DNA from: a virus
Taxonomy: Duplodnaviria > Caudoviricetes
Direction: 5' to 3' (one strand)
Length of the DNA stretch: 52,930 bases
Virus record (IMG/VR): IMGVR_UViG_3300024305_000003
Location: 1 to 52,930 of that record
Numbering within the stretch: the first letter of the stretch is position 1; each line of letters starts with the position of its first letter. A program made the position numbers and the translations under genes. The notes under the pieces were generated by a model. That model worked only from the letters and a program-made list of their open reading frames with translations. It had not been told where the DNA came from and made no database searches. Of this stretch, positions 1 to 52,930 are shown piece by piece.

Positions 1-1050
1 CTATTTCGACGGCTTCGCGATGGCGCCAACCCGGCGATAAACCCGCTCGGTGATCTGCTCTTTTGTGTGGCCAAGCAGCTTGCTGGCGTCTGCCAGATCC
101 AGAATCTCGCTGGCGGCCTTCGGCCGGATGTCGCGAAACTGGAATTGGCGGATGCGGCCAGCCAGGTCAGGGTCGCACTGTTTATCGGCTGCCAAGGCCG
201 CTGCGGCCCTTGCATCATCCCAGCGGTTGCGCAGCATCGCCCTCGACACTCGAAGGCCGCGACGATTAAGTATCAGAAATGGCGATGGGTGACCCGCGTT
301 GCCCGTTGCGATTCGCTCGAGCAAGATGCCGAGAGAGTTCGGTTGGCCCTCATGCTGTGTCTGGATACGAAGGCGCTTACTGGTCTTGCCCTGGCTCACC
401 AACAGGTACCCGTCGACAACATCATCACGCCTCATGCTGAGCACGTCGGCCGGACGTTGCCCAGTGAGATACGCAAGGTCCATGGCGTCACGCAATTCGT
501 GGCAGGCCTGCTGATAGACTGCGGCCCATACGGCGTCATTGGCGTAGTAGTCGCGTGGCTTTTCCTTGTTCTTGCGCACGCCCATGCAGGGGTTCGCCTG
601 CTCGCAAAGGCCCCACTCGCGAGCGATGTTGAAGACGTGGGAGAGCAGGGCGATCTCCCGGTTCGCGCGAGTCTTGGCGGACCTTGCGTCGCGATACTGG
701 GCAATCATGGCTGGGGTGATCGCTTCGATGGGGGCGTTATCGAAAACCGTCCGCAGCTGCTTGAGCTCGGCCTTGTTGTCTCGCTGTGTGCGAGGCGCTT
801 TGCCCGGAATAATGTCTCGCTCATATCGGTCAAGGATGGATTTCATGAGCTTCAGATCGCCCGGCGCGTCGCGAGCCTCCAGTTCCGCCCACCGTAAGCG
901 AGCCTGATTCAGATCGCTGCCCAGCGAGATGTCCTTGCCGTCTGGCCCGCGATAAAAATAGCTGACCCATACCTTCCCGTTTTTTCGCAGGCGAGTGCGG
1001 CGATACATGTTGATTGGAAGGTTGCGGTTCTCCGGCTTGCGTGGGCGCAT
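1..1050 (-). CDS. int: Phage integrase (tyrosine recombinase)
   Basis: 349 aa. Catalytic motifs TGQRPAD (R), RDIRPKAAS, LLGHT and C-terminal VYRR (Y). Confidence 0.95.
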   Translation of the reverse strand: MRPRKPENRNLPINMYRRTRLRKNGKVWVSYFYRGPDGKDISLGSDLNQARLRWAELEARDAPGDLKLMKSILDRYERDIIPGKAPRTQRDNKAELKQLRTVFDNAPIEAITPAMIAQYRDARSAKTRANREIALLSHVFNIAREWGLCEQANPCMGVRKNKEKPRDYYANDAVWAAVYQQACHELRDAMDLAYLTGQRPADVLSMRRDDVVDGYLLVSQGKTSKRLRIQTQHEGQPNSLGILLERIATGNAGHPSPFLILNRRGLRVSRAMLRNRWDDARAAAALAADKQCDPDLAGRIRQFQFRDIRPKAASEILDLADASKLLGHTKEQITERVYRRVGAIAKPSK

Positions 1051-1051
1051 G

Positions 1052-1288
1052 TCAGTTCACTTTCGAAAAGTCTGGGGTCCACGCCTGTTTGGCGGGAGCC
1101 GATGGCTGGGGCTCCACAGCAGGCGTGCCAAGCTGCTGCCTTGCGTACTGCCTTCCCACGAGCGGGCGCCGTCCACGGCTTTCGATGTAATGCCAGCCGT
1201 GACTGTTCAGCCAGCGGCGCTGCCATGCTCGCGCCTGGTAACCGGTGATCATGGCCAGCTCTTCGTCAGAAAGAATTTCACTTTCCAT
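1052..1288 (-). CDS. Excisionase-like protein (DUF4224-like)
   Basis: MESEILSDEELAMITGYQ...QRRWL pattern directly upstream of int. GGAGA RBS before the ATG at 1288. Confidence 0.75.
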   Translation of the reverse strand: MESEILSDEELAMITGYQARAWQRRWLNSHGWHYIESRGRRPLVGRQYARQQLGTPAVEPQPSAPAKQAWTPDFSKVN

Positions 1289-1344
1289 GGGCAATAGTTC
1301 TCCGTCGCCGCTCATCGGTGGGCGGCTGCGCTTTAGGATAAAAA

Positions 1345-1722
1345 TTAGGACAACTGCAGCGTGCCAGCTACCACGGCATGCGGGTTGCGTGAGGTCTGCG
1401 CCAAGCCCAGCACGTAGCGCAGCTTGGGGTCAGCGGCGCGTGTCGAGAGGCGGGCGAGCACGCTGCGCAGGGTGCCGGCGTGCTTGTGGATGGCCGCGGC
1501 GAGGCCCATGCAGAGCACGACCTCCTTGTCACCGAGCGGCTTGCGGTCGGCGCGCCACCACAGGTGCGGGTAGCCGACCTTGCCGCGCTCGCGCACGACC
1601 TTGCCTTCCCGTTCCAATACCGTCAGCTCCGTGCGGATCTGCGCGATGGGCAGGCCCGTCGCCTTGGCGATGTCCGCCGTGGTCGTGCCGTCGATATGAG
1701 TGATGTGCTTGAGCAGGCTCAT
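1345..1722 (-). CDS. Hypothetical winged-HTH protein
   Basis: TTADIAKATGL...IRTELTVLEREGKV is wHTH-like. Start overlaps the upstream stop (ATGA). Confidence 0.55.
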   Translation of the reverse strand: MSLLKHITHIDGTTTADIAKATGLPIAQIRTELTVLEREGKVVRERGKVGYPHLWWRADRKPLGDKEVVLCMGLAAAIHKHAGTLRSVLARLSTRAADPKLRYVLGLAQTSRNPHAVVAGTLQLS

Positions 1723-1925
1723 GCGGCAGCGTCCTCGCATCCGTAGTTGATGAGGCCGGTGGCGCCCTGGTCGGCGTCGTTGGCGATGGTGTTCAGCTGG
1801 CGTGCCAGTTGGCGTAGTTCGGCGGGGCTGAGCGTGATGCCCAGCGTCGGCAGGCCGTAGATCGCGGTGCGCGGCGCGCCGTCATTGCCGAGTGCGTGGT
1901 AGGCCGTCATGGCTCTTTGCTGCAT
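1719..1925 (-). CDS. Hypothetical protein
   Basis: Packed ORF in the left operon with an upstream GGAGA. Confidence 0.5.
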   Translation of the reverse strand: MQQRAMTAYHALGNDGAPRTAIYGLPTLGITLSPAELRQLARQLNTIANDADQGATGLINYGCEDAAA

Positions 1926-2009
1926 GGGGCTTCTCCTTGGGCGGTGTGCAGCGCAGGCAGTCGCATTCGCCGATGCGTTGGCCTGTCGTGCGGCAGTAGG
2001 TGGGGCGGT

Positions 2010-2231
2010 TCATTTCGCTTCGGTCTCGGTCCAGGGCAGGTACTGCAGCTCCCAGGTCGGATGGAACGGCATCGTGTGTTTCAGGCCGTCGAGCTGGATG
2101 TTCAGCCGGCAGTTGCGGGCGCTGCGGATGGTGCCGAACTCCTGCTTGCCGTCGCCGGTGTAGACGACGCGCCCACCGCGCTTGGCGGGCACGCCGTACC
2201 ACTTGCGGGTTCGTTCCATGTTGCCAGCCAT
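2010..2231 (-). CDS. Hypothetical protein
   Basis: 73-aa ORF abutting its neighbours. Confidence 0.5.
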   Translation of the reverse strand: MAGNMERTRKWYGVPAKRGGRVVYTGDGKQEFGTIRSARNCRLNIQLDGLKHTMPFHPTWELQYLPWTETEAK

Positions 2232-2687
2232 CTACGCCTCCTCCTGGCCTGCAGCAGCACGGCGCGCAGCCGCCTCGCCGTCACGAAAGCCGCTCGCCGC
2301 GGCCGTTGCCATATCCACCGCCGAGAAGCCTTCCTGCGCGGGATCGAGCTGAGCGAGTGGCTTCAATCCGTAGTCGCACTTGCAGTCCCATTCCTCGGCC
2401 CAGTATTCGCCTTCGCCGTCGACCCCTTCGCCGTCGATCTCATCCTCTGGCGGGCGATTTTTCACGTTCACCCTCTCGCAGGTGTGCGTGACTTCCCCAG
2501 CAATGACGTTTTCGACCTCCTCGTCCCAGCCATCGTCGAGGTAGCTCTGGATGATCCCGTCCGCCGCTGCATCGCGGTCTTCGGCGGTGCGGAAGTAGGC
2601 GAAGTCCCCGTTCTGCGGATCGAAGATGAAGTAGCGGAACTCTGCGGAAGGCGTGTCACTGCTTGCGATTTTCTCTGCGATGCTCAT
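2232..2687 (-). CDS. Hypothetical acidic protein
   Basis: 151 aa with a GAGGA RBS. Confidence 0.65.
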   Translation of the reverse strand: MSIAEKIASSDTPSAEFRYFIFDPQNGDFAYFRTAEDRDAAADGIIQSYLDDGWDEEVENVIAGEVTHTCERVNVKNRPPEDEIDGEGVDGEGEYWAEEWDCKCDYGLKPLAQLDPAQEGFSAVDMATAAASGFRDGEAAARRAAAGQEEA

Positions 2688-2697
2688 GTGGGTTTCC

Positions 2698-3219
2698 TCA
2701 GAAAAGACTAGGTGTCATGCCGCGCTGCACGTCTGGCTGCGGCGGCGGGATGGGTATCGGGCGTGCGGCCCGCTTGGGTTCAGGTACCGGCTCACCGACG
2801 CGCAGCGCGGGCGGGATCGGTGGCGGGTTGAAGGAGGCGGCCAGCGCCGGTCCGTTGTCGTAGGGCTGCCAGGCCTCGACCAGCTCCCAGCGATCGACAA
2901 AGAAGGACGGCCGCTCGATGAAGTGACCGCCAGCGGCGAACCGCACCTTGACCAGCCCGTCGCCAATCGGCCGGCGGGTGGCCGGCGTCCAGGCGTCCGG
3001 CTCGGCTGCCGGTGCAGCGGGCTCCGCTGGCACATCCTCGGTCATCGCGAGGAACAGGCGCTGCGACTCGTTGCCGGTGGCGATCACCCGTCCGGCGACC
3101 GTCAGGGTGCCGTAGTCGTTGCGCCCGCAGCCCCGGCAGACCTGGTAGTCGAAGACGGCGCCGGCCTTCCGGTTGACGGCTTGCGCATCCTTCATGGCGG
3201 CGCCGCATTTGCATTCCAT
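2698..3219 (-). CDS. Hypothetical protein with an N-terminal Zn-ribbon-like motif
   Basis: MECKCG...CRGCG. RBS GGAGACAGCC-ATG. Confidence 0.6.
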   Translation of the reverse strand: MECKCGAAMKDAQAVNRKAGAVFDYQVCRGCGRNDYGTLTVAGRVIATGNESQRLFLAMTEDVPAEPAAPAAEPDAWTPATRRPIGDGLVKVRFAAGGHFIERPSFFVDRWELVEAWQPYDNGPALAASFNPPPIPPALRVGEPVPEPKRAARPIPIPPPQPDVQRGMTPSLF

Positions 3220-3236
3220 GGCTGTCTCCGCGGGCG

Positions 3237-4958
3237 TTAGGCGGCGAGCGACTGTTGCCGCTGCGTCTGCCAGGGGTTGTTGGCGCGGGCAATGGCGGCC
3301 ATCGGCGGCGGGCTTACGCTGTTGCCGCACATGTGCACCTGCTCGCTCTTGGTGAACAGCCGGCCGTCGTGCCCGCGCTGGATGATGTAGTTCGGCGGGA
3401 AGCCTTGGGCTGCGTACAGTTCATGGGGCTGCAGCATCCGCAGGCAGATGTCGACGATCACGTAAGGGTCGCCGCCGATCCAGACCGTGACCAGCGCCAG
3501 GCGGTCCTTGGTGGTGATGGTGGGCAGCGGCGCGCCAGGTGACGACAGATTGTCCGTACCGTAGTAGCTCATGAGGAAAGCCGCGCAGCGCAGCGCGCCT
3601 TGCTCCACGTCTGGCGAGAGCTTGCATTGGATCAGGGCGTGATGCTCGGCGTCGGCGGTCAGCGTCGGCACCGGCTCGGCCATTCCGCGACCGGCGCAGT
3701 TCTTGCGCAGAGTCACCAGATTGGCCGTCACCAGCTGCTGCTGGCTGCCCCTGTTGGTGACGGTGGTCATGGGGTCATCGAGCGGCTTGGAGTGCGTGGT
3801 GTTGAAACCGCCGTTGGCCTGAGCGAGAAAGGCGGTGGCCAGCGCGTGCTTGATGCCGCCGGCCACTACGGTGCCCAGCGGCTTGTCCATGCCCGGCGCG
3901 CGCGGAGCCTGGCCGGCGCGCTCGCCGTAGCCCACCTGGATCAGACTCGGCGAGGCCAGCGCAAACGAGCCGCCGCGCGGCCAGGCCGTGACGGTGTTGA
4001 GCGGCTGGTCGACCGGCTGCACGGCATCGCGCGACCAGTTGGCGATCGGCACGATGAAGGGCTGGGCCTTGCCGAGCACCTCGCGCTGAATGCCCTTGGC
4101 GATGCGGCGCAGGGTGGCCTCGGCCAGTGGCTTCTTGCGGCCGAAGATGCTCTGGCCCGGTATCGACCAGTCGATGCACTCTGCCGCGGTACGGTAGGGC
4201 TTCTGGCCCTTGGCGGGCCTGGCTGCGTGAGTAGGTGCCGGCCAGACGATCGGCTCGCCGTCGCGCCGGGCGACCAGAAACAGTCGCTCGCGGCTGGTGG
4301 GTGCGCCGAAGTCGCAGGCCTTGAGGATGCGGTGCTCGACGGCGTAGCCCAGCGCCTTCAGCTGCCCGAGGAACTTGCGCCAGGTGCAGCCCTTGCGCTT
4401 CGGATCCGGCACCAGGAACTGCTCACTGCGCGGCACGCGCTCGCCGGGGCCTGCGACCGAGCCGTCGCAGCGCACCACGCGGCCGGTGGCCTTGTCTCGT
4501 TTGGCGATCAGCGGCCCCCATTGCTGGATCTGCTTCACGTTTTCCAGGCTGATGATTCGTGGCTGGCCGATCCCAGCCCACTTGATCACCACCCAGCTCA
4601 GGTTTCGAATCTCGGCGCTTCGCTGCTGGCCGCCCTTGGCCTGGCTGAAATGGGTGCAGTCGGGGCTGGCGTGATACCAGCCGATCTTGCGCCCGGCTAG
4701 CACGCGCACCGGGTCCACTTCCCACACGTCCGTCTGCAGGTGCAGGGCGCCAGGGTGGTTGGCTTCGTGCATGCTGATCGCAGCCGGGTTGTGGTTGATG
4801 GCAATGTGCACCGGTCGCCCGAGGCCCATCTCGAGCCCAGTGCTGGCGCCGCCGCCGCCGGCGAACAGATCGACGTTGATTTCTTCATCCTGCTCGGTAA
4901 GCGGCAGGCCATACTGGGTGCGGAAGTCGAGCGGGGCGGGCTTCTTGAGTGAGGTCAT
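3237..4958 (-). CDS. DNA (cytosine-5) methyltransferase, orphan
   Basis: Motif I DLFAGGGG, motif IV SPDC, motif VI ENV, motif VIII TSRERLF, motif X GNSV. Confidence 0.92.
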   Translation of the reverse strand: MTSLKKPAPLDFRTQYGLPLTEQDEEINVDLFAGGGGASTGLEMGLGRPVHIAINHNPAAISMHEANHPGALHLQTDVWEVDPVRVLAGRKIGWYHASPDCTHFSQAKGGQQRSAEIRNLSWVVIKWAGIGQPRIISLENVKQIQQWGPLIAKRDKATGRVVRCDGSVAGPGERVPRSEQFLVPDPKRKGCTWRKFLGQLKALGYAVEHRILKACDFGAPTSRERLFLVARRDGEPIVWPAPTHAARPAKGQKPYRTAAECIDWSIPGQSIFGRKKPLAEATLRRIAKGIQREVLGKAQPFIVPIANWSRDAVQPVDQPLNTVTAWPRGGSFALASPSLIQVGYGERAGQAPRAPGMDKPLGTVVAGGIKHALATAFLAQANGGFNTTHSKPLDDPMTTVTNRGSQQQLVTANLVTLRKNCAGRGMAEPVPTLTADAEHHALIQCKLSPDVEQGALRCAAFLMSYYGTDNLSSPGAPLPTITTKDRLALVTVWIGGDPYVIVDICLRMLQPHELYAAQGFPPNYIIQRGHDGRLFTKSEQVHMCGNSVSPPPMAAIARANNPWQTQRQQSLAA

Positions 4959-5350
4959 GGGGCGGGCTTCTCGTCGTCATCCGTGACCGATGCGCAGCCG
5001 ATATCGAGATTGCGCAGATCCTGGATTGATATGGTGTTCGTGCCATCGGTGATGGCCCAGCTCGGCAGCTCGAGATTCTTGAACGTGCCGGAGAAATGTC
5101 GGTACGCACCTAGCGCTGCGCGTTTGAACGACTTGGCGGCAACAGTGCCGATAGGAATGTCTTTACCCCCCCCCTTGAGGGTGAGCTGGAACGTAGACAT
5201 AGCTGCGATGCGTTTGGCCGCCGCCCGCACGGTGCTTGGCGCGAGCTTCAGTTCCTTGGCGAGCTCCGGTACAGATTTATCCAGCAGCGCTTCGACAATG
5301 GCCTGGTCTCGCGCGGGGCTGCGCAGGCCGGCATAGATTACGGTTTGCAT
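4955..5350 (-). CDS. Hypothetical HTH-containing protein
   Basis: SVPELAKELKLAPSTVR is HTH-like. RBS GGAGACAGCC-ATG. Confidence 0.55.
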   Translation of the reverse strand: MQTVIYAGLRSPARDQAIVEALLDKSVPELAKELKLAPSTVRAAAKRIAAMSTFQLTLKGGGKDIPIGTVAAKSFKRAALGAYRHFSGTFKNLELPSWAITDGTNTISIQDLRNLDIGCASVTDDDEKPAP

Positions 5351-5435
5351 GGCTGTCTCCAGGCAAAGCGCCGCCATTCCACGCGCGTAGCGGCGGCAAA
5401 GAAAGTTCGTGACGGGATTGCGCGAAAGCTCGCCG

Positions 5436-6443
5436 CTAAGTCGAGGCGCGCTTGAGCTGGTCGGTCAGCTGCGTGGGTAGGTTGCGGATGATCAGCACGT
5501 CGCGGGCCTTGTCGAACTCGACCTTCGAGCCCAGCAGGTGCGATTCGAAGCTGATCGACAGGCCTTCGGTGCGTCCGGTGAAGCGGCGGAACTGATTGAG
5601 GGTGCGCTTGTCCGCCGGGAATTCGGCAGACATGCCGTAGTCCTTGTTGCGGATGAAGTCGGCGAAGGACTTGGGGCGCTCTTCATCGAGCAGGCTGGAC
5701 AGTTCTTCGAGGGTGATCGCCTCGCCGAGCTTGGCCTGGGCGGTGGCGTAGTCGACCAGCGCGCTGGTCTTTTCGCGCGCCTGTTCCTCCGGCAGGTCTT
5801 CGCTTTCGACGTAGTCGCTGAAGGCCTTGAGCAGGGTGCGGGTCTCGCTCGGGGCGTCGACGCCCTCCTGGCAGCCGATGAAGTCACGGAAGTACTCCGT
5901 GGCCCTGCGCCCCTGCTTGCCCTTCAGGCAGGAGATGTATTGCCTCGACTGTGCGTTGTTGCGCCACTCGCTGAGGTTGATGCGCGCAGCCAGGTGGAGC
6001 TGGCTCACGTCCAGGTACTTGGCCGTCTCGACGTCCAGCGCCTCGCTGACGGCTACGCCTTCGCTGTGATGCAGCAGGGCGATGGTGAGGTAGTCGGTCA
6101 TGCCCTGCTGGTAGTGCGCGAACAGCACGTGGCCGCCGGTGGCCAGGTTGGATTCCTCCATCAGCCGCTGCAGGTGCTCGACCGCGTCATGGCTGAAGCT
6201 GGCGAAATCACGGCCGCCGTCGAGGTAGTCTTTCAGCCAGCCGCTGAGTGGGTAGGCGCCGGACTCTGCGTGAAACAAGCCCCAGGCCTTGCCAGGCTTG
6301 GCATTGTAGCTCTCGTTGAGGTCGGCCAGCAGGTTATCCATGGCGCTCGAGTCGCCAACTTCAGAGCTGCGGGCGGTAAGAATGGACGGCGAACCGTCGG
6401 GCTTCTTGTCGATGAGGTGAATGATTGCGTGGCGGATCGGCAT
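5436..6443 (-). CDS. yejK: Nucleoid-associated protein, YejK/NdpA family
   Basis: 335 aa from [13 protein letters not shown]. Contains [20 protein letters not shown] and a C-terminal LIIRNLP. GAGG RBS. Confidence 0.88.
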
Positions 6444-6477
6444 GGCTTGCCTCGGAATGCAGGGATAGGGAAAAGCC

Positions 6478-6498
6478 GCCCAGCGCTGCGCGCCGGGC
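6478..6498 (-). promoter_or_regulatory. DGR target-2 downstream hairpin (GCCCGGCGC-GCA-GCGCTGGGC)
   Basis: 9-bp GC-rich stem with one G-T pair and a 3-nt loop, 13 nt after the stop codon of the VR2 gene. Confidence 0.7.
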
Positions 6499-6511
6499 AA
6501 ATTCATAAAGG

Positions 6512-7093
6512 CTAAATTTTCAATCTGCGGACGGGGCGCACCAGATACGCATCGGTCTTGCCGTAGTTGTACTGGGAGCCATCGCTGAAGCGCTGGATCC
6601 AGGCGCGGTAGGTGTTGGGAGCGTACTCAGTCGAGGTCCAATACCATTCGCCATCCTTGAATGACTCCGGGGCGTTGATCCACGCCAGCGCGAGCTCTGC
6701 CTTGGATGGCAGGTAGAAGTCCCCGAAATCGCCCTGCTTGAAGGCAGCGGCATATTCGGCGGCCGGGTGATCACTTTCAGCGAGCAGCGCTCGGGTATTG
6801 CTGGCGCCGTCGCGCAGGCTTGAGGCGCTCGACTTCTTGCCGTAGCCACCCCATTCCAGCTCTGGATCCTCATGCTCGACGGGAACGATGAGATGCCAGC
6901 GCTCGCCGTTGTCATGCATCACGCCGGCGTAGATGCCGCCTTGCTCTGGCCACATCTGCCCTGGGGAGTGGGTGGTCGGGCAGTCATTGCGGGTCGCGCT
7001 GGAGAGCTCGATCTCAAGCGCGACCCTGATCAGCTCCGGGTTGTCAGTGATGATTCTGGTGTTTCCTTCGGTCAGTTCGATGAGGCGGCTCAT
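6512..7093 (-). CDS. Remote DGR target protein 2: stand-alone C-type-lectin-fold (DUF1566/Lcl-like) protein
   Basis: 193 aa with [25 protein letters not shown] and VRPVRR motifs. The C-terminus contains VR2. Paralogous to the C-terminal domain of 32131..33645. Confidence 0.9.
6523..6634 (-). repeat. DGR variable region VR2
   Basis: 112-nt ungapped match to the TR (34258-34369) with 10 mismatches, all opposite TR adenines. Confidence 0.96.
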
Positions 7094-7148
7094 GTGACGG
7101 GCTCCTTGCTGGCGTAAATATGGTGTGCGTGACGCATTGGCGTGACGG

Positions 7149-7418
7149 CTAGGGTGTTTTGATCAGGTCGGCATGGACGGACGGCGCTTGCTGGCTTAGC
7201 CGGTACGCTCCGTGGATCAGGCGGGTTATAAAGTCTTGGGGCTCGTCGATGCCGGCCCGCCCCATCATCTCCACAAGCTTGGCGTCGGTGCCCTTGAACA
7301 AATCGAGCTTGATCGAGCGGGAGAGGAGGCGGGCCAGCCGCTCTTCCTCGGCGAGCTTGTCGCGCTCGCGCTTCTCACGCTGGCGGTCAGTGGCGGACTT
7401 GGCTGTCATGCGCGGCAC
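7149..7418 (-). CDS. Hypothetical protein
   Basis: Packed ORF with a basic N-terminus; the start may be 7409. Confidence 0.55.
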   Translation of the reverse strand: MPRMTAKSATDRQREKRERDKLAEEERLARLLSRSIKLDLFKGTDAKLVEMMGRAGIDEPQDFITRLIHGAYRLSQQAPSVHADLIKTP

Positions 7419-7819
7419 CGCCCGTCGTCGCGCAGTTCTATGCCGTACTTGGCAGCGATCTGCTCCACCATCACGGTGTTGAGCTTGAAGCCTTGCCCTT
7501 TGAGGGCCTTGTAAATCTCGTAGGAGGTGCGCCCGATGGGGCCGTGCTCCGTCTCGATGACGGCCAGGTCGGCGATGCGCCCAGCAAGCTCGGCCTGTTG
7601 CCGCTCCTGCTCGCGGCGCGCCTTTGCCTGGCGGGTGATGCTGGTGTTCCAGCAGGACGGCTTCTGCGGTGCACGCTCGGCGTGGTCGAGCCGGGTGATC
7701 GATCCGCCGCCCGCCAGAAAGGCGCCGACATGGACAAGTAGGGCGCGGCGATCCGTCTCCCGGCCCGGCGGGGTCGGAAGGTTGAGTGTGGTGAGGTGGT
7801 GCATGTGAGTCTCCGTCAA
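7406..7819 (-). CDS. Hypothetical protein
   Basis: Contains AFLAGGGSIT; the start may be 7804. Confidence 0.55.
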   Translation of the reverse strand: MTETHMHHLTTLNLPTPPGRETDRRALLVHVGAFLAGGGSITRLDHAERAPQKPSCWNTSITRQAKARREQERQQAELAGRIADLAVIETEHGPIGRTSYEIYKALKGQGFKLNTVMVEQIAAKYGIELRDDGRCRA

Positions 7820-7853
7820 GGCGCCCTGTGCGGGCGCCGAATCGGGTGGAAGG

Positions 7854-9575
7854 TCAGGCGGCGATGCGCTGCTCGATGTTGCCGATGTGGGCGATCAGGC
7901 TTGTGCAGATGCGGGCGAAGTCCGAGGCGCGGTAGAGCACCGTGGCCCGGTCGCGACCGACCGGCTCGATGCCGATGCTGCGCAGGAAGTCGGCGGTCAG
8001 CGAGAAGCCCAGGCGGGCATTGATGTCGCCCAGCTTGATGCGCTGGCCGTCGTCTGCCGGCTGCAGGGTGGCTGTTGCGGTCGGGTGCAGGTCGAGCGTC
8101 CGGGTCAGTTCGGCGACGAACACCGTGTCACTGATTTCTGCGGCCGGCTGTGGTGGCGCTTCGGCGGCCAGGCGTTCGCGCTCTGCGGATTGCTCGGCCT
8201 GCTCCTTGCCGGCCTGCTCGCGCGCCAAGGCGGCGCGCTCTTCCTCGCGGATGCGCTCGCGCTCGGCTTCGGCGCGGGCCTCGGCCTTGGCTTTCTCCTC
8301 GGCTTCGTGCTCGGCGATGCGGCTCTTGATGATCGCCTCCAGCGCCTCGTTGTCCTTGAGCACCAGGTGCTGGGTATCGCTGAACAGGAAGGCATGGTCG
8401 GCGGCCAGAGTGCGCAGGCTGGCCAGGTTGGTTTCGATGGCTTCGGCGGCGGCGTTGGCTTCGATCTTCAGCCGGGCCAGTTCGGTATCGGCGGCGTCCT
8501 GCAGGGTGGCGATGGTGCGCTTGCCCTTCATCACGCCGGCGAAGTCGGCGCGGATCGGTGGCAGTTGCACCTTGCCCAGGCGCTTGTTGATCGCCCCGAC
8601 GTGGGCCGCGAAGGCGCTCTCCGCGCCCATCTTGATCTCCAGGCGGCGCTGCTCTTTCATCGCCTTGACCAGCTTGTCCAGCTCCAGGCGCGTGCTGCGG
8701 GCTTCGGCGGTGATGTCGTCGATCGCGCTGAACAGCCGATCGATGCTCTCCGTCTGGCTCAGGGCGTGCTGCTTGGCGGCCTTCAGCCGGTCTTCGACAT
8801 CGCCGCACCACTTCACGGCCTGCTCGGCATCGGCAAAGTCCTGATCGGTGACCAGATCGCGATTGATCGCGCCGATCACGTCCAGCGCGTGCGCCTTGAA
8901 AGCGTCTAGGTTGCTGTTGGTGACCATGCCGGTGACTTCGATGCGCAGCGCTGGCAGCGTTTCCGGGGTGCGGCCCACGGTCTTGGGCGCGGCAGGCGCC
9001 TCGGGCTCGAAGGAGGCCAGGTCTTCCTCGAACTGCTTCCAGCCCGCGAGGATCTGCTCGATGCGGCCGGGCACCGGGCGGTACTCGAGGTGATGGAAGT
9101 TGTCCTCGGTGCCGTCCGAGCAGACGAAGATCGCGCGCTCGGCGCCTGAAACGTGCAGTTGTTGCTCCAGCTGGACCCAGTAGTGCGCTTCCAGCTCGCC
9201 GGCGGCGATCTGCTGGATCAGTGACTGATTGAGCGCCTTGTGCTCGAACAGGGTGTCGCCGAGCATCGTCATGCCGTCCATGCTCGCCAGCAGGCCGCCG
9301 CGCGTTCCGACCACCGGGTAGAGGTCTTCGCCGATCATGCGTTCGACGATGGGCCGCGCCGCGGCCTCGGTGGCGTGCCCGTTATCGAACAGCCGCTGGG
9401 TAGCGGCGTCGACCTCAGGCGCCAGGCCTGTTTTCTTCTGTTGCAGCAGGTCGCTGCGGCTCTGGTACTTGGAGACGCCGAGCATGGCCGGCGCTTCGGA
9501 GGCAGTGAAGTACTCCGCGCGCAGGGCATGCCACTCTGGCGAGCCCTGCTGTACGTCGTGGATGGTCATGTTCAT
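7854..9575 (-). CDS. YqaJ-like viral recombination exonuclease with long C-terminal coiled coil
   Basis: QGSPEWHALR, TASEAPAMLG, ASMDG and FEHK PD-(D/E)xK motifs. Confidence 0.88.
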   Translation of the reverse strand: MNMTIHDVQQGSPEWHALRAEYFTASEAPAMLGVSKYQSRSDLLQQKKTGLAPEVDAATQRLFDNGHATEAAARPIVERMIGEDLYPVVGTRGGLLASMDGMTMLGDTLFEHKALNQSLIQQIAAGELEAHYWVQLEQQLHVSGAERAIFVCSDGTEDNFHHLEYRPVPGRIEQILAGWKQFEEDLASFEPEAPAAPKTVGRTPETLPALRIEVTGMVTNSNLDAFKAHALDVIGAINRDLVTDQDFADAEQAVKWCGDVEDRLKAAKQHALSQTESIDRLFSAIDDITAEARSTRLELDKLVKAMKEQRRLEIKMGAESAFAAHVGAINKRLGKVQLPPIRADFAGVMKGKRTIATLQDAADTELARLKIEANAAAEAIETNLASLRTLAADHAFLFSDTQHLVLKDNEALEAIIKSRIAEHEAEEKAKAEARAEAERERIREEERAALAREQAGKEQAEQSAERERLAAEAPPQPAAEISDTVFVAELTRTLDLHPTATATLQPADDGQRIKLGDINARLGFSLTADFLRSIGIEPVGRDRATVLYRASDFARICTSLIAHIGNIEQRIAA

Positions 9576-10339
9576 GCGTCGGTTACCTCGAGGTCGCGGA
9601 TGGCTTGTTTCTGCTCGTCGGTCAGCACGACCTTCGAAGCGGACATCTTGATGATGCGATCGGCGGTGGTTTTGCCGCCCTCGATCAGGTCTTTCCAGTC
9701 GGCCAGCTTGGTGGCGAACTCGGTGTCGTCGTAGGCGGGGAGGCTGGCCGGCTGCTGTTCCAGCGATTTGCGTTCGGCGGGCTGGCTGGTCCGAATCGCG
9801 CCCATGTCGCGCTCTGCCGGCATGTCCTGAACTTCCTCGGCGACCGGCATACCGCGCAGCACGTCGGGGAAGACGTCACGCAAGGCGAAGGCTCGCGCCC
9901 GCATCTGGCGCATGCGCTTGGGGTGCTGGGTCCAGGGGCCGGACTTGCCGGTCAGCCCGGCAGTTTTCGCGTCATCCATGCTGAAGGTACGGACCTGCTC
10001 GTCCTCGCCGCGACGCTTCACGCGGCAGGTGGCAATGTGGCCGTCATCTGTCTCGTAGATGTATTCGCAGAGCGGCGAGCCGCGCACCAGGGCGATCACT
10101 GCGTCGCCCCACAGCGCCGGGCGCCCGTTGATCACTGCGATGTTCTGCATGGCCTGCATCGGCTGCAGGCCAAGCTCAAGACCCCACTGGATGGCCACCA
10201 GGATGTTGCCGGGGTTACCGCTGAAGTCCTTGGGCACGATGCTGGACTTGGCGAGGATGTCGGCGAAGCGCATGGCCTCGTCGAGCGATTGGGGCGTGAG
10301 GCTGAACCCCTTGGCGGGGGATACGGCGATATCAGTCAT
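9572..10339 (-). CDS. recT: RecT-like single-strand annealing protein
   Basis: GLELGLQPMQAMQNIAVINGRP and GPWTQHPKRMRQMRARAFALRDVFPD; coupled to the exonuclease gene. Confidence 0.78.
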   Translation of the reverse strand: MTDIAVSPAKGFSLTPQSLDEAMRFADILAKSSIVPKDFSGNPGNILVAIQWGLELGLQPMQAMQNIAVINGRPALWGDAVIALVRGSPLCEYIYETDDGHIATCRVKRRGEDEQVRTFSMDDAKTAGLTGKSGPWTQHPKRMRQMRARAFALRDVFPDVLRGMPVAEEVQDMPAERDMGAIRTSQPAERKSLEQQPASLPAYDDTEFATKLADWKDLIEGGKTTADRIIKMSASKVVLTDEQKQAIRDLEVTDA

Positions 10340-10398
10340 CGTGTTCTCCAGGCACGCAGCCCCCTACGGGCTTGCGCATTGGTCAGGTGGGTGGGCGG

Positions 10399-10711
10399 TC
10401 AGGAAAAGGTGTGTTCGATAATCAGCCGCCCGGCGAGCGCCAGGCTGAAGAGGCTCACTGCGGCGAAGCCGCCGCAAAGCAGCAGGGCGCGCTCGGTCAT
10501 CCGGTGATCTCCCCTGCGAGCGCGCTCAGGTAGACCCAGCCGGTGAACACGGCCAAGGCGATCGCGAAACCTCGCCAGAAGGCGTAGCGCTTGGCGCGCT
10601 GGTAGCGGGTCATATGCCCCCCAGCAGGCCCACATGGACCAGATAGGCAAGGAAGGGGGCGACAACGAACAGCAGGCCGGCGCCACCCGCGATTTCCTTC
10701 AGGGCATGCAT
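10399..10711 (-). CDS. Three coupled small hydrophobic ORFs (10610-10711, 10497-10613, 10399-10500)
   Basis: 33-38 aa each, each with one TM-like stretch; linked by ATGA start/stop overlaps. Confidence 0.5.
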
Positions 10712-11121
10712 GGCAGCAACTCCCGGTGGCGGTATGAGAAGGCGCTGCTGCGCAGCTTGCTGAGCCGATCGAACACCGGCAGCGGGATCACGCCAAAGAC
10801 CAGCGCCGCGGTGATCATTCCGTCCGCAAATCGGTCCCGGTACAGCAGGGCCTCGAGGTTCTCCGCGTCGCGAATGGCGTGGAGCTGGAACGCGATCCGG
10901 GCGAACCCGCATTCGGTCGGGTTGCTGCTGGTCCTGGCCCGCATGTCTTGAGCGAGCCGGTTCGCGACGCGCACAGCCTTGGCCTTGCGGAGTGACTCTT
11001 GCAGTCGCTTTTCAAGGGTGCGCTCTTCCGTTTGGCTCAGATACTTGGCCGCAGCCCCATAGTTGCCCGCGCTCGCGCGGTCGCGGTTACGCGCCGTATA
11101 TACGTGCTGTTGATTGCTCAT
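10699..11121 (-). CDS. Hypothetical basic protein, first gene of the leftward operon
   Basis: 140 aa, GAGGGA RBS, Arg/Lys-rich. Confidence 0.6.
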   Translation of the reverse strand: MSNQQHVYTARNRDRASAGNYGAAAKYLSQTEERTLEKRLQESLRKAKAVRVANRLAQDMRARTSSNPTECGFARIAFQLHAIRDAENLEALLYRDRFADGMITAALVFGVIPLPVFDRLSKLRSSAFSYRHRELLPCMP

Positions 11122-11536
11122 TGCAGTTCCCTCGCTGTCTGCGCCAATCAGGCAGCCGCCTCCTTCATCGCAGGACCAGTGCTATGAATTGGAATGGAAG
11201 AGGCTGTCTCGATGGGCGCTTGGGTAGATGATTGCCGCGCTCACCTGCTGGGCTCTTGCGCGGCTAGTCGTTCTGGTTGTCAGGCCGGGGTTACAGGCCA
11301 CCTCCGGCTGGGCTCAACTTCGCTGCTTTGCACTGTCCCGGTGTTGCGCCTCATCTTGGCTCCGGCAGGGAGTGCTCGCCGCGCGTCTCGGGGGCTGCTG
11401 ATTCCAGTCGCATCAACAGGTCGAGCCGGCATGGTCACCAGAGCCATGCGTGGGACGGGGTTCACCCATCGGTAGCAGTCGTTTTATCCGCCGTCGCTCA
11501 GGCAAAAGCCTGTCGGGACTGCTGGCGGGTTCGGCA

Positions 11537-11574
11537 TTGGTAAAGAGCGGTGGGCTGGTAGGCCCTGCCAGGGC
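11537..11574 (-). promoter_or_regulatory. Putative nut-like antitermination site: GCCCT-GGC-AGGGC hairpin followed by boxA-like CGCTCTTTACCAA
   Basis: Resembles boxA (GCTCTTTA) and the lambda boxB stem; lies just downstream of the predicted PL. Confidence 0.45.
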
Positions 11575-11594
11575 TAGGCCGTGGCGTTGAGATA

Positions 11595-11637
11595 AATATG
11601 TACCAACGGTTCATTTGAGTCAAGAACCAAAAGTACA
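11595..11637 (-). promoter_or_regulatory. PL promoter with operators OL (11599-11613, 11623-11637)
   Basis: Minus-strand TTGACT-N17-CATATT overlapped by TGTAC-N5-GTTCA and AGAAC-N5-GTACA. Confidence 0.7.
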
Positions 11638-11802
11638 TAAATTTGGCGTGACGATGCTGCTCGCTTTGCGAGGGGTGGGGAGATGGGCATGTTCAGCGCT
11701 AACCGCAGCAGAAGAGCCCTTCAGGATTCTTGGCTAGTGCGGCGCTGAGGGTGTTGCGGCAGGCTTGAGGGGCGGGTGATGCGAGCTGTGGCTAGCTCGG
11801 CA

Positions 11803-12084
11803 TCAGTCTGCCGGCACGGCTGATTGCGGGTCGAATTTTTGCCAGGGGCCCGCCGGAGGCGGTGCCGTTCGAACTTGCCCCTTCGGGTAGACATTGCAGT
11901 AACGGGCAAGAACGCCAATCGAGCCGCTGGTATGGACGTCTTCGAGATGCCGAACCATACATTCCTCCCAGGTAGCCGGCTTGCTGTGGTTGACTGTCAG
12001 CACGCCAGCAACGTAGGCCAGCAGCGCCGTACCCGCGAACATCCCTATGAGTAGCGCTCGAGGAATCGGGCGACTCTTGTCCAT
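11803..12084 (-). CDS. Hypothetical single-pass membrane protein
   Basis: N-terminal TM segment (LLIGMFAGTALLAYVAGVL), AAGGA RBS; third gene downstream of cI. Confidence 0.55.
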   Translation of the reverse strand: MDKSRPIPRALLIGMFAGTALLAYVAGVLTVNHSKPATWEECMVRHLEDVHTSGSIGVLARYCNVYPKGQVRTAPPPAGPWQKFDPQSAVPAD

Positions 12085-12116
12085 ATCCAGTTCCTTTGAA
12101 GGGTGATGCGCTTGGC

Positions 12117-13004
12117 TCAGGCGCAGCGCTCGCGCCACCAGCCAACAGTCAGGTCGGCCAGTTCGCCAGTGTTGCCGGCCTCGATAACCTCGATGCCTGT
12201 CGCGCGAATGCGATCGATCTGCCTGCGGGTGACGGCATCGTGCTTGCGGAACTCCAAGCTGGTCAGGCCGCTGTCGGCGCGGGGAACCAGAACCGATATG
12301 GCGGCGGCCTGGCGGTCGGAGTTGCTGCGGATGAGGTTCAGGTCAGCTGAAGCCTGCAGCAGATTGATCTCCACCACCAGAGGGCTCTTATACCATGCCG
12401 AAACGATGGTTCCGGATGCGCTGGCGCTCAGCAGAGGAACGTCCATCTCGATGCGATGCCCGCTGGAGCGTAACGGCAGCTGGAAGCGCTCGGTCTGGAT
12501 GATGCGAGAGGCCTGCATGTGCATCCGTTGCTTCATCAGATCGAACACCGAGGAGCGGAGCTTGGGCGTGGACTGATAGCGGAATGCATATTCCTGGGCG
12601 CCTTGGCGGGGCCGGCCAAGCGTGACAACGTCGTGATAGAACTCATCAACGACCGCCTCGGCGCTTACGCCAGATGCGAACAGTGGAGCGCCAAGCCGTA
12701 TGGTGTCGCTGAGCATGTCCGGGAGGTCCGCGCCGGTGTCCATGATCGACGCTTCGATGTCGTAGAGCAGGTGGGCCAGATCGTTATGATCGATACGGTC
12801 CTCGTATAGGCACTTGAGGCGATCGAAGTTATCGAGCATCCGCACCTCTACGCTGCCGGCATGGGTAAACATGACGCCTACATTGAGGAACTCGCCAGAG
12901 TCTTCGTCCAGGCAAACGCTGATCGGCCGCCAGTACCCTTTGACGACAGGAGTATCTGAGCGCTTCTCAGTTAATCGGGAGCGTAGTCGGGCGACTGCGT
13001 TCAT
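12117..13004 (-). CDS. DUF3037-like partner of the HipA-like kinase
   Basis: N-terminal DEDSGEFLNVGVMF motif; ATGA overlap with the kinase gene. Confidence 0.6.
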   Translation of the reverse strand: MNAVARLRSRLTEKRSDTPVVKGYWRPISVCLDEDSGEFLNVGVMFTHAGSVEVRMLDNFDRLKCLYEDRIDHNDLAHLLYDIEASIMDTGADLPDMLSDTIRLGAPLFASGVSAEAVVDEFYHDVVTLGRPRQGAQEYAFRYQSTPKLRSSVFDLMKQRMHMQASRIIQTERFQLPLRSSGHRIEMDVPLLSASASGTIVSAWYKSPLVVEINLLQASADLNLIRSNSDRQAAAISVLVPRADSGLTSLEFRKHDAVTRRQIDRIRATGIEVIEAGNTGELADLTVGWWRERCA

Positions 13005-13879
13005 ATCAAATGGCCTGCCGCCTTGGCGTAGGATGCGGGATCGAGCAAATCTTGCAGCAACTGGATGATGGCGTCGATGTCGATCTGCTCGAAGAACTCA
13101 GACAGCACTTGCCGCGCTGCGTTCTCGCCATCCTGCCGGAAGCTCACTGCAAAGCCATTATATGCCATGACTCGAATACCCGAGTTGGGCAGCTTCTCGC
13201 TCCAGTGCGGGTTGTGCAGGTCGATCAGCCACTGGAGCCTGTTTATGCATGGGTCGGGGAAGGTGCCGGTGCGCCCGGGCGTCCAGTTGGGGAAGTTGAG
13301 GATGCGCCCGTGATCGATGAGCGTCAGGCTGTTTGGCCCGGACGCAAGTAAGTTGCCCGCGTTGCGGTCCGAGTTCATCAGCCAGCCATCGAACGCGATG
13401 ACCTTGGGCGAGTCCGGGTTCTTGGCCAGCTCTAGTGAAAGGCGCTTCAGGCGCCGGTCATGCAAAGAGGTCAGCTGCGCACCACTGAGGTGCCGCTGTT
13501 TAAGGCTCGGGAACTGCATGTCCTGGCTGAACCAGCAGAAGTAGTCTTTCTGCTGATGGCGCCCTGCAGCCTTGTCCAGCTCAGGCCAGAGCGAAGCTGG
13601 GATCTGCTCTCGGTCAAGCATGATGATGCCGGCCGTAGACGGAACGGTCAGCCCACAGGACTTGGCGAGCACGTGGCCTAGCGCCTCGTTGATCAGCTCC
13701 TGGTTGGCTACGTACCGCCCTGTAGTCGGGCACTGGATCTGGTCGGTGAGCGGCTTTACGTAGCAGCGAATCGAGCCGGCCGCGGTGCGAACCTTGGCTC
13801 TGAAAATCGGACTTATCCCCTTGCTCGCCGGTTCGCGGAGCGTACCCCCAAAAGCGTCACTGCTTAGAATTTCGATCAT
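13001..13879 (-). CDS. HipA-like Ser/Thr kinase
   Basis: CYVK lysine, INEALGHVLAKSCGLTVP helix, catalytic loop FDGWLMNSDRNAGNLL, Mg-binding LIDHG. Confidence 0.85.
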   Translation of the reverse strand: MIEILSSDAFGGTLREPASKGISPIFRAKVRTAAGSIRCYVKPLTDQIQCPTTGRYVANQELINEALGHVLAKSCGLTVPSTAGIIMLDREQIPASLWPELDKAAGRHQQKDYFCWFSQDMQFPSLKQRHLSGAQLTSLHDRRLKRLSLELAKNPDSPKVIAFDGWLMNSDRNAGNLLASGPNSLTLIDHGRILNFPNWTPGRTGTFPDPCINRLQWLIDLHNPHWSEKLPNSGIRVMAYNGFAVSFRQDGENAARQVLSEFFEQIDIDAIIQLLQDLLDPASYAKAAGHLI

Positions 13880-14393
13880 CGGCCTTCAGTTTTCCCCTGA
13901 GCTTTTCATAGCTTCCCGCCCGGCCTTTTGCGTGCTCTGTCGGCGCGCTTTCGAAACGAGCAGCGATGCGATCCAGTAATTGCACGTCTTCATCCGTAAG
14001 CCGGCCCTGAGCGGCCGCCCGTGCGATTCTTTCCAGGGCGCGGCGCGAGCGCGGCGTGGTGATCATTGCGAGCAAGTTGGCCTGCTCTGCGGTAGCCGAC
14101 CGAGCTGGGCTGTCTTCGCCGACGCATGACTCCGTATTTTCGGCAGGCGCAACCATGGCGCCCTCGCCGTACTGCAGCCACTCAACGCGCACGCCAAGCT
14201 CATTGGCGATAGCAACCATGTTGGCGCGACCTGGCATGGACTCTGCGTTCCACCACTTGCTCGAAGCCTTCGGGGTTTTTCCTGTCATTTCCGCGAGGCG
14301 AACGCCAGCGCCCCACTCGGGAATGCCGGCGTGAGCTAGAGCTTTTTTTAAGCGAGCGACAAATTCGCTACGCAGATCATCCGACTGAACCAT
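13857..14393 (-). CDS. cI: CI-like repressor (XRE HTH), no S24 peptidase domain
   Basis: HTH (LAEMTGKTPKASSKWWNAESMP...LGVRVEWLQYGEG); divergent from cro. Confidence 0.8.
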   Translation of the reverse strand: MVQSDDLRSEFVARLKKALAHAGIPEWGAGVRLAEMTGKTPKASSKWWNAESMPGRANMVAIANELGVRVEWLQYGEGAMVAPAENTESCVGEDSPARSATAEQANLLAMITTPRSRRALERIARAAAQGRLTDEDVQLLDRIAARFESAPTEHAKGRAGSYEKLRGKLKADDRNSKQ

Positions 14394-14457
14394 AGGTTCA
14401 ATATCCCACGCGCTTGCGTGTACTTTCAGTACCGGCATAATATGTACCTTAAGTTCA
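14386..14457. promoter_or_regulatory. OR operators (14386-14400, 14419-14433, 14443-14457) and PR (TTGCGT 14414, CATAAT 14436)
   Basis: TGAAC-CATAG-GTTCA, TGTAC-TTTCA-GTACC and TGTAC-CTTAA-GTTCA lie between cI and cro. Confidence 0.75.
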
Positions 14458-14478
14458 TAAATGCTCGGAGACCTCGTG

Positions 14479-14874
14479 GTGAGCGCATTAAAAGAAGCCA
14501 TCAATAAGCTCGGAGGGGTTGCGCAGGCAGCAACTCTATGTGGGGTAAGCCAGCGGGCAATCTACAAATGGCTGAGCTCAGGAACCCTTCCTCGCACTGA
14601 ATACACGGGTGAAACCCATTACGCCTCCCGGCTCGCTGATGCGTCCGCTGGCCAGTTCACCGCCGAATGGCTGCTTGCTGAGGCAGCCCCAACGAAGACG
14701 GCGACCCAGCAGGCCAGCCCTAAGCCTGCCCAACAAGGCGAACGCCGAGCCCCGCGCAAACCAGCCGACCGCCGCGGCCGTCGTGAAACCGATCTATCCA
14801 CCCAGGAAGCCAGGGAGCTGCTGGAGAGCGCCGAGAAGCTCGCCGGCACGCTCCAGCGCATCGCCAAGGACTGA
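14479..14874 (+). CDS. cro: Cro-like HTH regulator
   Basis: AINKLGGVAQAATLCGVSQRAIYKWL; GTG start (14476 or 14479) after GGAG. Confidence 0.8.
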   Translation: MSALKEAINKLGGVAQAATLCGVSQRAIYKWLSSGTLPRTEYTGETHYASRLADASAGQFTAEWLLAEAAPTKTATQQASPKPAQQGERRAPRKPADRRGRRETDLSTQEARELLESAEKLAGTLQRIAKD

Positions 14875-14947
14875 GCCCGAATTCCTGGGGCGCTGAGCGC
14901 CCCAGCTGTACCGCGTCACCCATATCCACCACCAGGAGCAAAGAGCC

Positions 14948-15307
14948 ATGACCCAAACGAAGCTTTGTGAAGATCGCCGCCGCCGGGCACCCGGTACGCA
15001 CCTGATCAGAGAGATCAAGGTCCGCGTCTGTACCGAAGACCATGAGGAGCTGATCCAGGCGTCACGCCTGGCGCATGCAGAGAACCTCACCGGTTACGCG
15101 CGCGACTGCATGTTCATCGGTCATCGCCTGCAGCAGGGCGGCCAGCAGGAGCAGGTACTGGCCGCGATGCTGCTGCAGCAACAGGCCCATCTGCTGACCG
15201 CGCTGTTCCGAGGCGAGCCAATAAGCCAGGAAGAGCTGAGCGAGCTGGTGTTCGGCCTTGCCAAGCAATCGCTCCAGCTCAGTGTGGGCGATACCAAATC
15301 AGCCTGA
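14948..15307 (+). CDS. Hypothetical regulator at the cII position
   Basis: AGGAG RBS; possible ribbon-helix-helix N-terminus (IKVRV...EEL). Confidence 0.55.
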   Translation: MTQTKLCEDRRRRAPGTHLIREIKVRVCTEDHEELIQASRLAHAENLTGYARDCMFIGHRLQQGGQQEQVLAAMLLQQQAHLLTALFRGEPISQEELSELVFGLAKQSLQLSVGDTKSA

Positions 15308-15336
15308 AAGGCCCTGAGAAGGGCGAGGGGAGGGGA

Positions 15337-15537
15337 ATGCCAATGTTCACGAATGAGGTTTGCGAGGCCGCGATTGGTCGGCTGAGCCATGCAGAGCAGG
15401 GTGCGTTGAAGCAGGAGGCCGCACGCCGCGCCTGCTCGATCAACGAGGCGATGTTGCAGGTGGCGCTGGAGAACTTGCAGCAGCAGTTGTACGCGCTGCC
15501 GCTGATGGGTCAGCGCTTGCAGCTGGTCAAGGGATAA
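15337..15537 (+). CDS. Hypothetical protein
   Basis: 66 aa with a strong RBS. Confidence 0.55.
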   Translation: MPMFTNEVCEAAIGRLSHAEQGALKQEAARRACSINEAMLQVALENLQQQLYALPLMGQRLQLVKG

Positions 15538-15597
15538 CAGCGCCCCTTCGGGGGCGCCTTCGAAGGCCCTAGAAGGGCCTGCTGCGAGGTTTCAATC

Positions 15598-16389
15598 ATG
15601 GCTGGTGACTGGATCAAGTTCGAACTGATCACCCTCGATAAGCCTGAGGTCTGCCAGATCGCGGACGCTGCTGACATCGATTGTGATGCGGTGGTGGGCA
15701 AGCTGCTGCGCGTGTGGGGCTGGTTCGATCAACAGACGGCAGACGGTAACGCTCCGAGCGTTAGCAAGCGGTTACTGGATCGGATGGTTGGCGTTACCGG
15801 TTTCTGTGAACACATGAAATCGGTGGGATGGATGGTCGAGGCCGACGGCACGATCAGTCTGCCCAATTTCGACCGCCACAACGGCAAAACCGCCAAGAAC
15901 AGGCTTCTCACGGCTAAACGGGTCGCTGCGCACAAGGCTGCTAACGGTAAAGGTAACGCCAAGGGTAACGCTGCGAACGTTAGCGATGCGTTACCTAAAG
16001 AAGATGTAGAGAAGAGTAAAAGCAATACCCCCTTAAGCCCCCCTGCCGGGGGCGGCGCGCAGGACGATTCGCCTGACCAGGGTGAGCAACCAGAGCCCAA
16101 GCCGGCGACCAAGGCCAAGCGCGGCACCCGATTGCCGGACACCTTCCTGCTGACCACGGACATGGCTCGCTGGGCGAGAGACCGGGCGCCAGGGGTGAAC
16201 CTGAGCCTGGCGACCGAGAAGTTCGTGAACTACTGGCGCGGCAACGGCAAGACCAAGGTCGACTGGGTGGCCGCCTGGCGCAACTGGGTGCTCGAGGAGC
16301 AGGACCGGGCCAACTCGCGCCGCGGAGCGCCAGCGGCAGAGCCTGATTTCGAAAGTACCGAGTGGGCCAAGGATCTGGGAGAGCTGTGA
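15598..16389 (+). CDS. Phage replication initiator (O-like)
   Basis: MAGDWIK N-terminus, C-terminal FVNYW...DWVAAWRNWV, internal iteron-like repeats; precedes the P-like gene. Confidence 0.78.
   Translation: MAGDWIKFELITLDKPEVCQIADAADIDCDAVVGKLLRVWGWFDQQTADGNAPSVSKRLLDRMVGVTGFCEHMKSVGWMVEADGTISLPNFDRHNGKTAKNRLLTAKRVAAHKAANGKGNAKGNAANVSDALPKEDVEKSKSNTPLSPPAGGGAQDDSPDQGEQPEPKPATKAKRGTRLPDTFLLTTDMARWARDRAPGVNLSLATEKFVNYWRGNGKTKVDWVAAWRNWVLEEQDRANSRRGAPAAEPDFESTEWAKDLGEL
15745..15995. repeat. GGTAACGC iteron-like repeats (putative origin)
   Basis: Direct copies at 15745, 15952 and 15964; inverted copies at 15791 and 15988; followed by an A-rich tract. Confidence 0.5.
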
Positions 16390-17057
16390 TGAAAAACGCC
16401 AAGGACATCGTCGCCGGTCTCACTCCGGAAAACCTGCCAGCAAGCCTGCCGACCGTGTCGGCTCCGGCGCGTGACGTCGACCCGGGTACCGCCGAGGTGG
16501 TCAACGCGCTGTTTCGCGAGCTGCAGTCGATCTTCCCGGCGTGGAAGCAGGCCTGGCCGACGACCAGGGCGCTGGATGCGGCAAAGCGGTCGTGGATCAA
16601 GGGCTTCATGTCGGCACGGATCAGCACCATCGAGCAGATCCGCCTCGGCATCGAGCAATGCCGCCAGCACGGCGGTGACTTCGCCCCGAGCGTCGGGCGG
16701 TTCGTGAAGTGGTGCCAGCCGACGCCCGAAATGCTCGGCCTGCCGCCGCTGGAGCGCGCCTATGCCGAGGCCTGCCGCAACTCGCACCCTGCTGCCGATG
16801 GGCAGTGGTCGCACCCCGGGGTGTACCACGCAGCCTGTGAGGCCGGATTCCACGCACTGCGCACCCTGAGCGAGGAAGTGAGCCGCCGCCTGTTCGAGCG
16901 CAGCTACGTGGCGACGGTACGCATGCTGCTGGCCGGCGAGCCGCTGCGCGAGATCCCCAAGGCGCTGCCGGAGACGGTGACTGTCCGTACGCCGGAGGTT
17001 GGCCGCGCCGCACTGGCCGGGCTGCGCCAGGCGGTGCGAGGTGCTGCCCATGGCTGA
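16389..17057 (+). CDS. Replication protein P-like helicase loader
   Basis: FPAWKQAWP...KRSWIKGF...PSVGRFVKWC, lambda-P-like motifs. Confidence 0.8.
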   Translation: MKNAKDIVAGLTPENLPASLPTVSAPARDVDPGTAEVVNALFRELQSIFPAWKQAWPTTRALDAAKRSWIKGFMSARISTIEQIRLGIEQCRQHGGDFAPSVGRFVKWCQPTPEMLGLPPLERAYAEACRNSHPAADGQWSHPGVYHAACEAGFHALRTLSEEVSRRLFERSYVATVRMLLAGEPLREIPKALPETVTVRTPEVGRAALAGLRQAVRGAAHG

Positions 17058-17661
17058 CAAGCTCGCCACACGCCGTAAGCGCAAGGAGCGCCGGCACATC
17101 CTGTTTCGCGTGGAGCGGGCAGTGATCGAGAGCACTGGGGAAGTGGTTGGTGCTCTGGTGCCGCGCTTCGCAACCGATCGCCGACTGATGCGTGACCGTG
17201 GTTACCGGATGGGCGATGACCTGCGGGCCGAACTGAGCAAGCCGCGGCACCTGGGCCAGCATCGCAGGGCGCATCTGCTTGGGGGCCTGGCAGTGGCTCA
17301 GCTCGAAGGGTTCGAGGGGCTGGACCAGCACGCCGCCATCAAGCGCCTGCAGCGCGAATCCGGCGTGTGTTGCGAGGTAGAGCAGATCGATGCTGCACCG
17401 GTGGTGACCGCGATCCTGGCTGCAGCCGAGACGATGCTTGGCGCCGCTGCGACGCGGATGCTCAAGGCCGTGCTGCCGGAAATCAAGCAGATCGACGTGC
17501 TGGTAGCGCAGAGCCTGGCGTTCGACAGGATGGAGCAGGGCGAATTCGAACGGTTCTACGCGGGGATCTGCCAGCACCTGGCCGAGCGCTACTGGCCCGA
17601 TTGCGACCAGGCGCAGATCGAGCAGATGGCCGAACTGATGGATCGGGAGCGTGCGGCATGA
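17050..17661 (+). CDS. Hypothetical nin-region protein
   Basis: Coupled ORF starting MADKLATRR. Confidence 0.65.
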   Translation: MADKLATRRKRKERRHILFRVERAVIESTGEVVGALVPRFATDRRLMRDRGYRMGDDLRAELSKPRHLGQHRRAHLLGGLAVAQLEGFEGLDQHAAIKRLQRESGVCCEVEQIDAAPVVTAILAAAETMLGAAATRMLKAVLPEIKQIDVLVAQSLAFDRMEQGEFERFYAGICQHLAERYWPDCDQAQIEQMAELMDRERAA

Positions 17662-17963
17662 AGATCGCCAGCAAGAAGGTCCGCGACAGCGCCCGCGGCA
17701 AGGACTGCACCGTCCGCATGCCGGGCATCTGCAGCTTCGACCCGGCCACCACGGTGCTTGCGCACATCCCGTGCGGGCAGAAGGGCGTCGGCATGAAGGG
17801 CTTCGACACCGTGGCGGTTTACGCCTGCGCCAATTGCCACGACGTGCTGGATGGCCGCCGCCAGGGGCAGGTGGACTGGCAGGACATCCCGCGGGCTATC
17901 GCAGAGACACATGAGTCCCTAGTAGGGGCCGGGCTTTTGGTGGTGAAGGGAGCAGCGGCATGA
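17658..17963 (+). CDS. DUF1364-like Zn-binding putative nuclease
   Basis: RDSARGKDCTVRMPGIC...TVLAH...ACANCHD. Confidence 0.75.
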   Translation: MKIASKKVRDSARGKDCTVRMPGICSFDPATTVLAHIPCGQKGVGMKGFDTVAVYACANCHDVLDGRRQGQVDWQDIPRAIAETHESLVGAGLLVVKGAAA

Positions 17964-18166
17964 AGTGGGCGCAGAAGAAAAACCGGGACGGCGACCCGAT
18001 CAAGGACTGCTGGGTGACCGATGGCGGCTACACCGTGGCGATCTGCCGACTGCCTGAGCAGCGATTCGTGGTGACCAGGCCCGGCGGCAATGCTCCGCTG
18101 GCCTATGTGAGCAGCCGCGAAGAAGTGCTGCGCGTAATCAACATCGACATTGGAGCTACGCAGTGA
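17960..18166 (+). CDS. Hypothetical protein
   Basis: 68-aa coupled ORF. Confidence 0.55.
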   Translation: MKWAQKKNRDGDPIKDCWVTDGGYTVAICRLPEQRFVVTRPGGNAPLAYVSSREEVLRVINIDIGATQ

Positions 18167-18645
18167 TTCTAGGGATTGATCCAGGCTGTACCGGTGCTCT
18201 TGTCGTGATGACTGACGGCGGCAACTACGTGGCGCACCTGAACATGCCTACAGTGAAGGTCGGCACGAAAAGCCGGGTGAACGGCGCTGCGGTGGCCGCT
18301 TTCATCCGCGAGACCATCGGCGAGTTCAACGCGCACGCCTATCTCGAGCAGGTTGGAGCCATGCCAGGGGGCGGCGAGCGCAAGAGCGGGGCGTCTTCGA
18401 TGTTCACCTTCGGCCATGCAGCCGGAGTTGTGGAAGGAATCCTCCAGGGCATGGCTATCCCGTACACGCTGGTGACCCCGCAGGCCTGGAAGAAGCGCGC
18501 GGGCCTAGTAGGCACCGACAAGGACGCAGCACGCAGCCGCGCCATCCAGCTTTATCCGGATCTGCGGATCCTCGATCTGAAGGGGAAAGGCCAGGCCGTG
18601 GCTGACGCCATCTTGATCGCACGGCACGGGGCCAACTGCGCATGA
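18163..18645 (+). CDS. RuvC-like Holliday junction resolvase
   Basis: ILGIDPG, YLEQV, VTPQAWKK and ADAILIA motifs. Confidence 0.82.
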   Translation: MILGIDPGCTGALVVMTDGGNYVAHLNMPTVKVGTKSRVNGAAVAAFIRETIGEFNAHAYLEQVGAMPGGGERKSGASSMFTFGHAAGVVEGILQGMAIPYTLVTPQAWKKRAGLVGTDKDAARSRAIQLYPDLRILDLKGKGQAVADAILIARHGANCA

Positions 18646-18765
18646 ACTACGCACATGCGAACGCTGCGCAAAACCAGGCGGCACGCGCCGTTGAGAAGAA
18701 AAACACTGAATCACTGCGTACGCAAAGTGCGCAATTTGTACGCACTGCGCAATAGGGGAAGGGAT

Positions 18766-19443
18766 ATGCGACTGATCACAGCACGCCAGGCTTGGCGCGA
18801 TTCGCAGTATGAGTCTCGCGGCTCGATTACGGCCGCAACCATGGACCACGCGAAGATCGAAACAAAGCGCGCCGCTGCGAAGCGCAAGACAATCGAGGCA
18901 GTGTTCGCGGCCGTGGGTGACGAGGAGGAAAGTAGGGTCAAGGTCGTGGCGCAGCGAATGGAAGTGCAGGAGACGCGCCGTTCTGCCCGGGACAACAGTT
19001 CGTCGCGGTGCGCTCACATGATGACGATGGGGCGTATCCAGCACGCAATCGCCTCGCTGAACAAGCCGCTGCAGCACTTCGGGCATTACCTCTACTCGCC
19101 GTTGGCCAATGCCCGCGATCAGGATGTTGCGCGCACGCTGGTTTGGTTTGGCTGGGAAAAACCGGCCGGGCTGACGAAAGTGAAGGAGTCGCGAGCGTAC
19201 TGCCTGGTGTTGCCGGCGCTGATGTCATATCAGGGGGTCGTGACAGGTGGGCGTGACGAGTGGACGCCGGGCCGCATCGCCGAATTTGTCGCCGACTGGT
19301 ATGGCGAAAAGATCACCGTCAGCCAATGGTCACGTGACTGGGCCTCGATCTGGGAAAGCCTGCAGCGTACGATCGGTGAGATCGACCAGAAGGCGCTCGA
19401 TCCTGTGGAGTCGGCACTGGAGCAAGCGTTAAGCGCGGCATGA
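18766..19443 (+). CDS. Putative Q-like late antiterminator
   Basis: Last early gene before the late promoter/terminator and lysis genes. The function call is mainly positional. Confidence 0.5.
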   Translation: MRLITARQAWRDSQYESRGSITAATMDHAKIETKRAAAKRKTIEAVFAAVGDEEESRVKVVAQRMEVQETRRSARDNSSSRCAHMMTMGRIQHAIASLNKPLQHFGHYLYSPLANARDQDVARTLVWFGWEKPAGLTKVKESRAYCLVLPALMSYQGVVTGGRDEWTPGRIAEFVADWYGEKITVSQWSRDWASIWESLQRTIGEIDQKALDPVESALEQALSAA

Positions 19444-19522
19444 CAATGGCTACACGCCGCCTGCACCAGTCATGGCTTGTTGCCATGCTATAACTGCCGC
19501 TCCAAACGCAGGAGCTATACCT

Positions 19523-19984
19523 ATGACCGAAACAACGACTGATCAGGTCGCTCAAGATCCCGAGGAATTTTATCTCGAAACTTTCATGGCCCGTGAGTGG
19601 GACGGCCGACGCATCGACTGGTTTCTTCAGAAGCTGGTATCAATGGCCAACGATAGCGGCCTTGAGTTCGGTGTGACTCTGACCGTTGGCAGCGGAATGG
19701 TGACTGGGACGCTGATATCAGCCGAGAAGTACTTCGCTGCATTCGGGGAATTGTTCGCTGGCGGAATGCCTGGAGATGGAAGCGAGGTCGAGGCAAGCTT
19801 TCGGAAACTAGGGGAGCGCGGACAGGAGGATGACCAGGAAGCTGCCCGGCTCCCTCCGCAGTTCATCCACCTGAAGGATGCAAAGATCATAACGGCCAGC
19901 GGGTCTGTACCTAGCAGGCAGGGCGTGCTTTGGCGCGGAACGATCGCATCGATTAACGGATTTAACTTAGGATCTCTCGCTTGA
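19523..19984 (+). CDS. GvpU-like protein (moron)
   Basis: DWFLQKLV...GVTLTVGSGMVTGTLIS...FIHLKDAK...LWRG...GFNLG; AGGAG RBS; TGCTATAAC element upstream. Confidence 0.6.
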   Translation: MTETTTDQVAQDPEEFYLETFMAREWDGRRIDWFLQKLVSMANDSGLEFGVTLTVGSGMVTGTLISAEKYFAAFGELFAGGMPGDGSEVEASFRKLGERGQEDDQEAARLPPQFIHLKDAKIITASGSVPSRQGVLWRGTIASINGFNLGSLA

Positions 19985-20010
19985 CGCCATGTCGAGCATT
20001 CGCGTACATT
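19981..20010 (+). promoter_or_regulatory. Putative late promoter (PR'-like)
   Basis: TTGACG-N18-TACATT about 30 nt upstream of an intrinsic terminator. Confidence 0.45.
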
Positions 20011-20040
20011 TTCGTCATTGTGTAAAGCAGCACCCCAAAG

Positions 20041-20070
20041 AAAGCCCGGCCATCGTGTCGGGCTTTTTTG
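20041..20070 (+). terminator. Intrinsic terminator (tR'-like)
   Basis: AAAGCCCGGC-CATCGT-GTCGGGCTTTTTT. Confidence 0.75.
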
Positions 20071-20289
20071 TTGGTGGCGTTTGTGTCCGCAGCCAGGGCG
20101 GCCTTTGGGAGAGCCTGGACATTCCCAGCCGGCGGTGGGGTGGTCATTGAAAAACACCGGCAGCCCGCGCGGGCCAGTTCCTACCCTACGGGGGCTCGGC
20201 GCGAGGGCGATCAGCTGAGACTGGTGCATTGGGGTGCCAGCGGCAGATAGCTCTTTGGCAGACAGCGCGGAAAGACGTGCACAACTTTC

Positions 20290-20316
20290 AAGGCCCCGCC
20301 AAGTGCGGGGCCTTTT
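20290..20316 (+). terminator. Intrinsic terminator
   Basis: AAGGCCCCGC-CAAGT-GCGGGGCCTTTT. Confidence 0.65.
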
Positions 20317-20523
20317 CGTATCTGGCCCCGCCGCGAGGCGCTGCCAGGGTCACGTCGGGAGACGTTGCCACAAACCGCCCGGCTTCGGCTGGGCACCTCT
20401 TTCCGGCGCTCGGCCTGGGTCTTTGCTCTCTGGCGGATCGCAGCGCGCGAGCGTCGGGATTTACATGACACCACCAGGCCGAGTGCCGGGAGTGCCCGCG
20501 TGAAGCACACAGGTATCTACTCA

Positions 20524-20907
20524 ATGTCCGAGCCAGGCCCACTGACCGCCGCCGGCGGCATCGCGCTGTACAAGCTGGGCGCCTTCGGTTTCATCGCCAT
20601 CCTTGCGGCCGTTGTCGTCATGGCGATGACGCTGCCCAAGACCGTGCGCGAGTTCGTCGTGGCGATGATCAGCACCACTGTTTCGAGCCTCTGCGGCGGC
20701 GCCTTCGTGGTGCGCTGGCTGGAGATCGGCGACTGGGCGAACGATGACGTGGGCATGGTCGCCATCGGCGGGCTGATCTTCGTCTGTGGCCTGCCTGCCT
20801 GGGTGCTGGTGCGCGCCTTGTTCGCCTGGAGCGAGGCGAAGAAGGACCGGCAGATCGGCGAGATCGTCGACGCCGTGCTGGATGCCAAGCGCAAGGTCGG
20901 GCTGTGA
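20524..20907 (+). CDS. Putative holin
   Basis: 127 aa with three hydrophobic segments and a charged C-terminus; precedes the spanins. Confidence 0.65.
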   Translation: MSEPGPLTAAGGIALYKLGAFGFIAILAAVVVMAMTLPKTVREFVVAMISTTVSSLCGGAFVVRWLEIGDWANDDVGMVAIGGLIFVCGLPAWVLVRALFAWSEAKKDRQIGEIVDAVLDAKRKVGL

Positions 20908-21377
20908 GGCTGTACCTGCTGGCAGGCGCGGTGCTGCTGGCCATCGTCTTGGCCGTCTGGCTGCGACTGGATTACCTGGGCGGCGAGCGTGACCGGCTGG
21001 CCGGTGCGCTGGAGCTGTCACAGCAGGGCGTCGCGCAACTGCAAGAGGCAATCCGGCTGACCGAGGCGGCATTCGCCGAGCGCGACCGGCACGACCAACA
21101 GGCCACCCTGGAGCTGAAGAATGCACGCGATGAGAACCAGCGCCTTGCTGCCGATGTTGCTGCTGGCCGTCGCCGGCTGCTCATCCGCGCCTCCTGCCCC
21201 GCAGTGCCCGCCGATACCGGCGCCGGCCGCGTGGATGATGGAGGCGCCGAGCTCGCTGCAGACGCTCGACAACCTTATTTCGCCCACCGAGAGCAGGTGA
21301 CGCTCGACGAGGCAAAGCTGCGCGGCCTGCAGGCGTATGTGCGCCTGTTCTGTCATCGGCCCGCAGCCATCGAATAG
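20904..21377 (+). CDS. Rz: Rz-like i-spanin
   Basis: N-terminal TM, coiled coil, GRRRLLIRASCP and GLQAYVR. Confidence 0.85.
   Translation: MRLYLLAGAVLLAIVLAVWLRLDYLGGERDRLAGALELSQQGVAQLQEAIRLTEAAFAERDRHDQQATLELKNARDENQRLAADVAAGRRRLLIRASCPAVPADTGAGRVDDGGAELAADARQPYFAHREQVTLDEAKLRGLQAYVRLFCHRPAAIE
21121..21300 (+). CDS. Rz1: Rz1-like o-spanin lipoprotein embedded in Rz
   Basis: Translated by hand: MHAMRTSALLPMLLLAVAG-CSSAPPAPQCPPIPAPAAWMMEAP...; lipobox VAGC, Pro-rich, +1 frame within Rz. Confidence 0.85.
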   Translation: MHAMRTSALLPMLLLAVAGCSSAPPAPQCPPIPAPAAWMMEAPSSLQTLDNLISPTESR

Positions 21378-21419
21378 CGGCACGCCGGGAGGCGCCCGCG
21401 CTTTATCTGGAGAAACACC

Positions 21420-21995
21420 ATGGCCGCAAAGAAAGGGGCCCGTTACGACTGGGCTGCGGTCGAGCGCGACTATCGAACCGGCCAGTACAGCAACCGTGAG
21501 CTGAGCCGCCTGCATGGCCCGTCCGAAGGCGCCATCCGCAAGCGCGCCACCGATCACGGCTGGCAGCGCGACCTGTCCGAGCAGATCCGCCAGCGCGTGC
21601 GGGAGAAAACCACCCTCGCCGTGACCAAGGAAGTCGCTCGGGCTGATTCTGACGAACTGATCATCGAGCAGGCAGCCGAGGCTGGCGCGGAGGTCATTCG
21701 CGGCCACCAGCGCTTGCTGCGAAAGGCCAAGGGGCTCGCCGAGACGCTGATGCAGCGCCTGGAAGGGCAGCTGGAGAAAGGCACCATGACCGTCCAGCTC
21801 AAGAGCGGCGAGGCGGCCGAGATCGACGTGCCTCTGGACTACGCCGGCAAGACGCTGGGCAACGCCACCATGGCGCTGGAGCGCGTGGTGAAGATGGAGC
21901 GCCAGAGCTACGGCCTCGACGTCGAGGACAAGGACAACATCGGCAAGACACTGAAAGAGCTGCTGGCCGAGGTCGCGCCAGGTGTCGAAGAGTAG
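21420..21995 (+). CDS. terS: Terminase small subunit
   Basis: DWAAVERDYRTG...SEGAIRKRA HTH; upstream of TerL. Confidence 0.75.
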   Translation: MAAKKGARYDWAAVERDYRTGQYSNRELSRLHGPSEGAIRKRATDHGWQRDLSEQIRQRVREKTTLAVTKEVARADSDELIIEQAAEAGAEVIRGHQRLLRKAKGLAETLMQRLEGQLEKGTMTVQLKSGEAAEIDVPLDYAGKTLGNATMALERVVKMERQSYGLDVEDKDNIGKTLKELLAEVAPGVEE

Positions 21996-23628
21996 GGCGC
22001 CGGCCGCCGTCGTCTTCGAGGGTGAGCGGTGGCTGCGGCTGCATCGCGAGGGCAAGCTGACCGATCCGGCCGACCTGCTGCGTGCGCTGGACAACAAGTG
22101 GTACCGACTGAACACGCTCTACAAGATCAAGGACAAGAACGGCAAGACGCGCACCTTCCGTCCGAACAAGCAGCAGCGCGAACGGTTCATCCGTGGCCAC
22201 TGCCGCAACGTGATCCTGAAGGCGCGACAGCTGGGCTTCACCACCTTCGAGATGATCGATGCGCTGGATGACTGCCTGTTCACCGAGAACTTCTCGGCAG
22301 GCTGCATCGCGCACGCGCTGGAAGACGCGAAGGACATCTTTCGGAACAAGATCAAGTTCGCCTACGACCAGCTGCGCCAATCGGCGTGGATGGCGATCTT
22401 CAAGGCGCTGGATCTCAAGCTGCCGGCGCCGACCAGCGACCGCGGCGAAGGCTATGTGTTCGACAACGGTTCGAGCATTCGTGTCTCGACCAGCTACCGG
22501 GGCGGCACGCTGCAGCGCCTGCACGTCAGTGAGTTCGGCAAGATCTGCCGCAAGTACCCGGACAAGGCGCAGGAGATTGTCACCGGCGCCTTCGAGGCGG
22601 TCGGCCTGGGCAACCAGGTGACGCTGGAGAGCACCGCCGAAGGGCGTGAGGGCTATTTCCACGATTACTGCGCCACGGCGCAGAAGCTGTCCGAGGCCGG
22701 CAAACTGCCGACCCTGATGGACTTCCAGTTTCACTTCTTCCCGTGGTGGGACGAGCCGGGCTATCGCCTGGACCCCGTCGGCGTGGTGGTGCCGAGCTGG
22801 CTGCACGATTACTTCGCCGAGCTGGACGCGAAGTACCGGATCAAGACCGATGCGGCGCAGCAGGCGTGGTATGCGAAGAAAGCCGAGGTGCTGAAGGACG
22901 ACATGAAGCGCGAGTACCCGTCCACGCCGGACGAGGCCTTTGCGCAGAGTGTCGACGGCGCCTACTACATGCAGCAGATGCGCTGGCTGCGCAAGAACGG
23001 TCGCATCACGACGAAGGCCGCCTACAACCCGTCGCTGCCGGTCATCACTGCGTGGGACTTGGGCATGTCGGACGCCATGTCCATCGTGTTCTGCCAGGTG
23101 ATCGGCCGCGAGGTGCGGATCATCGACTACCTGGAGCACAGCGGCGAAGGGCTGGAGTTCTACGCCCGCAAGCTGCGCGAGAAGGGCTACACCTACGGCC
23201 AGCACTATGGGCCGCACGACCTGGCGGTGCGCGAGCTCGGGAACGGCAAGAGCCGCGTCGATACCGCTGCGCAGTTCGGCATCCGCTTCGAGATCGTGCC
23301 GCGGATCAGCAACCACGCCGAAGGCATCGAGGCGGTGCGCCAGTTCCTGCCGATGTGCTGGTTTGCCGAGCAGGTCGACGTTGGCGGCGATGACAAGGTG
23401 GTCGGCGTGGATCGGCTGGTCGACTGCCTGGACAACTACCGCAAGGAATGGGACGACCGGCTGGGCGTGTACCGGGCGACTCCGCGTCACGACTGGGCGT
23501 CACACGGCGCCAAAGCATTCGAAACACTCGCCCGGAGCGGACTGTTTGAACTGTCCATCGGCATGAACAGCACGCCGACTGCGCCCAATACCGAGCGCGG
23601 ACGCCGCAACTGGAACGCACACACATGA
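21982..23628 (+). CDS. terL: Terminase large subunit
   Basis: Walker A LKARQLGFTT, Walker B LHVSE, coupling motif ESTA, nuclease AWDLG. Confidence 0.92.
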   Translation: MSKSRAPAAVVFEGERWLRLHREGKLTDPADLLRALDNKWYRLNTLYKIKDKNGKTRTFRPNKQQRERFIRGHCRNVILKARQLGFTTFEMIDALDDCLFTENFSAGCIAHALEDAKDIFRNKIKFAYDQLRQSAWMAIFKALDLKLPAPTSDRGEGYVFDNGSSIRVSTSYRGGTLQRLHVSEFGKICRKYPDKAQEIVTGAFEAVGLGNQVTLESTAEGREGYFHDYCATAQKLSEAGKLPTLMDFQFHFFPWWDEPGYRLDPVGVVVPSWLHDYFAELDAKYRIKTDAAQQAWYAKKAEVLKDDMKREYPSTPDEAFAQSVDGAYYMQQMRWLRKNGRITTKAAYNPSLPVITAWDLGMSDAMSIVFCQVIGREVRIIDYLEHSGEGLEFYARKLREKGYTYGQHYGPHDLAVRELGNGKSRVDTAAQFGIRFEIVPRISNHAEGIEAVRQFLPMCWFAEQVDVGGDDKVVGVDRLVDCLDNYRKEWDDRLGVYRATPRHDWASHGAKAFETLARSGLFELSIGMNSTPTAPNTERGRRNWNAHT

Positions 23629-23987
23629 GCAGCAACCTTTTCATCACCGTTGAGCATCGACAGGTGGCGAGCTTCATCGCGTCCAAGTTGGCGCCGCTGG
23701 CTGTGCCGTCCCACCAGGTGCGCAACGACGTGGCCAACATTCAGGTGGACCCGGTGCTGGTGGTGGAAAACCACGACGAGCACCCGGCCATCCAGTTCAA
23801 GTTCGACGTCGCCGACGGTATGGGGCTCGAGGTGCGCGTGAAGCTGGCCGAGTTCGCCGCCAACCCCGCCGGGTACATGCGCGAGCTGGTGGAGAACGTT
23901 CAGGGCATTCGCATTGCTGCCCTGCAGCGCCGCAATGACCGCCGGGCCGAGGTGGCTCAGGTTTACCGGCAGATGGAGGGCGCATGA
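23625..23987 (+). CDS. Hypothetical protein
   Basis: Coupled ORF between terL and portal. Confidence 0.65.
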   Translation: MSSNLFITVEHRQVASFIASKLAPLAVPSHQVRNDVANIQVDPVLVVENHDEHPAIQFKFDVADGMGLEVRVKLAEFAANPAGYMRELVENVQGIRIAALQRRNDRRAEVAQVYRQMEGA

Positions 23988-26143
23988 TGAACCTGGGTCT
24001 GCTGCGTTTCCAATCCGCTGGCGAGCTGAAAGCCGAGGAAGAAGCCGAACAGCTGCGCCAGGACGAAGCCCGGCGCATGCAGGCGGTGGAAAGCTCGCTG
24101 TCCGGCCACATTCGCGGCGCCTTCGAGGCGGCGAAGACGGCCAAGCAGTCCATTGAACGGCGCCTGCTGGACTGCGCTCGCCGGCAGAAGGGCGAGTACG
24201 ACGCGGACAAGCTGCGCGCAATCCGCGAGGAAGGCGGCAGCGAGCTCTATCCGAAGCTGACCACCACCAAATGCCGTGCGGCAGCGGCGTGGATCCGCGA
24301 CATCCTCATGCCCGCCAATGGCAGGCCGTGGGGGCTGGACCCGACGCCGGTTGCCGAGATCCCGCCGGACTACCTGACCGCCTTTGCTCAACGCCTCGGT
24401 GAGCGGGCGCAGGGCATGGACAAGCAGCAGCTGGAAGACCTGCTGCGCCGCGAGGTGCAGAACAAGGCCCGGCAGATCGCCGACCGCCATGAAGAGGTGA
24501 TCAACGACCAGCTGGAAGAGGGCGGCTGGAGTGAGGCGCTGGAAGCGTTCATAGACGACTTCGTGACCTATCCCGCGGCCTTTCTGCGCGGCCCGCTGCT
24601 GCAGCGCGTGCCCGAGTTCGCCTGGAAGGAAGGCTGGCAGATGATCGAGGTGGAGGCGATCAAGCCTCAGTTCGCCCGCGTCTCGCCGTATGACCTGTAC
24701 CCCTCGCCGGATTCGTCGGACATCGACGACGGCGCTTACCTGATCGAGCGCGAGCGCTATACCCGTGCACACCTGAACCGACTGCGCGGTGTGCCGGGCT
24801 ACAAGGACGACGCCATCGAACAGGTGCTGGTCGAGCATGGCCGCGGCGGCCTGCGCGAGTGGCTGGCCACCGACTCCGAGCGTGCGCGTCTGGAAGACCG
24901 CAGCCACGACTGGATGACCAACCAGGGCGAGACCATCGAGGGGCTGCATTACTGGGGCAGCGCCCAAGGCCTGATCCTGCTGCAGTGGGGCATGACGCCC
25001 GAACAGGTTGACGACCCGCTGGGCGAATACGAGATCGACGCCATCCTGATCGGCCGGCATGTGATCCGCTGCGTGATCAACCGTAACCCCATGGGCGCGC
25101 GCCCTTACCACAAGGCGTCGTTCCAGCTGGTACCGGGCTCCTTCTGGGGCATCGGTATTCCTGAGCTGATGTCCGACGTGCAGGATATGTGCTGCGCCGT
25201 CGCCCGGGCGCAAGCGAACAACATGGCGTTCGCCAGCGGCCCGCAGATCGAGATATCCATGGATCGCCTGATGCCGGAGGAGAATCCCAACGAGATTTTC
25301 CCGATGAAGCGCTGGCGGACCAAGAGCGACCGCACCGGTACCGGGTCGCAGCAGCCGGCCATTCGCTTCTACCAGCCTGACAGCCGCGCGGGCGAGCTGA
25401 TGCAGGTGTACGCCCAGTGGGAGCAGCGCGCGGACGACGCGACGAACATCCCGCGCTACTCCTATGGCAACGAGAAGGTCGGCGGGGCGGGCAACACCGC
25501 CAGCGGCCTGTCCATGCTGCTGGAGAGCGCGAACAAGGGCATCAAGGACGCCATCCGGCATATCGACCGCGGCGTGACCAGCCGTGTGATCGCCGCGCTC
25601 TGGCTGTTCAACATGCGCTACAGCCCCGACATGTCGATCAAGGGTGACTGCCGCGTGGTGCCGCGCGGAGCCAGCGCCATGCTGCTGCGCGAGCAGACCC
25701 AGCAGGCCCGCCAGCAGTTCCTGGCCGCCACCGGCAACGAGGCGGACATGCAGATCATCGGCGTGGAAGGCCGCGCGCGATTGCTGCGCAGCATCGCCGA
25801 TCAGCTCGACATGCCGGGGCTGGTTCCCGAAGACGACGAGATCAAGGGTCGCGTCGAGCAGCAGAACAAGCAGCAGGGCGAGCAGCAAGCGCAACAGATG
25901 CAGCTGGAGGCCGGCAAGGTTCAGGCAGACGCAGCAAAGAAGCAGGCCGACGCCGGCAAGAGTCAGGCCGAAACCCAGCGGATCATGCTGGAAATCCAAG
26001 CCCTGATGGGGCAACTGCAAGCACTCGGAGGAATGGGTGGACCTATCCCAGGAGGAATACAAGGCGCTGGCCCGGCTGGAGTCCAACAACAGCCCGGACT
26101 GGCAATGCCTCAAGCAGGCGCTGCGCCAGGCTATCAAGGATGA
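23984..26143 (+). CDS. Portal protein
   Basis: 719 aa; position; FWGIGIPELM and TASGLSML motifs; Q-rich C-terminal helix. Confidence 0.8.
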   Translation: MMNLGLLRFQSAGELKAEEEAEQLRQDEARRMQAVESSLSGHIRGAFEAAKTAKQSIERRLLDCARRQKGEYDADKLRAIREEGGSELYPKLTTTKCRAAAAWIRDILMPANGRPWGLDPTPVAEIPPDYLTAFAQRLGERAQGMDKQQLEDLLRREVQNKARQIADRHEEVINDQLEEGGWSEALEAFIDDFVTYPAAFLRGPLLQRVPEFAWKEGWQMIEVEAIKPQFARVSPYDLYPSPDSSDIDDGAYLIERERYTRAHLNRLRGVPGYKDDAIEQVLVEHGRGGLREWLATDSERARLEDRSHDWMTNQGETIEGLHYWGSAQGLILLQWGMTPEQVDDPLGEYEIDAILIGRHVIRCVINRNPMGARPYHKASFQLVPGSFWGIGIPELMSDVQDMCCAVARAQANNMAFASGPQIEISMDRLMPEENPNEIFPMKRWRTKSDRTGTGSQQPAIRFYQPDSRAGELMQVYAQWEQRADDATNIPRYSYGNEKVGGAGNTASGLSMLLESANKGIKDAIRHIDRGVTSRVIAALWLFNMRYSPDMSIKGDCRVVPRGASAMLLREQTQQARQQFLAATGNEADMQIIGVEGRARLLRSIADQLDMPGLVPEDDEIKGRVEQQNKQQGEQQAQQMQLEAGKVQADAAKKQADAGKSQAETQRIMLEIQALMGQLQALGGMGGPIPGGIQGAGPAGVQQQPGLAMPQAGAAPGYQG

Positions 26144-26270
26144 GCGCGACGCCCTGGAGCAATCCAGCTCCACCGAAACCCTATACCGGCTGCAGGGACG
26201 CGCCGGAGCCTTACGCGAACTCCTGCAAGCCATCGAGGCCAGCAGGGAGATCGCCAGACAGCACTCATAA
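26037..26270 (+). CDS. Hypothetical head-module protein
   Basis: 77 aa, GGAGGA RBS, LYRLQGRA motif; overlaps the portal 3' end by 107 nt. Confidence 0.6.
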   Translation: MDLSQEEYKALARLESNNSPDWQCLKQALRQAIKDERDALEQSSSTETLYRLQGRAGALRELLQAIEASREIARQHS

Positions 26271-26272
26271 CA

Positions 26273-26298
26273 AAGCCGCCCCTCGAGGCGGTTTTTTT
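26273..26298 (+). terminator. Intrinsic terminator-like hairpin
   Basis: GCCGCC-CCTCGA-GGCGGT followed by a T tract. Confidence 0.6.
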
Positions 26299-26403
26299 AT
26301 GGGCGACTGCTCGCCATGCCTCGGCCAGGCATAGGCGAATCCAGAACCCCGCCATGTGAACCCCAGCAAGCCGCTGGCTCACCCTGTTTGGAGAAGACCG
26401 CAA

Positions 26404-27309
26404 ATGCTACCCCGCTCAGTGCAAGACCAGGCGGACGCCGCCAAGGCGCTGCAGGACCAGCTGAATCAGCCGGCCACCGAAGGCAACGAGAACCCCGCTC
26501 CCGCAGCGGCTCCCGAGTCCGAGCAGCAGCCAACGCCCGTCGAGCCTGCCGCGCAACCCGCACCTGAACCCCAGCCCGAAACCCGGGACGCTACCTACTG
26601 GCGTCACCGCTTCGATGTGCTGCAAGGCAAATACAACGCCGAGGTTCCCGCGCTGCGCAAGGAAATCGCCACGCTGAAAGACCAGCTGGCTGCCGCCGAC
26701 AAGCAACAACCGGCGTCGGCGGTTCAGCGAGCCCAAGAGGCGATGTCCGACCTGACCGAAGCGGAGATCGAAGAGTACGGCCCGGATCTGGTGAACCTGA
26801 TCAAGCGTGTCGCCGGCAGCGCCGCCGCCCCAAGCAACAACGGCGACCTGCAGGAGATCAAGAGCGAGCTGGGTCAGCTACGTGAAGAGAAGCGACAGGA
26901 CGCCGAAGCGCGCTTTTGGACCGACCTCGAAGCGCAGGTGCCGAACTTCCGCGCCGTCAACGCCGATCCGGCGTTCCATCAGTGGCTCGCCGAGATCGAT
27001 CCGCTGAGTGGCCAGCCTCGCCAGCAACTGCTGGTCGGGGCTCAGCAAGCGCTCGATGCCTATCGAGTGGCTGCGGTCTTCAAGTCCTTCGCCGCCGTAG
27101 CGCCGAAGGCATCGCAAGAACCCATTCCGGGCGAGCTGGTCCAGCCGCGCCAGGCCCGCTCCGCTGCGCCAGAACCGCAGCAGGGCAAGGTCTGGTCGCG
27201 CGCTGAAATCAGCGAGTTCTACCGGAACAAGGCGAGCTATCCCAAGGATCAGGCCGCCGCAATCGAAACCGACATCTTTGCCGCTCAGGCCCAGGGCCGC
27301 ATCCGCTGA
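26404..27309 (+). CDS. Putative capsid scaffolding protein
   Basis: P/E/Q-rich, LQGKYNAE motif, C-terminal AQAQGRIR; precedes the capsid gene. Confidence 0.65.
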   Translation: MLPRSVQDQADAAKALQDQLNQPATEGNENPAPAAAPESEQQPTPVEPAAQPAPEPQPETRDATYWRHRFDVLQGKYNAEVPALRKEIATLKDQLAAADKQQPASAVQRAQEAMSDLTEAEIEEYGPDLVNLIKRVAGSAAAPSNNGDLQEIKSELGQLREEKRQDAEARFWTDLEAQVPNFRAVNADPAFHQWLAEIDPLSGQPRQQLLVGAQQALDAYRVAAVFKSFAAVAPKASQEPIPGELVQPRQARSAAPEPQQGKVWSRAEISEFYRNKASYPKDQAAAIETDIFAAQAQGRIR

Positions 27310-27356
27310 GAGCGCCCTGTAACGCCGTGAGGCGTCACGCTCAGGAGTAACACAAC

Positions 27357-28298
27357 ATGGCAGGTCCAACCCGCGCCGCTGGCGTACCCAACTACAGCTC
27401 GTCCAGCTCTGCCGGCTTCATTCCGGAGATCTGGTCCGGCAAGCTGGTGGAGAAGCTCTACGCCTCCACCTGTTTCGGCGAGATCGCCAACACCGACTAC
27501 GAGGGCGAGATCAAGAACAAGGGCGATACCGTGCAGATCCGCACCGTGCCGTCGATCACCATCAAGGACTACCAGATCGGTGGCGGCCTCACCTACGAGA
27601 AGCCGATCAGCGACAAGGTCGAGCTGCAGATCGACAAGGCGAAGTACTTCGCCTTCGAGGTCAACGACATCGACCGCTACCAGGCCGACATCAAGCTGAT
27701 GGACGAGTTTTCGGACGACGGCGGCGAGCAGATGAAGATCGCCATCGACACCGACATCCTGGCGCGCCACTACGCCGATGCGGCCGCCGAGAACGCTGGC
27801 GCCACCGCGGGCGTCAAGTCGGCCAGCTACAACCTCGGCGCTGCCGGTGCGCCGATCGCGATCACCAAGGACAACGTCCTCGACGTATTGGTGGACTGCG
27901 GCTCGGTACTTGATGAGCAGAACGTGCCAGAAACCGGCCGCTGGATCATCCTGCCGGCTTGGATGAGCGGCATGCTCAAGAAGTCCGACCTCAAGGACGC
28001 CTCGATCATGGGCGACGCCCAGTCGGTCTTCCGCAACGGCAAGCTGGGCACCCTGGATCGCTTCACGGTGTACATCAGCAACAACATGAGCATCGTCGAC
28101 GACGCCGTAGCGGCGAAGAAGGCGACCAATATCATGTTCGGCCACAAGAAGGCGCTGACCTTCGCCAGCCAGATGACCCAGATGGAGACCCTGCCCAACC
28201 CGCAGGACTTCGGCAAGCTGGTGCGCGGCCTCAACGTCTACGGCTCGAAGGTCATCGACCCGAAGGCCATGGGCCACCTGTACGCCGCTCGCGGCTAA
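27357..28298 (+). CDS. Major capsid protein
   Basis: FIPEIWSGKL, NTDYEGEI..GDTVQI and VRGLNVYGSKV motifs; AGGAG RBS. Confidence 0.88.
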   Translation: MAGPTRAAGVPNYSSSSSAGFIPEIWSGKLVEKLYASTCFGEIANTDYEGEIKNKGDTVQIRTVPSITIKDYQIGGGLTYEKPISDKVELQIDKAKYFAFEVNDIDRYQADIKLMDEFSDDGGEQMKIAIDTDILARHYADAAAENAGATAGVKSASYNLGAAGAPIAITKDNVLDVLVDCGSVLDEQNVPETGRWIILPAWMSGMLKKSDLKDASIMGDAQSVFRNGKLGTLDRFTVYISNNMSIVDDAVAAKKATNIMFGHKKALTFASQMTQMETLPNPQDFGKLVRGLNVYGSKVIDPKAMGHLYAARG

Positions 28299-28353
28299 CC
28301 CTGCAGCATGGCCGTCCTTTGGGGCGGCTTTGCCGTATCTGGAGCAACGATCC

Positions 28354-28860
28354 ATGGAACTAGCTGAACTGATTGCAGCCGTGAAGGCTGCGGCGACCAA
28401 GGACGCCCTCGAGTCGCTGGTGAAGGTCGAGCTGTCCCTCGATCTGGACAAGCGCAAGTCGCTGAAGGCGCTGCGCGCCGAGGTTCTGAAAGGGCTTGGC
28501 GAAACTGCCGAAGAAGAGGGCGGCGACGCAGATGGCGGCGACGCCAAAGGCGATGCCACCATTGGCGAAGGTTCGGGCCCGGCCGACAGTGCCGGTGACA
28601 CCACTGGCGCGCCTGCTGAGAATCCGGCTGCCACCACGGTCGCCACGGCTGTTGCTGCGCCCGCGCCCGCGCCTGCAGCAACCGCCAAACCGTCCGCGGT
28701 CCCTGTTCAGGCGCCAGTAACCCCGCCAGCCCTGGACGAGGCGCCTGCGCCCGCCCCAGCGCCCGTAGCAAGTAATCGCCTGCTGCGCAACAAGAGCACC
28801 GGTCGCACCTTCATCTGGACGCCCGCACTGGCAGCGCTGGCCGATTTGGAAGAGGTATAA
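28354..28860 (+). CDS. Hypothetical Ala/Pro-rich protein
   Basis: GGAG RBS; low-complexity linker. Confidence 0.6.
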   Translation: MELAELIAAVKAAATKDALESLVKVELSLDLDKRKSLKALRAEVLKGLGETAEEEGGDADGGDAKGDATIGEGSGPADSAGDTTGAPAENPAATTVATAVAAPAPAPAATAKPSAVPVQAPVTPPALDEAPAPAPAPVASNRLLRNKSTGRTFIWTPALAALADLEEV

Positions 28861-28863
28861 GCC

Positions 28864-29535
28864 GTGACCACTGTTGGTGACCTGCTGCGGCGGGCGCGCA
28901 CCGTCCTGCAGGAGATCACGCAGGACGGCACCCGCTGGACCAACCTCGAGCTGCTGGACTGGCTCAACGAGGCCTACGCGACTGTGCTGGCGATCCGTCC
29001 GAGCGCCAACGCCGTCAATGCCGAATTTGGCTGTGTCGCCGGTACGCGCCAGGAACTGCCGGCCCAGGCCGACCGGCTGCTGGGGGTGGTGCGCAACCTC
29101 TCCAGTAAGGCGCAAGGGTTGATCGTGACGCCAATCGACCGGGGCACGCTCGATGCAGCGCGTCGGCGCTGGCACGGTGAGCCGCAGACCGAGGCGATCG
29201 AGCACTTCGTCTTCGATGACCTTGATCCGCGCCGCTTCTACGTCTACCCGCCCGCTGCGGCGACGGCCAAGCTGGAAATCGTCTACTCGCGCGTGCCTGA
29301 GCCCCACGGGCAGAGCGAGGCACACTCCGATTCAGTCGAGGCGCTCCGGCTGCCGGAGAGCTACGCGCCGATCCTGCTGGACATGGTGCTTGCGCGCGCC
29401 TTCAGCAAGGACGCCGAGCACGCCGCGAACCTGCAGCGCGCTACGCTTCATTCGCAGTCGGCACAGGCCGCGCTGGGCTTGAAGATCCAGGGCGCCACAA
29501 CGTCCAGCCCTAACGCTCGCGAGGGGGCTCGATGA
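28864..29535 (+). CDS. Putative head-tail adaptor
   Basis: RWTNLELLDWLNEA and FYVYPP motifs; position after the capsid gene. Confidence 0.65.
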   Translation: MTTVGDLLRRARTVLQEITQDGTRWTNLELLDWLNEAYATVLAIRPSANAVNAEFGCVAGTRQELPAQADRLLGVVRNLSSKAQGLIVTPIDRGTLDAARRRWHGEPQTEAIEHFVFDDLDPRRFYVYPPAAATAKLEIVYSRVPEPHGQSEAHSDSVEALRLPESYAPILLDMVLARAFSKDAEHAANLQRATLHSQSAQAALGLKIQGATTSSPNAREGAR

Positions 29536-30098
29536 CCACGATCGCCGATCTGGTGGATGACCTGGTGCCGGAGGTGCCGGGCTGCCCTGCGTCGACGGTG
29601 CGTGATGCGCTGCGATGGGCGCAGCGTGAACTCTGCGCGGAAGGTAACGCTTGGATCGTTAGCGATGGGCCTGTTGTAGTTGGGGCAGATACACCGTTTG
29701 CCGAGGTGGAAGTGCCTTCTGGTGCCGATGCGCTGCGTATCGTGAGCCTGCTGCAAGGAGCGCGCGAACTGAAGCCGGGGCTGGATTACCGCCAGACCGG
29801 CAGCAACGGCGTCGAGTTTCTGCGTGCCACGCCCGACAGCAGCACGCTGCTGGGCTCTCTGGCGTGCAAGCCGGCACGCGGCCGGGACATGCCTGCCGAG
29901 CTGCTCGCCCGCTGGGAGGAGGCCATCAAGGATGGCGCCCGCTCGCGCCTGCTGACACTGCCTTACCCGTGGCGCGACCTCCAGCTATCGGAACACTACC
30001 GCCGCAAGTTCCTCGACGCCCAGGCCGGCGCTCGCTCGCTGGCCGCCAGCGGCTACCAGTCAGGCAGCGTCCGGATGCGAACCCGCAGCTTCGCCTGA
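29532..30098 (+). CDS. Putative adaptor/structural protein
   Basis: Coupled ORF, LVPEVPGCP...ELC. Confidence 0.55.
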   Translation: MTTIADLVDDLVPEVPGCPASTVRDALRWAQRELCAEGNAWIVSDGPVVVGADTPFAEVEVPSGADALRIVSLLQGARELKPGLDYRQTGSNGVEFLRATPDSSTLLGSLACKPARGRDMPAELLARWEEAIKDGARSRLLTLPYPWRDLQLSEHYRRKFLDAQAGARSLAASGYQSGSVRMRTRSFA

Positions 30099-30146
30099 TT
30101 CAACGAAACATCCCACATCCTGCATGTCAGCCCGGGAGGGCCACCT

Positions 30147-30551
30147 ATGTCCGCTTTTTCTGATTATCTTGAAAACAAGCTTGCCGACGTGACGCTGCGT
30201 GGCGGCACCTACTCAGGTGGTGCCGTGTTCATCGGTCTCTTCACCTCTGACCCGACCGATGCCGGAACGGGTGCCGAAGTGGCGGATTCCGCTTACCAGC
30301 GGCAGCAGGCGCACACCACCGTCACTTCCGACGGCTTCACTGCGCCGGCGAACGGGGCTTGCAGCAACACACGCACCATCGTCTTCCCGGCCATCGTGGA
30401 TGCGCAAACCACGGTCACCCACTGGGGCATCTTCGATGCTCAGGCTGCCGGAAATCTGCTGTACCACTCGGCAATGCTTAACCCGAAAACCCTGGACCCG
30501 ACTGACGTGGTGTCCTTCCCGATCGGCTCGCTCTCTGTCGTGCTGAGCTAA
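30147..30551 (+). CDS. Virion structural protein (fibre-associated)
   Basis: SDYLENKL...LFTSDP...YQRQ...THWGIFDA...GNLL pattern. Confidence 0.6.
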   Translation: MSAFSDYLENKLADVTLRGGTYSGGAVFIGLFTSDPTDAGTGAEVADSAYQRQQAHTTVTSDGFTAPANGACSNTRTIVFPAIVDAQTTVTHWGIFDAQAAGNLLYHSAMLNPKTLDPTDVVSFPIGSLSVVLS

Positions 30552-30555
30552 GCCC

Positions 30556-31815
30556 ATGCACCTGTTCGGTAGGTCGCTACTAGGGGGCGCGCTTGTTGCG
30601 GGGTATGTCACCGTATCAGGAGTGGCGGCCTGTAGCGCCACCGCAACAGGCGAGGCGCAGGTTCACTACAAAGGGGCGGGGCTTGCAGAAGTCAGCGCAT
30701 CCGCTTTCGGCGAAGCGCTTCGCGACGCCTCGACCCAGGGCAACGCCGCACAGGCTATCGCCCAAGCCGCTGCGCAGCCTGTAGCGTTCTACCGCGCCGC
30801 TGGCGTAGCGCAGGTCAGCTCCCTGGCTCAGGGCGCTGCGCAGGCCTCGTTCTTTGGCGAAGGTGTGGCGCAATCCGATGCCTACGCAGCAGGCCGCTTG
30901 CAGCGGCGTGTACGCATGCCGTTTCAGCCGCCAGCCAAGGCGGTCGCTTCAGCCCATGGCGAAGTTGTCAGCTACGTGCTGGCCTACGGTCGCCCGGCGT
31001 ATGCTCGAGCAAGGCTGGTGGGCACCACCTACCACGTCGGGCGAGGTGTCGCGCAAGCGACTGCCGCCTTGTTCGGTGATGCGCAAAAGCAGATCGGGGG
31101 GCGCCAGTTCGCTCACGCGCAGGCATCAGCGTTCGGTACTCAGGTGTATATCGCCGGCGCCGCCGGCAACGGCATGGCCATCGCAGAGGCCAATGCCGAC
31201 GCTGCCGTGACGAAAGGAGGTGTTCGGCACTTCGAGCTGTTCGGAACGGCCAGGGCAACCGCCCAGGCCAGCCTGAGCCATGTGTTGATCTACCAGCCCC
31301 AGGTCATGCGCGCCGTCGCTCACGCTTACGGTTGCGCCGTACAGATTCGCGGATTCGCCGGGAAAGGAATCGCCACGGCCAAAGCGACCGGCTACATGGA
31401 CATGACCTATACCGGCCAGGAAGGCGAGCCCGCATCGGTCACCGCAACGGCAAGCGGCTACGGTGTTCGGCACGTTTTCGCGGCCGGCATGGCGAATTGC
31501 ACTGCGCAAGGCTTCGGCAGCGCCATCGCCGAGTTCCGTGCTGCTGGCAGTGCAGTCTTGGCCGCAGAGGCGCAAGCCCGGACGATGCATCTCATGCTTG
31601 CCAATCAACCCGCTGCTGAAGCCTTGGCCACTACCCGCGGGCGAGCGCAGCGGATCGTCATCGCCGGCGGCGTCACCGCTCAAGCTGTTGCCGAGGCATC
31701 TGGCTACAACCAGATCAACGACCTATCCAAAGCGCCTTCTTCTCGCACGGTGATGGTCGCTTACGCCGGCCGAGTGAGCGCCATCGAGGCCGAGCCTCGC
31801 ACAATCAGGATTTGA
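30556..31815 (+). CDS. Ala/Gly-rich putative fibre/structural protein
   Basis: 419 aa, repetitive A/G composition. Confidence 0.55.
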   Translation: MHLFGRSLLGGALVAGYVTVSGVAACSATATGEAQVHYKGAGLAEVSASAFGEALRDASTQGNAAQAIAQAAAQPVAFYRAAGVAQVSSLAQGAAQASFFGEGVAQSDAYAAGRLQRRVRMPFQPPAKAVASAHGEVVSYVLAYGRPAYARARLVGTTYHVGRGVAQATAALFGDAQKQIGGRQFAHAQASAFGTQVYIAGAAGNGMAIAEANADAAVTKGGVRHFELFGTARATAQASLSHVLIYQPQVMRAVAHAYGCAVQIRGFAGKGIATAKATGYMDMTYTGQEGEPASVTATASGYGVRHVFAAGMANCTAQGFGSAIAEFRAAGSAVLAAEAQARTMHLMLANQPAAEALATTRGRAQRIVIAGGVTAQAVAEASGYNQINDLSKAPSSRTVMVAYAGRVSAIEAEPRTIRI

Positions 31816-31816
31816 G

Positions 31817-32134
31817 ATGGACGTATTTTCCAAGCAGCCAAATGACGTCCTGGATTACGACGTTGACCTGACCGACTGGTTTGCCGATATCGCGGACGAC
31901 GATATCGAGTCGGTCGAGATTACCGTCGCCAGCACAGCGGAGCCGGTACCGGCATTGGTGCTGGGCCCGGCGCCGCACAATCCCTACGTTCTGCTGGGCG
32001 CAAGCCCGCAGCGCTTCAAGCTGTGGCTGGGGGGCGGCACGCACTTCGTCGATTACATCGTGACCTGCGTCGTGCGCACCGAGCAGGACCGGGTTAAAGA
32101 AGTCGAGTTCAAGATCAAGGTGCGTGACAAATGA
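31817..32134 (+). CDS. Putative fibre adaptor
   Basis: KQPNDVLDYDVD...WLGGG...GD/RVKEVEFKIKV pattern. Confidence 0.55.
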   Translation: MDVFSKQPNDVLDYDVDLTDWFADIADDDIESVEITVASTAEPVPALVLGPAPHNPYVLLGASPQRFKLWLGGGTHFVDYIVTCVVRTEQDRVKEVEFKIKVRDK

Positions 32135-33645
32135 GCTATGCCAATTTCGTAGAAACGCAGCTGGACGGGCCGTTGACGGCTGAAGGCCTTAGCCTGCTGC
32201 TTCAGCCTGCTCAGGCGCCATACCAGCTACCGCCTGCTGACGGCGGCGTGCTCGTGCTGGCGGACAGCATGGGCAAGCCTGCCGCTGTGGAAATCATCCG
32301 CTATGCCGCGCGTGACGGCCTGACCCTCACCGGGCTGGAGCGGGGGCTCGAAGGGACGGTTGCGCTGAACTGGCCCGGCAACAGCTACTGCTATCAGTCG
32401 CTGACGGCGGGCGGCTTCGAGGCGGTAAAAGAGATCATCGATGTCCATGTCGCCGACCAGAACCCACACCCGCAGTATCTGGTTGCCGAATCCGCCGTAA
32501 GCCTCGAAGGCCCGACCGGCATCTACATTGCGCAGAGCGTGCAATTCCAAATCACCGACTACGACGTGTTCAGTGGCTACCTGGTCCAGGTCTCGGCCGG
32601 CACCGCCAGCATTGCCGGCAGCACGATCAGTTTCACCGCGCCCATGGAGGCGGGCAGCGTGACGCTGACCGTATTCGCGGGCGACTACCGGCGCGACATC
32701 ACGCTGGAGATCCTGCCGGAGCGCCCTGCGGCGCCGGTCATCACATCACCGGAAGCCACCGGCGTCATGGGCAACCCGACGCTATCGACCGGCCCCTTCG
32801 CCCTGATCGGGCCGAACACCGACACCCATGCGGCGACCGACTGGGAAATCTGGACGGGGGCAGGGCGCACCGGGACGCTGGTCTGGTCCTCGCTGAACAA
32901 CTCCACCAGCAAGCTGAGCATCACGCTGCCGGAAAACACGCTGACCGTCGCGACGGACTACCACATGGCGGTTCGGCACATTGGCACAACGTTCGGCGCG
33001 GGCGAGTGGGCAGAGCTGGCGTTTCGGACGGCTGATCAGTTCCTGCCGACCGTCATCGGGCAGGCCTTTGGCGGCGGGTTCTACGCGGGCAAGATCCGCT
33101 ACGCCGATGGCGACTACATCATTATCGTCGCGCCCAAATCTGCCGAGGCCACTCTGGCTCACAAGACGGCGAACAGCGCGACCGCTGGGACGTCGAGCTA
33201 TCACGACGGCCTGGCGAACAGCAACAGCATGAACAACGCCACGCACCCGGCGGCCCAGTATTGCCGCGCCTACAACGGTGGCGGCTTTACCGATTGGCAC
33301 CTGCCCGCGCGCGACCAGTTGGAGTTGTTGTATCGGAACCTCAAGCCAGACACTACGGCGAACATCACTGGCTCGCGCGCCGAGGCCGGCAACCATGGTG
33401 ATAACGCCAACAGCGTCCCGGTTGGCGCTTCGTATACGACCGGCAGCCCGGCCCAGACATCGGCCGCAGCGTTCAAGACGGGCGGAGCCGAGGCATTCGC
33501 AGTGCCTACCTGGTACTGGACCTCGACTGAGTACGCTCCCAACACCAGCGCCGCCTGGGTCCAGCGCTTCAGCGATGGCGGCCAGAGCTTCAGCAACAAG
33601 GCCGTTGCGTATCTGGTGCGCCCCGTCCGCAGATTGAAAATTTAG
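32131..33645 (+). CDS. DGR target protein 1: tail-fibre/receptor-binding-like protein with C-terminal CLec (DUF1566-like) domain
   Basis: 504 aa in the tail module; Ig/FN3-like middle; C-terminal WHLPARDQL, WYWTST and VRPVRR; contains VR1. Confidence 0.88.
   Translation: MSYANFVETQLDGPLTAEGLSLLLQPAQAPYQLPPADGGVLVLADSMGKPAAVEIIRYAARDGLTLTGLERGLEGTVALNWPGNSYCYQSLTAGGFEAVKEIIDVHVADQNPHPQYLVAESAVSLEGPTGIYIAQSVQFQITDYDVFSGYLVQVSAGTASIAGSTISFTAPMEAGSVTLTVFAGDYRRDITLEILPERPAAPVITSPEATGVMGNPTLSTGPFALIGPNTDTHAATDWEIWTGAGRTGTLVWSSLNNSTSKLSITLPENTLTVATDYHMAVRHIGTTFGAGEWAELAFRTADQFLPTVIGQAFGGGFYAGKIRYADGDYIIIVAPKSAEATLAHKTANSATAGTSSYHDGLANSNSMNNATHPAAQYCRAYNGGGFTDWHLPARDQLELLYRNLKPDTTANITGSRAEAGNHGDNANSVPVGASYTTGSPAQTSAAAFKTGGAEAFAVPTWYWTSTEYAPNTSAAWVQRFSDGGQSFSNKAVAYLVRPVRRLKI
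33523..33634 (+). repeat. DGR variable region VR1
   Basis: 112-nt ungapped match to the TR with 13 mismatches, all opposite TR adenines. Confidence 0.97.
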
Positions 33646-33661
33646 CCTTTGACCCTTTGAT

Positions 33662-33679
33662 GCCCGCGCTTGCGCGGGC
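33662..33679 (+). promoter_or_regulatory. DGR target-1 downstream hairpin (GCCCGCG-CTTG-CGCGGGC)
   Basis: Perfect GC stem 16 nt after the stop codon of the VR1 gene. Confidence 0.75.
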
Positions 33680-33698
33680 TAGAGCCTGCAGTTTGCAC

Positions 33699-34109
33699 AT
33701 GTCCAAATCGAAAAACCTGCCGATCTACCGCGCCAGCTACGAGTTGTTGAGCCTGGTCACCGAGCTTATTCGTCACTTCGCCCGCGACTTTCGCCCATCG
33801 CTGGGTCAGCGCCTGCACAACGAGGCCGTACTGCTGGTGCTGATGATCTATCGCGCCAATGCGGCGGAGGACAAGCTGCCCTACATCGGCAAGCTGCTGG
33901 AAACGCTGCAGGTGGTGGAGATGCTGCTGCAGCTGTCCGCTGACCTCAAGCTGATCAGCCTGAAGCAATACGCCCGCTCCGCAGAGCTGACCGCCGATAT
34001 CGGCAGGCAGGCTGGCGGATGGCAAAAGTTCGCCGCGAGCGGTAACGCCTCGCGCAAACATCATGTCAGCAGGCTCAACGCGTCGCCCGCTGCTGGATTG
34101 CCACGGTGA
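33699..34109 (+). CDS. avd: DGR accessory variability determinant (four-helix bundle)
   Basis: NLPIYRASYELL...FRPSLGQRL...IGRQAGGWQK; lies between VR1 and the TR. Confidence 0.88.
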   Translation: MSKSKNLPIYRASYELLSLVTELIRHFARDFRPSLGQRLHNEAVLLVLMIYRANAAEDKLPYIGKLLETLQVVEMLLQLSADLKLISLKQYARSAELTADIGRQAGGWQKFAASGNASRKHHVSRLNASPAAGLPR

Positions 34110-34257
34110 TCCTTCCCGCGCGATTTATCTGGTTGCGTCCCTGGGCTGCGGCCCACGACAGGCCCTTGCGAAACCGCTGCACCATTGCAGCAGGTCTACG
34201 GGCAGTTTCCCGGCTGATCGGCACACGCCTTCGGCTGGGCGACGTGAAGACGCAACT

Positions 34258-34369
34258 TCGACTGAGTACGCTCCCAACACCAACAACGCCTGGATCCAGC
34301 GCTTCAGCGATGGCAACCAGAACAACAACAACAAGACCAATGCGTATCTGGTGCGCCCCGTCCGCAGAT
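34258..34369 (+). ncRNA. DGR template repeat (TR)
   Basis: Non-coding, AAC-rich copy of both VRs (33 A, 9 AAY codons) between avd and RT; diverges from the VRs after CCGCAGAT (IMH*). Confidence 0.96.
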
Positions 34370-34391
34370 AACCCCGCAGGGGCCTGCTGAC

Positions 34392-35492
34392 ATGACCCCA
34401 ACCATGGAAGAAATCGTGGTCGCCTACAGCGACTGCAGGAAAGGCAAGCGCAACACCGACAGCGCGATCGCCTTCGAGCTGCGCCTGGCGCGCAATCTGT
34501 GCCGGCTGCGCGATGACCTGGCGTCCGGCCGGTACCGGATCGGCGCGAGCCGCTGTTTCGTGGTCACCAACCCGAAGCCTCGCGAGGTGTGGGCTGCTGC
34601 GTTCCGTGACCGAATCGTCCACCACATTATGTACAACCGGATCGCGCCGGCTTTCGAGGCCTCGTTCTCGGCGGCAAGCTGCGCCTGCATCCCGGGTCGT
34701 GGAACGCTGTACGGCGCCAAGCGGCTGGAGCGCCAGGTTCGCAGCGTTACGCAGAACTGGTCTCGCCGCGCCTACTACCTGAAGCTGGATCTCTCGAACT
34801 TCTTCGTGTCGATTCATCGGCCGACCCTGTTCGGGCTGCTCGAGCCGAAGCTGGGTAGCGGCTGGACCCGAAGCATTACCGAGCAGATCCTTTTTCACGA
34901 TCCGCTTCCAGAGGTCGACGTGCGCAGCCCGCCTGAGCTGATGGCCCTGGTTCCTCGACACAAGAGCCTGTTCCACGCAGCAGAAGGATGCGGCCTACCA
35001 ATCGGCAACCTGTCGTCGCAGTTCTTCGCCAACGTCTACCTGAACGCCCTGGACCAGTTCATCGGGCACCGAATCAAGCCGAAGGGCTACATCCGCTACG
35101 TCGACGACTTCATCCTGCTGCACGAAAGCACCGAGTGGCTGGCCGAGGCCAAGGGGCGCATTGAGGCGTTTCTGGACTCGCGCCTGCGGGCCGCAATCAA
35201 CCCGACCAAGACCGTACTGCAGCCAATCGATCGCGGCGTCGATTTCGTCGGCCAGGTCGTAAAGCCGTGGCGGCGCGTCCTGCGGGGCCGGATGTTGCCG
35301 TCCGCCATCCGCCGGGTTGCCGCGGCTGGGGATCCGGACTCCCGACGCAGCAGCGCCAACAGCTACCTCGGCCTGATGCGCCAGTGCGGCGCCTTCCGAG
35401 AGCGAGCAGATATCGCACGCCTCATGCTGCGCCACGGGCACCCCGTTGACGCCAAGTTTACCCGCGCCTACGCGCACGCTGGAGACCTGTAA
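34392..35492 (+). CDS. DGR reverse transcriptase
   Basis: 366 aa; FRDRIVHH, LKLDLSNFF, GLPIGNLSSQFFAN (DGR-type SQ), YIRYVDDF and GVDFVG; uninterrupted. Confidence 0.96.
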   Translation: MTPTMEEIVVAYSDCRKGKRNTDSAIAFELRLARNLCRLRDDLASGRYRIGASRCFVVTNPKPREVWAAAFRDRIVHHIMYNRIAPAFEASFSAASCACIPGRGTLYGAKRLERQVRSVTQNWSRRAYYLKLDLSNFFVSIHRPTLFGLLEPKLGSGWTRSITEQILFHDPLPEVDVRSPPELMALVPRHKSLFHAAEGCGLPIGNLSSQFFANVYLNALDQFIGHRIKPKGYIRYVDDFILLHESTEWLAEAKGRIEAFLDSRLRAAINPTKTVLQPIDRGVDFVGQVVKPWRRVLRGRMLPSAIRRVAAAGDPDSRRSSANSYLGLMRQCGAFRERADIARLMLRHGHPVDAKFTRAYAHAGDL

Positions 35493-36119
35493 ATGCGCTA
35501 CTTGAATTTCACCTACGTCGATGCAGTGACGGGTCGCCCAGTCAGCGAGACCGCCGCGCGCAACGGCCCGAAAATGCCCGCGGTTGCCGGCTTGCAGTTC
35601 GGCTTCGCGCTTGAATCGCTGTACCCGGCCGTCGTGCCGTCGCTGTACGGAACGTGCGAGGACGGCGCCTCGCTGGATGCGCCTGGCGTGCTTGGCGAGC
35701 TGACGCTTGAGCAGTACGAGGCTGCTCGCGAGACCGAGATGGCCAGTCGCCTGACGCAAGCGAAGGTCGCGGCCATCGCAGCAAACAATGCGGCGTACGA
35801 GGCCGCCATCGCCCTGATGACGGCCGACTATCCCGCCTCTGAAATCGCCACCTGGGAGCGGCAGCGGGCCGAAGCATTGGCCTGGGAAGCGGACCCGGCA
35901 GCGCCGACGCCATGGATTGATCTGGCGGCCTCTGCCCGCGGCCTGGACCGCGATCAGTACCTGTCTCGGACGCTGGCCAAGGTGCAGGCTTTCGCGCGTG
36001 CTTCCGCATGGCTGACAGGGCTGAGGCAGGGCGCAGACGACGCAATCCGCGCAGCCGATTCGGTCGCAGCGGTGCACGCCGTCGCCATCGATTACACCTT
36101 GCCGGAGAGCGCCGCATGA
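35493..36119 (+). CDS. Tail-fibre-associated hypothetical protein
   Basis: YPASEIATWERQRAEALAW motif typical of fibre-assembly-type proteins; abuts the RT stop. Confidence 0.55.
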   Translation: MRYLNFTYVDAVTGRPVSETAARNGPKMPAVAGLQFGFALESLYPAVVPSLYGTCEDGASLDAPGVLGELTLEQYEAARETEMASRLTQAKVAAIAANNAAYEAAIALMTADYPASEIATWERQRAEALAWEADPAAPTPWIDLAASARGLDRDQYLSRTLAKVQAFARASAWLTGLRQGADDAIRAADSVAAVHAVAIDYTLPESAA

Positions 36120-36568
36120 CCGTCCAGCTTGCATTGCGAAAGCGCGACACCCGCATCGCCGCCCGCGTAATCCAATGGTGGACCGGCTCGATTTACAGCC
36201 ATTGCGAGCTGGTGATCGACGGCTGGTGCTACTCCAGCTCGGCGATGGATGGCGGGGTTCGCCGCAAGCGCATCGACCTCGACCCGGAGAAGTGGGACGT
36301 GGCGCCGCTGCCCTGGGCGGACGATCAGCGGGCGCTGGATTACTTTACCGCGACTGACCACCACCGGTACGGCTGGACGGGCCTGGTACTGAGCCAGCTT
36401 CTCAACCTCAACCGCTCCACTGATAAAGCTCAGTTCTGCAGCCAGTGGTGCGCAGCTGCGCTGGGTCTGCGCTGGGTCTGCCCAGCCCGGCCAGCTATAG
36501 CCCGGCCACGCTGGGCGCCATCTGCGGCTTCGTGGGAAGCCTTCTCGCCGCCTGACCCGTCGACGTAA
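36116..36568 (+). pseudogene. Permuted papain-like (NlpC/P60-related) protein with C-terminal frameshift
   Basis: YSHCELV...FCSQWCA motifs; an 11-bp tandem duplication at 36456-36481 shifts the last ~25 codons (restored stop at 36555). Confidence 0.55.
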
Positions 36569-36572
36569 AACC

Positions 36573-36597
36573 AGACCCGCCACGGCGGGTTTTTTAA
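36573..36597 (+). terminator. Intrinsic terminator
   Basis: ACCCGCC-AC-GGCGGGT followed by a T tract. Confidence 0.7.
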
Positions 36598-36613
36598 TGA
36601 CTGGAGATCCTGC

Positions 36614-36949
36614 ATGACCCTTGGCCAGAAACAGCGCCACTTCACCCGCCTGATTGGCTTGCTCATCGAATGGGCGTACCAGAATGGATACGAACTGACG
36701 TTCGGCGACGCCTACCGCGACCCGCGCCTGCATGGGCAGGTCGGCGAAAAGAAGTCGTACAGCTCGGCCGGCAGCCTGCACAAGGAGCGGCTCGCCTGCG
36801 ATTTCAACCTGTTCAAGGACGGGCAGTACCTGACCCGGACCGAGGATTACAGGCCGCTCGGCGAATACTGGGAGTCGCTGGGGGGCGCCTGGGGCGGGCG
36901 CTTCAACGACGGCAACCACTTCAGCCTCCAGCACGGTGGCCGCAAATGA
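36614..36949 (+). CDS. M15-family peptidase endolysin
   Basis: SLHKERLACD and WGGRFNDGNHFS Zn-binding motifs. Confidence 0.85.
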   Translation: MTLGQKQRHFTRLIGLLIEWAYQNGYELTFGDAYRDPRLHGQVGEKKSYSSAGSLHKERLACDFNLFKDGQYLTRTEDYRPLGEYWESLGGAWGGRFNDGNHFSLQHGGRK

Positions 36950-38568
36950 AGCTGGCCTTCGCGGGATTCCGCGGCGAGATGCCTATCGTCGACGAGCGCC
37001 TCCTGCCCGAGCAGAACGCTCAGGTGGCGCGCAATGTCTACCTGCGGCGCGGCACGCTCAAGCCAGAGCGCGCACCGGGCCCGATTACTGGTCTGCCGAA
37101 CGTCATCGCGCCGTCTTCGCTGTACCGCTATCCGAACGGCAACAATGGCGCCGGCTACTGGATGGTCTGGGGCGGCGGCAAGCGCGTGCACGCGGTGAAG
37201 TCGCCGCTGGCGGATGACGCCTGGCAGCGCGTCTACTGGACGGGCGACGGGCCGCCGAAGATGGGCGGCATCGCCGAGATCACCGGCGGCGCTCAGCCGT
37301 ACCCCGCGCGCAGCTTTCGCCTGGGCATTCCCGCGCCCGCGAACGCGCCCGTGGTTTCCGCGCCATCTGATCGCGTCAGCGTAGAAGAGCACCCGCTGAC
37401 TGCGCTGCAAACGTCCTACGTGGTGACGATGGTCAGTCGCTTCGGCGAAGAGGGCCCACCCAGCTTCGCCAGCTCGCCGATCATCCGCTGGGACATGGTT
37501 GAGGGCGCGCCGGCTGGCGGGGCCGTGGTGCTGAGCCTGCCGGCCGTTCCCAGCGGGGCGCACGACATCATCACCAAGCGCATCTACCGCGCCGAGTCTG
37601 GCGTGTTCCAGCATGTAGGCGATGTGCCGGTTGCTCAAGGCTCATTCACCGACACGGTGCCGAGCGAAAGCATGGGCGTCTCGCTGCCGTCGCTGGAGTG
37701 GGACATGCCCGATGATCGCCTGACCGGGCTGACGGCGCTACCGGGCGGCTTTCTGGCTGGCTACTTCGGCAACACTCTGTGCTTCAGCGAGGCGTTCTAC
37801 CCGCACGCCTGGCCGATCGCCTACCAACTGGCGTTCAGCGAGGACGTGGTGGGCATCGCTGCAGTGGCCGGCGGTCTGGTGGTGGCCACCAACGGGCGTC
37901 CGCACATGATCACCGGCTCGTCGCCTGCAGCCATGGCCGACATGCACTTGGACGAGGACCAGCCCTGCGTTGCTGGCCGCTCGCTGGTGGATATGGGGGA
38001 ATACGCCGTCTATGCCTCGCCGAACGGCCTGGTGGCAGTCGGCGGCGGCTCTGCGCAGCTGCTGACCAAGGCGATGATCTCGCGGGAACAGTGGAAGGCG
38101 CTCAAGCCGGAAACCATCCACGCCTATCGCCATGACGGCCGCTACCTGGCGTTCTATGAGGGTGGCTGCTTCGCCTTCACGCCGGGCGAGGGGTTCGAGT
38201 TCTTCGGCGTGAGCGCGACCGCCGGCTGGTACGACCTGGCGAAAGATCAGCTGTGCCTGATCCAGGGGAATACCATCACCGCCTGGGGCACCGGCGACAC
38301 CATGACGCTGCGCTGGCGCTCGAAAGTGCATGAGGTCGCGCCAGGAAGTGGCGGATTTTCTTGCGCCAAGGTCATCGCGCGGCAGTACCCGGTCACGCTG
38401 CGGCTGATCGCAGACGGCGTGACCATGCTGGAGCTGCCTGTGGCCAGTCGCGATCTGTTCCGTTTGCCTGCAGGCTATGCGTTGTGCCGGGACTGGGAGG
38501 TCGAGGTGGAAGCCGCGCATGAGGTACAGTCCGTCCAGATCGCATCCTCGCCCAGCGAGATCGTTTAA
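36946..38568 (+). CDS. Tail tubular/nozzle-like structural protein
   Basis: 540 aa, beta-rich; FSEAFYPHAWP and YASPNGLV motifs. Confidence 0.6.
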   Translation: MKLAFAGFRGEMPIVDERLLPEQNAQVARNVYLRRGTLKPERAPGPITGLPNVIAPSSLYRYPNGNNGAGYWMVWGGGKRVHAVKSPLADDAWQRVYWTGDGPPKMGGIAEITGGAQPYPARSFRLGIPAPANAPVVSAPSDRVSVEEHPLTALQTSYVVTMVSRFGEEGPPSFASSPIIRWDMVEGAPAGGAVVLSLPAVPSGAHDIITKRIYRAESGVFQHVGDVPVAQGSFTDTVPSESMGVSLPSLEWDMPDDRLTGLTALPGGFLAGYFGNTLCFSEAFYPHAWPIAYQLAFSEDVVGIAAVAGGLVVATNGRPHMITGSSPAAMADMHLDEDQPCVAGRSLVDMGEYAVYASPNGLVAVGGGSAQLLTKAMISREQWKALKPETIHAYRHDGRYLAFYEGGCFAFTPGEGFEFFGVSATAGWYDLAKDQLCLIQGNTITAWGTGDTMTLRWRSKVHEVAPGSGGFSCAKVIARQYPVTLRLIADGVTMLELPVASRDLFRLPAGYALCRDWEVEVEAAHEVQSVQIASSPSEIV

Positions 38569-38588
38569 TCGCCTGCCGGGAGGCACCG

Positions 38589-39920
38589 ATGACCCCACGA
38601 CGCAAGACGCTGCCGGCGCTCTCGCCGAAAGCGCCGCCCGAGCTTCGACCGCTGTTTGCCGCCATGGCCGAGATCCTAGAGACGGGGGAGGGCGTGCGCG
38701 GCGACAAGCTCGACCGCAAGCTGACCCTGCGCGACCTGCTGGACGGCGGCCTGGCCAAGCTGCGGGTGCCGGGCAACCCTGACGGCGGCCTGACGCAGCC
38801 TGACGGCCCGCAGGACATGACTGTCCCACCGCGTCCGACCGGCTTCGCTGCCGACGGCAGCTTCTTCGGCATGATCCACCTGACCTGGGAGCGCCCGCAG
38901 GAGATCTACAACAACCACGCGCTCACCAATATCTACCGCAGCGAAGAGGACAACTTCGCCACTGCGCAGATCATCGGGCGCGAACCCGGGATGTTCTACA
39001 GCGACGTGGTGCGCGACGATGCGACCGTTGTCGATGACCCGCTGAACCTGCCGGGCTACTACTACTGGATCACCTTCAGCTCGACATCGGGCGTCGAGGG
39101 CGCGCCGAACTCGCCGAACGGCACCTTCGCTCAACCGCTCCCCGACGCCGCCTATTTGCTAGGGCAGTTGTCAGGCCAGCTAGGCGAGTCGCAGCTCGAG
39201 CAAGACCTGCGCGCCAGAATCGATCTAATCGACGGGATCGCTCCCGGCTCGGTCAATGCACGCATCGCCAACGAGCGAACCGAGCGCGTCGAGGGCGACA
39301 AGGCAACCGCGCAGCTGGTCACCACCCTGCAGACGACCGTATCAGGAAACACGGCGAGCATTCAGCAGCAAGCCACCAGCATCAACGGCCTGTCTGCGCA
39401 GTTCACTCTGAAGACGGACGTCAACGGCTATGTCGCAGGCTTCGGCGCCTACAACGACGGCAAGACGGCCGACTTCGCTGTGCTGGCCGATCGCTTCTGG
39501 ATTGCGCGACCCGGCGCTCCTTCTTCGGCGGTGAAGCCGTTCATGGTCATCAACGGGATGGTCTACATCGACAGCGCCTTTATCCGTGACGCCTCGATCC
39601 AGGAGGGCAAGCTGGGCCCGATCACCTTCGGCAAGCTGTTCGACAGTGCGGGCCGGCCCGTCACCACGCTCGCCGGCAAGCTGCGCGCCGACATGCTGGA
39701 CGTCGACAGCCTGCGCGTTGGAGACGCCAATATCGCCGGCGTGATCCAGTCCAGCGCCGTGAACAGCCTGGGGCAGCGCCGCTGGATTCTCGACAAGAAC
39801 GGCGGGCTGACACTCAACGGCTCTTCCAGCACCGGCCGCATGGAAGTGCGCGACAACGTGATCAAGGTGTTCGATTCAACTGGCCGGCTGCGCGTGCAGC
39901 TGGGAGATCTCACTGCATGA
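38589..39920 (+). CDS. Tail tip protein with DUF1983/gpJ-like C-terminal region
   Basis: KTDVNGYVAGFG...ADRFWI...PFMVINGMVYIDSAFIRDASI...RVQLG. Confidence 0.7.
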   Translation: MTPRRKTLPALSPKAPPELRPLFAAMAEILETGEGVRGDKLDRKLTLRDLLDGGLAKLRVPGNPDGGLTQPDGPQDMTVPPRPTGFAADGSFFGMIHLTWERPQEIYNNHALTNIYRSEEDNFATAQIIGREPGMFYSDVVRDDATVVDDPLNLPGYYYWITFSSTSGVEGAPNSPNGTFAQPLPDAAYLLGQLSGQLGESQLEQDLRARIDLIDGIAPGSVNARIANERTERVEGDKATAQLVTTLQTTVSGNTASIQQQATSINGLSAQFTLKTDVNGYVAGFGAYNDGKTADFAVLADRFWIARPGAPSSAVKPFMVINGMVYIDSAFIRDASIQEGKLGPITFGKLFDSAGRPVTTLAGKLRADMLDVDSLRVGDANIAGVIQSSAVNSLGQRRWILDKNGGLTLNGSSSTGRMEVRDNVIKVFDSTGRLRVQLGDLTA

Positions 39921-40273
39921 GCCACGGGCTGCGCGTCTGGAACAATCAGGGCCAGCTCAGGCTGGACACCCGAGATCGCACCATGCGGCTCACCAGTTCG
40001 ACCTACGTCGCCGGCCGTGAGCTTGCCGCGACAAGGACGCAAAGCTGGTTTCTTTCCCTGCCGGGTTTCAATCCCGCCGTGGATGGCGCGTTCTTGTCTG
40101 GCGCCGAAGCCGGCTATCTGGGCTACGACGGCCCGGACGTTGAGCTTGGCTTTCTCCCGGAGCTTGAGCCGGCCCCGGGCGGCGTTCAACTGATCTGGCG
40201 CGGTTATCCACAGTCGGGCTCCCGAACGATTTGGTACATGGGGGTTTATGTCATGGTACTGAGGGCGAGCTGA
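39917..40273 (+). CDS. Tail-tip accessory protein
   Basis: HGLRVWNNQGQLRLD motif, typical downstream of J-like genes. Confidence 0.55.
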   Translation: MSHGLRVWNNQGQLRLDTRDRTMRLTSSTYVAGRELAATRTQSWFLSLPGFNPAVDGAFLSGAEAGYLGYDGPDVELGFLPELEPAPGGVQLIWRGYPQSGSRTIWYMGVYVMVLRAS

Positions 40274-40974
40274 TGGCGTTCGGATTCAAAGCGGTGAATG
40301 ACGATCGTGTCGTTCAGATAGATAATGCCTATCCGGTGCTGCAGCTTGGCGAGTTCGGCAGCGGCGCGGCCAACACCGACATCTACTTTTCACGCACCTA
40401 CCGGACGACAGAGCCGCCCTGGCTGTTCATGCGCGGCGGAGGTGGCGGCTTCCTGATGGGCGTGAAGTTCATCGGCGGCCCAGGAAGCTGGATCGGGTTC
40501 CGCTTCCATGCGAGCGGGGATGTGCACCACAACCACGGGCTTGCCGGGCGAAACCATGGCGTGTGGCAGTTCATGGTTGGCGAGTGGGGAGTCCACTACT
40601 CGAGCGACAAGTACGGACTGCGAATCTGGGGGTCAAACGGCCAGCTGCTCTATGATGCCGGCGTGCGCTTCATCAGCATGAAATACCAGTTCCAGCAGTG
40701 GCGGTACCGATCGCGCCATTCGGACAATGGCTGGCTGTTCTACCATCACTTCCTGACGCTGCCGGCCGATGCGTCGCTGGCAGATCCAGACAACTACCTG
40801 CTGGTCAACCCCATGGTCCGCGAGCGCTTCAACGTGCCAGGCGGTGACAGCACAAGCTTTCGCAAGGTCGGGCCGTTTACCGGCGGCGAAGTGCTGCATG
40901 TCACGCGATCGATGTACCGAAACTTCGAGATCACCTACATCCAGCCAGGAATCATAGGCCGGGCCAGCCTGTAG
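40273..40974 (+). CDS. Tail-tip accessory protein
   Basis: FGFKAVND...VQID and YGLRIWGSNGQLLYD motifs. Confidence 0.55.
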   Translation: MAFGFKAVNDDRVVQIDNAYPVLQLGEFGSGAANTDIYFSRTYRTTEPPWLFMRGGGGGFLMGVKFIGGPGSWIGFRFHASGDVHHNHGLAGRNHGVWQFMVGEWGVHYSSDKYGLRIWGSNGQLLYDAGVRFISMKYQFQQWRYRSRHSDNGWLFYHHFLTLPADASLADPDNYLLVNPMVRERFNVPGGDSTSFRKVGPFTGGEVLHVTRSMYRNFEITYIQPGIIGRASL

Positions 40975-41016
40975 GTTTGATATCCTTCCAGCGTCAATCA
41001 TTGTCGGGAGACAACG

Positions 41017-41490
41017 ATGCCACAGCCCAACGAGCGGGCGTTTCTTCAGCATGTGCTGAAGGACCACGCTGCCGCGATTCTCTTCTGCGAGGCGCTGTTC
41101 CGCGTCTCGCAAGTCCTCGATGACCTGATCGACGGCGACAAGCCCGTCACCAGCGATGCGATCTATCGCGCCTTCTGGGAAGCGATGATCGATATCCCCG
41201 GCAATGCCTTCTATCGCGCCCATGAGCCGATGCTGCGCCCGCTGATGGCGGCCGCCCTGCAGGACTGGCGCGACAGCGTGACACTTGAGCGTGACGGCGA
41301 TCGGCATGGCCGCACGCTGGCCTTCGTGCTGCGCGACCAACTGACCGGCCTGGTGGTGCAGTGCGCCGGCCTTGTTGGTGGGTTCGCCTGGATGCAGCAG
41401 GTGAGCGCCGACATTCGCCGGCACTTCCACGAAGACAAGCTGGACGACTACCTGAACGAGTTCCGCAGCGGAACCGAGGAGGCGCTATGA
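41017..41490 (+). CDS. Hypothetical helical protein with DDxxD motif
   Basis: QVLDDLIDGD; GGGAG RBS. Confidence 0.6.
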   Translation: MPQPNERAFLQHVLKDHAAAILFCEALFRVSQVLDDLIDGDKPVTSDAIYRAFWEAMIDIPGNAFYRAHEPMLRPLMAAALQDWRDSVTLERDGDRHGRTLAFVLRDQLTGLVVQCAGLVGGFAWMQQVSADIRRHFHEDKLDDYLNEFRSGTEEAL

Positions 41491-42164
41491 GCGGCGGCGG
41501 AGACAGCGACAACACCATCAAGGACACCCCCGAGCAGCGCTACGCGGCGCAGGTGGCTGCCGAGAAGTGGAACTTCGCCCAGAGCAAGCTGGCCCCGCTG
41601 GAAGACCAGTACATGGCCAACGTCGAAGATATGGATTCGGCGGGACGCATGGGCTACATCCGCGGCCAGACCAATCAGGCGTCGATGGATAACCTGAACC
41701 AGGGGCTGCAGCAGATCAATGCGCAACTGGGCCAGGCCGGCATCAACCCCAACAGCGGCCGCTGGCTGGGCACCCAGGCCGATTTTGCCGAGCAGAACGC
41801 ACAGCAGGGCGGCGAGACCATGGGGCGGGCGCAGTTCCAGCAGGCAGCCGAGCAGGTCAAGGGGCTGCAGAACATCGTCGCCATGGGCTCCGGCGAGTCG
41901 ACCCAGGCACAGGCCGGTTTGAGCGATATTGCCGCGACGTCTGCTGCCGACGCGCGCAGCGACGCCGCCAATAACTTCAACCGGCGCAGCGCCAACCTGC
42001 AGTTGCTGGGTGCTGCCGCCGGCGCCGCGGCCAACTACGGGATGAACAAATTCAGCGGCGCCGCGCCCTCGGCCGGGACAAGCCCGAGCGTGGGCCTGTC
42101 CGGCTTCGACAATGGCTACGGGCTCAGCAGCGGCTCGCTCAACGGCATGAAGTACGGGAGCTGA
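41487..42164 (+). CDS. Putative ejection/internal virion protein
   Basis: MSGGG start; Q/A/G-rich. Confidence 0.55.
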   Translation: MSGGGDSDNTIKDTPEQRYAAQVAAEKWNFAQSKLAPLEDQYMANVEDMDSAGRMGYIRGQTNQASMDNLNQGLQQINAQLGQAGINPNSGRWLGTQADFAEQNAQQGGETMGRAQFQQAAEQVKGLQNIVAMGSGESTQAQAGLSDIAATSAADARSDAANNFNRRSANLQLLGAAAGAAANYGMNKFSGAAPSAGTSPSVGLSGFDNGYGLSSGSLNGMKYGS

Positions 42165-42166
42165 CC

Positions 42167-42595
42167 ATGGCAGTCTACGTTGACGCAGGCGAGGCATTCC
42201 TCGGCGACCAGGGCGCATCCAAGGTGCTCGGCCAGCTGTACCGGGCGCAGTGGGATGACTGGAAGACACGATTCAGCCCCTACATCGACCAGCTGGCGGA
42301 TCTGGCCAGCGACAAATCCTATGCCGCAGGGCAGGGGGCGAACGCTGCTGCCGCCGTGAACACCAGCTACGCCAACACGGCGCAGGGCCTGCAAACCCAG
42401 CGGGCCGGCATGGGTATCAACCTGACCGAGGCACAAATGACCGCCGAGCAGCGGCAGCTCTCGCTGGGCCAGGCTGCAGACGGCGCCTCGGCCTATAACG
42501 CCGCGAAAATCTCGGCGCGCGACATGCAGGACCAGATCCTGGCCGGCGGCTTCGGCCTGTCCAACCTTCCCACCACCGGCCAGCAGCAGGGGTAA
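42167..42595 (+). CDS. Putative internal virion protein
   Basis: A/Q-rich, 142 aa. Confidence 0.5.
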   Translation: MAVYVDAGEAFLGDQGASKVLGQLYRAQWDDWKTRFSPYIDQLADLASDKSYAAGQGANAAAAVNTSYANTAQGLQTQRAGMGINLTEAQMTAEQRQLSLGQAADGASAYNAAKISARDMQDQILAGGFGLSNLPTTGQQQG

Positions 42596-42600
42596 GCACC

Positions 42601-42852
42601 ATGTCCTACGGATTACTCGGCCTGAAAAACCAGATGCAAGGCGAGGCGCTCCAGGGCCTGCAGGATCTGGACAAGCAACAGCAGCAGAACCGGATGTTCA
42701 AGGAGCAGGCCGATCAGCAGCAGAAGTCGCAGCGCAAGCAGTCGCAGGTCGGCATGGCCACCAGCGGCGCGATGATGGGCGCCACCGTAGGCGGCCCGGT
42801 AGGTGCAGTGATCGGCGGCGTCGCAGGACTGGTAGCCGGCTCGTTCATGTAA
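42601..42852 (+). CDS. Small glycine-zipper membrane-active protein
   Basis: GAMMGATVGGPVGAVIGGVAGLVAG. Confidence 0.55.
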   Translation: MSYGLLGLKNQMQGEALQGLQDLDKQQQQNRMFKEQADQQQKSQRKQSQVGMATSGAMMGATVGGPVGAVIGGVAGLVAGSFM

Positions 42853-42888
42853 CAGCGCCTTCGGGCACACATATTGCCGGGAGGCAAC

Positions 42889-44130
42889 ATGGCAGGACTA
42901 GATACCCGCGGGGCCTTCGACGGCTTCGTGCAGGGCTTCAACATGATGGACGCCTATAACCACCGCAAGGCGTCCAGTGCTCGCGCCGACCAGGCGCTAC
43001 AGATGCAGCAGCGCGGCCTCGAGATGCGCGAGCAGGAGTTTGCCGCGCAGCAGGAAGGCCGTCAGAAAGAGCAGGATCAGCAGCAGATCGCCCAGTTCTA
43101 CACGGGCTGGGCCAGCGGCATCGAGGCGCCCATCACGCCAGAGCTCGAGCAGGCCTTCGCGCGCAACAAGCTGGCGGACCCTCGCCACCTGTTTCGCCCG
43201 GAAACCGAAGCGGCCGTGCAGTACGCCGACAAGCTGGCCGGCGGCGAAGGCTCGCTGTTCAGCCAGCAGACCGTCGACGCCATGAACGACTTCTACGCGC
43301 CCCGGGTGAACCGCGGCAACGGCGGCAAGAAGCGTCTGGCTGGCATGTACCCCGGGCAGAAGGAAGGCTCGTTCGTGTTCGAACTGGAAGTCGAGGACGA
43401 GCAGGGCAACAAGCGCCTAGCACCGATGACGGTGAACCGCGGCCTGGAAGGAGAAGACGACGAGGTCGCGCAGTACGAGATCGATCAGGCGATCGCTCCG
43501 GTGATGGGGGCGAAATCGATCTACCAGGCGCTCGGCCAGAACCGCGAAAAGATGCTGGGCTACCTGCGCAGTTCCGGGTACCTGCCCAAGGAAGCCGAGA
43601 AGTGGGAGCTGGTCGAAGGTCCGGACGGCGCAATCCTTCAGCGCAATGCGGCGACCGGTAAAATGGAGAGCGTCGTCGGTCGAAAGTCAGTCGGTGCCGG
43701 CGGAGCTTACGCGCCGAGCAGCGACGTGAAGACCCTCGAGTACCTGAAAGCCAACGGCATGAGCGACCAGCAGGCCCGCGACGAACTGGTGCGCCTCAAG
43801 CGAGGCGGAAGCGACAGCAGCATCAGCGCAGGCGATCGCTACCGGGTGGACTACCTCACCAGCCAGATCAAGGAAATCGACTCTCAGCTTGAAGCGTTCC
43901 CGGATGCGGATACCGAGGCTGCATTGCGTCAGCAGCGCGCGGAACTGATCCAGGCTCGCGAAGGAATGGCTCAGCAGCTCGGCCTGGTCGGCGCGCCTGA
44001 GCCGGCGCAGCAGGCAGAACAGCCCGCAGCGCAAGCCTCATCGTCCGCGCCGAAGGTGGGGCAGGTGGAAGACGGCTACGAATTCCTCGGTGGCGATCCT
44101 GCCAGCCCGGAAAACTGGAGGAAGAAGTAA
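42889..44130 (+). CDS. Putative ejection protein
   Basis: Starts MAGLDTRG after a GGAGG RBS; precedes the giant protein. Confidence 0.55.
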   Translation: MAGLDTRGAFDGFVQGFNMMDAYNHRKASSARADQALQMQQRGLEMREQEFAAQQEGRQKEQDQQQIAQFYTGWASGIEAPITPELEQAFARNKLADPRHLFRPETEAAVQYADKLAGGEGSLFSQQTVDAMNDFYAPRVNRGNGGKKRLAGMYPGQKEGSFVFELEVEDEQGNKRLAPMTVNRGLEGEDDEVAQYEIDQAIAPVMGAKSIYQALGQNREKMLGYLRSSGYLPKEAEKWELVEGPDGAILQRNAATGKMESVVGRKSVGAGGAYAPSSDVKTLEYLKANGMSDQQARDELVRLKRGGSDSSISAGDRYRVDYLTSQIKEIDSQLEAFPDADTEAALRQQRAELIQAREGMAQQLGLVGAPEPAQQAEQPAAQASSSAPKVGQVEDGYEFLGGDPASPENWRKK

Positions 44131-47100
44131 TGGCGGGGCCTTGGGAGAAGTACCAGCAGCAGCCTGCCATCGAACAGACAGCGCCAGGGCAGGCGGGGCC
44201 GTGGGCCAAGTATCGGGCCGCCGAGCCGGCAAACGATGCGCCGGCCGAGGCGGCAGGCGAGCAGGGTGGCATCCAGGCCGCTGACTTCGGCAAGGAACTG
44301 GCCGGCGGGGCGCTGATTGGCACCGGCTCTGTCGTAAGCGGCTTTGGCGACCTGCTGACAACGGCAGGTGGGGCGATTGAGCGCGGCGCACGCGCGGTCC
44401 TGCCAGGTGGCACAGTCGACGCACTGAAGAGCATCCCCGCACCAAGCGACCTGCTGTTTCGCCCGGCGGGCCGGCAGATCGAGGCGGCGGGCAAACAGGT
44501 CCAGGCCACCAAAACCGATGCGGCCAAGCAGGCACTGGAAGCCAGCACCCCGCAAGGCGACGTGCTCGACCCGTCCAGCTGGAGCATGGGTGACGATCCG
44601 TCCTTGGTCGGCTACGGGCTGCATGGCGCGAACCTGGTCGGCCAGTTTGTGCCGCAGGCTGCCGCACTCGCCATTCCGGGCGGGCAGGCGCGCATGACCG
44701 GCATGGCCGGCATCGGCGGGCTACAGGCGGGCGGCTCGGCAGGCAACGAAGTCGAGCAGCGCCTTGCGGCCATCCCGGACGCTGAGTTGCAGCAGGTGTC
44801 CGACCTCTACCGCGAGCTTCGCGCGGGCGGCGTGGAAGAGGCGGATGCCCGCGCCCATGTTTCTGCTACCGCACGCGCTGCCGCCTTCCAGGGCGCGGCT
44901 CCGGCTGGCGCTCTGGGCGGCGCAATGACGAACTACGCACTGGGCCCACTACAACGCCAGATCGGCGGCGGCGTCGGTCGACGACTGGCAGGCGGCTTGC
45001 TGCTGGATGCGCCTGCCGAAGGCGCGCAGGAGGTGAGCGAAGCCGTTGCTGCACGGGCGGCGACGAACAGGGCCATCGGCGAACAGCGCGACCTGACCGA
45101 AGACACCTTCGGCGATGCAGTGCTTGGCGCGATGGGTGGCGCTGGTCACGCGACACTTGGCGCGGCGCTGGGCCGCCCGCAGCCGCAGGCGCGCCCTGCC
45201 GAACCTGCTGCTGAAGCCGACGCTACGTTCGACGATACCCCCCAGACCGCGGCGCTGCCGGCGCCGGGGCTGCAGGGCCTGCCCTCGCCCGAGCCGACCT
45301 TCTTCGCCGACCGCCAGGGCAACGTCCAAGACGTCGGCCCGGTGCGCAACGTCGACGGCCAGATGCAGCCAGCCCCGCAGGGGCGCCAGTGGGTCAATCC
45401 GCGCAACCGCGCTGATCGCCCGGTGGGTGGCGAAGGCATGGAGCGCCAGGTGCCACGGGGCGAGCCGGCGCCACTCGAGGGTCAGTTTCAGCACGGGAGC
45501 CGCCAGCGGGTAGCCGAAGCCGCCACGCAGAAGGGCCGGACCCTGGAAGGCGAAACCCAGCAGGCAGCCTTGCCGCAGCCCGAGGCTATCGTGGTCGACG
45601 GCCAGGGCAATGCGCAGCGTGGCGCCACGGCGCCGCAGACATTCGAGCGCCCCCTGGCGGGCGGCCGCGGCATGGACCAGCAGGCGCCAACCGCCATTCG
45701 CCGCGAGGATGACTTCGTGATCCTGACCCGCGCCACAGGCGAGCCGTTCCAGGCGCACGGCGCAGCGAAGGCCAGCAAGGCGTTCCGCGAAGCCAAGAGG
45801 GCAGGCCGTAACCCGACGGTCGCCAAGGTCGATGGCGGCTTTGCCGTGCGCGTGCCGGCAGATCCGAAGCGTTACCAGATGCGCCCCGTCGATCAGGCGG
45901 CACATGAGGCGGCGACTTCGCCTAGCAACGACCTGCCTGCCCCTACGCCTGCGCAGATCGAGGCCGGTAACTACAAGAAGGGCCGTGTTCGGGTGCAGGG
46001 GCTGGACATCTCCATCGAGAATCCGCGAGGCTCCGAGCGCAGCGGCACCGGGCCGGACGGCACGCCGTGGCGCCGCACCATGAGCGACCACTACGGCTAC
46101 ATCAAGCGCACCACCGGCGCCGACGGCGAGCAGGTGGATGTCTATGTGGGGCCGCAAGAGGACAGCGATCAGGTGTTCGTGGTCGACCAGATCAACCAGC
46201 AGGATGGCAGCTTCGATGAGCACAAGGCCATGCTGGGCTATCCCGACCAGGCGACTGCGCTGCAGGCGTACAGCGCCAACTTCGACAAAGGCTGGAAGGT
46301 GGGGCCGGTCACCGCCATGCCGGTGGCCGAGTTCAAGTCGTGGCTGAAAGGCGGGGCGCTTTCCAAGCCTCTCGCACTGCCGAGCCCGATCGTCCAGCCG
46401 GCGGCGGCCGCTGCGCCGCAGAAGCCGCAGGAAAAGTCCAAGCCGAAGGGCGCACGGCGCGCCGTGGACCGAGACCGCGATAGCGTCGTGCAGGCAGCCA
46501 TCCGGCTCGGCGGCATCACCAATCGATGGAAGCAGGACACCACCGGCGACACCAAGGGCAACAAGAGCATCCCGGGCATTGGCGCGCTCTGGAGCGACGT
46601 TACCGGGACCAGCCTGGATGACATGGCGTCGCTGCTCGACCAGCACGGCTACGTGCCTGCCGGCGAGATGGATCGGGACGGCGGCGTGAGCTGGCTGCAG
46701 GACGCGCTGCGTGACGAGCTCGCTGGCCGAAAGACCCACTATGCGCCAGACTCTGCCCGGCAGCTGGAGCAATACGAGCTGGAGATGCTCGACCGCATCA
46801 ATGAACAGCTGGCGGCCGAGCGCGACTTGCGCGAAGCTGAATATGCACGCATCGAGGCCGAGCATGGCCCTGAAGCCGCTGCTGATGCGCGCTCGTTCGA
46901 CGAGATGGCCATCGCTCGCAGCGAACAACTTGATGGAGCCCTGGAAGATGCCCAAACAGACCCCGACACCTACGTCGACGGAGAGCCCGTTGACGAAGCT
47001 GCAGCCGCCCGCCGTGACGACGAAATTCGGCAAGCTGATGAGCGAGAAGATCGCGCTGCAGGAGAAGATCCTGGCACGGCGTTCGACCTCGAGCAGCAAA

Positions 47101-50100
47101 CCGAAGCAGGACTGAAAGAGCAGGCGGAGCGCAACGCTGCCGCCGAGAAGGCCCGCGCCGATCAGGAGCGCGAGGCCGAGCAGAAGGTTCAGGCCGACCG
47201 CGACCGCGAAGACTTCACCCTTACCGGCTCCAACCGGATATCTGACGTTGCCGCCGCGCGCGGGCAGAACGATATGTTCGGCGCCCAGCCGACCACTCCC
47301 GCCAGCAAGGCCAAAGAGCAAGCGACCGAACTGGTCAAGGGCAAGCCGAGCCCTGCAAAACCAGCCGCCGAGCCAAAGCCTGTCAAGGTCGAAGACTTCG
47401 GCGAGAAGCTGGGCGGCGCCCGCAAAGATGAGCTGCGCGGCGTGCGCGAGCGCCTGGACAACATGGACGACCAGGGCATTGCGAACAGCAAGCTCAGCGA
47501 GCTATGGCCAAAGGGCGAGATAGACCGGATCGAAGACAGCTTTCACGCCGCTGCCTACCAGACGGTGCGCGATTTCATCCCGGCCAAGCCGCGCGTTTCG
47601 TACAGGGTCGCCGGCTGGGTCAATCGGGTGAAGGCTGCACGCGAACTTCTCGCCGAACTGTCCCGGCTGGGCAGCGAATCGACCGTCGCGAAGATGCGCG
47701 AGTTCAGCCCTTCGCTGCGGTCGGTGGCGGACAAGATCGAGCTGCTGATGGGCATCGAACGCTCGCAGTGGGGCCGGATCGGGCGCGTAAGCATGGCCGT
47801 TGGCAGCTTCAGCCAGGACGGGCAGATGGTGCCGGGCTCTTGGGCGGAAGTAGAGATCGACGGCCGCAGCAAGCACTTCTACGGCAAGAAATCCATTGCT
47901 GAGGCGATAGGCGACATTCGCTTGGCGCTGAACCTGAACGCAGCCCCCGAAAAGAAGATGAAGTTCGACGTCTACTCGGACCGAGGGACCGGAGAGGTGT
48001 TCATCGCGAAGAATGGCGACCGCGAAACCAGACGGCTCGCCACCTTCAAGACTGTTGCCGAGGCCAGGGACCACATCGCAAACAGTCATGAAAGCCTGGT
48101 CGCTGCATGGGATGCCGTGAAGAACCGCGACAACGTGACCAAGGCCGACATGCGCCGCAGCCTCAATGAGGTGCGCGCGGGCACTGATCACCGCGGCGGG
48201 GCCGACATCACCCCCGAGCAATTCCTTGAGGCGTTCGGCTTCAGGGGAGTTGAGTTCGGCAACTGGGTCGCGCAGGGTGCTGCGCGCGATGGCCGGCAGG
48301 GCATGCTCAACGACGCCTACGATTCCTTCATGGATCTGGCCGAAGTGATCGGCGTGCCGCCAAAGGCGCTGAGCCTTGAGGGCCGTCTGGGCATTGGTTT
48401 CGGGTCGCGCGGGCGAGGCCGGGCCAGCGCTCACTTCGAGCCGGGCACCGTCGTCATCAACCTGACCAAGACCAAGGGTGCGGGCTCGCTGGCGCACGAA
48501 TGGTTTCATGCGCTCGACAACTATTTCGCCGGCAAGCGTGGCGAGAGTGACGCCGGAAAGGTGCGTGAGGCTTCCTACATCACCTACCGCCCAGAACCGA
48601 TGCTGGTAAACAAGAAGTATCCGGCGCAGCGCATGACTCGCGCCAAGCTGGATATGTACCAGGCCAATCACCCGAACGCGCCCCTGTACGCCGAGGAGAA
48701 CTGGACCGCAGACCCCGCCCACCCCGAAGGCGTCCGGCCGAAGGTCGAGAAGGCATTCGCCGAGCTGGTGGAAACCCTTGACCGCTCGCCGATGGCGAAG
48801 CGCTCTGCTGTGCTGGACAGAGGGACGGCAGATGGCTACTGGTCGCGCATCATCGAGCGTGGCGCTCGCTCCTTTGAAACCTACGTGATCGCGCGGCTGG
48901 CGGACCGCGGTTATCGCAACGACTACCTGGCGAACGTCCGCACGCTCGAGGAATTTTCGCGCAGCCAGGACCGCTACCCCTACCTGACCCCGGACGAGCA
49001 GGGGCCGGTTAACGAGGCCTTCGACAAGCTGTTCGCCACCATCGAAACCCGCGAAACCGATTCTGGCGTGAGCCTCTACCGGCTGGATGACGGGGAGAAC
49101 GGTCAGCTGCAGGCTGACGCTGTCACGCAGGCGCTCGCAGCATCACCCGAGCTTGCTGGCGTCAAGGTCGTGCAGTCCTTCGACGACTTGCCGCTATCGG
49201 CACGCATCCGGGCGAAGCGTGACGGTGTTGCGCCGGACGAACTGCGCGGGATCTTCAGCAGTGGGGCGACCTATGTGGTTGCCGGCAACCATGCCAGCGT
49301 TACCGACGCGCTCTATACCGCTGTGCATGAAGAGGTTGGCCACCGCGGCATCCATGGCCTGCTGGGCGACAAGCTGGACGCCACCATGGAGCGGCTCTAT
49401 GCCAGCCAGGCCGCCAGCGCCAAGGGCCGCCAGCGCATCGCACAGATTCGCGAGGCCTATGCCAAGGTGCTGCGCAAGCTCGACGCCCGCAAGCGGCGCC
49501 TGATGATCGCCGAGGAAATGGTGGCGCTGCTCATCGAGGACGGCGAGCGGCCTACCGCGCTGCAGCGTGTGCTGTCGAAGATCCGCGAGCTGCTGCGCGC
49601 GCTGATTCCGCAAGTGCCCTGGACCTATACCGACATTCTGGCGCTGGGCGAGCAGTCCCGTCGTTGGCTGCGCGACAACCAGGCCGGCGCCGCGGATGGC
49701 GAGCGGATGCTCTATGCCTTGGGCGGCAAGCGGCAGCATACCTCCGAGGCGTTCACCGACCTGACCGCCAAGCAGAAGGAGGCGCTGAACAAGATTGCCC
49801 CGCGCACTGCCAAGCAGCAGGCCATCGACTGGTTCCGCGACCATTCGGACCGGGCGCTGCTGAAGATCCGCCAAGGCCTTGTCGACCGCTATGCAGCACT
49901 GCGCGAGCTGGACGAGGCAGCGCACGGCAAGGATGTGCTGAGCACCGACATTGCCAGCAGCGCCTGGGTACTGGCGCGCATGTCGTCGGCGGCCAGCGGC
50001 GCACTGCATGCCATGCTCAACAACGGCCGCATTTACCTGGACCAGCAGCAGAAGGTGATCGACATTCAGGACGGCGAGGCGCTCGGCCTGGGCGCGACGC

Positions 50101-52349
50101 TGGCGCGCCTGGGCTCCGCGGCGGAGATCGAGCGCTTCATGGGCTGGATCGCCGGTAACCGCTCCGCCAAGCTTGCCGCCGAAGGCCGGGAAAACCTGTT
50201 CGACGCCGCCGAGATCGATGCGCTGCGCACCCTCAACCGCGGCACAACCGAACACGGCAAGGCGCGCGGCGCGCTCTATTCCGAAGTGTTTACCGAGTTC
50301 CAGCAGTACCGGGACGACGTGCTGGCGATCGCCGAGCAGACCGGCGTCATCACCCCTGAAAGCCGCGCACTCTGGCGCGACGAGTTCTACGTGCCGTTCT
50401 ACCGGGTGATGGATGAAGACGGAGCTGTCGGCCCGATGGCATCCAAGGGGCTGACCCGCCAGGAGGCCTACAAGAAGCTCAAGGGCGGCAGCCAGAGCCT
50501 GAACGACCTGCTGCAGAACACGCTGTTGAACTTCAACCACCTGCTGCAGGCCAGCCTGAAGAACCAGGCGGCGGCACAGGCGATCGACAACGCCGAGCAG
50601 TTGGGCATTGCGCAGCCAGTGAGCGAGGCGGCGCGGGACAAGAAGGCCAGCACCTTCGTACTGAAGGCCGGCGAAAAGCAGTGGTACAACATCGCCGATC
50701 CGCTGGTATTCGAAGCGCTGAACTCGCTCAGCGATGCGGGGCTGAACAACACCGCAGTGCGGGCGATGAGCTTCTTCAAGCGCCTATTCACCAACATGAC
50801 CACGATCACGCCGCAGTTCATCGTCGCCAACCTGCTGCGAGACTCGATGTCCGCCACGGCTACCTCGCCGGTGAGCAAGAACTTCCTGAAGAACATCGCG
50901 GTCGGCGGGAGCAGCTGGACCGATGCCCGTAAGCGGGCGCGCATGCTCGCCAGCGGCGGCGCCTTCAGCTTCGGCCACATCTATAGCAACGACCCGGACG
51001 AGGTAAAGGCGCACATCACCCGCAACCTGCGCAGCGCCAAGCTGATCGACGGACCGAAGCTGGTGCCGCAGGCATTGAAGGCTGGCTGGGACGCATGGAA
51101 CGCCGTGGCCAACACGGCGGAAAACGCCAACCGGGCGGCGATCTTCGAGCAGAACGAGCAGGGCAGCGGCAAGCTGGCCGCGGCCTTCGAGGCGCGCGAC
51201 CTCATGGACTTCTCGATGCACGGCGCCTGGCCGGCGGTGCGCTTCCTGATCCGCGTCGTGCCGTTCCTCAATGCGCGCCTGCAGGGTCTGGACAAGCTGT
51301 ATCGGGCAGGCGTGAAGCCGTCGCTGCTGACCGCGTTCGGCCAGGGCAGCGCATCGGACAAGCAGGCCGCCGCGCGCTTCACGGCAGTGGTCGGTGCGCT
51401 GTCGCTGGCGAGCATGGCGCTGTTCCTGGTCAACAACGACGACGAGGAGTTCCGCAAGCTCGAGGAATGGCAGAAGGACACCTACTGGTTCGTCCGGCTG
51501 GGTGGCAAAGCCTTCTTCATCCCGAAGCCGTTCGAGGTTGGCGCCATCGCGACCATGGCCGAGCGCCTGCTGCAGCAGGGCATCGACGACAAGGCCACCG
51601 GAAAGCTGTTTGCGCAACGCCTGGGGCACACCCTGACGCAGACCTTCTCCTTTTCGCCGGTACCGCACATGTTCCAGCCGGTGCTGGACGTTTACTCGAA
51701 CGTGGACGCCTTCACGGGTCGACCGATCGAATCGGCCGGCATGGACCGCCTGAGCAAGGGCCTGCGTACCCGGGCGACCACCACGGCGCCGGCGCGTGCG
51801 GCTTCGGCCGTCAGCCGCGTGTTCGGCGATGAGTTCCCGCTGGCGGTGTCACCGATCCAGGCGGACCACTTGATCGCTGGCTACCTCGGCCAGGTTGGTG
51901 CTTGGGGCGCAGGCATGGTCGACACGATGTGGCGTGCAGCGAACGGTGAAAGCCAGCCGGCCAAGCACTGGCACGAATACCAACCGATCCGCCGGTTCTA
52001 CCGCGACCTCGAAACGCCCGCGGCCTACACCCGGTACAGCACCCTGTTTTACGAGGGGCTGCGCGAGGCAAGCAAAGCTTACGCCGACGTGAAGGAGCTG
52101 CAGGAACTCGGCCGCATGGATGAGGCGCGCGAGGTGATCAGCGAAAAGCGCGATCTGCTGGGGGCGCGCAAGCAACTCAACCAGGTGCAGCGCCGACTGA
52201 CCGCGATCAACGGCCGCATGGATGCCGTGCGCCTGGGCGAGCTCGACGCAGATGCCAAGCGCCGAGAACTGGACCGCCTACTGGTGATCAAGAACCGGCT
52301 GACAGAGATGGCCGGCAAGCGGCTGGAGGATATGCGCGCGAAGCGCTGA
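44130..52349 (+). CDS. Large polyvalent (internal virion) protein: InPase-like, LPD1-like, zincin-like and LPD38-like domains
   Basis: 2739 aa; GNYKKGRV...ISIENP...HYGYI...DGEQVDVY...FDEHK; GVEFGNW...LAHEWFHALD; AVHEEVGH; C-terminal IPKPFEVG. Confidence 0.8.
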   Translation: MAGPWEKYQQQPAIEQTAPGQAGPWAKYRAAEPANDAPAEAAGEQGGIQAADFGKELAGGALIGTGSVVSGFGDLLTTAGGAIERGARAVLPGGTVDALKSIPAPSDLLFRPAGRQIEAAGKQVQATKTDAAKQALEASTPQGDVLDPSSWSMGDDPSLVGYGLHGANLVGQFVPQAAALAIPGGQARMTGMAGIGGLQAGGSAGNEVEQRLAAIPDAELQQVSDLYRELRAGGVEEADARAHVSATARAAAFQGAAPAGALGGAMTNYALGPLQRQIGGGVGRRLAGGLLLDAPAEGAQEVSEAVAARAATNRAIGEQRDLTEDTFGDAVLGAMGGAGHATLGAALGRPQPQARPAEPAAEADATFDDTPQTAALPAPGLQGLPSPEPTFFADRQGNVQDVGPVRNVDGQMQPAPQGRQWVNPRNRADRPVGGEGMERQVPRGEPAPLEGQFQHGSRQRVAEAATQKGRTLEGETQQAALPQPEAIVVDGQGNAQRGATAPQTFERPLAGGRGMDQQAPTAIRREDDFVILTRATGEPFQAHGAAKASKAFREAKRAGRNPTVAKVDGGFAVRVPADPKRYQMRPVDQAAHEAATSPSNDLPAPTPAQIEAGNYKKGRVRVQGLDISIENPRGSERSGTGPDGTPWRRTMSDHYGYIKRTTGADGEQVDVYVGPQEDSDQVFVVDQINQQDGSFDEHKAMLGYPDQATALQAYSANFDKGWKVGPVTAMPVAEFKSWLKGGALSKPLALPSPIVQPAAAAAPQKPQEKSKPKGARRAVDRDRDSVVQAAIRLGGITNRWKQDTTGDTKGNKSIPGIGALWSDVTGTSLDDMASLLDQHGYVPAGEMDRDGGVSWLQDALRDELAGRKTHYAPDSARQLEQYELEMLDRINEQLAAERDLREAEYARIEAEHGPEAAADARSFDEMAIARSEQLDGALEDAQTDPDTYVDGEPVDEAAAARRDDEIRQADEREDRAAGEDPGTAFDLEQQTEAGLKEQAERNAAAEKARADQEREAEQKVQADRDREDFTLTGSNRISDVAAARGQNDMFGAQPTTPASKAKEQATELVKGKPSPAKPAAEPKPVKVEDFGEKLGGARKDELRGVRERLDNMDDQGIANSKLSELWPKGEIDRIEDSFHAAAYQTVRDFIPAKPRVSYRVAGWVNRVKAARELLAELSRLGSESTVAKMREFSPSLRSVADKIELLMGIERSQWGRIGRVSMAVGSFSQDGQMVPGSWAEVEIDGRSKHFYGKKSIAEAIGDIRLALNLNAAPEKKMKFDVYSDRGTGEVFIAKNGDRETRRLATFKTVAEARDHIANSHESLVAAWDAVKNRDNVTKADMRRSLNEVRAGTDHRGGADITPEQFLEAFGFRGVEFGNWVAQGAARDGRQGMLNDAYDSFMDLAEVIGVPPKALSLEGRLGIGFGSRGRGRASAHFEPGTVVINLTKTKGAGSLAHEWFHALDNYFAGKRGESDAGKVREASYITYRPEPMLVNKKYPAQRMTRAKLDMYQANHPNAPLYAEENWTADPAHPEGVRPKVEKAFAELVETLDRSPMAKRSAVLDRGTADGYWSRIIERGARSFETYVIARLADRGYRNDYLANVRTLEEFSRSQDRYPYLTPDEQGPVNEAFDKLFATIETRETDSGVSLYRLDDGENGQLQADAVTQALAASPELAGVKVVQSFDDLPLSARIRAKRDGVAPDELRGIFSSGATYVVAGNHASVTDALYTAVHEEVGHRGIHGLLGDKLDATMERLYASQAASAKGRQRIAQIREAYAKVLRKLDARKRRLMIAEEMVALLIEDGERPTALQRVLSKIRELLRALIPQVPWTYTDILALGEQSRRWLRDNQAGAADGERMLYALGGKRQHTSEAFTDLTAKQKEALNKIAPRTAKQQAIDWFRDHSDRALLKIRQGLVDRYAALRELDEAAHGKDVLSTDIASSAWVLARMSSAASGALHAMLNNGRIYLDQQQKVIDIQDGEALGLGATLARLGSAAEIERFMGWIAGNRSAKLAAEGRENLFDAAEIDALRTLNRGTTEHGKARGALYSEVFTEFQQYRDDVLAIAEQTGVITPESRALWRDEFYVPFYRVMDEDGAVGPMASKGLTRQEAYKKLKGGSQSLNDLLQNTLLNFNHLLQASLKNQAAAQAIDNAEQLGIAQPVSEAARDKKASTFVLKAGEKQWYNIADPLVFEALNSLSDAGLNNTAVRAMSFFKRLFTNMTTITPQFIVANLLRDSMSATATSPVSKNFLKNIAVGGSSWTDARKRARMLASGGAFSFGHIYSNDPDEVKAHITRNLRSAKLIDGPKLVPQALKAGWDAWNAVANTAENANRAAIFEQNEQGSGKLAAAFEARDLMDFSMHGAWPAVRFLIRVVPFLNARLQGLDKLYRAGVKPSLLTAFGQGSASDKQAAARFTAVVGALSLASMALFLVNNDDEEFRKLEEWQKDTYWFVRLGGKAFFIPKPFEVGAIATMAERLLQQGIDDKATGKLFAQRLGHTLTQTFSFSPVPHMFQPVLDVYSNVDAFTGRPIESAGMDRLSKGLRTRATTTAPARAASAVSRVFGDEFPLAVSPIQADHLIAGYLGQVGAWGAGMVDTMWRAANGESQPAKHWHEYQPIRRFYRDLETPAAYTRYSTLFYEGLREASKAYADVKELQELGRMDEAREVISEKRDLLGARKQLNQVQRRLTAINGRMDAVRLGELDADAKRRELDRLLVIKNRLTEMAGKRLEDMRAKR

Positions 52350-52583
52350 TCAGCGCCGACGCCTGGGCTGTCCGGCATACAGGCCGGTCAGCACCAGGGC
52401 GCCGAAGAGCAGGGCGGGCACGTTGATCAGCAGGCCGATGAGCATGATGAACAGCGGAATGCCCGCCAGGCTGACGGTCAGCCAACCGCCCGTGGTCTGC
52501 CAGGCGCGTGGCATCTGGGTCATTACCAGGCCGCCGAGCACCAGAAAGCCGATGATGCCGCCGACGATCTCGGTCGCATCCAT
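52350..52583 (-). CDS. Small multi-pass membrane protein
   Basis: 77 aa, 2-3 hydrophobic segments, basic C-terminus. Confidence 0.6.
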   Translation of the reverse strand: MDATEIVGGIIGFLVLGGLVMTQMPRAWQTTGGWLTVSLAGIPLFIMLIGLLINVPALLFGALVLTGLYAGQPRRRR

Positions 52584-52930
52584 CAGTAGCAGCCGTAGCT
52601 GTTACAGGTCGACTGGTAATGGTTGCCGTCGGAGTCGGTTCCGGAATTGAAGGTGGTGTCGCCTATCCGGGTGCTGGTCCCGTTCCAGCTGCCACCATCG
52701 GCCGAGTAGCCATTGTGGAAGGTGGTGCCGCCGATGGTGCTGCTGTCCTGGCTCCAGTGGGAGCCGTTGGCGCTATATCCGTCCAGGTGCGTCGTATTAC
52801 CGAAGCGCTGGACATTGTAGGTGTTGCCGCTGTCATCCGTGCAGGTCTGGAAAGATCCGGTTCCGAAGCAGCCGGCGACGGCCGATTGTGCCGCCAGCGA
52901 AAGCGCTACGATTGTGAGAGTCCGTTTCAT
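52583..52930 (-). CDS. Secreted small beta-repeat protein
   Basis: Signal peptide (AVA|G), two Cys pairs, three G-x-T-(T/F)-x-x-G-x-S-x-(D/N)-G repeats. Confidence 0.65.
   Translation of the reverse strand: MKRTLTIVALSLAAQSAVAGCFGTGSFQTCTDDSGNTYNVQRFGNTTHLDGYSANGSHWSQDSSTIGGTTFHNGYSADGGSWNGTSTRIGDTTFNSGTDSDGNHYQSTCNSYGCY

What the first reader, a model, noticed from the sequence alone, without database searches (positions are those of the whole stretch)
6512..7093. Hypervariable stand-alone lectin-fold protein in the early leftward operon: candidate adaptive host-takeover or anti-defence binder
Seen: a 193-aa protein made of a ~40-aa N-terminal peptide plus a single CLec/DUF1566-like domain. 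It has no signal peptide, TM segment or fibre shaft, and sits between the recombination genes and yejK/MTase. It is a diverged paralogue of the fibre tip ([54 protein letters not shown]), but nucleotide near-identity is confined to the VR/IMH. Three AAC codons became TAC, giving a Tyr-rich surface like an antibody paratope. Inference: a cytoplasmic diversified binder expressed from PL, possibly targeting rapidly evolving host defence proteins. It could also be a decoy for sensors of the fibre tip, or a swappable tip subunit.
Basis: inference. Interest (0 to 1): 0.82.

Follow-up and report, generated by a model that had tools for sequence, protein, structure and literature searches.

The report
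Remote second target of a phage DGR
A small lectin-fold protein encoded among the early genes of a Pseudomonas-type prophage is a real second target of the phage's mutagenic retroelement, and it belongs to a large, little-studied family of such targets whose function is still unknown.

Summary
ORF 6512-7093(-) encodes a 193-aa protein made of a 33-aa beta-hairpin/helix, a linker and an Lcl_C/DUF1566 C-type-lectin domain (AF2 pLDDT 91).

**DGR target.** Its last 115 nt (VR2, 6523-6637) match the template repeat of the provirus's only DGR (TR 34255-34369, RT 34392-35492), which lies 27.6 kb away on the other strand. Ten of 11 differences sit at TR adenines. The GC-rich 3' end and a downstream hairpin are kept. 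Relatives with identical backbones carry different VRs.

**Not unique.** In 116 of 153 related loci an RT lies within 10 kb on the same strand. These hold 253 VRs in one to three (mostly two or three) small stand-alone genes. They sit among CI-type repressor, recombinase, methylase and integrase genes.

**Prior knowledge.** Wu et al. 2018 described short DUF1566-only targets and non-adjacent prophage targets. Phage Magia's small targets were annotated in 2021. No paper found addresses their function.

**This window.** It is a split variant. The core DGR and a target fused to a structural protein sit in the late module, and the small target stays in the early operon. An early, non-virion intracellular binder is the best reading (about 0.5) but is unproven. 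The anti-defence role is inference only.

The parts
6512..7093 (-). Gene for the 193-aa small variable protein: N-terminal beta-hairpin plus helix (residues 1-33), linker, Lcl_C/DUF1566 C-type-lectin domain
6523..6637 (-). VR2, the variable repeat. It covers the last 38 codons before the final three residues and is 90% identical to the TR.
6507..6522 (-). 16 nt just past the TR homology. It includes the stop codon, is identical in VR1 and VR2, and is absent from the TR. It is a candidate VR-specific part of the IMH.
   Evidence: family comparison
6476..6500 (-). GC-rich hairpin 24 nt downstream of VR2 (9-11 pairs, 3-nt loop). It is the presumed DGR target-recognition hairpin and also the strongest terminator-like site in 4800-15200.
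   Evidence: family frequency
34255..34369 (+). TR, the template repeat of the DGR (34 adenines)
34392..35492 (+). DGR reverse transcriptase
   Evidence: RVT_1; 53-57% identity to the RTs of Magia, Haboob, phPA-G, Cruim01 and others; 32% to BPP-1 Brt
33657..34109 (+). Avd accessory protein (bAvd PF22296). An ATG at 33701 is the likelier start.
32131..33645 (+). 504-aa late-module DGR target. A roughly 310-aa N-terminal part is fused to a DUF1566 domain. VR1 lies at 33520-33634 and its hairpin at 33662-33679.
7149..10339 (-). Upstream genes of the same operon: RecT, YqaJ-type exonuclease, orf137 and orf89 (phrog_4093)
1..6506 (-). Downstream genes of the same operon: YejK/NA37, orf140, C5 DNA methylase, small ORFs, integrase
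13857..14504 (-). Repressor-like gene at the head of the leftward arm. Rightward replication genes start at about 14600.

Best explanation
**Shown, about 0.95.** The gene encodes a small soluble C-type-lectin-fold (Lcl_C/DUF1566) variable protein. It is a second target, acted on in trans, of the provirus's single diversity-generating retroelement.
- RNA from the TR next to the RT (34255-34369) is copied with adenine-specific errors.
- The cDNA replaces VR2 (6523-6637). This is guided by the conserved GC-rich 3' end, the 16-nt VR-specific extension and the downstream hairpin.
- The replacement rewrites up to about a dozen AAC, AAT, ATC and ACC codons in the last strands and loops of the lectin fold.

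**Inferred, about 0.5.** The protein has no export signal. It sits inside the lambda-PL-type leftward operon (repressor, RecT, YqaJ, this gene, YejK, methylase, integrase), and so do its relatives and usually their whole DGR. It is therefore most likely made early after induction or infection and acts off the virion, inside the cell, as a diversifiable ligand-binding module. Its ligand is unknown. An anti-defence or anti-competitor target is one possibility among several.

**Origin of the arrangement.** The window is a split variant of the family cassette. The RT, Avd, TR and the second target type have been joined to a structural N-terminal part in the late module. The first target type has stayed in the early operon, now 27.6 kb away and inverted.
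For: **DGR anatomy**
- The TR matches only VR1 and VR2 in the whole provirus, which CheckV rates 100% complete.
- Ten of 11 VR2 differences lie at TR adenines.
- RVT_1 and bAvd are present.
- Hairpins follow VR1 and VR2 but not the TR.

**Family level**
- 112 of 116 RT-bearing loci have VRs: 253 in all, and 253 of 253 lie on the RT strand.
- 3394 of 3570 mismatches sit at TR adenines. This count was taken after keeping only matches with at least 80% of mismatches at A.
- A GC hairpin follows 176 of 253 VRs, against 3 of 253 TRs and 29 of 1265 shuffles.
- Hairpins follow 184 of 243 genes in RT-bearing loci but 12 of 35 in RT-less loci.

**Recent diversification**
- P0002, P0156 and P0157 have identical backbones and three different VRs.
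- Among 7 clade sequences, variable columns number 13 of 23 VR codons with a TR adenine, 0 of 15 VR codons without one, and 16 of 155 outside the VR.

**Same split layout elsewhere.** Contigs of about 26 kb in runs X3, X4 and X5 join the VR2 side to the inverted VR1 side.

**Early-operon context**
- 111 of 153 loci hold at least one early or lysogeny marker within 10 kb, nearly all on the same strand.
- Depositor annotation agrees for Magia, phPA-G, Medea1, U9 and D3.

**DGR dedicated to small targets.** In 5 of 5 complete or near-complete records the only DUF1566 matches are two small genes plus the TR itself.

**Different tail types**
- Cruim01 and Aurca01 are siphoviruses (PMC11256456, passages).
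- PhiPan70 is myovirus-like (PMC4576196, passages).
- Magia is a myophage (PMC7883833, passages).
- This provirus shows no tube, sheath or tape-measure match among the late ORFs scanned.

**Decayed copy.** D3 orf68 has lost the VR-equivalent frame, yet D3 is a viable phage.

**No export signal**.
Against: - There are no expression data and no virion proteomics for this protein or any homologue. The runs found were assembled contigs only.
- In this very phage the sister domain is fused to a protein of the structural module. Domains of this kind can therefore work on a virion, and a free subunit that docks on a fibre is a natural evolutionary neighbour of a fused one.
- The cassette's place in the early operon might serve retrohoming (timing with replication and recombination) rather than reflect what the targets do.
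- The late-marker set was small and window-specific, so '1 of 153 loci with a late marker' is a weak negative.
- There is no similarity to known defence families, and no partner is consistently adjacent: YejK is next to the gene in only 1 of 153 loci besides the window.
- The relatives with different VR alleles were seen as proteins only. I could not confirm that their RT is remote as it is here.
Confidence: 0.5

Rival explanations
1. Virion-associated accessory adhesin. The small protein docks non-covalently through its 33-aa N-terminal module on a fibre or other tail part. It would give the particle a second, independently diversified binding specificity, as a separate tip subunit.
For: - The homologous domain type is covalently fused to a structural-module protein in this phage.
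- Most structural look-alikes in the viral library are C-termini of tail fibres.
- Virion proteins also lack signal peptides.
- In 5 of 5 complete relatives the DGR has no other target. If those DGRs serve tropism, the small proteins would have to be the adhesins.
Against: - The gene lies in the leftward early operon in the window and in relatives, not with tail genes.
- The family, including the N-terminal module, occurs in phages of different tail types (PMC7883833).
- D3 keeps only a decayed copy.
- The N-terminal 45 aa has no paralogue in the window.
Confidence: 0.25
2. Lysogen-expressed prophage function. The diversified binder is made in the lysogen, or very early, and recognises proteins of competing phages. 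It would be a superinfection-exclusion or defence module with a variable sensor.
For: - The DGR-less homologue D3 orf68 lies directly downstream of cI on the same strand, which is the rex-like position.
- A CI-type repressor marker lies on the same strand within 10 kb in 38 of 153 loci.
- The idea of cytosolic DGR-diversified recognition proteins has been raised for cellular DGRs (PMC10053308, passages).
Against: - In the window the gene is about 7 kb downstream of the repressor, behind the recombination genes.
- No promoter-like site lies just upstream.
- No effector domain or partner is evident.
- PADLOC gave no match.
Confidence: 0.12
3. Relic target. VR2 is a leftover of an ancestral early-operon cassette. 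The relocated DGR no longer diversifies it, or the protein has no selected function.
For: - All 253 VRs seen within 10 kb of an RT in relatives are on the RT strand, whereas VR2 is inverted and 27.6 kb away.
- DGR-less homologues exist: no RT was found with the window RT as query in U9, Medea1, D3 or the genomes holding L046 and L051.
Against: - The reading frame is intact and the GC-rich 3' end, the 16-nt extension and the hairpin are retained, while RT-less loci mostly lack the hairpin (12 of 35).
- Differences from the TR lie only at adenines.
- Sister sequences with identical backbones carry different VRs.
- Trans and remote targets are established for DGRs (PMC5758913, passages).
Confidence: 0.05

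Closest known systems
Small lectin-fold DGR targets of Burkholderia phage Magia (genes 47 and 57; MT701587, PMC7883833)
   Same: - The RT is 57% identical.
- The small stand-alone lectin-fold targets carry IMH-like ends.
- They are embedded in the leftward operon with a nuclease, RecT, Avd, the RT and an integrase.
- One target lies about 7 kb from the RT.
- No function has been assigned.
   Different: - Magia's targets are shorter (120-126 aa) and lack the N-terminal module.
- They are on the RT strand and within the same operon.
- Magia has no structural-protein target.
Category 'd' (DUF1566/CLec2) DGR targets and non-adjacent prophage targets in Wu et al. 2018 (PMC5758913)
   Same: - It describes DUF1566-type VRs.
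[quoted passage not shown]
   Different: - The passages read say nothing about position in the early operon or about function.
- Its exemplar, Legionella LdtA, is a surface lipoprotein, whereas this protein has no signal.
- I could not open the supplementary tables, so I cannot say whether this lineage is listed there.
Bordetella phage BPP-1 Mtd and its DGR
   Same: - Adenine-specific TR-to-VR mutagenesis acts on a C-terminal C-type-lectin fold.
- There is a GC-rich 3' element with a downstream hairpin.
- Avd and the RT are present, and BPP-1 Brt is 32% identical to this RT.
   Different: - Mtd is a larger trimeric tail-fibre tip encoded next to its DGR (recalled, not tested here).
- This protein is small, remote, inverted and lies in the early operon.
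Legionella pneumophila Lcl C-terminal domain (PDB 8q4e)
   Same: It is the best solved-structure match: profile E 3.6e-9 and Foldseek E 6.4e-5. It has the same Pfam family, PF07603.
   Different: - Lcl is a secreted collagen-like adhesin and is not diversified.
- Sequence identity is about 14%.
- The NCBIfam adhesin_Lcl score is 16 bits against a cut-off of 500.
Pseudomonas phage D3 orf68 and other DGR-less homologues (Medea1, vB_Pae_U9)
   Same: They belong to the same protein family and occupy the same leftward-operon position.
   Different: - No RT was found in those records with the window RT as query.
- D3's C-terminal part is out of frame relative to the family.
- The downstream hairpin is mostly missing.

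Membership tests
DGR variable (target) protein | A VR of about 100 nt or more matches a TR, with differences at TR adenines | tested here: met
   115 nt at 90% identity. Ten of 11 differences are at A, and the eleventh is at the 5' edge and shared with VR1.
DGR variable (target) protein | A DGR-type RT and accessory protein lie in the same element | tested here: met
   RVT_1 at 34392-35492 and bAvd at 33657-34109. The RT clusters with the RTs of phage DGRs.
DGR variable (target) protein | An invariant GC-rich 3' end (IMH-like) and a downstream hairpin | tested here: met
   28 nt are identical in the TR, VR1 and VR2, followed by 16 nt shared only by the two VRs. The hairpin starts at +24. Hairpins follow 176 of 253 VRs in the family against 3 of 253 TRs.
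DGR variable (target) protein | The VR lies in the C-terminal part of a C-type-lectin fold | tested here: met
   AF2 pLDDT 91.2. The top PDB matches are the Lcl C-terminal domain and C-type lectins.
DGR variable (target) protein | Alleles differ at the VR between otherwise identical copies | tested here: met
   P0002, P0156 and P0157 have the same backbone and three different VRs. Variable columns are 13 of 23 A-codons against 0 of 15 non-A codons. This is protein level only.
DGR variable (target) protein | Mutagenic retrohoming into this VR is demonstrated | not testable with these tools
   Only assembled contigs were available, and TR and VR1 contigs overlay VR2.
Pfam PF07603 Lcl_C / DUF1566 | Score at or above the gathering cut-off | tested here: inconclusive
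   34.8 bits against 34.9 for the single sequence. Many relatives carry a precomputed PF07603 assignment. The family profile hits Lcl 8q4e at E 3.6e-9.
Mtd-like virion tropism determinant | Encoded with or in the structural module and part of the virion | tested here: not met
   The gene position is in the early operon. Presence in the virion itself is not testable here.
Mtd-like virion tropism determinant | N-terminal fibre-attachment or trimerisation domains | tested here: inconclusive
   Only a 33-aa hairpin/helix module is present. It has no paralogue in the window and no usable look-alike.
Surface lipoprotein DGR targets (LdtA type) | Signal peptide or lipobox | tested here: not met
   No hydrophobic N-terminal segment (maximum KD19 0.5) and no lipobox. 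The relatives' N-termini are alike.
Known anti-phage defence system proteins (PADLOC) | A match to a defence-system model | tested here: not met
   0 families at E up to 0.01.
Phage anti-defence proteins | Similarity to a known inhibitor, or a measured effect on a defence system | not testable with these tools
   No anti-defence library was available, and the test needs plating assays.

The most novel reading that the evidence does not exclude
A whole clade of temperate-phage DGRs in Pseudomonas and Burkholderiales hosts does not serve tail-fibre tropism. It diversifies one to three (usually two or three) small signal-less lectin-fold proteins made from the early leftward operon. These would form a phage-encoded, antibody-like repertoire of intracellular binders aimed at fast-evolving host defence proteins or rival-phage proteins. 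The window's protein would be such a binder, kept under DGR control even after the core DGR moved into the tail module.
Probability: 0.3. Interest if true: 0.85.

Novelty: new member of a known kind. Interest (0 to 1): 0.55.

Why it matters
Phage DGRs are understood almost entirely through receptor-binding proteins. Here a DGR family seen in 116 loci, with 253 VRs, sits in the recombination, methylase and integrase arm and targets small stand-alone lectin domains. In 5 of 5 complete relatives no fibre target was found.

If these proteins act inside the cell, they would be the first non-structural function for phage DGRs. They would also be a natural source of compact diversifiable binders.

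The window is a useful test case, because one TR feeds two targets in two expression modules. Activity, timing and phenotype can be compared within one phage. Isolated phages with the same cassette (Magia, phPA-G, Cruim01) make the question directly testable.

Tried and rejected
- **Self-association.** Complex prediction with three copies of the protein gave no verdict (score 0.24, mark 0.42). Nothing is concluded about oligomeric state.
- **Read or contig variation at VR2.** All 24 listed runs were held as assembled contigs. The 'other letters' at 6553-6610 all point towards the TR sequence and come at least partly from TR and VR1 contigs laid on VR2, so I do not use them. One X2 piece (6557-6923) has 9 differences against 0-1 in the 7 other X2 pieces. 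This is suggestive, but the positions were not fully listed.
- **Near-identical DNA relatives.**
  - None in viral contigs with the single protein.
  - None in 401 family genomes or 67 genus genomes for the small gene. The only strong match covered orf137 and orf89.
  - None in the metagenome scan.
  - An exact 35-nt pattern found one 1013-nt contig. It is a 95% relative of the core DGR and does not include VR2.
- **Fusions.** The 'longer' homologue search gave 33 hits among 1116 candidates, all fibre-type, and none carried an NA37/YejK domain. The single BFVD hit named 'nucleoid-associated protein' could not be followed.
- **N-terminal module.** The Atlas search of residues 1-45 gave nothing usable, and tblastn against the window gave nothing beyond itself.
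- **PADLOC and NCBIfam.** Both were uninformative for the protein.
- **Paper search for 'HbP1'** returned unrelated papers.
- **Tyr-rich paratope.** Rejected as a family feature.
- **Decoy for sensors of the fibre tip.** No evidence. VR1 and VR2 differ at most variable codons, so a faithful decoy is unlikely.
Full report
**1. What is at the coordinates**

The minus strand holds an ATG-started ORF at 6512..7093 of 193 aa. AAGGAG lies 8 nt before the ATG (read). GC3 is 0.78, in line with neighbouring genes.

Pfam gives one match, Lcl_C/DUF1566 (PF07603), over residues 109-189. The E-value is 2.2e-8 and the score is 34.8 bits against a cut-off of 34.9. PHROGs places it in phrog_4245 at E 1.6e-31, aligned to the C-terminal 165 positions of a 583-position profile of unknown function.

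An AlphaFold2 model built on 66 homologues is confident, with mean pLDDT 91.2 and pTM 0.77. It shows two short strands (5-9, 12-16), a helix (19-33), a weakly modelled linker, and then a compact alpha/beta domain to residue 192. Foldseek against the PDB ranks the Legionella Lcl C-terminal domain first (8q4e, E 6.4e-5), followed by a Bacteroides fimbrial protein and classical C-type lectins. A family profile hits the same Lcl chain at E 3.6e-9.

The protein has no hydrophobic segment (best 19-residue Kyte-Doolittle mean 0.5), no lipobox and net charge -9.

**2. It is a real DGR target**

- **DGR components.** The provirus carries one DGR: a 504-aa target (32131-33645) with VR1 at 33520-33634, Avd (PF22296), a TR at 34255-34369 and an RT (RVT_1, 34392-35492).
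- **VR2.** The TR also matches 6523-6637 on the other strand at 90%. The window is the whole IMG/VR provirus record, which CheckV rates 100% complete, and the TR matches nothing else in it.
- **Mismatch pattern.** In register, VR2 differs from the TR at 11 positions and VR1 at 14. Ten and 13 of these, respectively, are TR adenines. The remaining one is the same T-to-C change at the 5' edge in both. With 34 A in 115 nt, the chance of all 11 falling on A would be about 4e-7.
- **3' end.** The last 28 nt of the repeat are identical in the TR, VR1 and VR2. The next 16 nt, which include the stop codon, are identical in the two VRs but unrelated in the TR.
- **Hairpins.** GC-rich hairpins follow VR1 (7 pairs, 4-nt loop, starting at +27) and VR2 (9 pairs with one G-T, 3-nt loop, starting at +24). 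Nothing comparable follows the TR. Taken alone these folds are only modestly better than shuffles (z -2.1 and -1.4), so I tested them across the family (section 4).

**3. The paralogy claim**

BLASTP of the small protein against the 504-aa protein gives 34% identity over residues 52-193 against 315-504 (E 2e-27). The larger protein has an insertion of about 48 residues.

Nucleotide similarity is limited to the 140-nt inverted repeat at 6507-6646 / 33511-33650.

**4. The protein belongs to a large family of small DGR targets**

*Size of the family*
- A protein search found 296 relatives at E up to 1e-3 among 442 candidates. The best 120 are mostly 158-251 aa, and those that carry a source name are from Pseudomonas, Stutzerimonas, Azotobacter or Paraburkholderia (one is from a compost metagenome). 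The closest are 93% identical (P0001, source JGI) and 88% identical (P0002, Stutzerimonas stutzeri).
- A search restricted to longer proteins found 33 hits among 1116 candidates. All are fibre-type proteins, and none has another informative domain.

*Loci examined*
- I fetched 73 loci from species-representative genomes. That scan matched 212 stretches, 139 were relatives, and the best 80 were kept.
- I fetched 80 loci from IMG/VR. That scan matched 359 stretches, 327 were relatives, and the best 80 were kept.

*DGR features across the 153 loci*
- 116 loci have an RT (51-59% identical to the window's where tabulated; one truncated hit is lower) within 10 kb, always on the strand of the small gene.
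- In 112 of these 116, the sequence just upstream of the RT matches VRs elsewhere in the locus. There are 253 VRs: 73 loci have two, 34 have three and 5 have one. All 253 are on the RT strand.
- 3394 of 3570 mismatches lie at TR adenines. For this count I kept only matches of at least 70 nt with at least 80% of mismatches at A. The unfiltered list shows the same picture, with a few noisy loci such as L069, L050 and L024.
- 38 VRs lie more than 3 kb from their TR, the farthest at 10.5 kb.
- A GC-rich hairpin (at least 6 pairs, at least 5 of them G-C, loop 3-6 nt) lies within 70 nt downstream of 176 of 253 VRs, mostly starting at +25 to +35. The same test finds one after 3 of 253 TRs and in 29 of 1265 shuffles. 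The window's two hairpins fit this rule.
- The 20 nt past the TR homology are 51% identical between VRs of one locus (29 of 169 pairs at 15 of 20 or better). Between VR and TR they are 24% identical (0 of 242 pairs at that level).

**5. The family is actively diversified**

- *Window clade.* I compared 7 sequences. P0154 is identical to the window protein. P0002, P0156 and P0157 share one backbone but carry three different VRs. Variable columns number 13 of the 23 VR codons whose TR codon holds an A, 0 of the 15 VR codons without an A, and 16 of 155 columns outside the VR.
- *P. aeruginosa cluster.* One 90%-identity cluster has 194 member sequences. All 15 members listed have different VRs on nearly identical backbones.

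This evidence is at the protein level. I could not obtain DNA of the closest relatives.

**6. Where the gene sits**

The window is a lambdoid provirus.

*Leftward arm, all on the minus strand*
1. Repressor-like gene (13857-14504)
2. Two unknown genes
3. RecT
4. YqaJ-type exonuclease
5. orf137
6. orf89
7. The small target
8. YejK
9. orf140
10. C5 methylase
11. Small ORFs
12. Integrase (1-1050)

*Rightward arm*
- O-like and P-like replication genes, NinB and a Q-like gene
- Spanin
- Small and large terminase
- Portal and major capsid protein
- Head and structural proteins
- The 504-aa target, Avd, TR and RT
- Internal virion protein and tail fibre
- A 2739-aa polyvalent protein

No sigma-70-like site lies just upstream of the small gene. 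Its downstream hairpin is the strongest terminator-like site in 4800-15200, although the total number of such sites there is no more than shuffles give.

The same context recurs in relatives. 111 of 153 loci hold at least one marker of the early or lysogeny arm within 10 kb.

| Marker | Loci of 153 |
|---|---|
| CI-type repressor | 38 |
| Cytosine methylase | 35 |
| YqaJ or other exonuclease | 23 |
| Erf | 19 |
| SSB | 15 |
| RecT | 9-11 |
| Integrase | 11 |

All of these are on the gene's strand except 4 methylase hits, and CII and Ant lie on the opposite strand as expected. Only 1 locus holds a late marker. My late markers were window proteins plus one endolysin, so this negative is weak.

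Depositor annotation of five isolates agrees:
- **Magia:** lectin-fold target, nuclease, RecT, ATPase, regulator, lectin-fold target, Avd, RT, then integrase further downstream.
- **phPA-G:** CI, then DUF1566, Avd and RT, then an exonuclease and a methylase further downstream.
- **Medea1:** ERF, YqaJ, SSB, then two DUF1566 genes, then methylases and integrase.
- **U9** shows the same kind of context.
- **D3:** orf68 lies directly downstream of cI.

**7. The window is a split variant**

In relatives the gene next to the small target is a second stand-alone protein of about 190 aa. It resembles the C-terminal 190 aa of the window's 504-aa protein at 36-47% identity, closer than it is to the small target. 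In the phage collection, the 504-aa protein matched 9 records, and every match fell within residues 276-504.

So in this lineage the second target type, with Avd, TR and RT, is joined to a structural-module N-terminal part, and the first target type stays in the early operon. Contigs of about 26 kb in three other runs (X3, X4, X5) run from the VR2 side to the inverted VR1 side, so the split layout is not an assembly accident of this record. I could not establish which arrangement is ancestral.

In 5 of 5 complete or near-complete relatives (four IMG/VR records at least 91% complete, plus phPA-G), the only matches to the family profile are two small genes and the TR itself. Those DGRs therefore appear dedicated to the small proteins.

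**8. DGR-less homologues**

With the window RT as query, no RT was found in the records of U9, Medea1 and D3, or in the genomes holding L046 and L051. That call had no positive control, although the same query finds RTs elsewhere. D3 orf68 is out of frame with the family in its C-terminal part.

A GC hairpin follows 184 of 243 genes in RT-bearing loci but only 12 of 35 in loci without an RT in the available flank. The hairpin goes with the DGR, and VR2 has kept it.

**9. What it most likely does**

The steps shown are that this is a DGR target, that the family is diversified, that it occupies the early operon, and that it has no export signal.

The step inferred is that the protein acts off the virion, inside the cell, early after induction. 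I put this at about 0.5.

*For the inferred step*
- The module position is conserved.
- The family, including the N-terminal module, occurs in phages of different tail types. Cruim01 and Aurca01 are siphoviruses (PMC11256456, passages). PhiPan70 is myovirus-like (PMC4576196, passages). Magia is a myophage (PMC7883833, passages). This provirus shows no tube, sheath or tape-measure match among the late ORFs scanned.
- D3 carries only a decayed copy.

*Against the inferred step*
- The sister domain is fused to a structural protein in this very phage.
- Most viral structural look-alikes are fibre tips.
- There are no expression or proteome data at all.

The specific anti-defence, host-takeover and decoy ideas remain untested. 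PADLOC is silent, and VR1 and VR2 differ at most variable codons, which argues against a faithful decoy of the fibre tip.

**10. Comparison with what is known**

- **Wu et al. 2018 (PMC5758913, passages read).**
  - 45 of 372 DGRs have non-adjacent targets.
  - About half of the DUF1566-type targets are short and consist of that domain alone.
- **Roux et al. 2021 (PMC8144416, passages).** It annotates viral targets mostly as tail proteins and mentions non-structural targets only in passing.
- **A 2023 paper (PMC10053308, passages).** It speculates on cytosolic DGR-diversified recognition proteins in cellular immunity.

Five searches and the isolate papers turned up no study of the function, timing or location of these small phage targets. 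The Cruim01 and PhiPan70 papers do not mention a retroelement or reverse transcriptase at all. I could not open supplementary tables, which may list this lineage.

**11. Verdict**

The thing itself is a new member of a known kind. What seems not to have been stated before is that a whole DGR clade lives in the early leftward operon and is dedicated to small signal-less lectin proteins. That pattern is what makes the finding worth an experiment.

Noticed in passing
window 12117-13879 (-): The two genes directly downstream of the repressor, in the rex-like position, give weak matches to the two components of the PADLOC candidate system PDC-M66. They match in the right order: 13001-13879 to M66A at E 0.0046 and 12117-13004 to M66B at E 0.0012. 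The first also has a sub-threshold HipA-like kinase match. This may be a prophage-borne defence pair.
   Followed up: partly
window 44130-52349 (+): A 2739-aa ORF at the end of the late module carries InPase, LPD5, LPD1 and LPD38 domains. It is a 'large polyvalent protein' of the kind thought to be delivered with the DNA.
   Followed up: no
window 6441-6506 (-): The listed YejK ORF starts at 6506 and overlaps the VR2 hairpin. The NA37 profile begins only at residue 28, and an internal Met 21 codons in looks like the true start. That would leave the hairpin in a roughly 68-nt intergenic gap.
   Followed up: partly
window 6476-6500 (-): The VR2 hairpin is followed by a T-rich tail and is the best terminator-like site in 4800-15200. 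It might attenuate read-through into yejK as well as serving the DGR.
   Followed up: no
BFVD entry A0A8S5QER2 (rank 13): A 571-aa siphovirus protein named 'nucleoid-associated protein' matches the small protein's fold (E 2.3e-5). It may be a fusion of a YejK-like protein and a DUF1566 domain, which is notable because yejK is the next gene here. No such fusion appeared among the 33 longer homologues.
   Followed up: partly
L075 (phage Medea1) 10959-12251: In Medea1 the slot after two DUF1566 genes and a small ORF, where relatives have the RT, holds a gene annotated as an adenine-specific methyltransferase. No RT was found in the record. The DGR appears to have been lost or replaced, leaving its targets frozen.
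   Followed up: partly
window 6522 and 33634; runs X2-X5: Public assemblies break at the VRs. Several contigs start at exactly 6522 or end within the repeat, and the one metagenome contig found by pattern begins inside VR1. DGR repeats fragment short-read assemblies, which may hide remote targets in surveys.
   Followed up: no
jumbo phages of the PA5oct group (H26-H29, H33, H36-H37, H39-H40, H42): Partial homologues of the lectin domain (33-42% identity over residues 38-193 or 80-193) occur in lytic Pseudomonas phages of about 285 kb, which did not appear among the listed RT hits. Their context was not examined.
   Followed up: no
G284:C6:390759-391494 (L162): A genome of the probable host genus carries orf137 and orf89 at 82% nucleotide identity, but the match stops before the small target gene. 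The target appears to be a swappable cassette downstream of conserved early genes.
   Followed up: no

What the first reader, a model, noticed from the sequence alone, without database searches (positions are those of the whole stretch)
6512..35492. One DGR with two targets about 27 kb apart, on opposite strands and in different transcriptional programmes
Seen: the TR (34258-34369) aligns without gaps over 112 nt to VR1 (33523-33634, 13 mismatches) and to VR2 (6523-6634, minus strand, 10 mismatches). All 23 mismatches fall opposite TR adenines. The two VRs share only one substitution: [24 protein letters not shown] becomes NTSAAWVQRFSDGGQSFSNKAV in VR1 and [22 protein letters not shown] in VR2. 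They were therefore mutagenised independently rather than copied from each other. Established: adenine-specific mutagenic retrohoming by RT plus Avd (Bordetella BPP-1 paradigm); multi-target and remote-target DGRs exist. Inference: this phage diversifies a late virion adhesin and an early-operon protein from the same template. That is outside the usual tropism-switching picture, and tools that look only near the RT would miss VR2.
Basis: partly seen in the sequence, partly recalled or inferred. Interest (0 to 1): 0.92.

Follow-up and report, generated by a model that had tools for sequence, protein, structure and literature searches.

The report
Phage DGR with two separated targets
A prophage of a Pseudomonas-like bacterium carries a mutagenic retroelement whose single template rewrites both a tail-fibre gene next to it and a small lectin-like gene 27 kb away among the early genes, a real but already known type of arrangement.

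Summary
TR 34258-34369 aligns without gaps to VR1 33523-33634 (13 mismatches) and to VR2 6523-6634, minus strand (10 mismatches). All 23 mismatches lie at TR adenines.

The cassette is a complete DGR: Avd, RT-15 RNA, TR, and an RT with IGNLSSQ and YVDD.

VR1 ends a 504-aa tail-fibre-type protein. VR2 ends a 193-aa, signal-peptide-less C-type-lectin protein. Its gene lies between RecE/RecT and NdpA/methylase/integrase genes on the opposite strand.

In close relatives the VR2 protein varies at 12 of 22 adenine-bearing codons, 0 of 15 adenine-free TR codons and 18 of 156 other residues. VR1 behaves the same way.

The novelty is overstated:
- Non-adjacent targets inside one prophage were reported in 2018 (PMC5758913).
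- In 50 of 73 related loci, small DUF1566 genes in the early operon are the usual targets of this RT clade, with Avd-TR-RT beside them.

What is unusual here is the split. One target paralog plus Avd-TR-RT sits in the fibre module, and the other paralog stays in the early operon.

Activity and the function of the small protein remain untested.

The parts
34258..34369 (+). Template repeat (TR). 33 adenines; 7 AAC and 1 AAT codons in the frame of the targets.
34081..34262 (+). RT-15 RNA motif (Rfam RF03018). Full-length match that abuts the 5' end of the TR; presumed structured 5' part of the DGR RNA.
   Evidence: 116.3 bits, gathering score 82. The same motif is annotated between Avd and RT in phage Cruim01.
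34392..35492 (+). DGR reverse transcriptase, 366 aa, with IGNLSSQ and YVDD motifs.
   Evidence: Translation; Pfam RVT_1; PHROG 1423, 1.6e-99; 32% identity to BPP-1 Brt.
33657..34109 (+). Avd accessory protein. The ORF is called from TTG at 33657; the family matches begin near residue 15, so the true start is probably the ATG at about 33699.
   Evidence: Pfam bAvd, 42 bits, cut-off 40; PHROG 3206 'Avd protein of DGR', 1e-28.
33523..33634 (+). VR1, 13 adenine-site differences from the TR.
32131..33645 (+). Target 1, 504 aa. The N-terminal ~300 aa are shared with phage tail-fibre proteins. The C-terminal ~200 aa is an Lcl_C/DUF1566 C-type-lectin domain. Its start overlaps the stop of the GP4 gp77-like fibre-tail adaptor gene.
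33662..33679 (+). Perfect 7-bp G+C hairpin with CTTG loop, 28 nt after the end of TR homology of VR1.
   Evidence: The same loop is present at 19 of 50 Avd-proximal VRs of relatives.
6523..6634 (-). VR2, 10 adenine-site differences from the TR.
6512..7093 (-). Target 2, 193 aa. An N-terminal beta-hairpin plus helix is followed by an Lcl_C/DUF1566 C-type-lectin fold. No signal peptide is visible in the sequence.
6478..6498 (-). Imperfect 9-pair hairpin (one G-T pair, loop GCA), 25 nt after the end of TR homology of VR2. It is followed by CTTTTCC, so it also reads as terminator-like.
6507..6522 (-). 16 nt identical to 33635-33650 and absent from the TR. This is the VR-specific 3' flank, in the position of the IMH/IMH* difference.

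Best explanation
This is a functional diversity-generating retroelement in a lambdoid, GP4/SU10-like podophage provirus. The host is probably Stutzerimonas stutzeri.

Proposed mechanism:
- Avd, an RT-15/TR RNA and the RT are made from the fibre module.
- TR-derived cDNA with random bases opposite the template adenines replaces the last ~110 nt of two genes.
- One gene is the adjacent tail-fibre gene (VR1).
- The other, acting in trans 27.6 kb away and in inverted orientation, is a 193-aa cytoplasmic-looking C-type-lectin gene (VR2) in the leftward early operon, between recE/recT and ndpA/methylase/int.

The two targets belong to two paralog classes that this RT clade normally diversifies side by side. 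In most relatives both small targets and Avd-TR-RT sit together in the early operon. Here one class is fused behind a fibre N-terminal part and travels with Avd-TR-RT, and the other stayed among the early genes.

Shown:
- the repeat anatomy;
- the family assignments;
- adenine-codon-restricted variation of both targets in relatives;
- TR-to-VR1 co-variation at non-adenine sites.

Inferred:
- present-day homing into VR2;
- early versus late expression;
- the virion location of target 1;
- any function of target 2.
For: **Anatomy**
- All 23 mismatches lie at TR adenines, and all 79 non-A positions are identical in both VRs.
- The target genes are otherwise only about 30% identical as proteins.

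**Complete machinery**.

**Target-site features**
- There is an invariant 3' stretch, a VR-specific 16-nt flank and a downstream hairpin at both VRs.
- In relatives such hairpins follow 40 of 50 Avd-proximal VRs and 17 of 71 other VRs, against 27 of 356 control windows.
- For BPP-1, a hairpin after the VR is required and target orientation does not matter (PMC3240598, abstract and passages).

**Variation in relatives**
- VR2 protein, 7 sequences: 12 of 22 A-codons vary, 0 of 15 non-A TR codons, 18 of 156 elsewhere (Fisher p 5e-6).
- VR1 protein, 6 full-length sequences, with two members that have other N-termini dropped: 13 of 22, 0 of 15, 36 of 467.
- P0002, P0123 and P0124 are identical outside the VR yet differ at 10 or more VR codons.

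**TR-to-VR flow**
- The TR of G001 differs from the window's at non-A positions 15 and 84. Its VR1 carries both changes.

**Same architecture elsewhere**
- In runs X4 and X5, contigs of 25,751 and 26,400 nt start at VR2 and end in an inverted VR copy.
- Loose ends matching the TR flanks appear in X2, X4 and X5, and VR1 flanks in X2 and X3.

**Family context**
- 50 of 73 loci carry Avd-TR-RT with 1-3 adenine-specific VRs in small DUF1566 genes.
- RecT/RecE, a methylase or an integrase lie on the same strand.
- Cultured phages phPA-G, Cruim01, Magia and Haboob show the same layout.

**Operon context in the window**
- The window has a cI-like and a cro-like divergent pair, O/P, a Q-like gene and a Proteo-phage-1 RNA ahead of the lysis and structural genes.
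Against: - No read-level or experimental evidence of homing at either VR was obtainable. All runs offered were assembled contigs, which hide within-population variants.
- The VR2 hairpin is imperfect (a G-T pair) and fails the perfect-stem criterion that VR1 passes. Non-proximal VRs of relatives often lack a clear hairpin (54 of 71).
- DNA of the close VR2 relatives could not be fetched, so their adenine specificity is seen only at codon level. One relative (P0123) has Tyr to Ala at residue 183, which needs a non-adenine change relative to this TR. P0124 has a one-residue insertion in the VR.
- That the VR1-type and VR2-type proteins of relatives share contigs rests on equal contig lengths (51,699; 219,454; 741,454). 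It was not seen in sequence.
- Early and late expression is inferred from synteny only.
- The quick RT tree places the window lineage as sister to the early-operon clade, not inside it, with SH-aLRT 88 and long outgroup branches. The direction of the rearrangement is therefore open.
Confidence: 0.85

Rival explanations
1. VR2 is a relic. It was diversified when a cassette lay beside it in the early operon, as in relatives, and is no longer a target of the TR now in the fibre module.
For: - In 50 of 73 related loci the cassette lies next to the small targets.
- The VR2 hairpin is imperfect.
- Orphaned targets exist. G002 keeps a VR1-type gene with a 23-aa Avd stub and no TR or RT.
- 12 of 15 genomes whose small DUF1566 loci lack an RT have no such RT found with this query.
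Against: - VR2 matches the present TR at all 79 non-adenine positions, including positions 15 and 84, where TRs of relatives differ.
- Proteins identical outside the VR carry different VR2 alleles.
- Relatives that hold VR2 also hold the inverted VR1 about 26 kb away and a TR.
Confidence: 0.1
2. The likeness of VR1, VR2 and the TR comes from ordinary recombination or gene conversion among three repeats, not from retrohoming.
For: Three 112-nt repeats within one genome could recombine. VR1 and VR2 also share 16 nt beyond the TR homology.
Against: - Every difference lies at a TR adenine (p 1.7e-8 and 1.6e-6).
- The two VRs share only one identical substitution.
- Conversion would copy substitutions and would not respect adenines.
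- The same pattern recurs in 50 independent loci.
Confidence: 0.02
3. The 27-kb separation is an assembly artefact: a chimeric contig joined at the repeats.
For: Assemblers break and may misjoin at these repeats. Contigs of all four runs end at the VR.
Against: - The record is a coherent lambdoid genome, from integrase to structural genes, rated 100% complete.
- Contigs from two separate studies span VR2 to an inverted VR copy at 25.7 and 26.4 kb.
- Unique flanks continue on both sides of each repeat.
Confidence: 0.02

Closest known systems
Bordetella phage BPP-1 DGR (mtd, avd, TR, brt)
   Same: - Avd plus RT, and adenine-specific TR-to-VR differences.
- The VR lies at the 3' end of a C-type-lectin-fold receptor-binding gene in the tail module.
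- There is a hairpin after the VR.
- RT identity is 32% (PMC3240598, abstract and passages).
   Different: - The window has a second target 27.6 kb away, in inverted orientation, among the early genes.
- The target domain is of the DUF1566/Lcl_C class, not the Mtd class.
- The structured RNA (RT-15) lies 5' of the TR.
- The hairpin loops are CTTG and GCA rather than the GRNA consensus quoted for BPP-1-like elements.
Phage-associated DGRs with one adjacent and one non-adjacent target in the same prophage (Wu et al. 2018, PMC5758913)
   Same: This is exactly the logic seen here: targets within 50 kb of the RT, one beside the cassette and one not. Short DUF1566-only targets are described as about half of that target class (section 13 and passages).
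   Different: The text read does not say in which operon the non-adjacent targets lie or what they encode. Its supplementary table could not be read, so whether this element or close kin is already listed is unknown.
Early-operon DGRs of Pseudomonas and Burkholderiales temperate phages (Magia, phPA-G, Haboob, Cruim01, plus 50 genome loci)
   Same: - The RT clade is the same (52-59% identity).
- The RT-15 RNA is shared.
- Both small-target paralog classes are present.
- Multi-target cassettes occur, with a further VR 2.6-8 kb upstream in 25 of 50 loci.
- Magia's authors noted possible targets in short genes 47 and 57.
   Different: In those elements Avd-TR-RT lies in the early operon beside the small targets. 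Here it lies in the fibre module, with one target class fused to a fibre. In the quick tree the window's RT is sister to that clade, not a member of it.
Faecalibacterium Toutatisvirus DGR with a VR 17,480 nt from the TR
   Same: One TR serves an adjacent target and a distant target within one phage genome (bioRxiv 10.1101/2024.10.15.618418, passages).
   Different: Both Toutatisvirus targets are read as receptor-binding or structural proteins. Here the distant target lies among recombination and early genes.
Legionella pneumophila DGR target LdtA and the Lcl C-terminal domain
   Same: Same VR and domain class (DUF1566/Lcl_C). The best structural match of the VR2 protein model is the Lcl C-terminal domain 8q4e (PMC5758913 passages).
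   Different: LdtA is a surface lipoprotein of a cellular element. The window's 193-aa protein shows no signal peptide or lipobox in its sequence and is phage-encoded.

Membership tests
Diversity-generating retroelement (DGR) | Reverse transcriptase of the DGR type: YxDD catalytic motif and the (I/L/V)GxxxSQ motif. The motif definition is recalled, not taken from a call. | tested here: met
   IGNLSSQ and YVDD are visible in the translation. RVT_1 and PHROG 1423 match. tblastn hits annotated DGR RTs, including BPP-1 Brt.
Diversity-generating retroelement (DGR) | Accessory variability determinant (Avd) next to the RT. | tested here: met
   Pfam bAvd, 42 bits against a cut-off of 40. PHROG 3206, 1e-28.
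Diversity-generating retroelement (DGR) | A TR/VR pair that differs only at TR adenines. | tested here: met
   13 of 13 and 10 of 10 mismatches lie at A. p = 1.7e-8 and 1.6e-6.
Diversity-generating retroelement (DGR) | The VR lies at the 3' end of an ORF and encodes the variable face of a C-type-lectin (or Ig) fold. | tested here: met
   Both VRs end 11 nt before their stop codons. Lcl_C matches both proteins. The AlphaFold model of target 2 has pLDDT 91 and its best PDB match is the Lcl C-terminal domain, followed by C-type lectins. Target 1 was not modelled.
Diversity-generating retroelement (DGR) | Target recognition elements: an unmutated 3' segment, a VR-specific flank (the IMH versus IMH* difference) and a downstream hairpin. 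| tested here: inconclusive
   Both VRs have the invariant 3' 23-29 nt, a shared 16-nt flank absent from the TR, and a hairpin. VR1's hairpin is perfect and VR2's has a G-T pair. The BPP-1 (GC)14 element is not evident, and the function of these elements was not tested.
Diversity-generating retroelement (DGR) | Demonstrated mutagenic retrohoming: new adenine-site variants that depend on the RT. | not testable with these tools
   Only comparative proxies are available: adenine-codon-restricted variation in relatives and TR/VR1 co-variation in G001.
Early-operon small-DUF1566 DGR clade of Pseudomonas and Burkholderiales prophages (defined here) | Avd-TR-RT lies in the leftward early operon, directly downstream of its small targets. 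| tested here: not met
   The window's Avd-TR-RT lies at 33.6-35.5 kb on the + strand, inside the fibre and tail genes.
Early-operon small-DUF1566 DGR clade of Pseudomonas and Burkholderiales prophages (defined here) | Targets of the two small paralog classes, plus the RT-15 RNA. | tested here: met
   The VR2 protein matches one class. The VR1 protein matches the other from about residue 309 (median start of alignments). RT-15 is found in the window and in Cruim01.

The most novel reading that the evidence does not exclude
The conserved business of this RT clade may not be host-range switching at all. Its recurrent targets are small C-type-lectin proteins without a signal peptide, encoded among early or lysogeny-side genes. 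They lie downstream of cI and next to recombination, methylase and integrase genes. That would make them a phage-made repertoire of hypervariable intracellular binders, for instance against host defence proteins or superinfecting phages.

On this reading the window is a natural hybrid. The same TR writes one paralog as a free early protein and the other as the tip of a tail fibre. It links the tail-fibre DGRs with the early-operon DGRs in one genome. It also offers an internal control for asking what the early target is for.
Probability: 0.3. Interest if true: 0.8.

Novelty: new member of a known kind. Interest (0 to 1): 0.5.

Why it matters
DGR biology in phages is usually told as tail-fibre tropism switching. 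This element is an ordinary DGR mechanistically, and its split layout has precedent.

It does draw attention to a large, barely discussed set of temperate-phage DGRs, including ones in Pseudomonas aeruginosa prophages. One 90%-identity cluster there holds 194 sequences, and the 12 aligned differ almost only in the VR. Their targets are small non-secreted-looking lectin-fold proteins in the early region.

This phage couples such a target and a fibre to one template. It is therefore a convenient system to test whether early-region targets are really diversified in trans, when that happens, and what they bind.

Tried and rejected
- **Near-DNA search of the phage collection.** The cassette found nothing. 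The VR2 region hit only NdpA genes of F116-like phages.
- **The search for related loci with the single VR2 protein.** It found no relatives in viral contigs or metagenome contigs.
- **Exact 28-nt pattern.** It found only cassette fragments (G001, G003, L095) and one orphan VR (G002). None contained a VR2-type gene. DNA of the closest VR2 relatives was therefore never seen.
- **Earlier findings of this scan.** None were found.
- **Supplementary table of PMC5758913.** It could not be read.
- **PADLOC.** 0 of 12 early-region and cassette-flanking proteins matched a defence model. This gives no support for, and no evidence against, a defence role.
- **Sequence search of the PDB with target 1.** No match.
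- **Read laying.** Only contigs were available, so within-sample variation could not be assessed. The difference table was cut (176 rows not shown). The six VR2-region differences listed all fall at TR-adenine positions, but they mix TR, VR1 and VR2 contigs, so I do not count them as a test.
- **RT tree.** The careful tree search did not finish, and only the quick tree is reported. One outgroup (Bacteroides phage F2) landed inside the ingroup on a 7.45-long branch, so the rooting is weak.
- **Not run.** Structure prediction of target 1 and any complex prediction.
- **Literature.** Searches found no paper that analyses early-operon DGR targets as such. The library misses most subscription journals, so this is not proof of absence.
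Full report
**1. Observation**

MAFFT aligns TR (34258-34369, +), VR1 (33523-33634, +) and the reverse complement of 6523-6634 in 112 gap-free columns.

A script count gives 13 TR/VR1 and 10 TR/VR2 mismatches. All 23 lie opposite TR adenines, of which the TR has 33 in 112 nt. The hypergeometric chance of that is 1.7e-8 for VR1 and 1.6e-6 for VR2.

Only position 82 has the same substitution in both VRs. Positions 28, 29, 58 and 59 are changed in both but to different bases.

The window is a whole IMG/VR provirus record of 52,930 bp, rated 100% complete. A BLAST of the TR against it finds these three copies only.

Upstream of the repeat the two target genes are unrelated at DNA level, apart from the codons for WYWT.

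Downstream, VR1 and VR2 share 16 more bases (last three codons, stop, 5 nt) that the TR lacks. Each then has a G+C-rich hairpin 25-28 nt further on:
- VR1 has a perfect 7-bp stem with loop CTTG.
- VR2 has 9 pairs including one G-T, with loop GCA.

The VR2 hairpin is followed by a T-run and is also picked up as terminator-like.

**2. What surrounds the repeats**

Pfam and PHROG scans of 47 ORFs chosen by GC3 give a lambdoid layout.

On the minus strand, from the immunity region leftwards:
- a weak cI-like ORF (13857-14504);
- a HipA_2-like ORF;
- RecT (9572-10339);
- a RecE/YqaJ-like exonuclease (7854-9575);
- two small ORFs;
- the VR2 gene (6512-7093);
- NdpA (5436-6506);
- a C5 methylase (3237-4958);
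- the integrase (1-1050).

On the plus strand:
- a cro-like ORF;
- replication O/P-like genes, NinB and RusA;
- a Q-like gene (18655-19443);
- an Rfam Proteo-phage-1 RNA at 20087-20165;
- spanin, terminase, SU10-type portal and adaptor, and capsid;
- GP4 gp80-like fibre and gp77-like fibre-tail adaptor genes;
- the VR1 gene (32131-33645), whose start overlaps the adaptor's stop;
- Avd, the TR and the RT;
- further tail genes and a 2739-aa polyvalent protein.

The RT shows IGNLSSQ and YVDD. Avd passes Pfam's bAvd cut-off narrowly (42 bits against 40) and matches PHROG 'Avd protein of DGR' at 1e-28.

A full-length RT-15 RNA (RF03018, 116 bits) spans 34081-34262 and abuts the TR.

So 'early operon' for VR2 and 'late operon' for VR1 and the cassette are well founded by synteny. 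No transcript data were seen.

**3. The two targets**

The VR2 protein (193 aa) matches Lcl_C/DUF1566 just under Pfam's cut-off (34.8 bits against 34.9). It matches PHROG 4245 at 1.6e-31, and the VR1 protein's C-terminus matches the same PHROG.

Its AlphaFold model, built from a 69-sequence alignment, has pLDDT 91.3. It shows an N-terminal beta-hairpin and helix followed by a domain whose best PDB match is the Legionella Lcl C-terminal domain 8q4e. C-type lectins follow in the ranking (sequence profile hit).

I see no signal peptide or lipobox in the sequence. This was judged by eye, not with a predictor.

The first 310 residues of the VR1 protein have 53 homologs at E <= 0.001. Some carry other fibre modules instead of or beside Lcl_C: a phage tail-collar fibre domain, Peptidase_S74 or YadA repeats. 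One is named phage tail protein by its source. Close relatives keep residues 122-504 but swap the first ~120 residues.

That is the behaviour of a modular tail fibre. Virion location itself is inferred.

**4. Is VR2 a live target?**

It is not invariant.

The search of 5.8 billion proteins found 296 relatives of the VR2 protein. The closest clusters hold six distinct sequences. One is identical to the window's and comes from a 741,454-bp contig.

Across the 7 aligned rows, the variable columns are 12 of the 22 codons that contain an adenine in the TR, 0 of the 15 TR codons without adenine, and 18 of the other 156 residues (Fisher p 5e-6).

P0002, P0123 and P0124 are identical outside the VR yet differ at ten or more VR codons.

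The VR1 protein behaves alike in 6 full-length rows: 13 of 22, 0 of 15, and 36 of 467. Two cluster members with different N-termini were dropped from that count.

Two oddities argue for caution. P0123 has Tyr183Ala, which needs a non-adenine change relative to this TR. P0124 has a one-residue insertion in the VR.

At DNA level, the TR of fragment G001 differs from the window's TR at non-adenine positions 15 and 84, and its VR1 carries both changes. This is the signature of TR-to-VR copying. The window's VR2 matches the window's TR at those positions.

**5. Same architecture elsewhere**

Twenty public runs hold part of 5400-9600, but all are kept as contigs only. I laid four runs from four studies on 6000-7600:
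- Contigs break at the repeat.
- In X4 and X5, single contigs of 25,751 and 26,400 nt begin at VR2 and end in an inverted VR copy. In the window, VR2 and VR1 are 26.9 kb apart.
- Loose ends equal the window's TR flanks in X2, X4 and X5.
- Loose ends equal the window's VR1 upstream flank in X2 and X3.
- In X2 the flanks match at 1 difference in 487 and 1 in 586 letters, while the piece covering 6557-6923 has 9.

Contigs cannot show within-sample variation, so present-day activity remains unshown.

**6. The wider family changes the picture**

A profile scan of one genome per species returned 73 loci with small homologs of the VR2 protein. Most are from Pseudomonas, and others are from Burkholderiales and a few further taxa.

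In 50 of the 73 loci an Avd and an RT (52-59% identical to the window's) lie downstream on the same strand. The inter-gene TR matches 1-3 VRs with almost only adenine-site mismatches, all in genes of about 150-200 aa. In 25 of the 50, a further VR lies 2.6-8 kb upstream.

RecT and RecE homologs often sit between the VRs, and a methylase and an integrase follow on the same strand.

Cultured phages show the same layout:
- P. aeruginosa phages phPA-G and Haboob: cI-like repressor, a few genes, target(s), Avd, RT.
- P. syringae phage Cruim01: RT-15 annotated between Avd and RT.
- Burkholderia phage Magia: nuclease, RecT, target, target, Avd, RT, then integrase.

The small targets fall into two paralog classes:
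- One class resembles the VR2 protein.
- The other resembles residues ~309-504 of the VR1 protein.
- The VR1-like class is the Avd-proximal target in 21 of 50 loci and the second target in 8 of 49.

Hairpins starting 24-42 nt past the VR follow 40 of 50 proximal VRs and 17 of 71 other VRs, against 27 of 356 control windows. Loop CTTG recurs on three different stems.

Many small DUF1566 genes are orphans. Of 15 genomes whose locus lacks an RT within 10 kb, 12 gave no hit to this RT.

In P. aeruginosa one 90%-identity cluster holds 194 sequences. The 12 aligned differ almost only in the VR.

**7. Most likely history and mechanism**

The window keeps the clade's two-paralog target set but splits it. 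The VR1-like domain, Avd, RT-15/TR and the RT form one block inside the fibre genes, with the domain fused behind a fibre N-terminal part. The VR2-like gene sits where the clade's targets normally sit.

Which layout is older is open. In a quick maximum-likelihood tree of 61 RTs, the window, G001 and G003 are sister to the 56-row early-operon clade (SH-aLRT 88). The outgroup branches are long, one outgroup is misplaced, and the careful search was unfinished.

Mechanistically I take it to work as in BPP-1. There, avd, TR and brt act in trans, a hairpin after the VR is needed, and target orientation does not matter (PMC5758913 section 13; PMC3240598 abstract and passages).

**8. Comparison with what is known**

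- PMC5758913 reports 45 of 372 DGRs with non-adjacent targets. [quoted passage not shown] It describes about half of the DUF1566-class targets as short.
- A Toutatisvirus DGR has a second VR 17,480 nt from its TR.
- The Magia announcement notes possible targets in short genes 47 and 57.
- PMC8144416 states that its approach misses remote targets.

The split itself is therefore not new. I found no paper that discusses early-operon location or the role of such targets. That library lacks most subscription journals, and the 2018 supplementary table could not be read.

**9. Verdict**

This is a genuine, complete DGR with two targets: confidence about 0.85 for the overall account given as the best explanation, including VR2 as a current target, with about 0.1 on VR2 being a relic and higher confidence that the DGR itself is real. 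It is a new member of a known kind.

Its interest lies in the family it points to and in the natural pairing of a fibre target and an early, apparently intracellular target under one template.

Noticed in passing
window 20087-20165 (+): Rfam Proteo-phage-1 RNA (65 bits, gathering score 42). It lies between the Q-like gene and the lysis genes, at the likely start of the late transcript.
   Followed up: no
window 30556-31815 (+): A 419-aa Ala/Gly-rich ORF that looks repetitive by eye and has no family match. It lies between the GP4 gp80-like fibre and gp77-like adaptor genes. It is a candidate 'rope' protein of a chain-like fibre, as described for GP4 in PMC13730344 (passages).
   Followed up: no
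window 12117-13879 (-): A HipA_2-like kinase ORF (below Pfam's cut-off) and a 295-aa partner lie directly downstream of the cI-like gene. This is the position of lysogen-expressed exclusion genes in lambda. There are no PADLOC matches.
   Followed up: partly
G002 (L088-L090), about 48.6-49.8 kb: A different 52,173-bp provirus carries an 89%-identical copy of residues 122-504 of the fibre target with a VR, plus a 23-aa stub of Avd. It has no TR or RT: an orphaned DGR target.
   Followed up: partly
P0004 and P0014 clusters (P. aeruginosa): Clusters of 194 and 43 near-identical 194-aa DUF1566 proteins from P. aeruginosa genomes. Twelve members of the first were aligned and vary almost only in the VR. 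This suggests active early-operon DGRs in prophages of that species.
   Followed up: partly
window 44130-52349 (+): A 2739-aa polyvalent protein with InPase, LPD1, LPD5 and LPD38 domains at the end of the structural region.
   Followed up: no
window 33657-33699 (+): The VR1 hairpin (33662-33679) lies inside the Avd ORF as called from TTG at 33657. The family matches start at residue 15, so Avd more likely starts at the ATG near 33699 and the hairpin is intergenic.
   Followed up: partly
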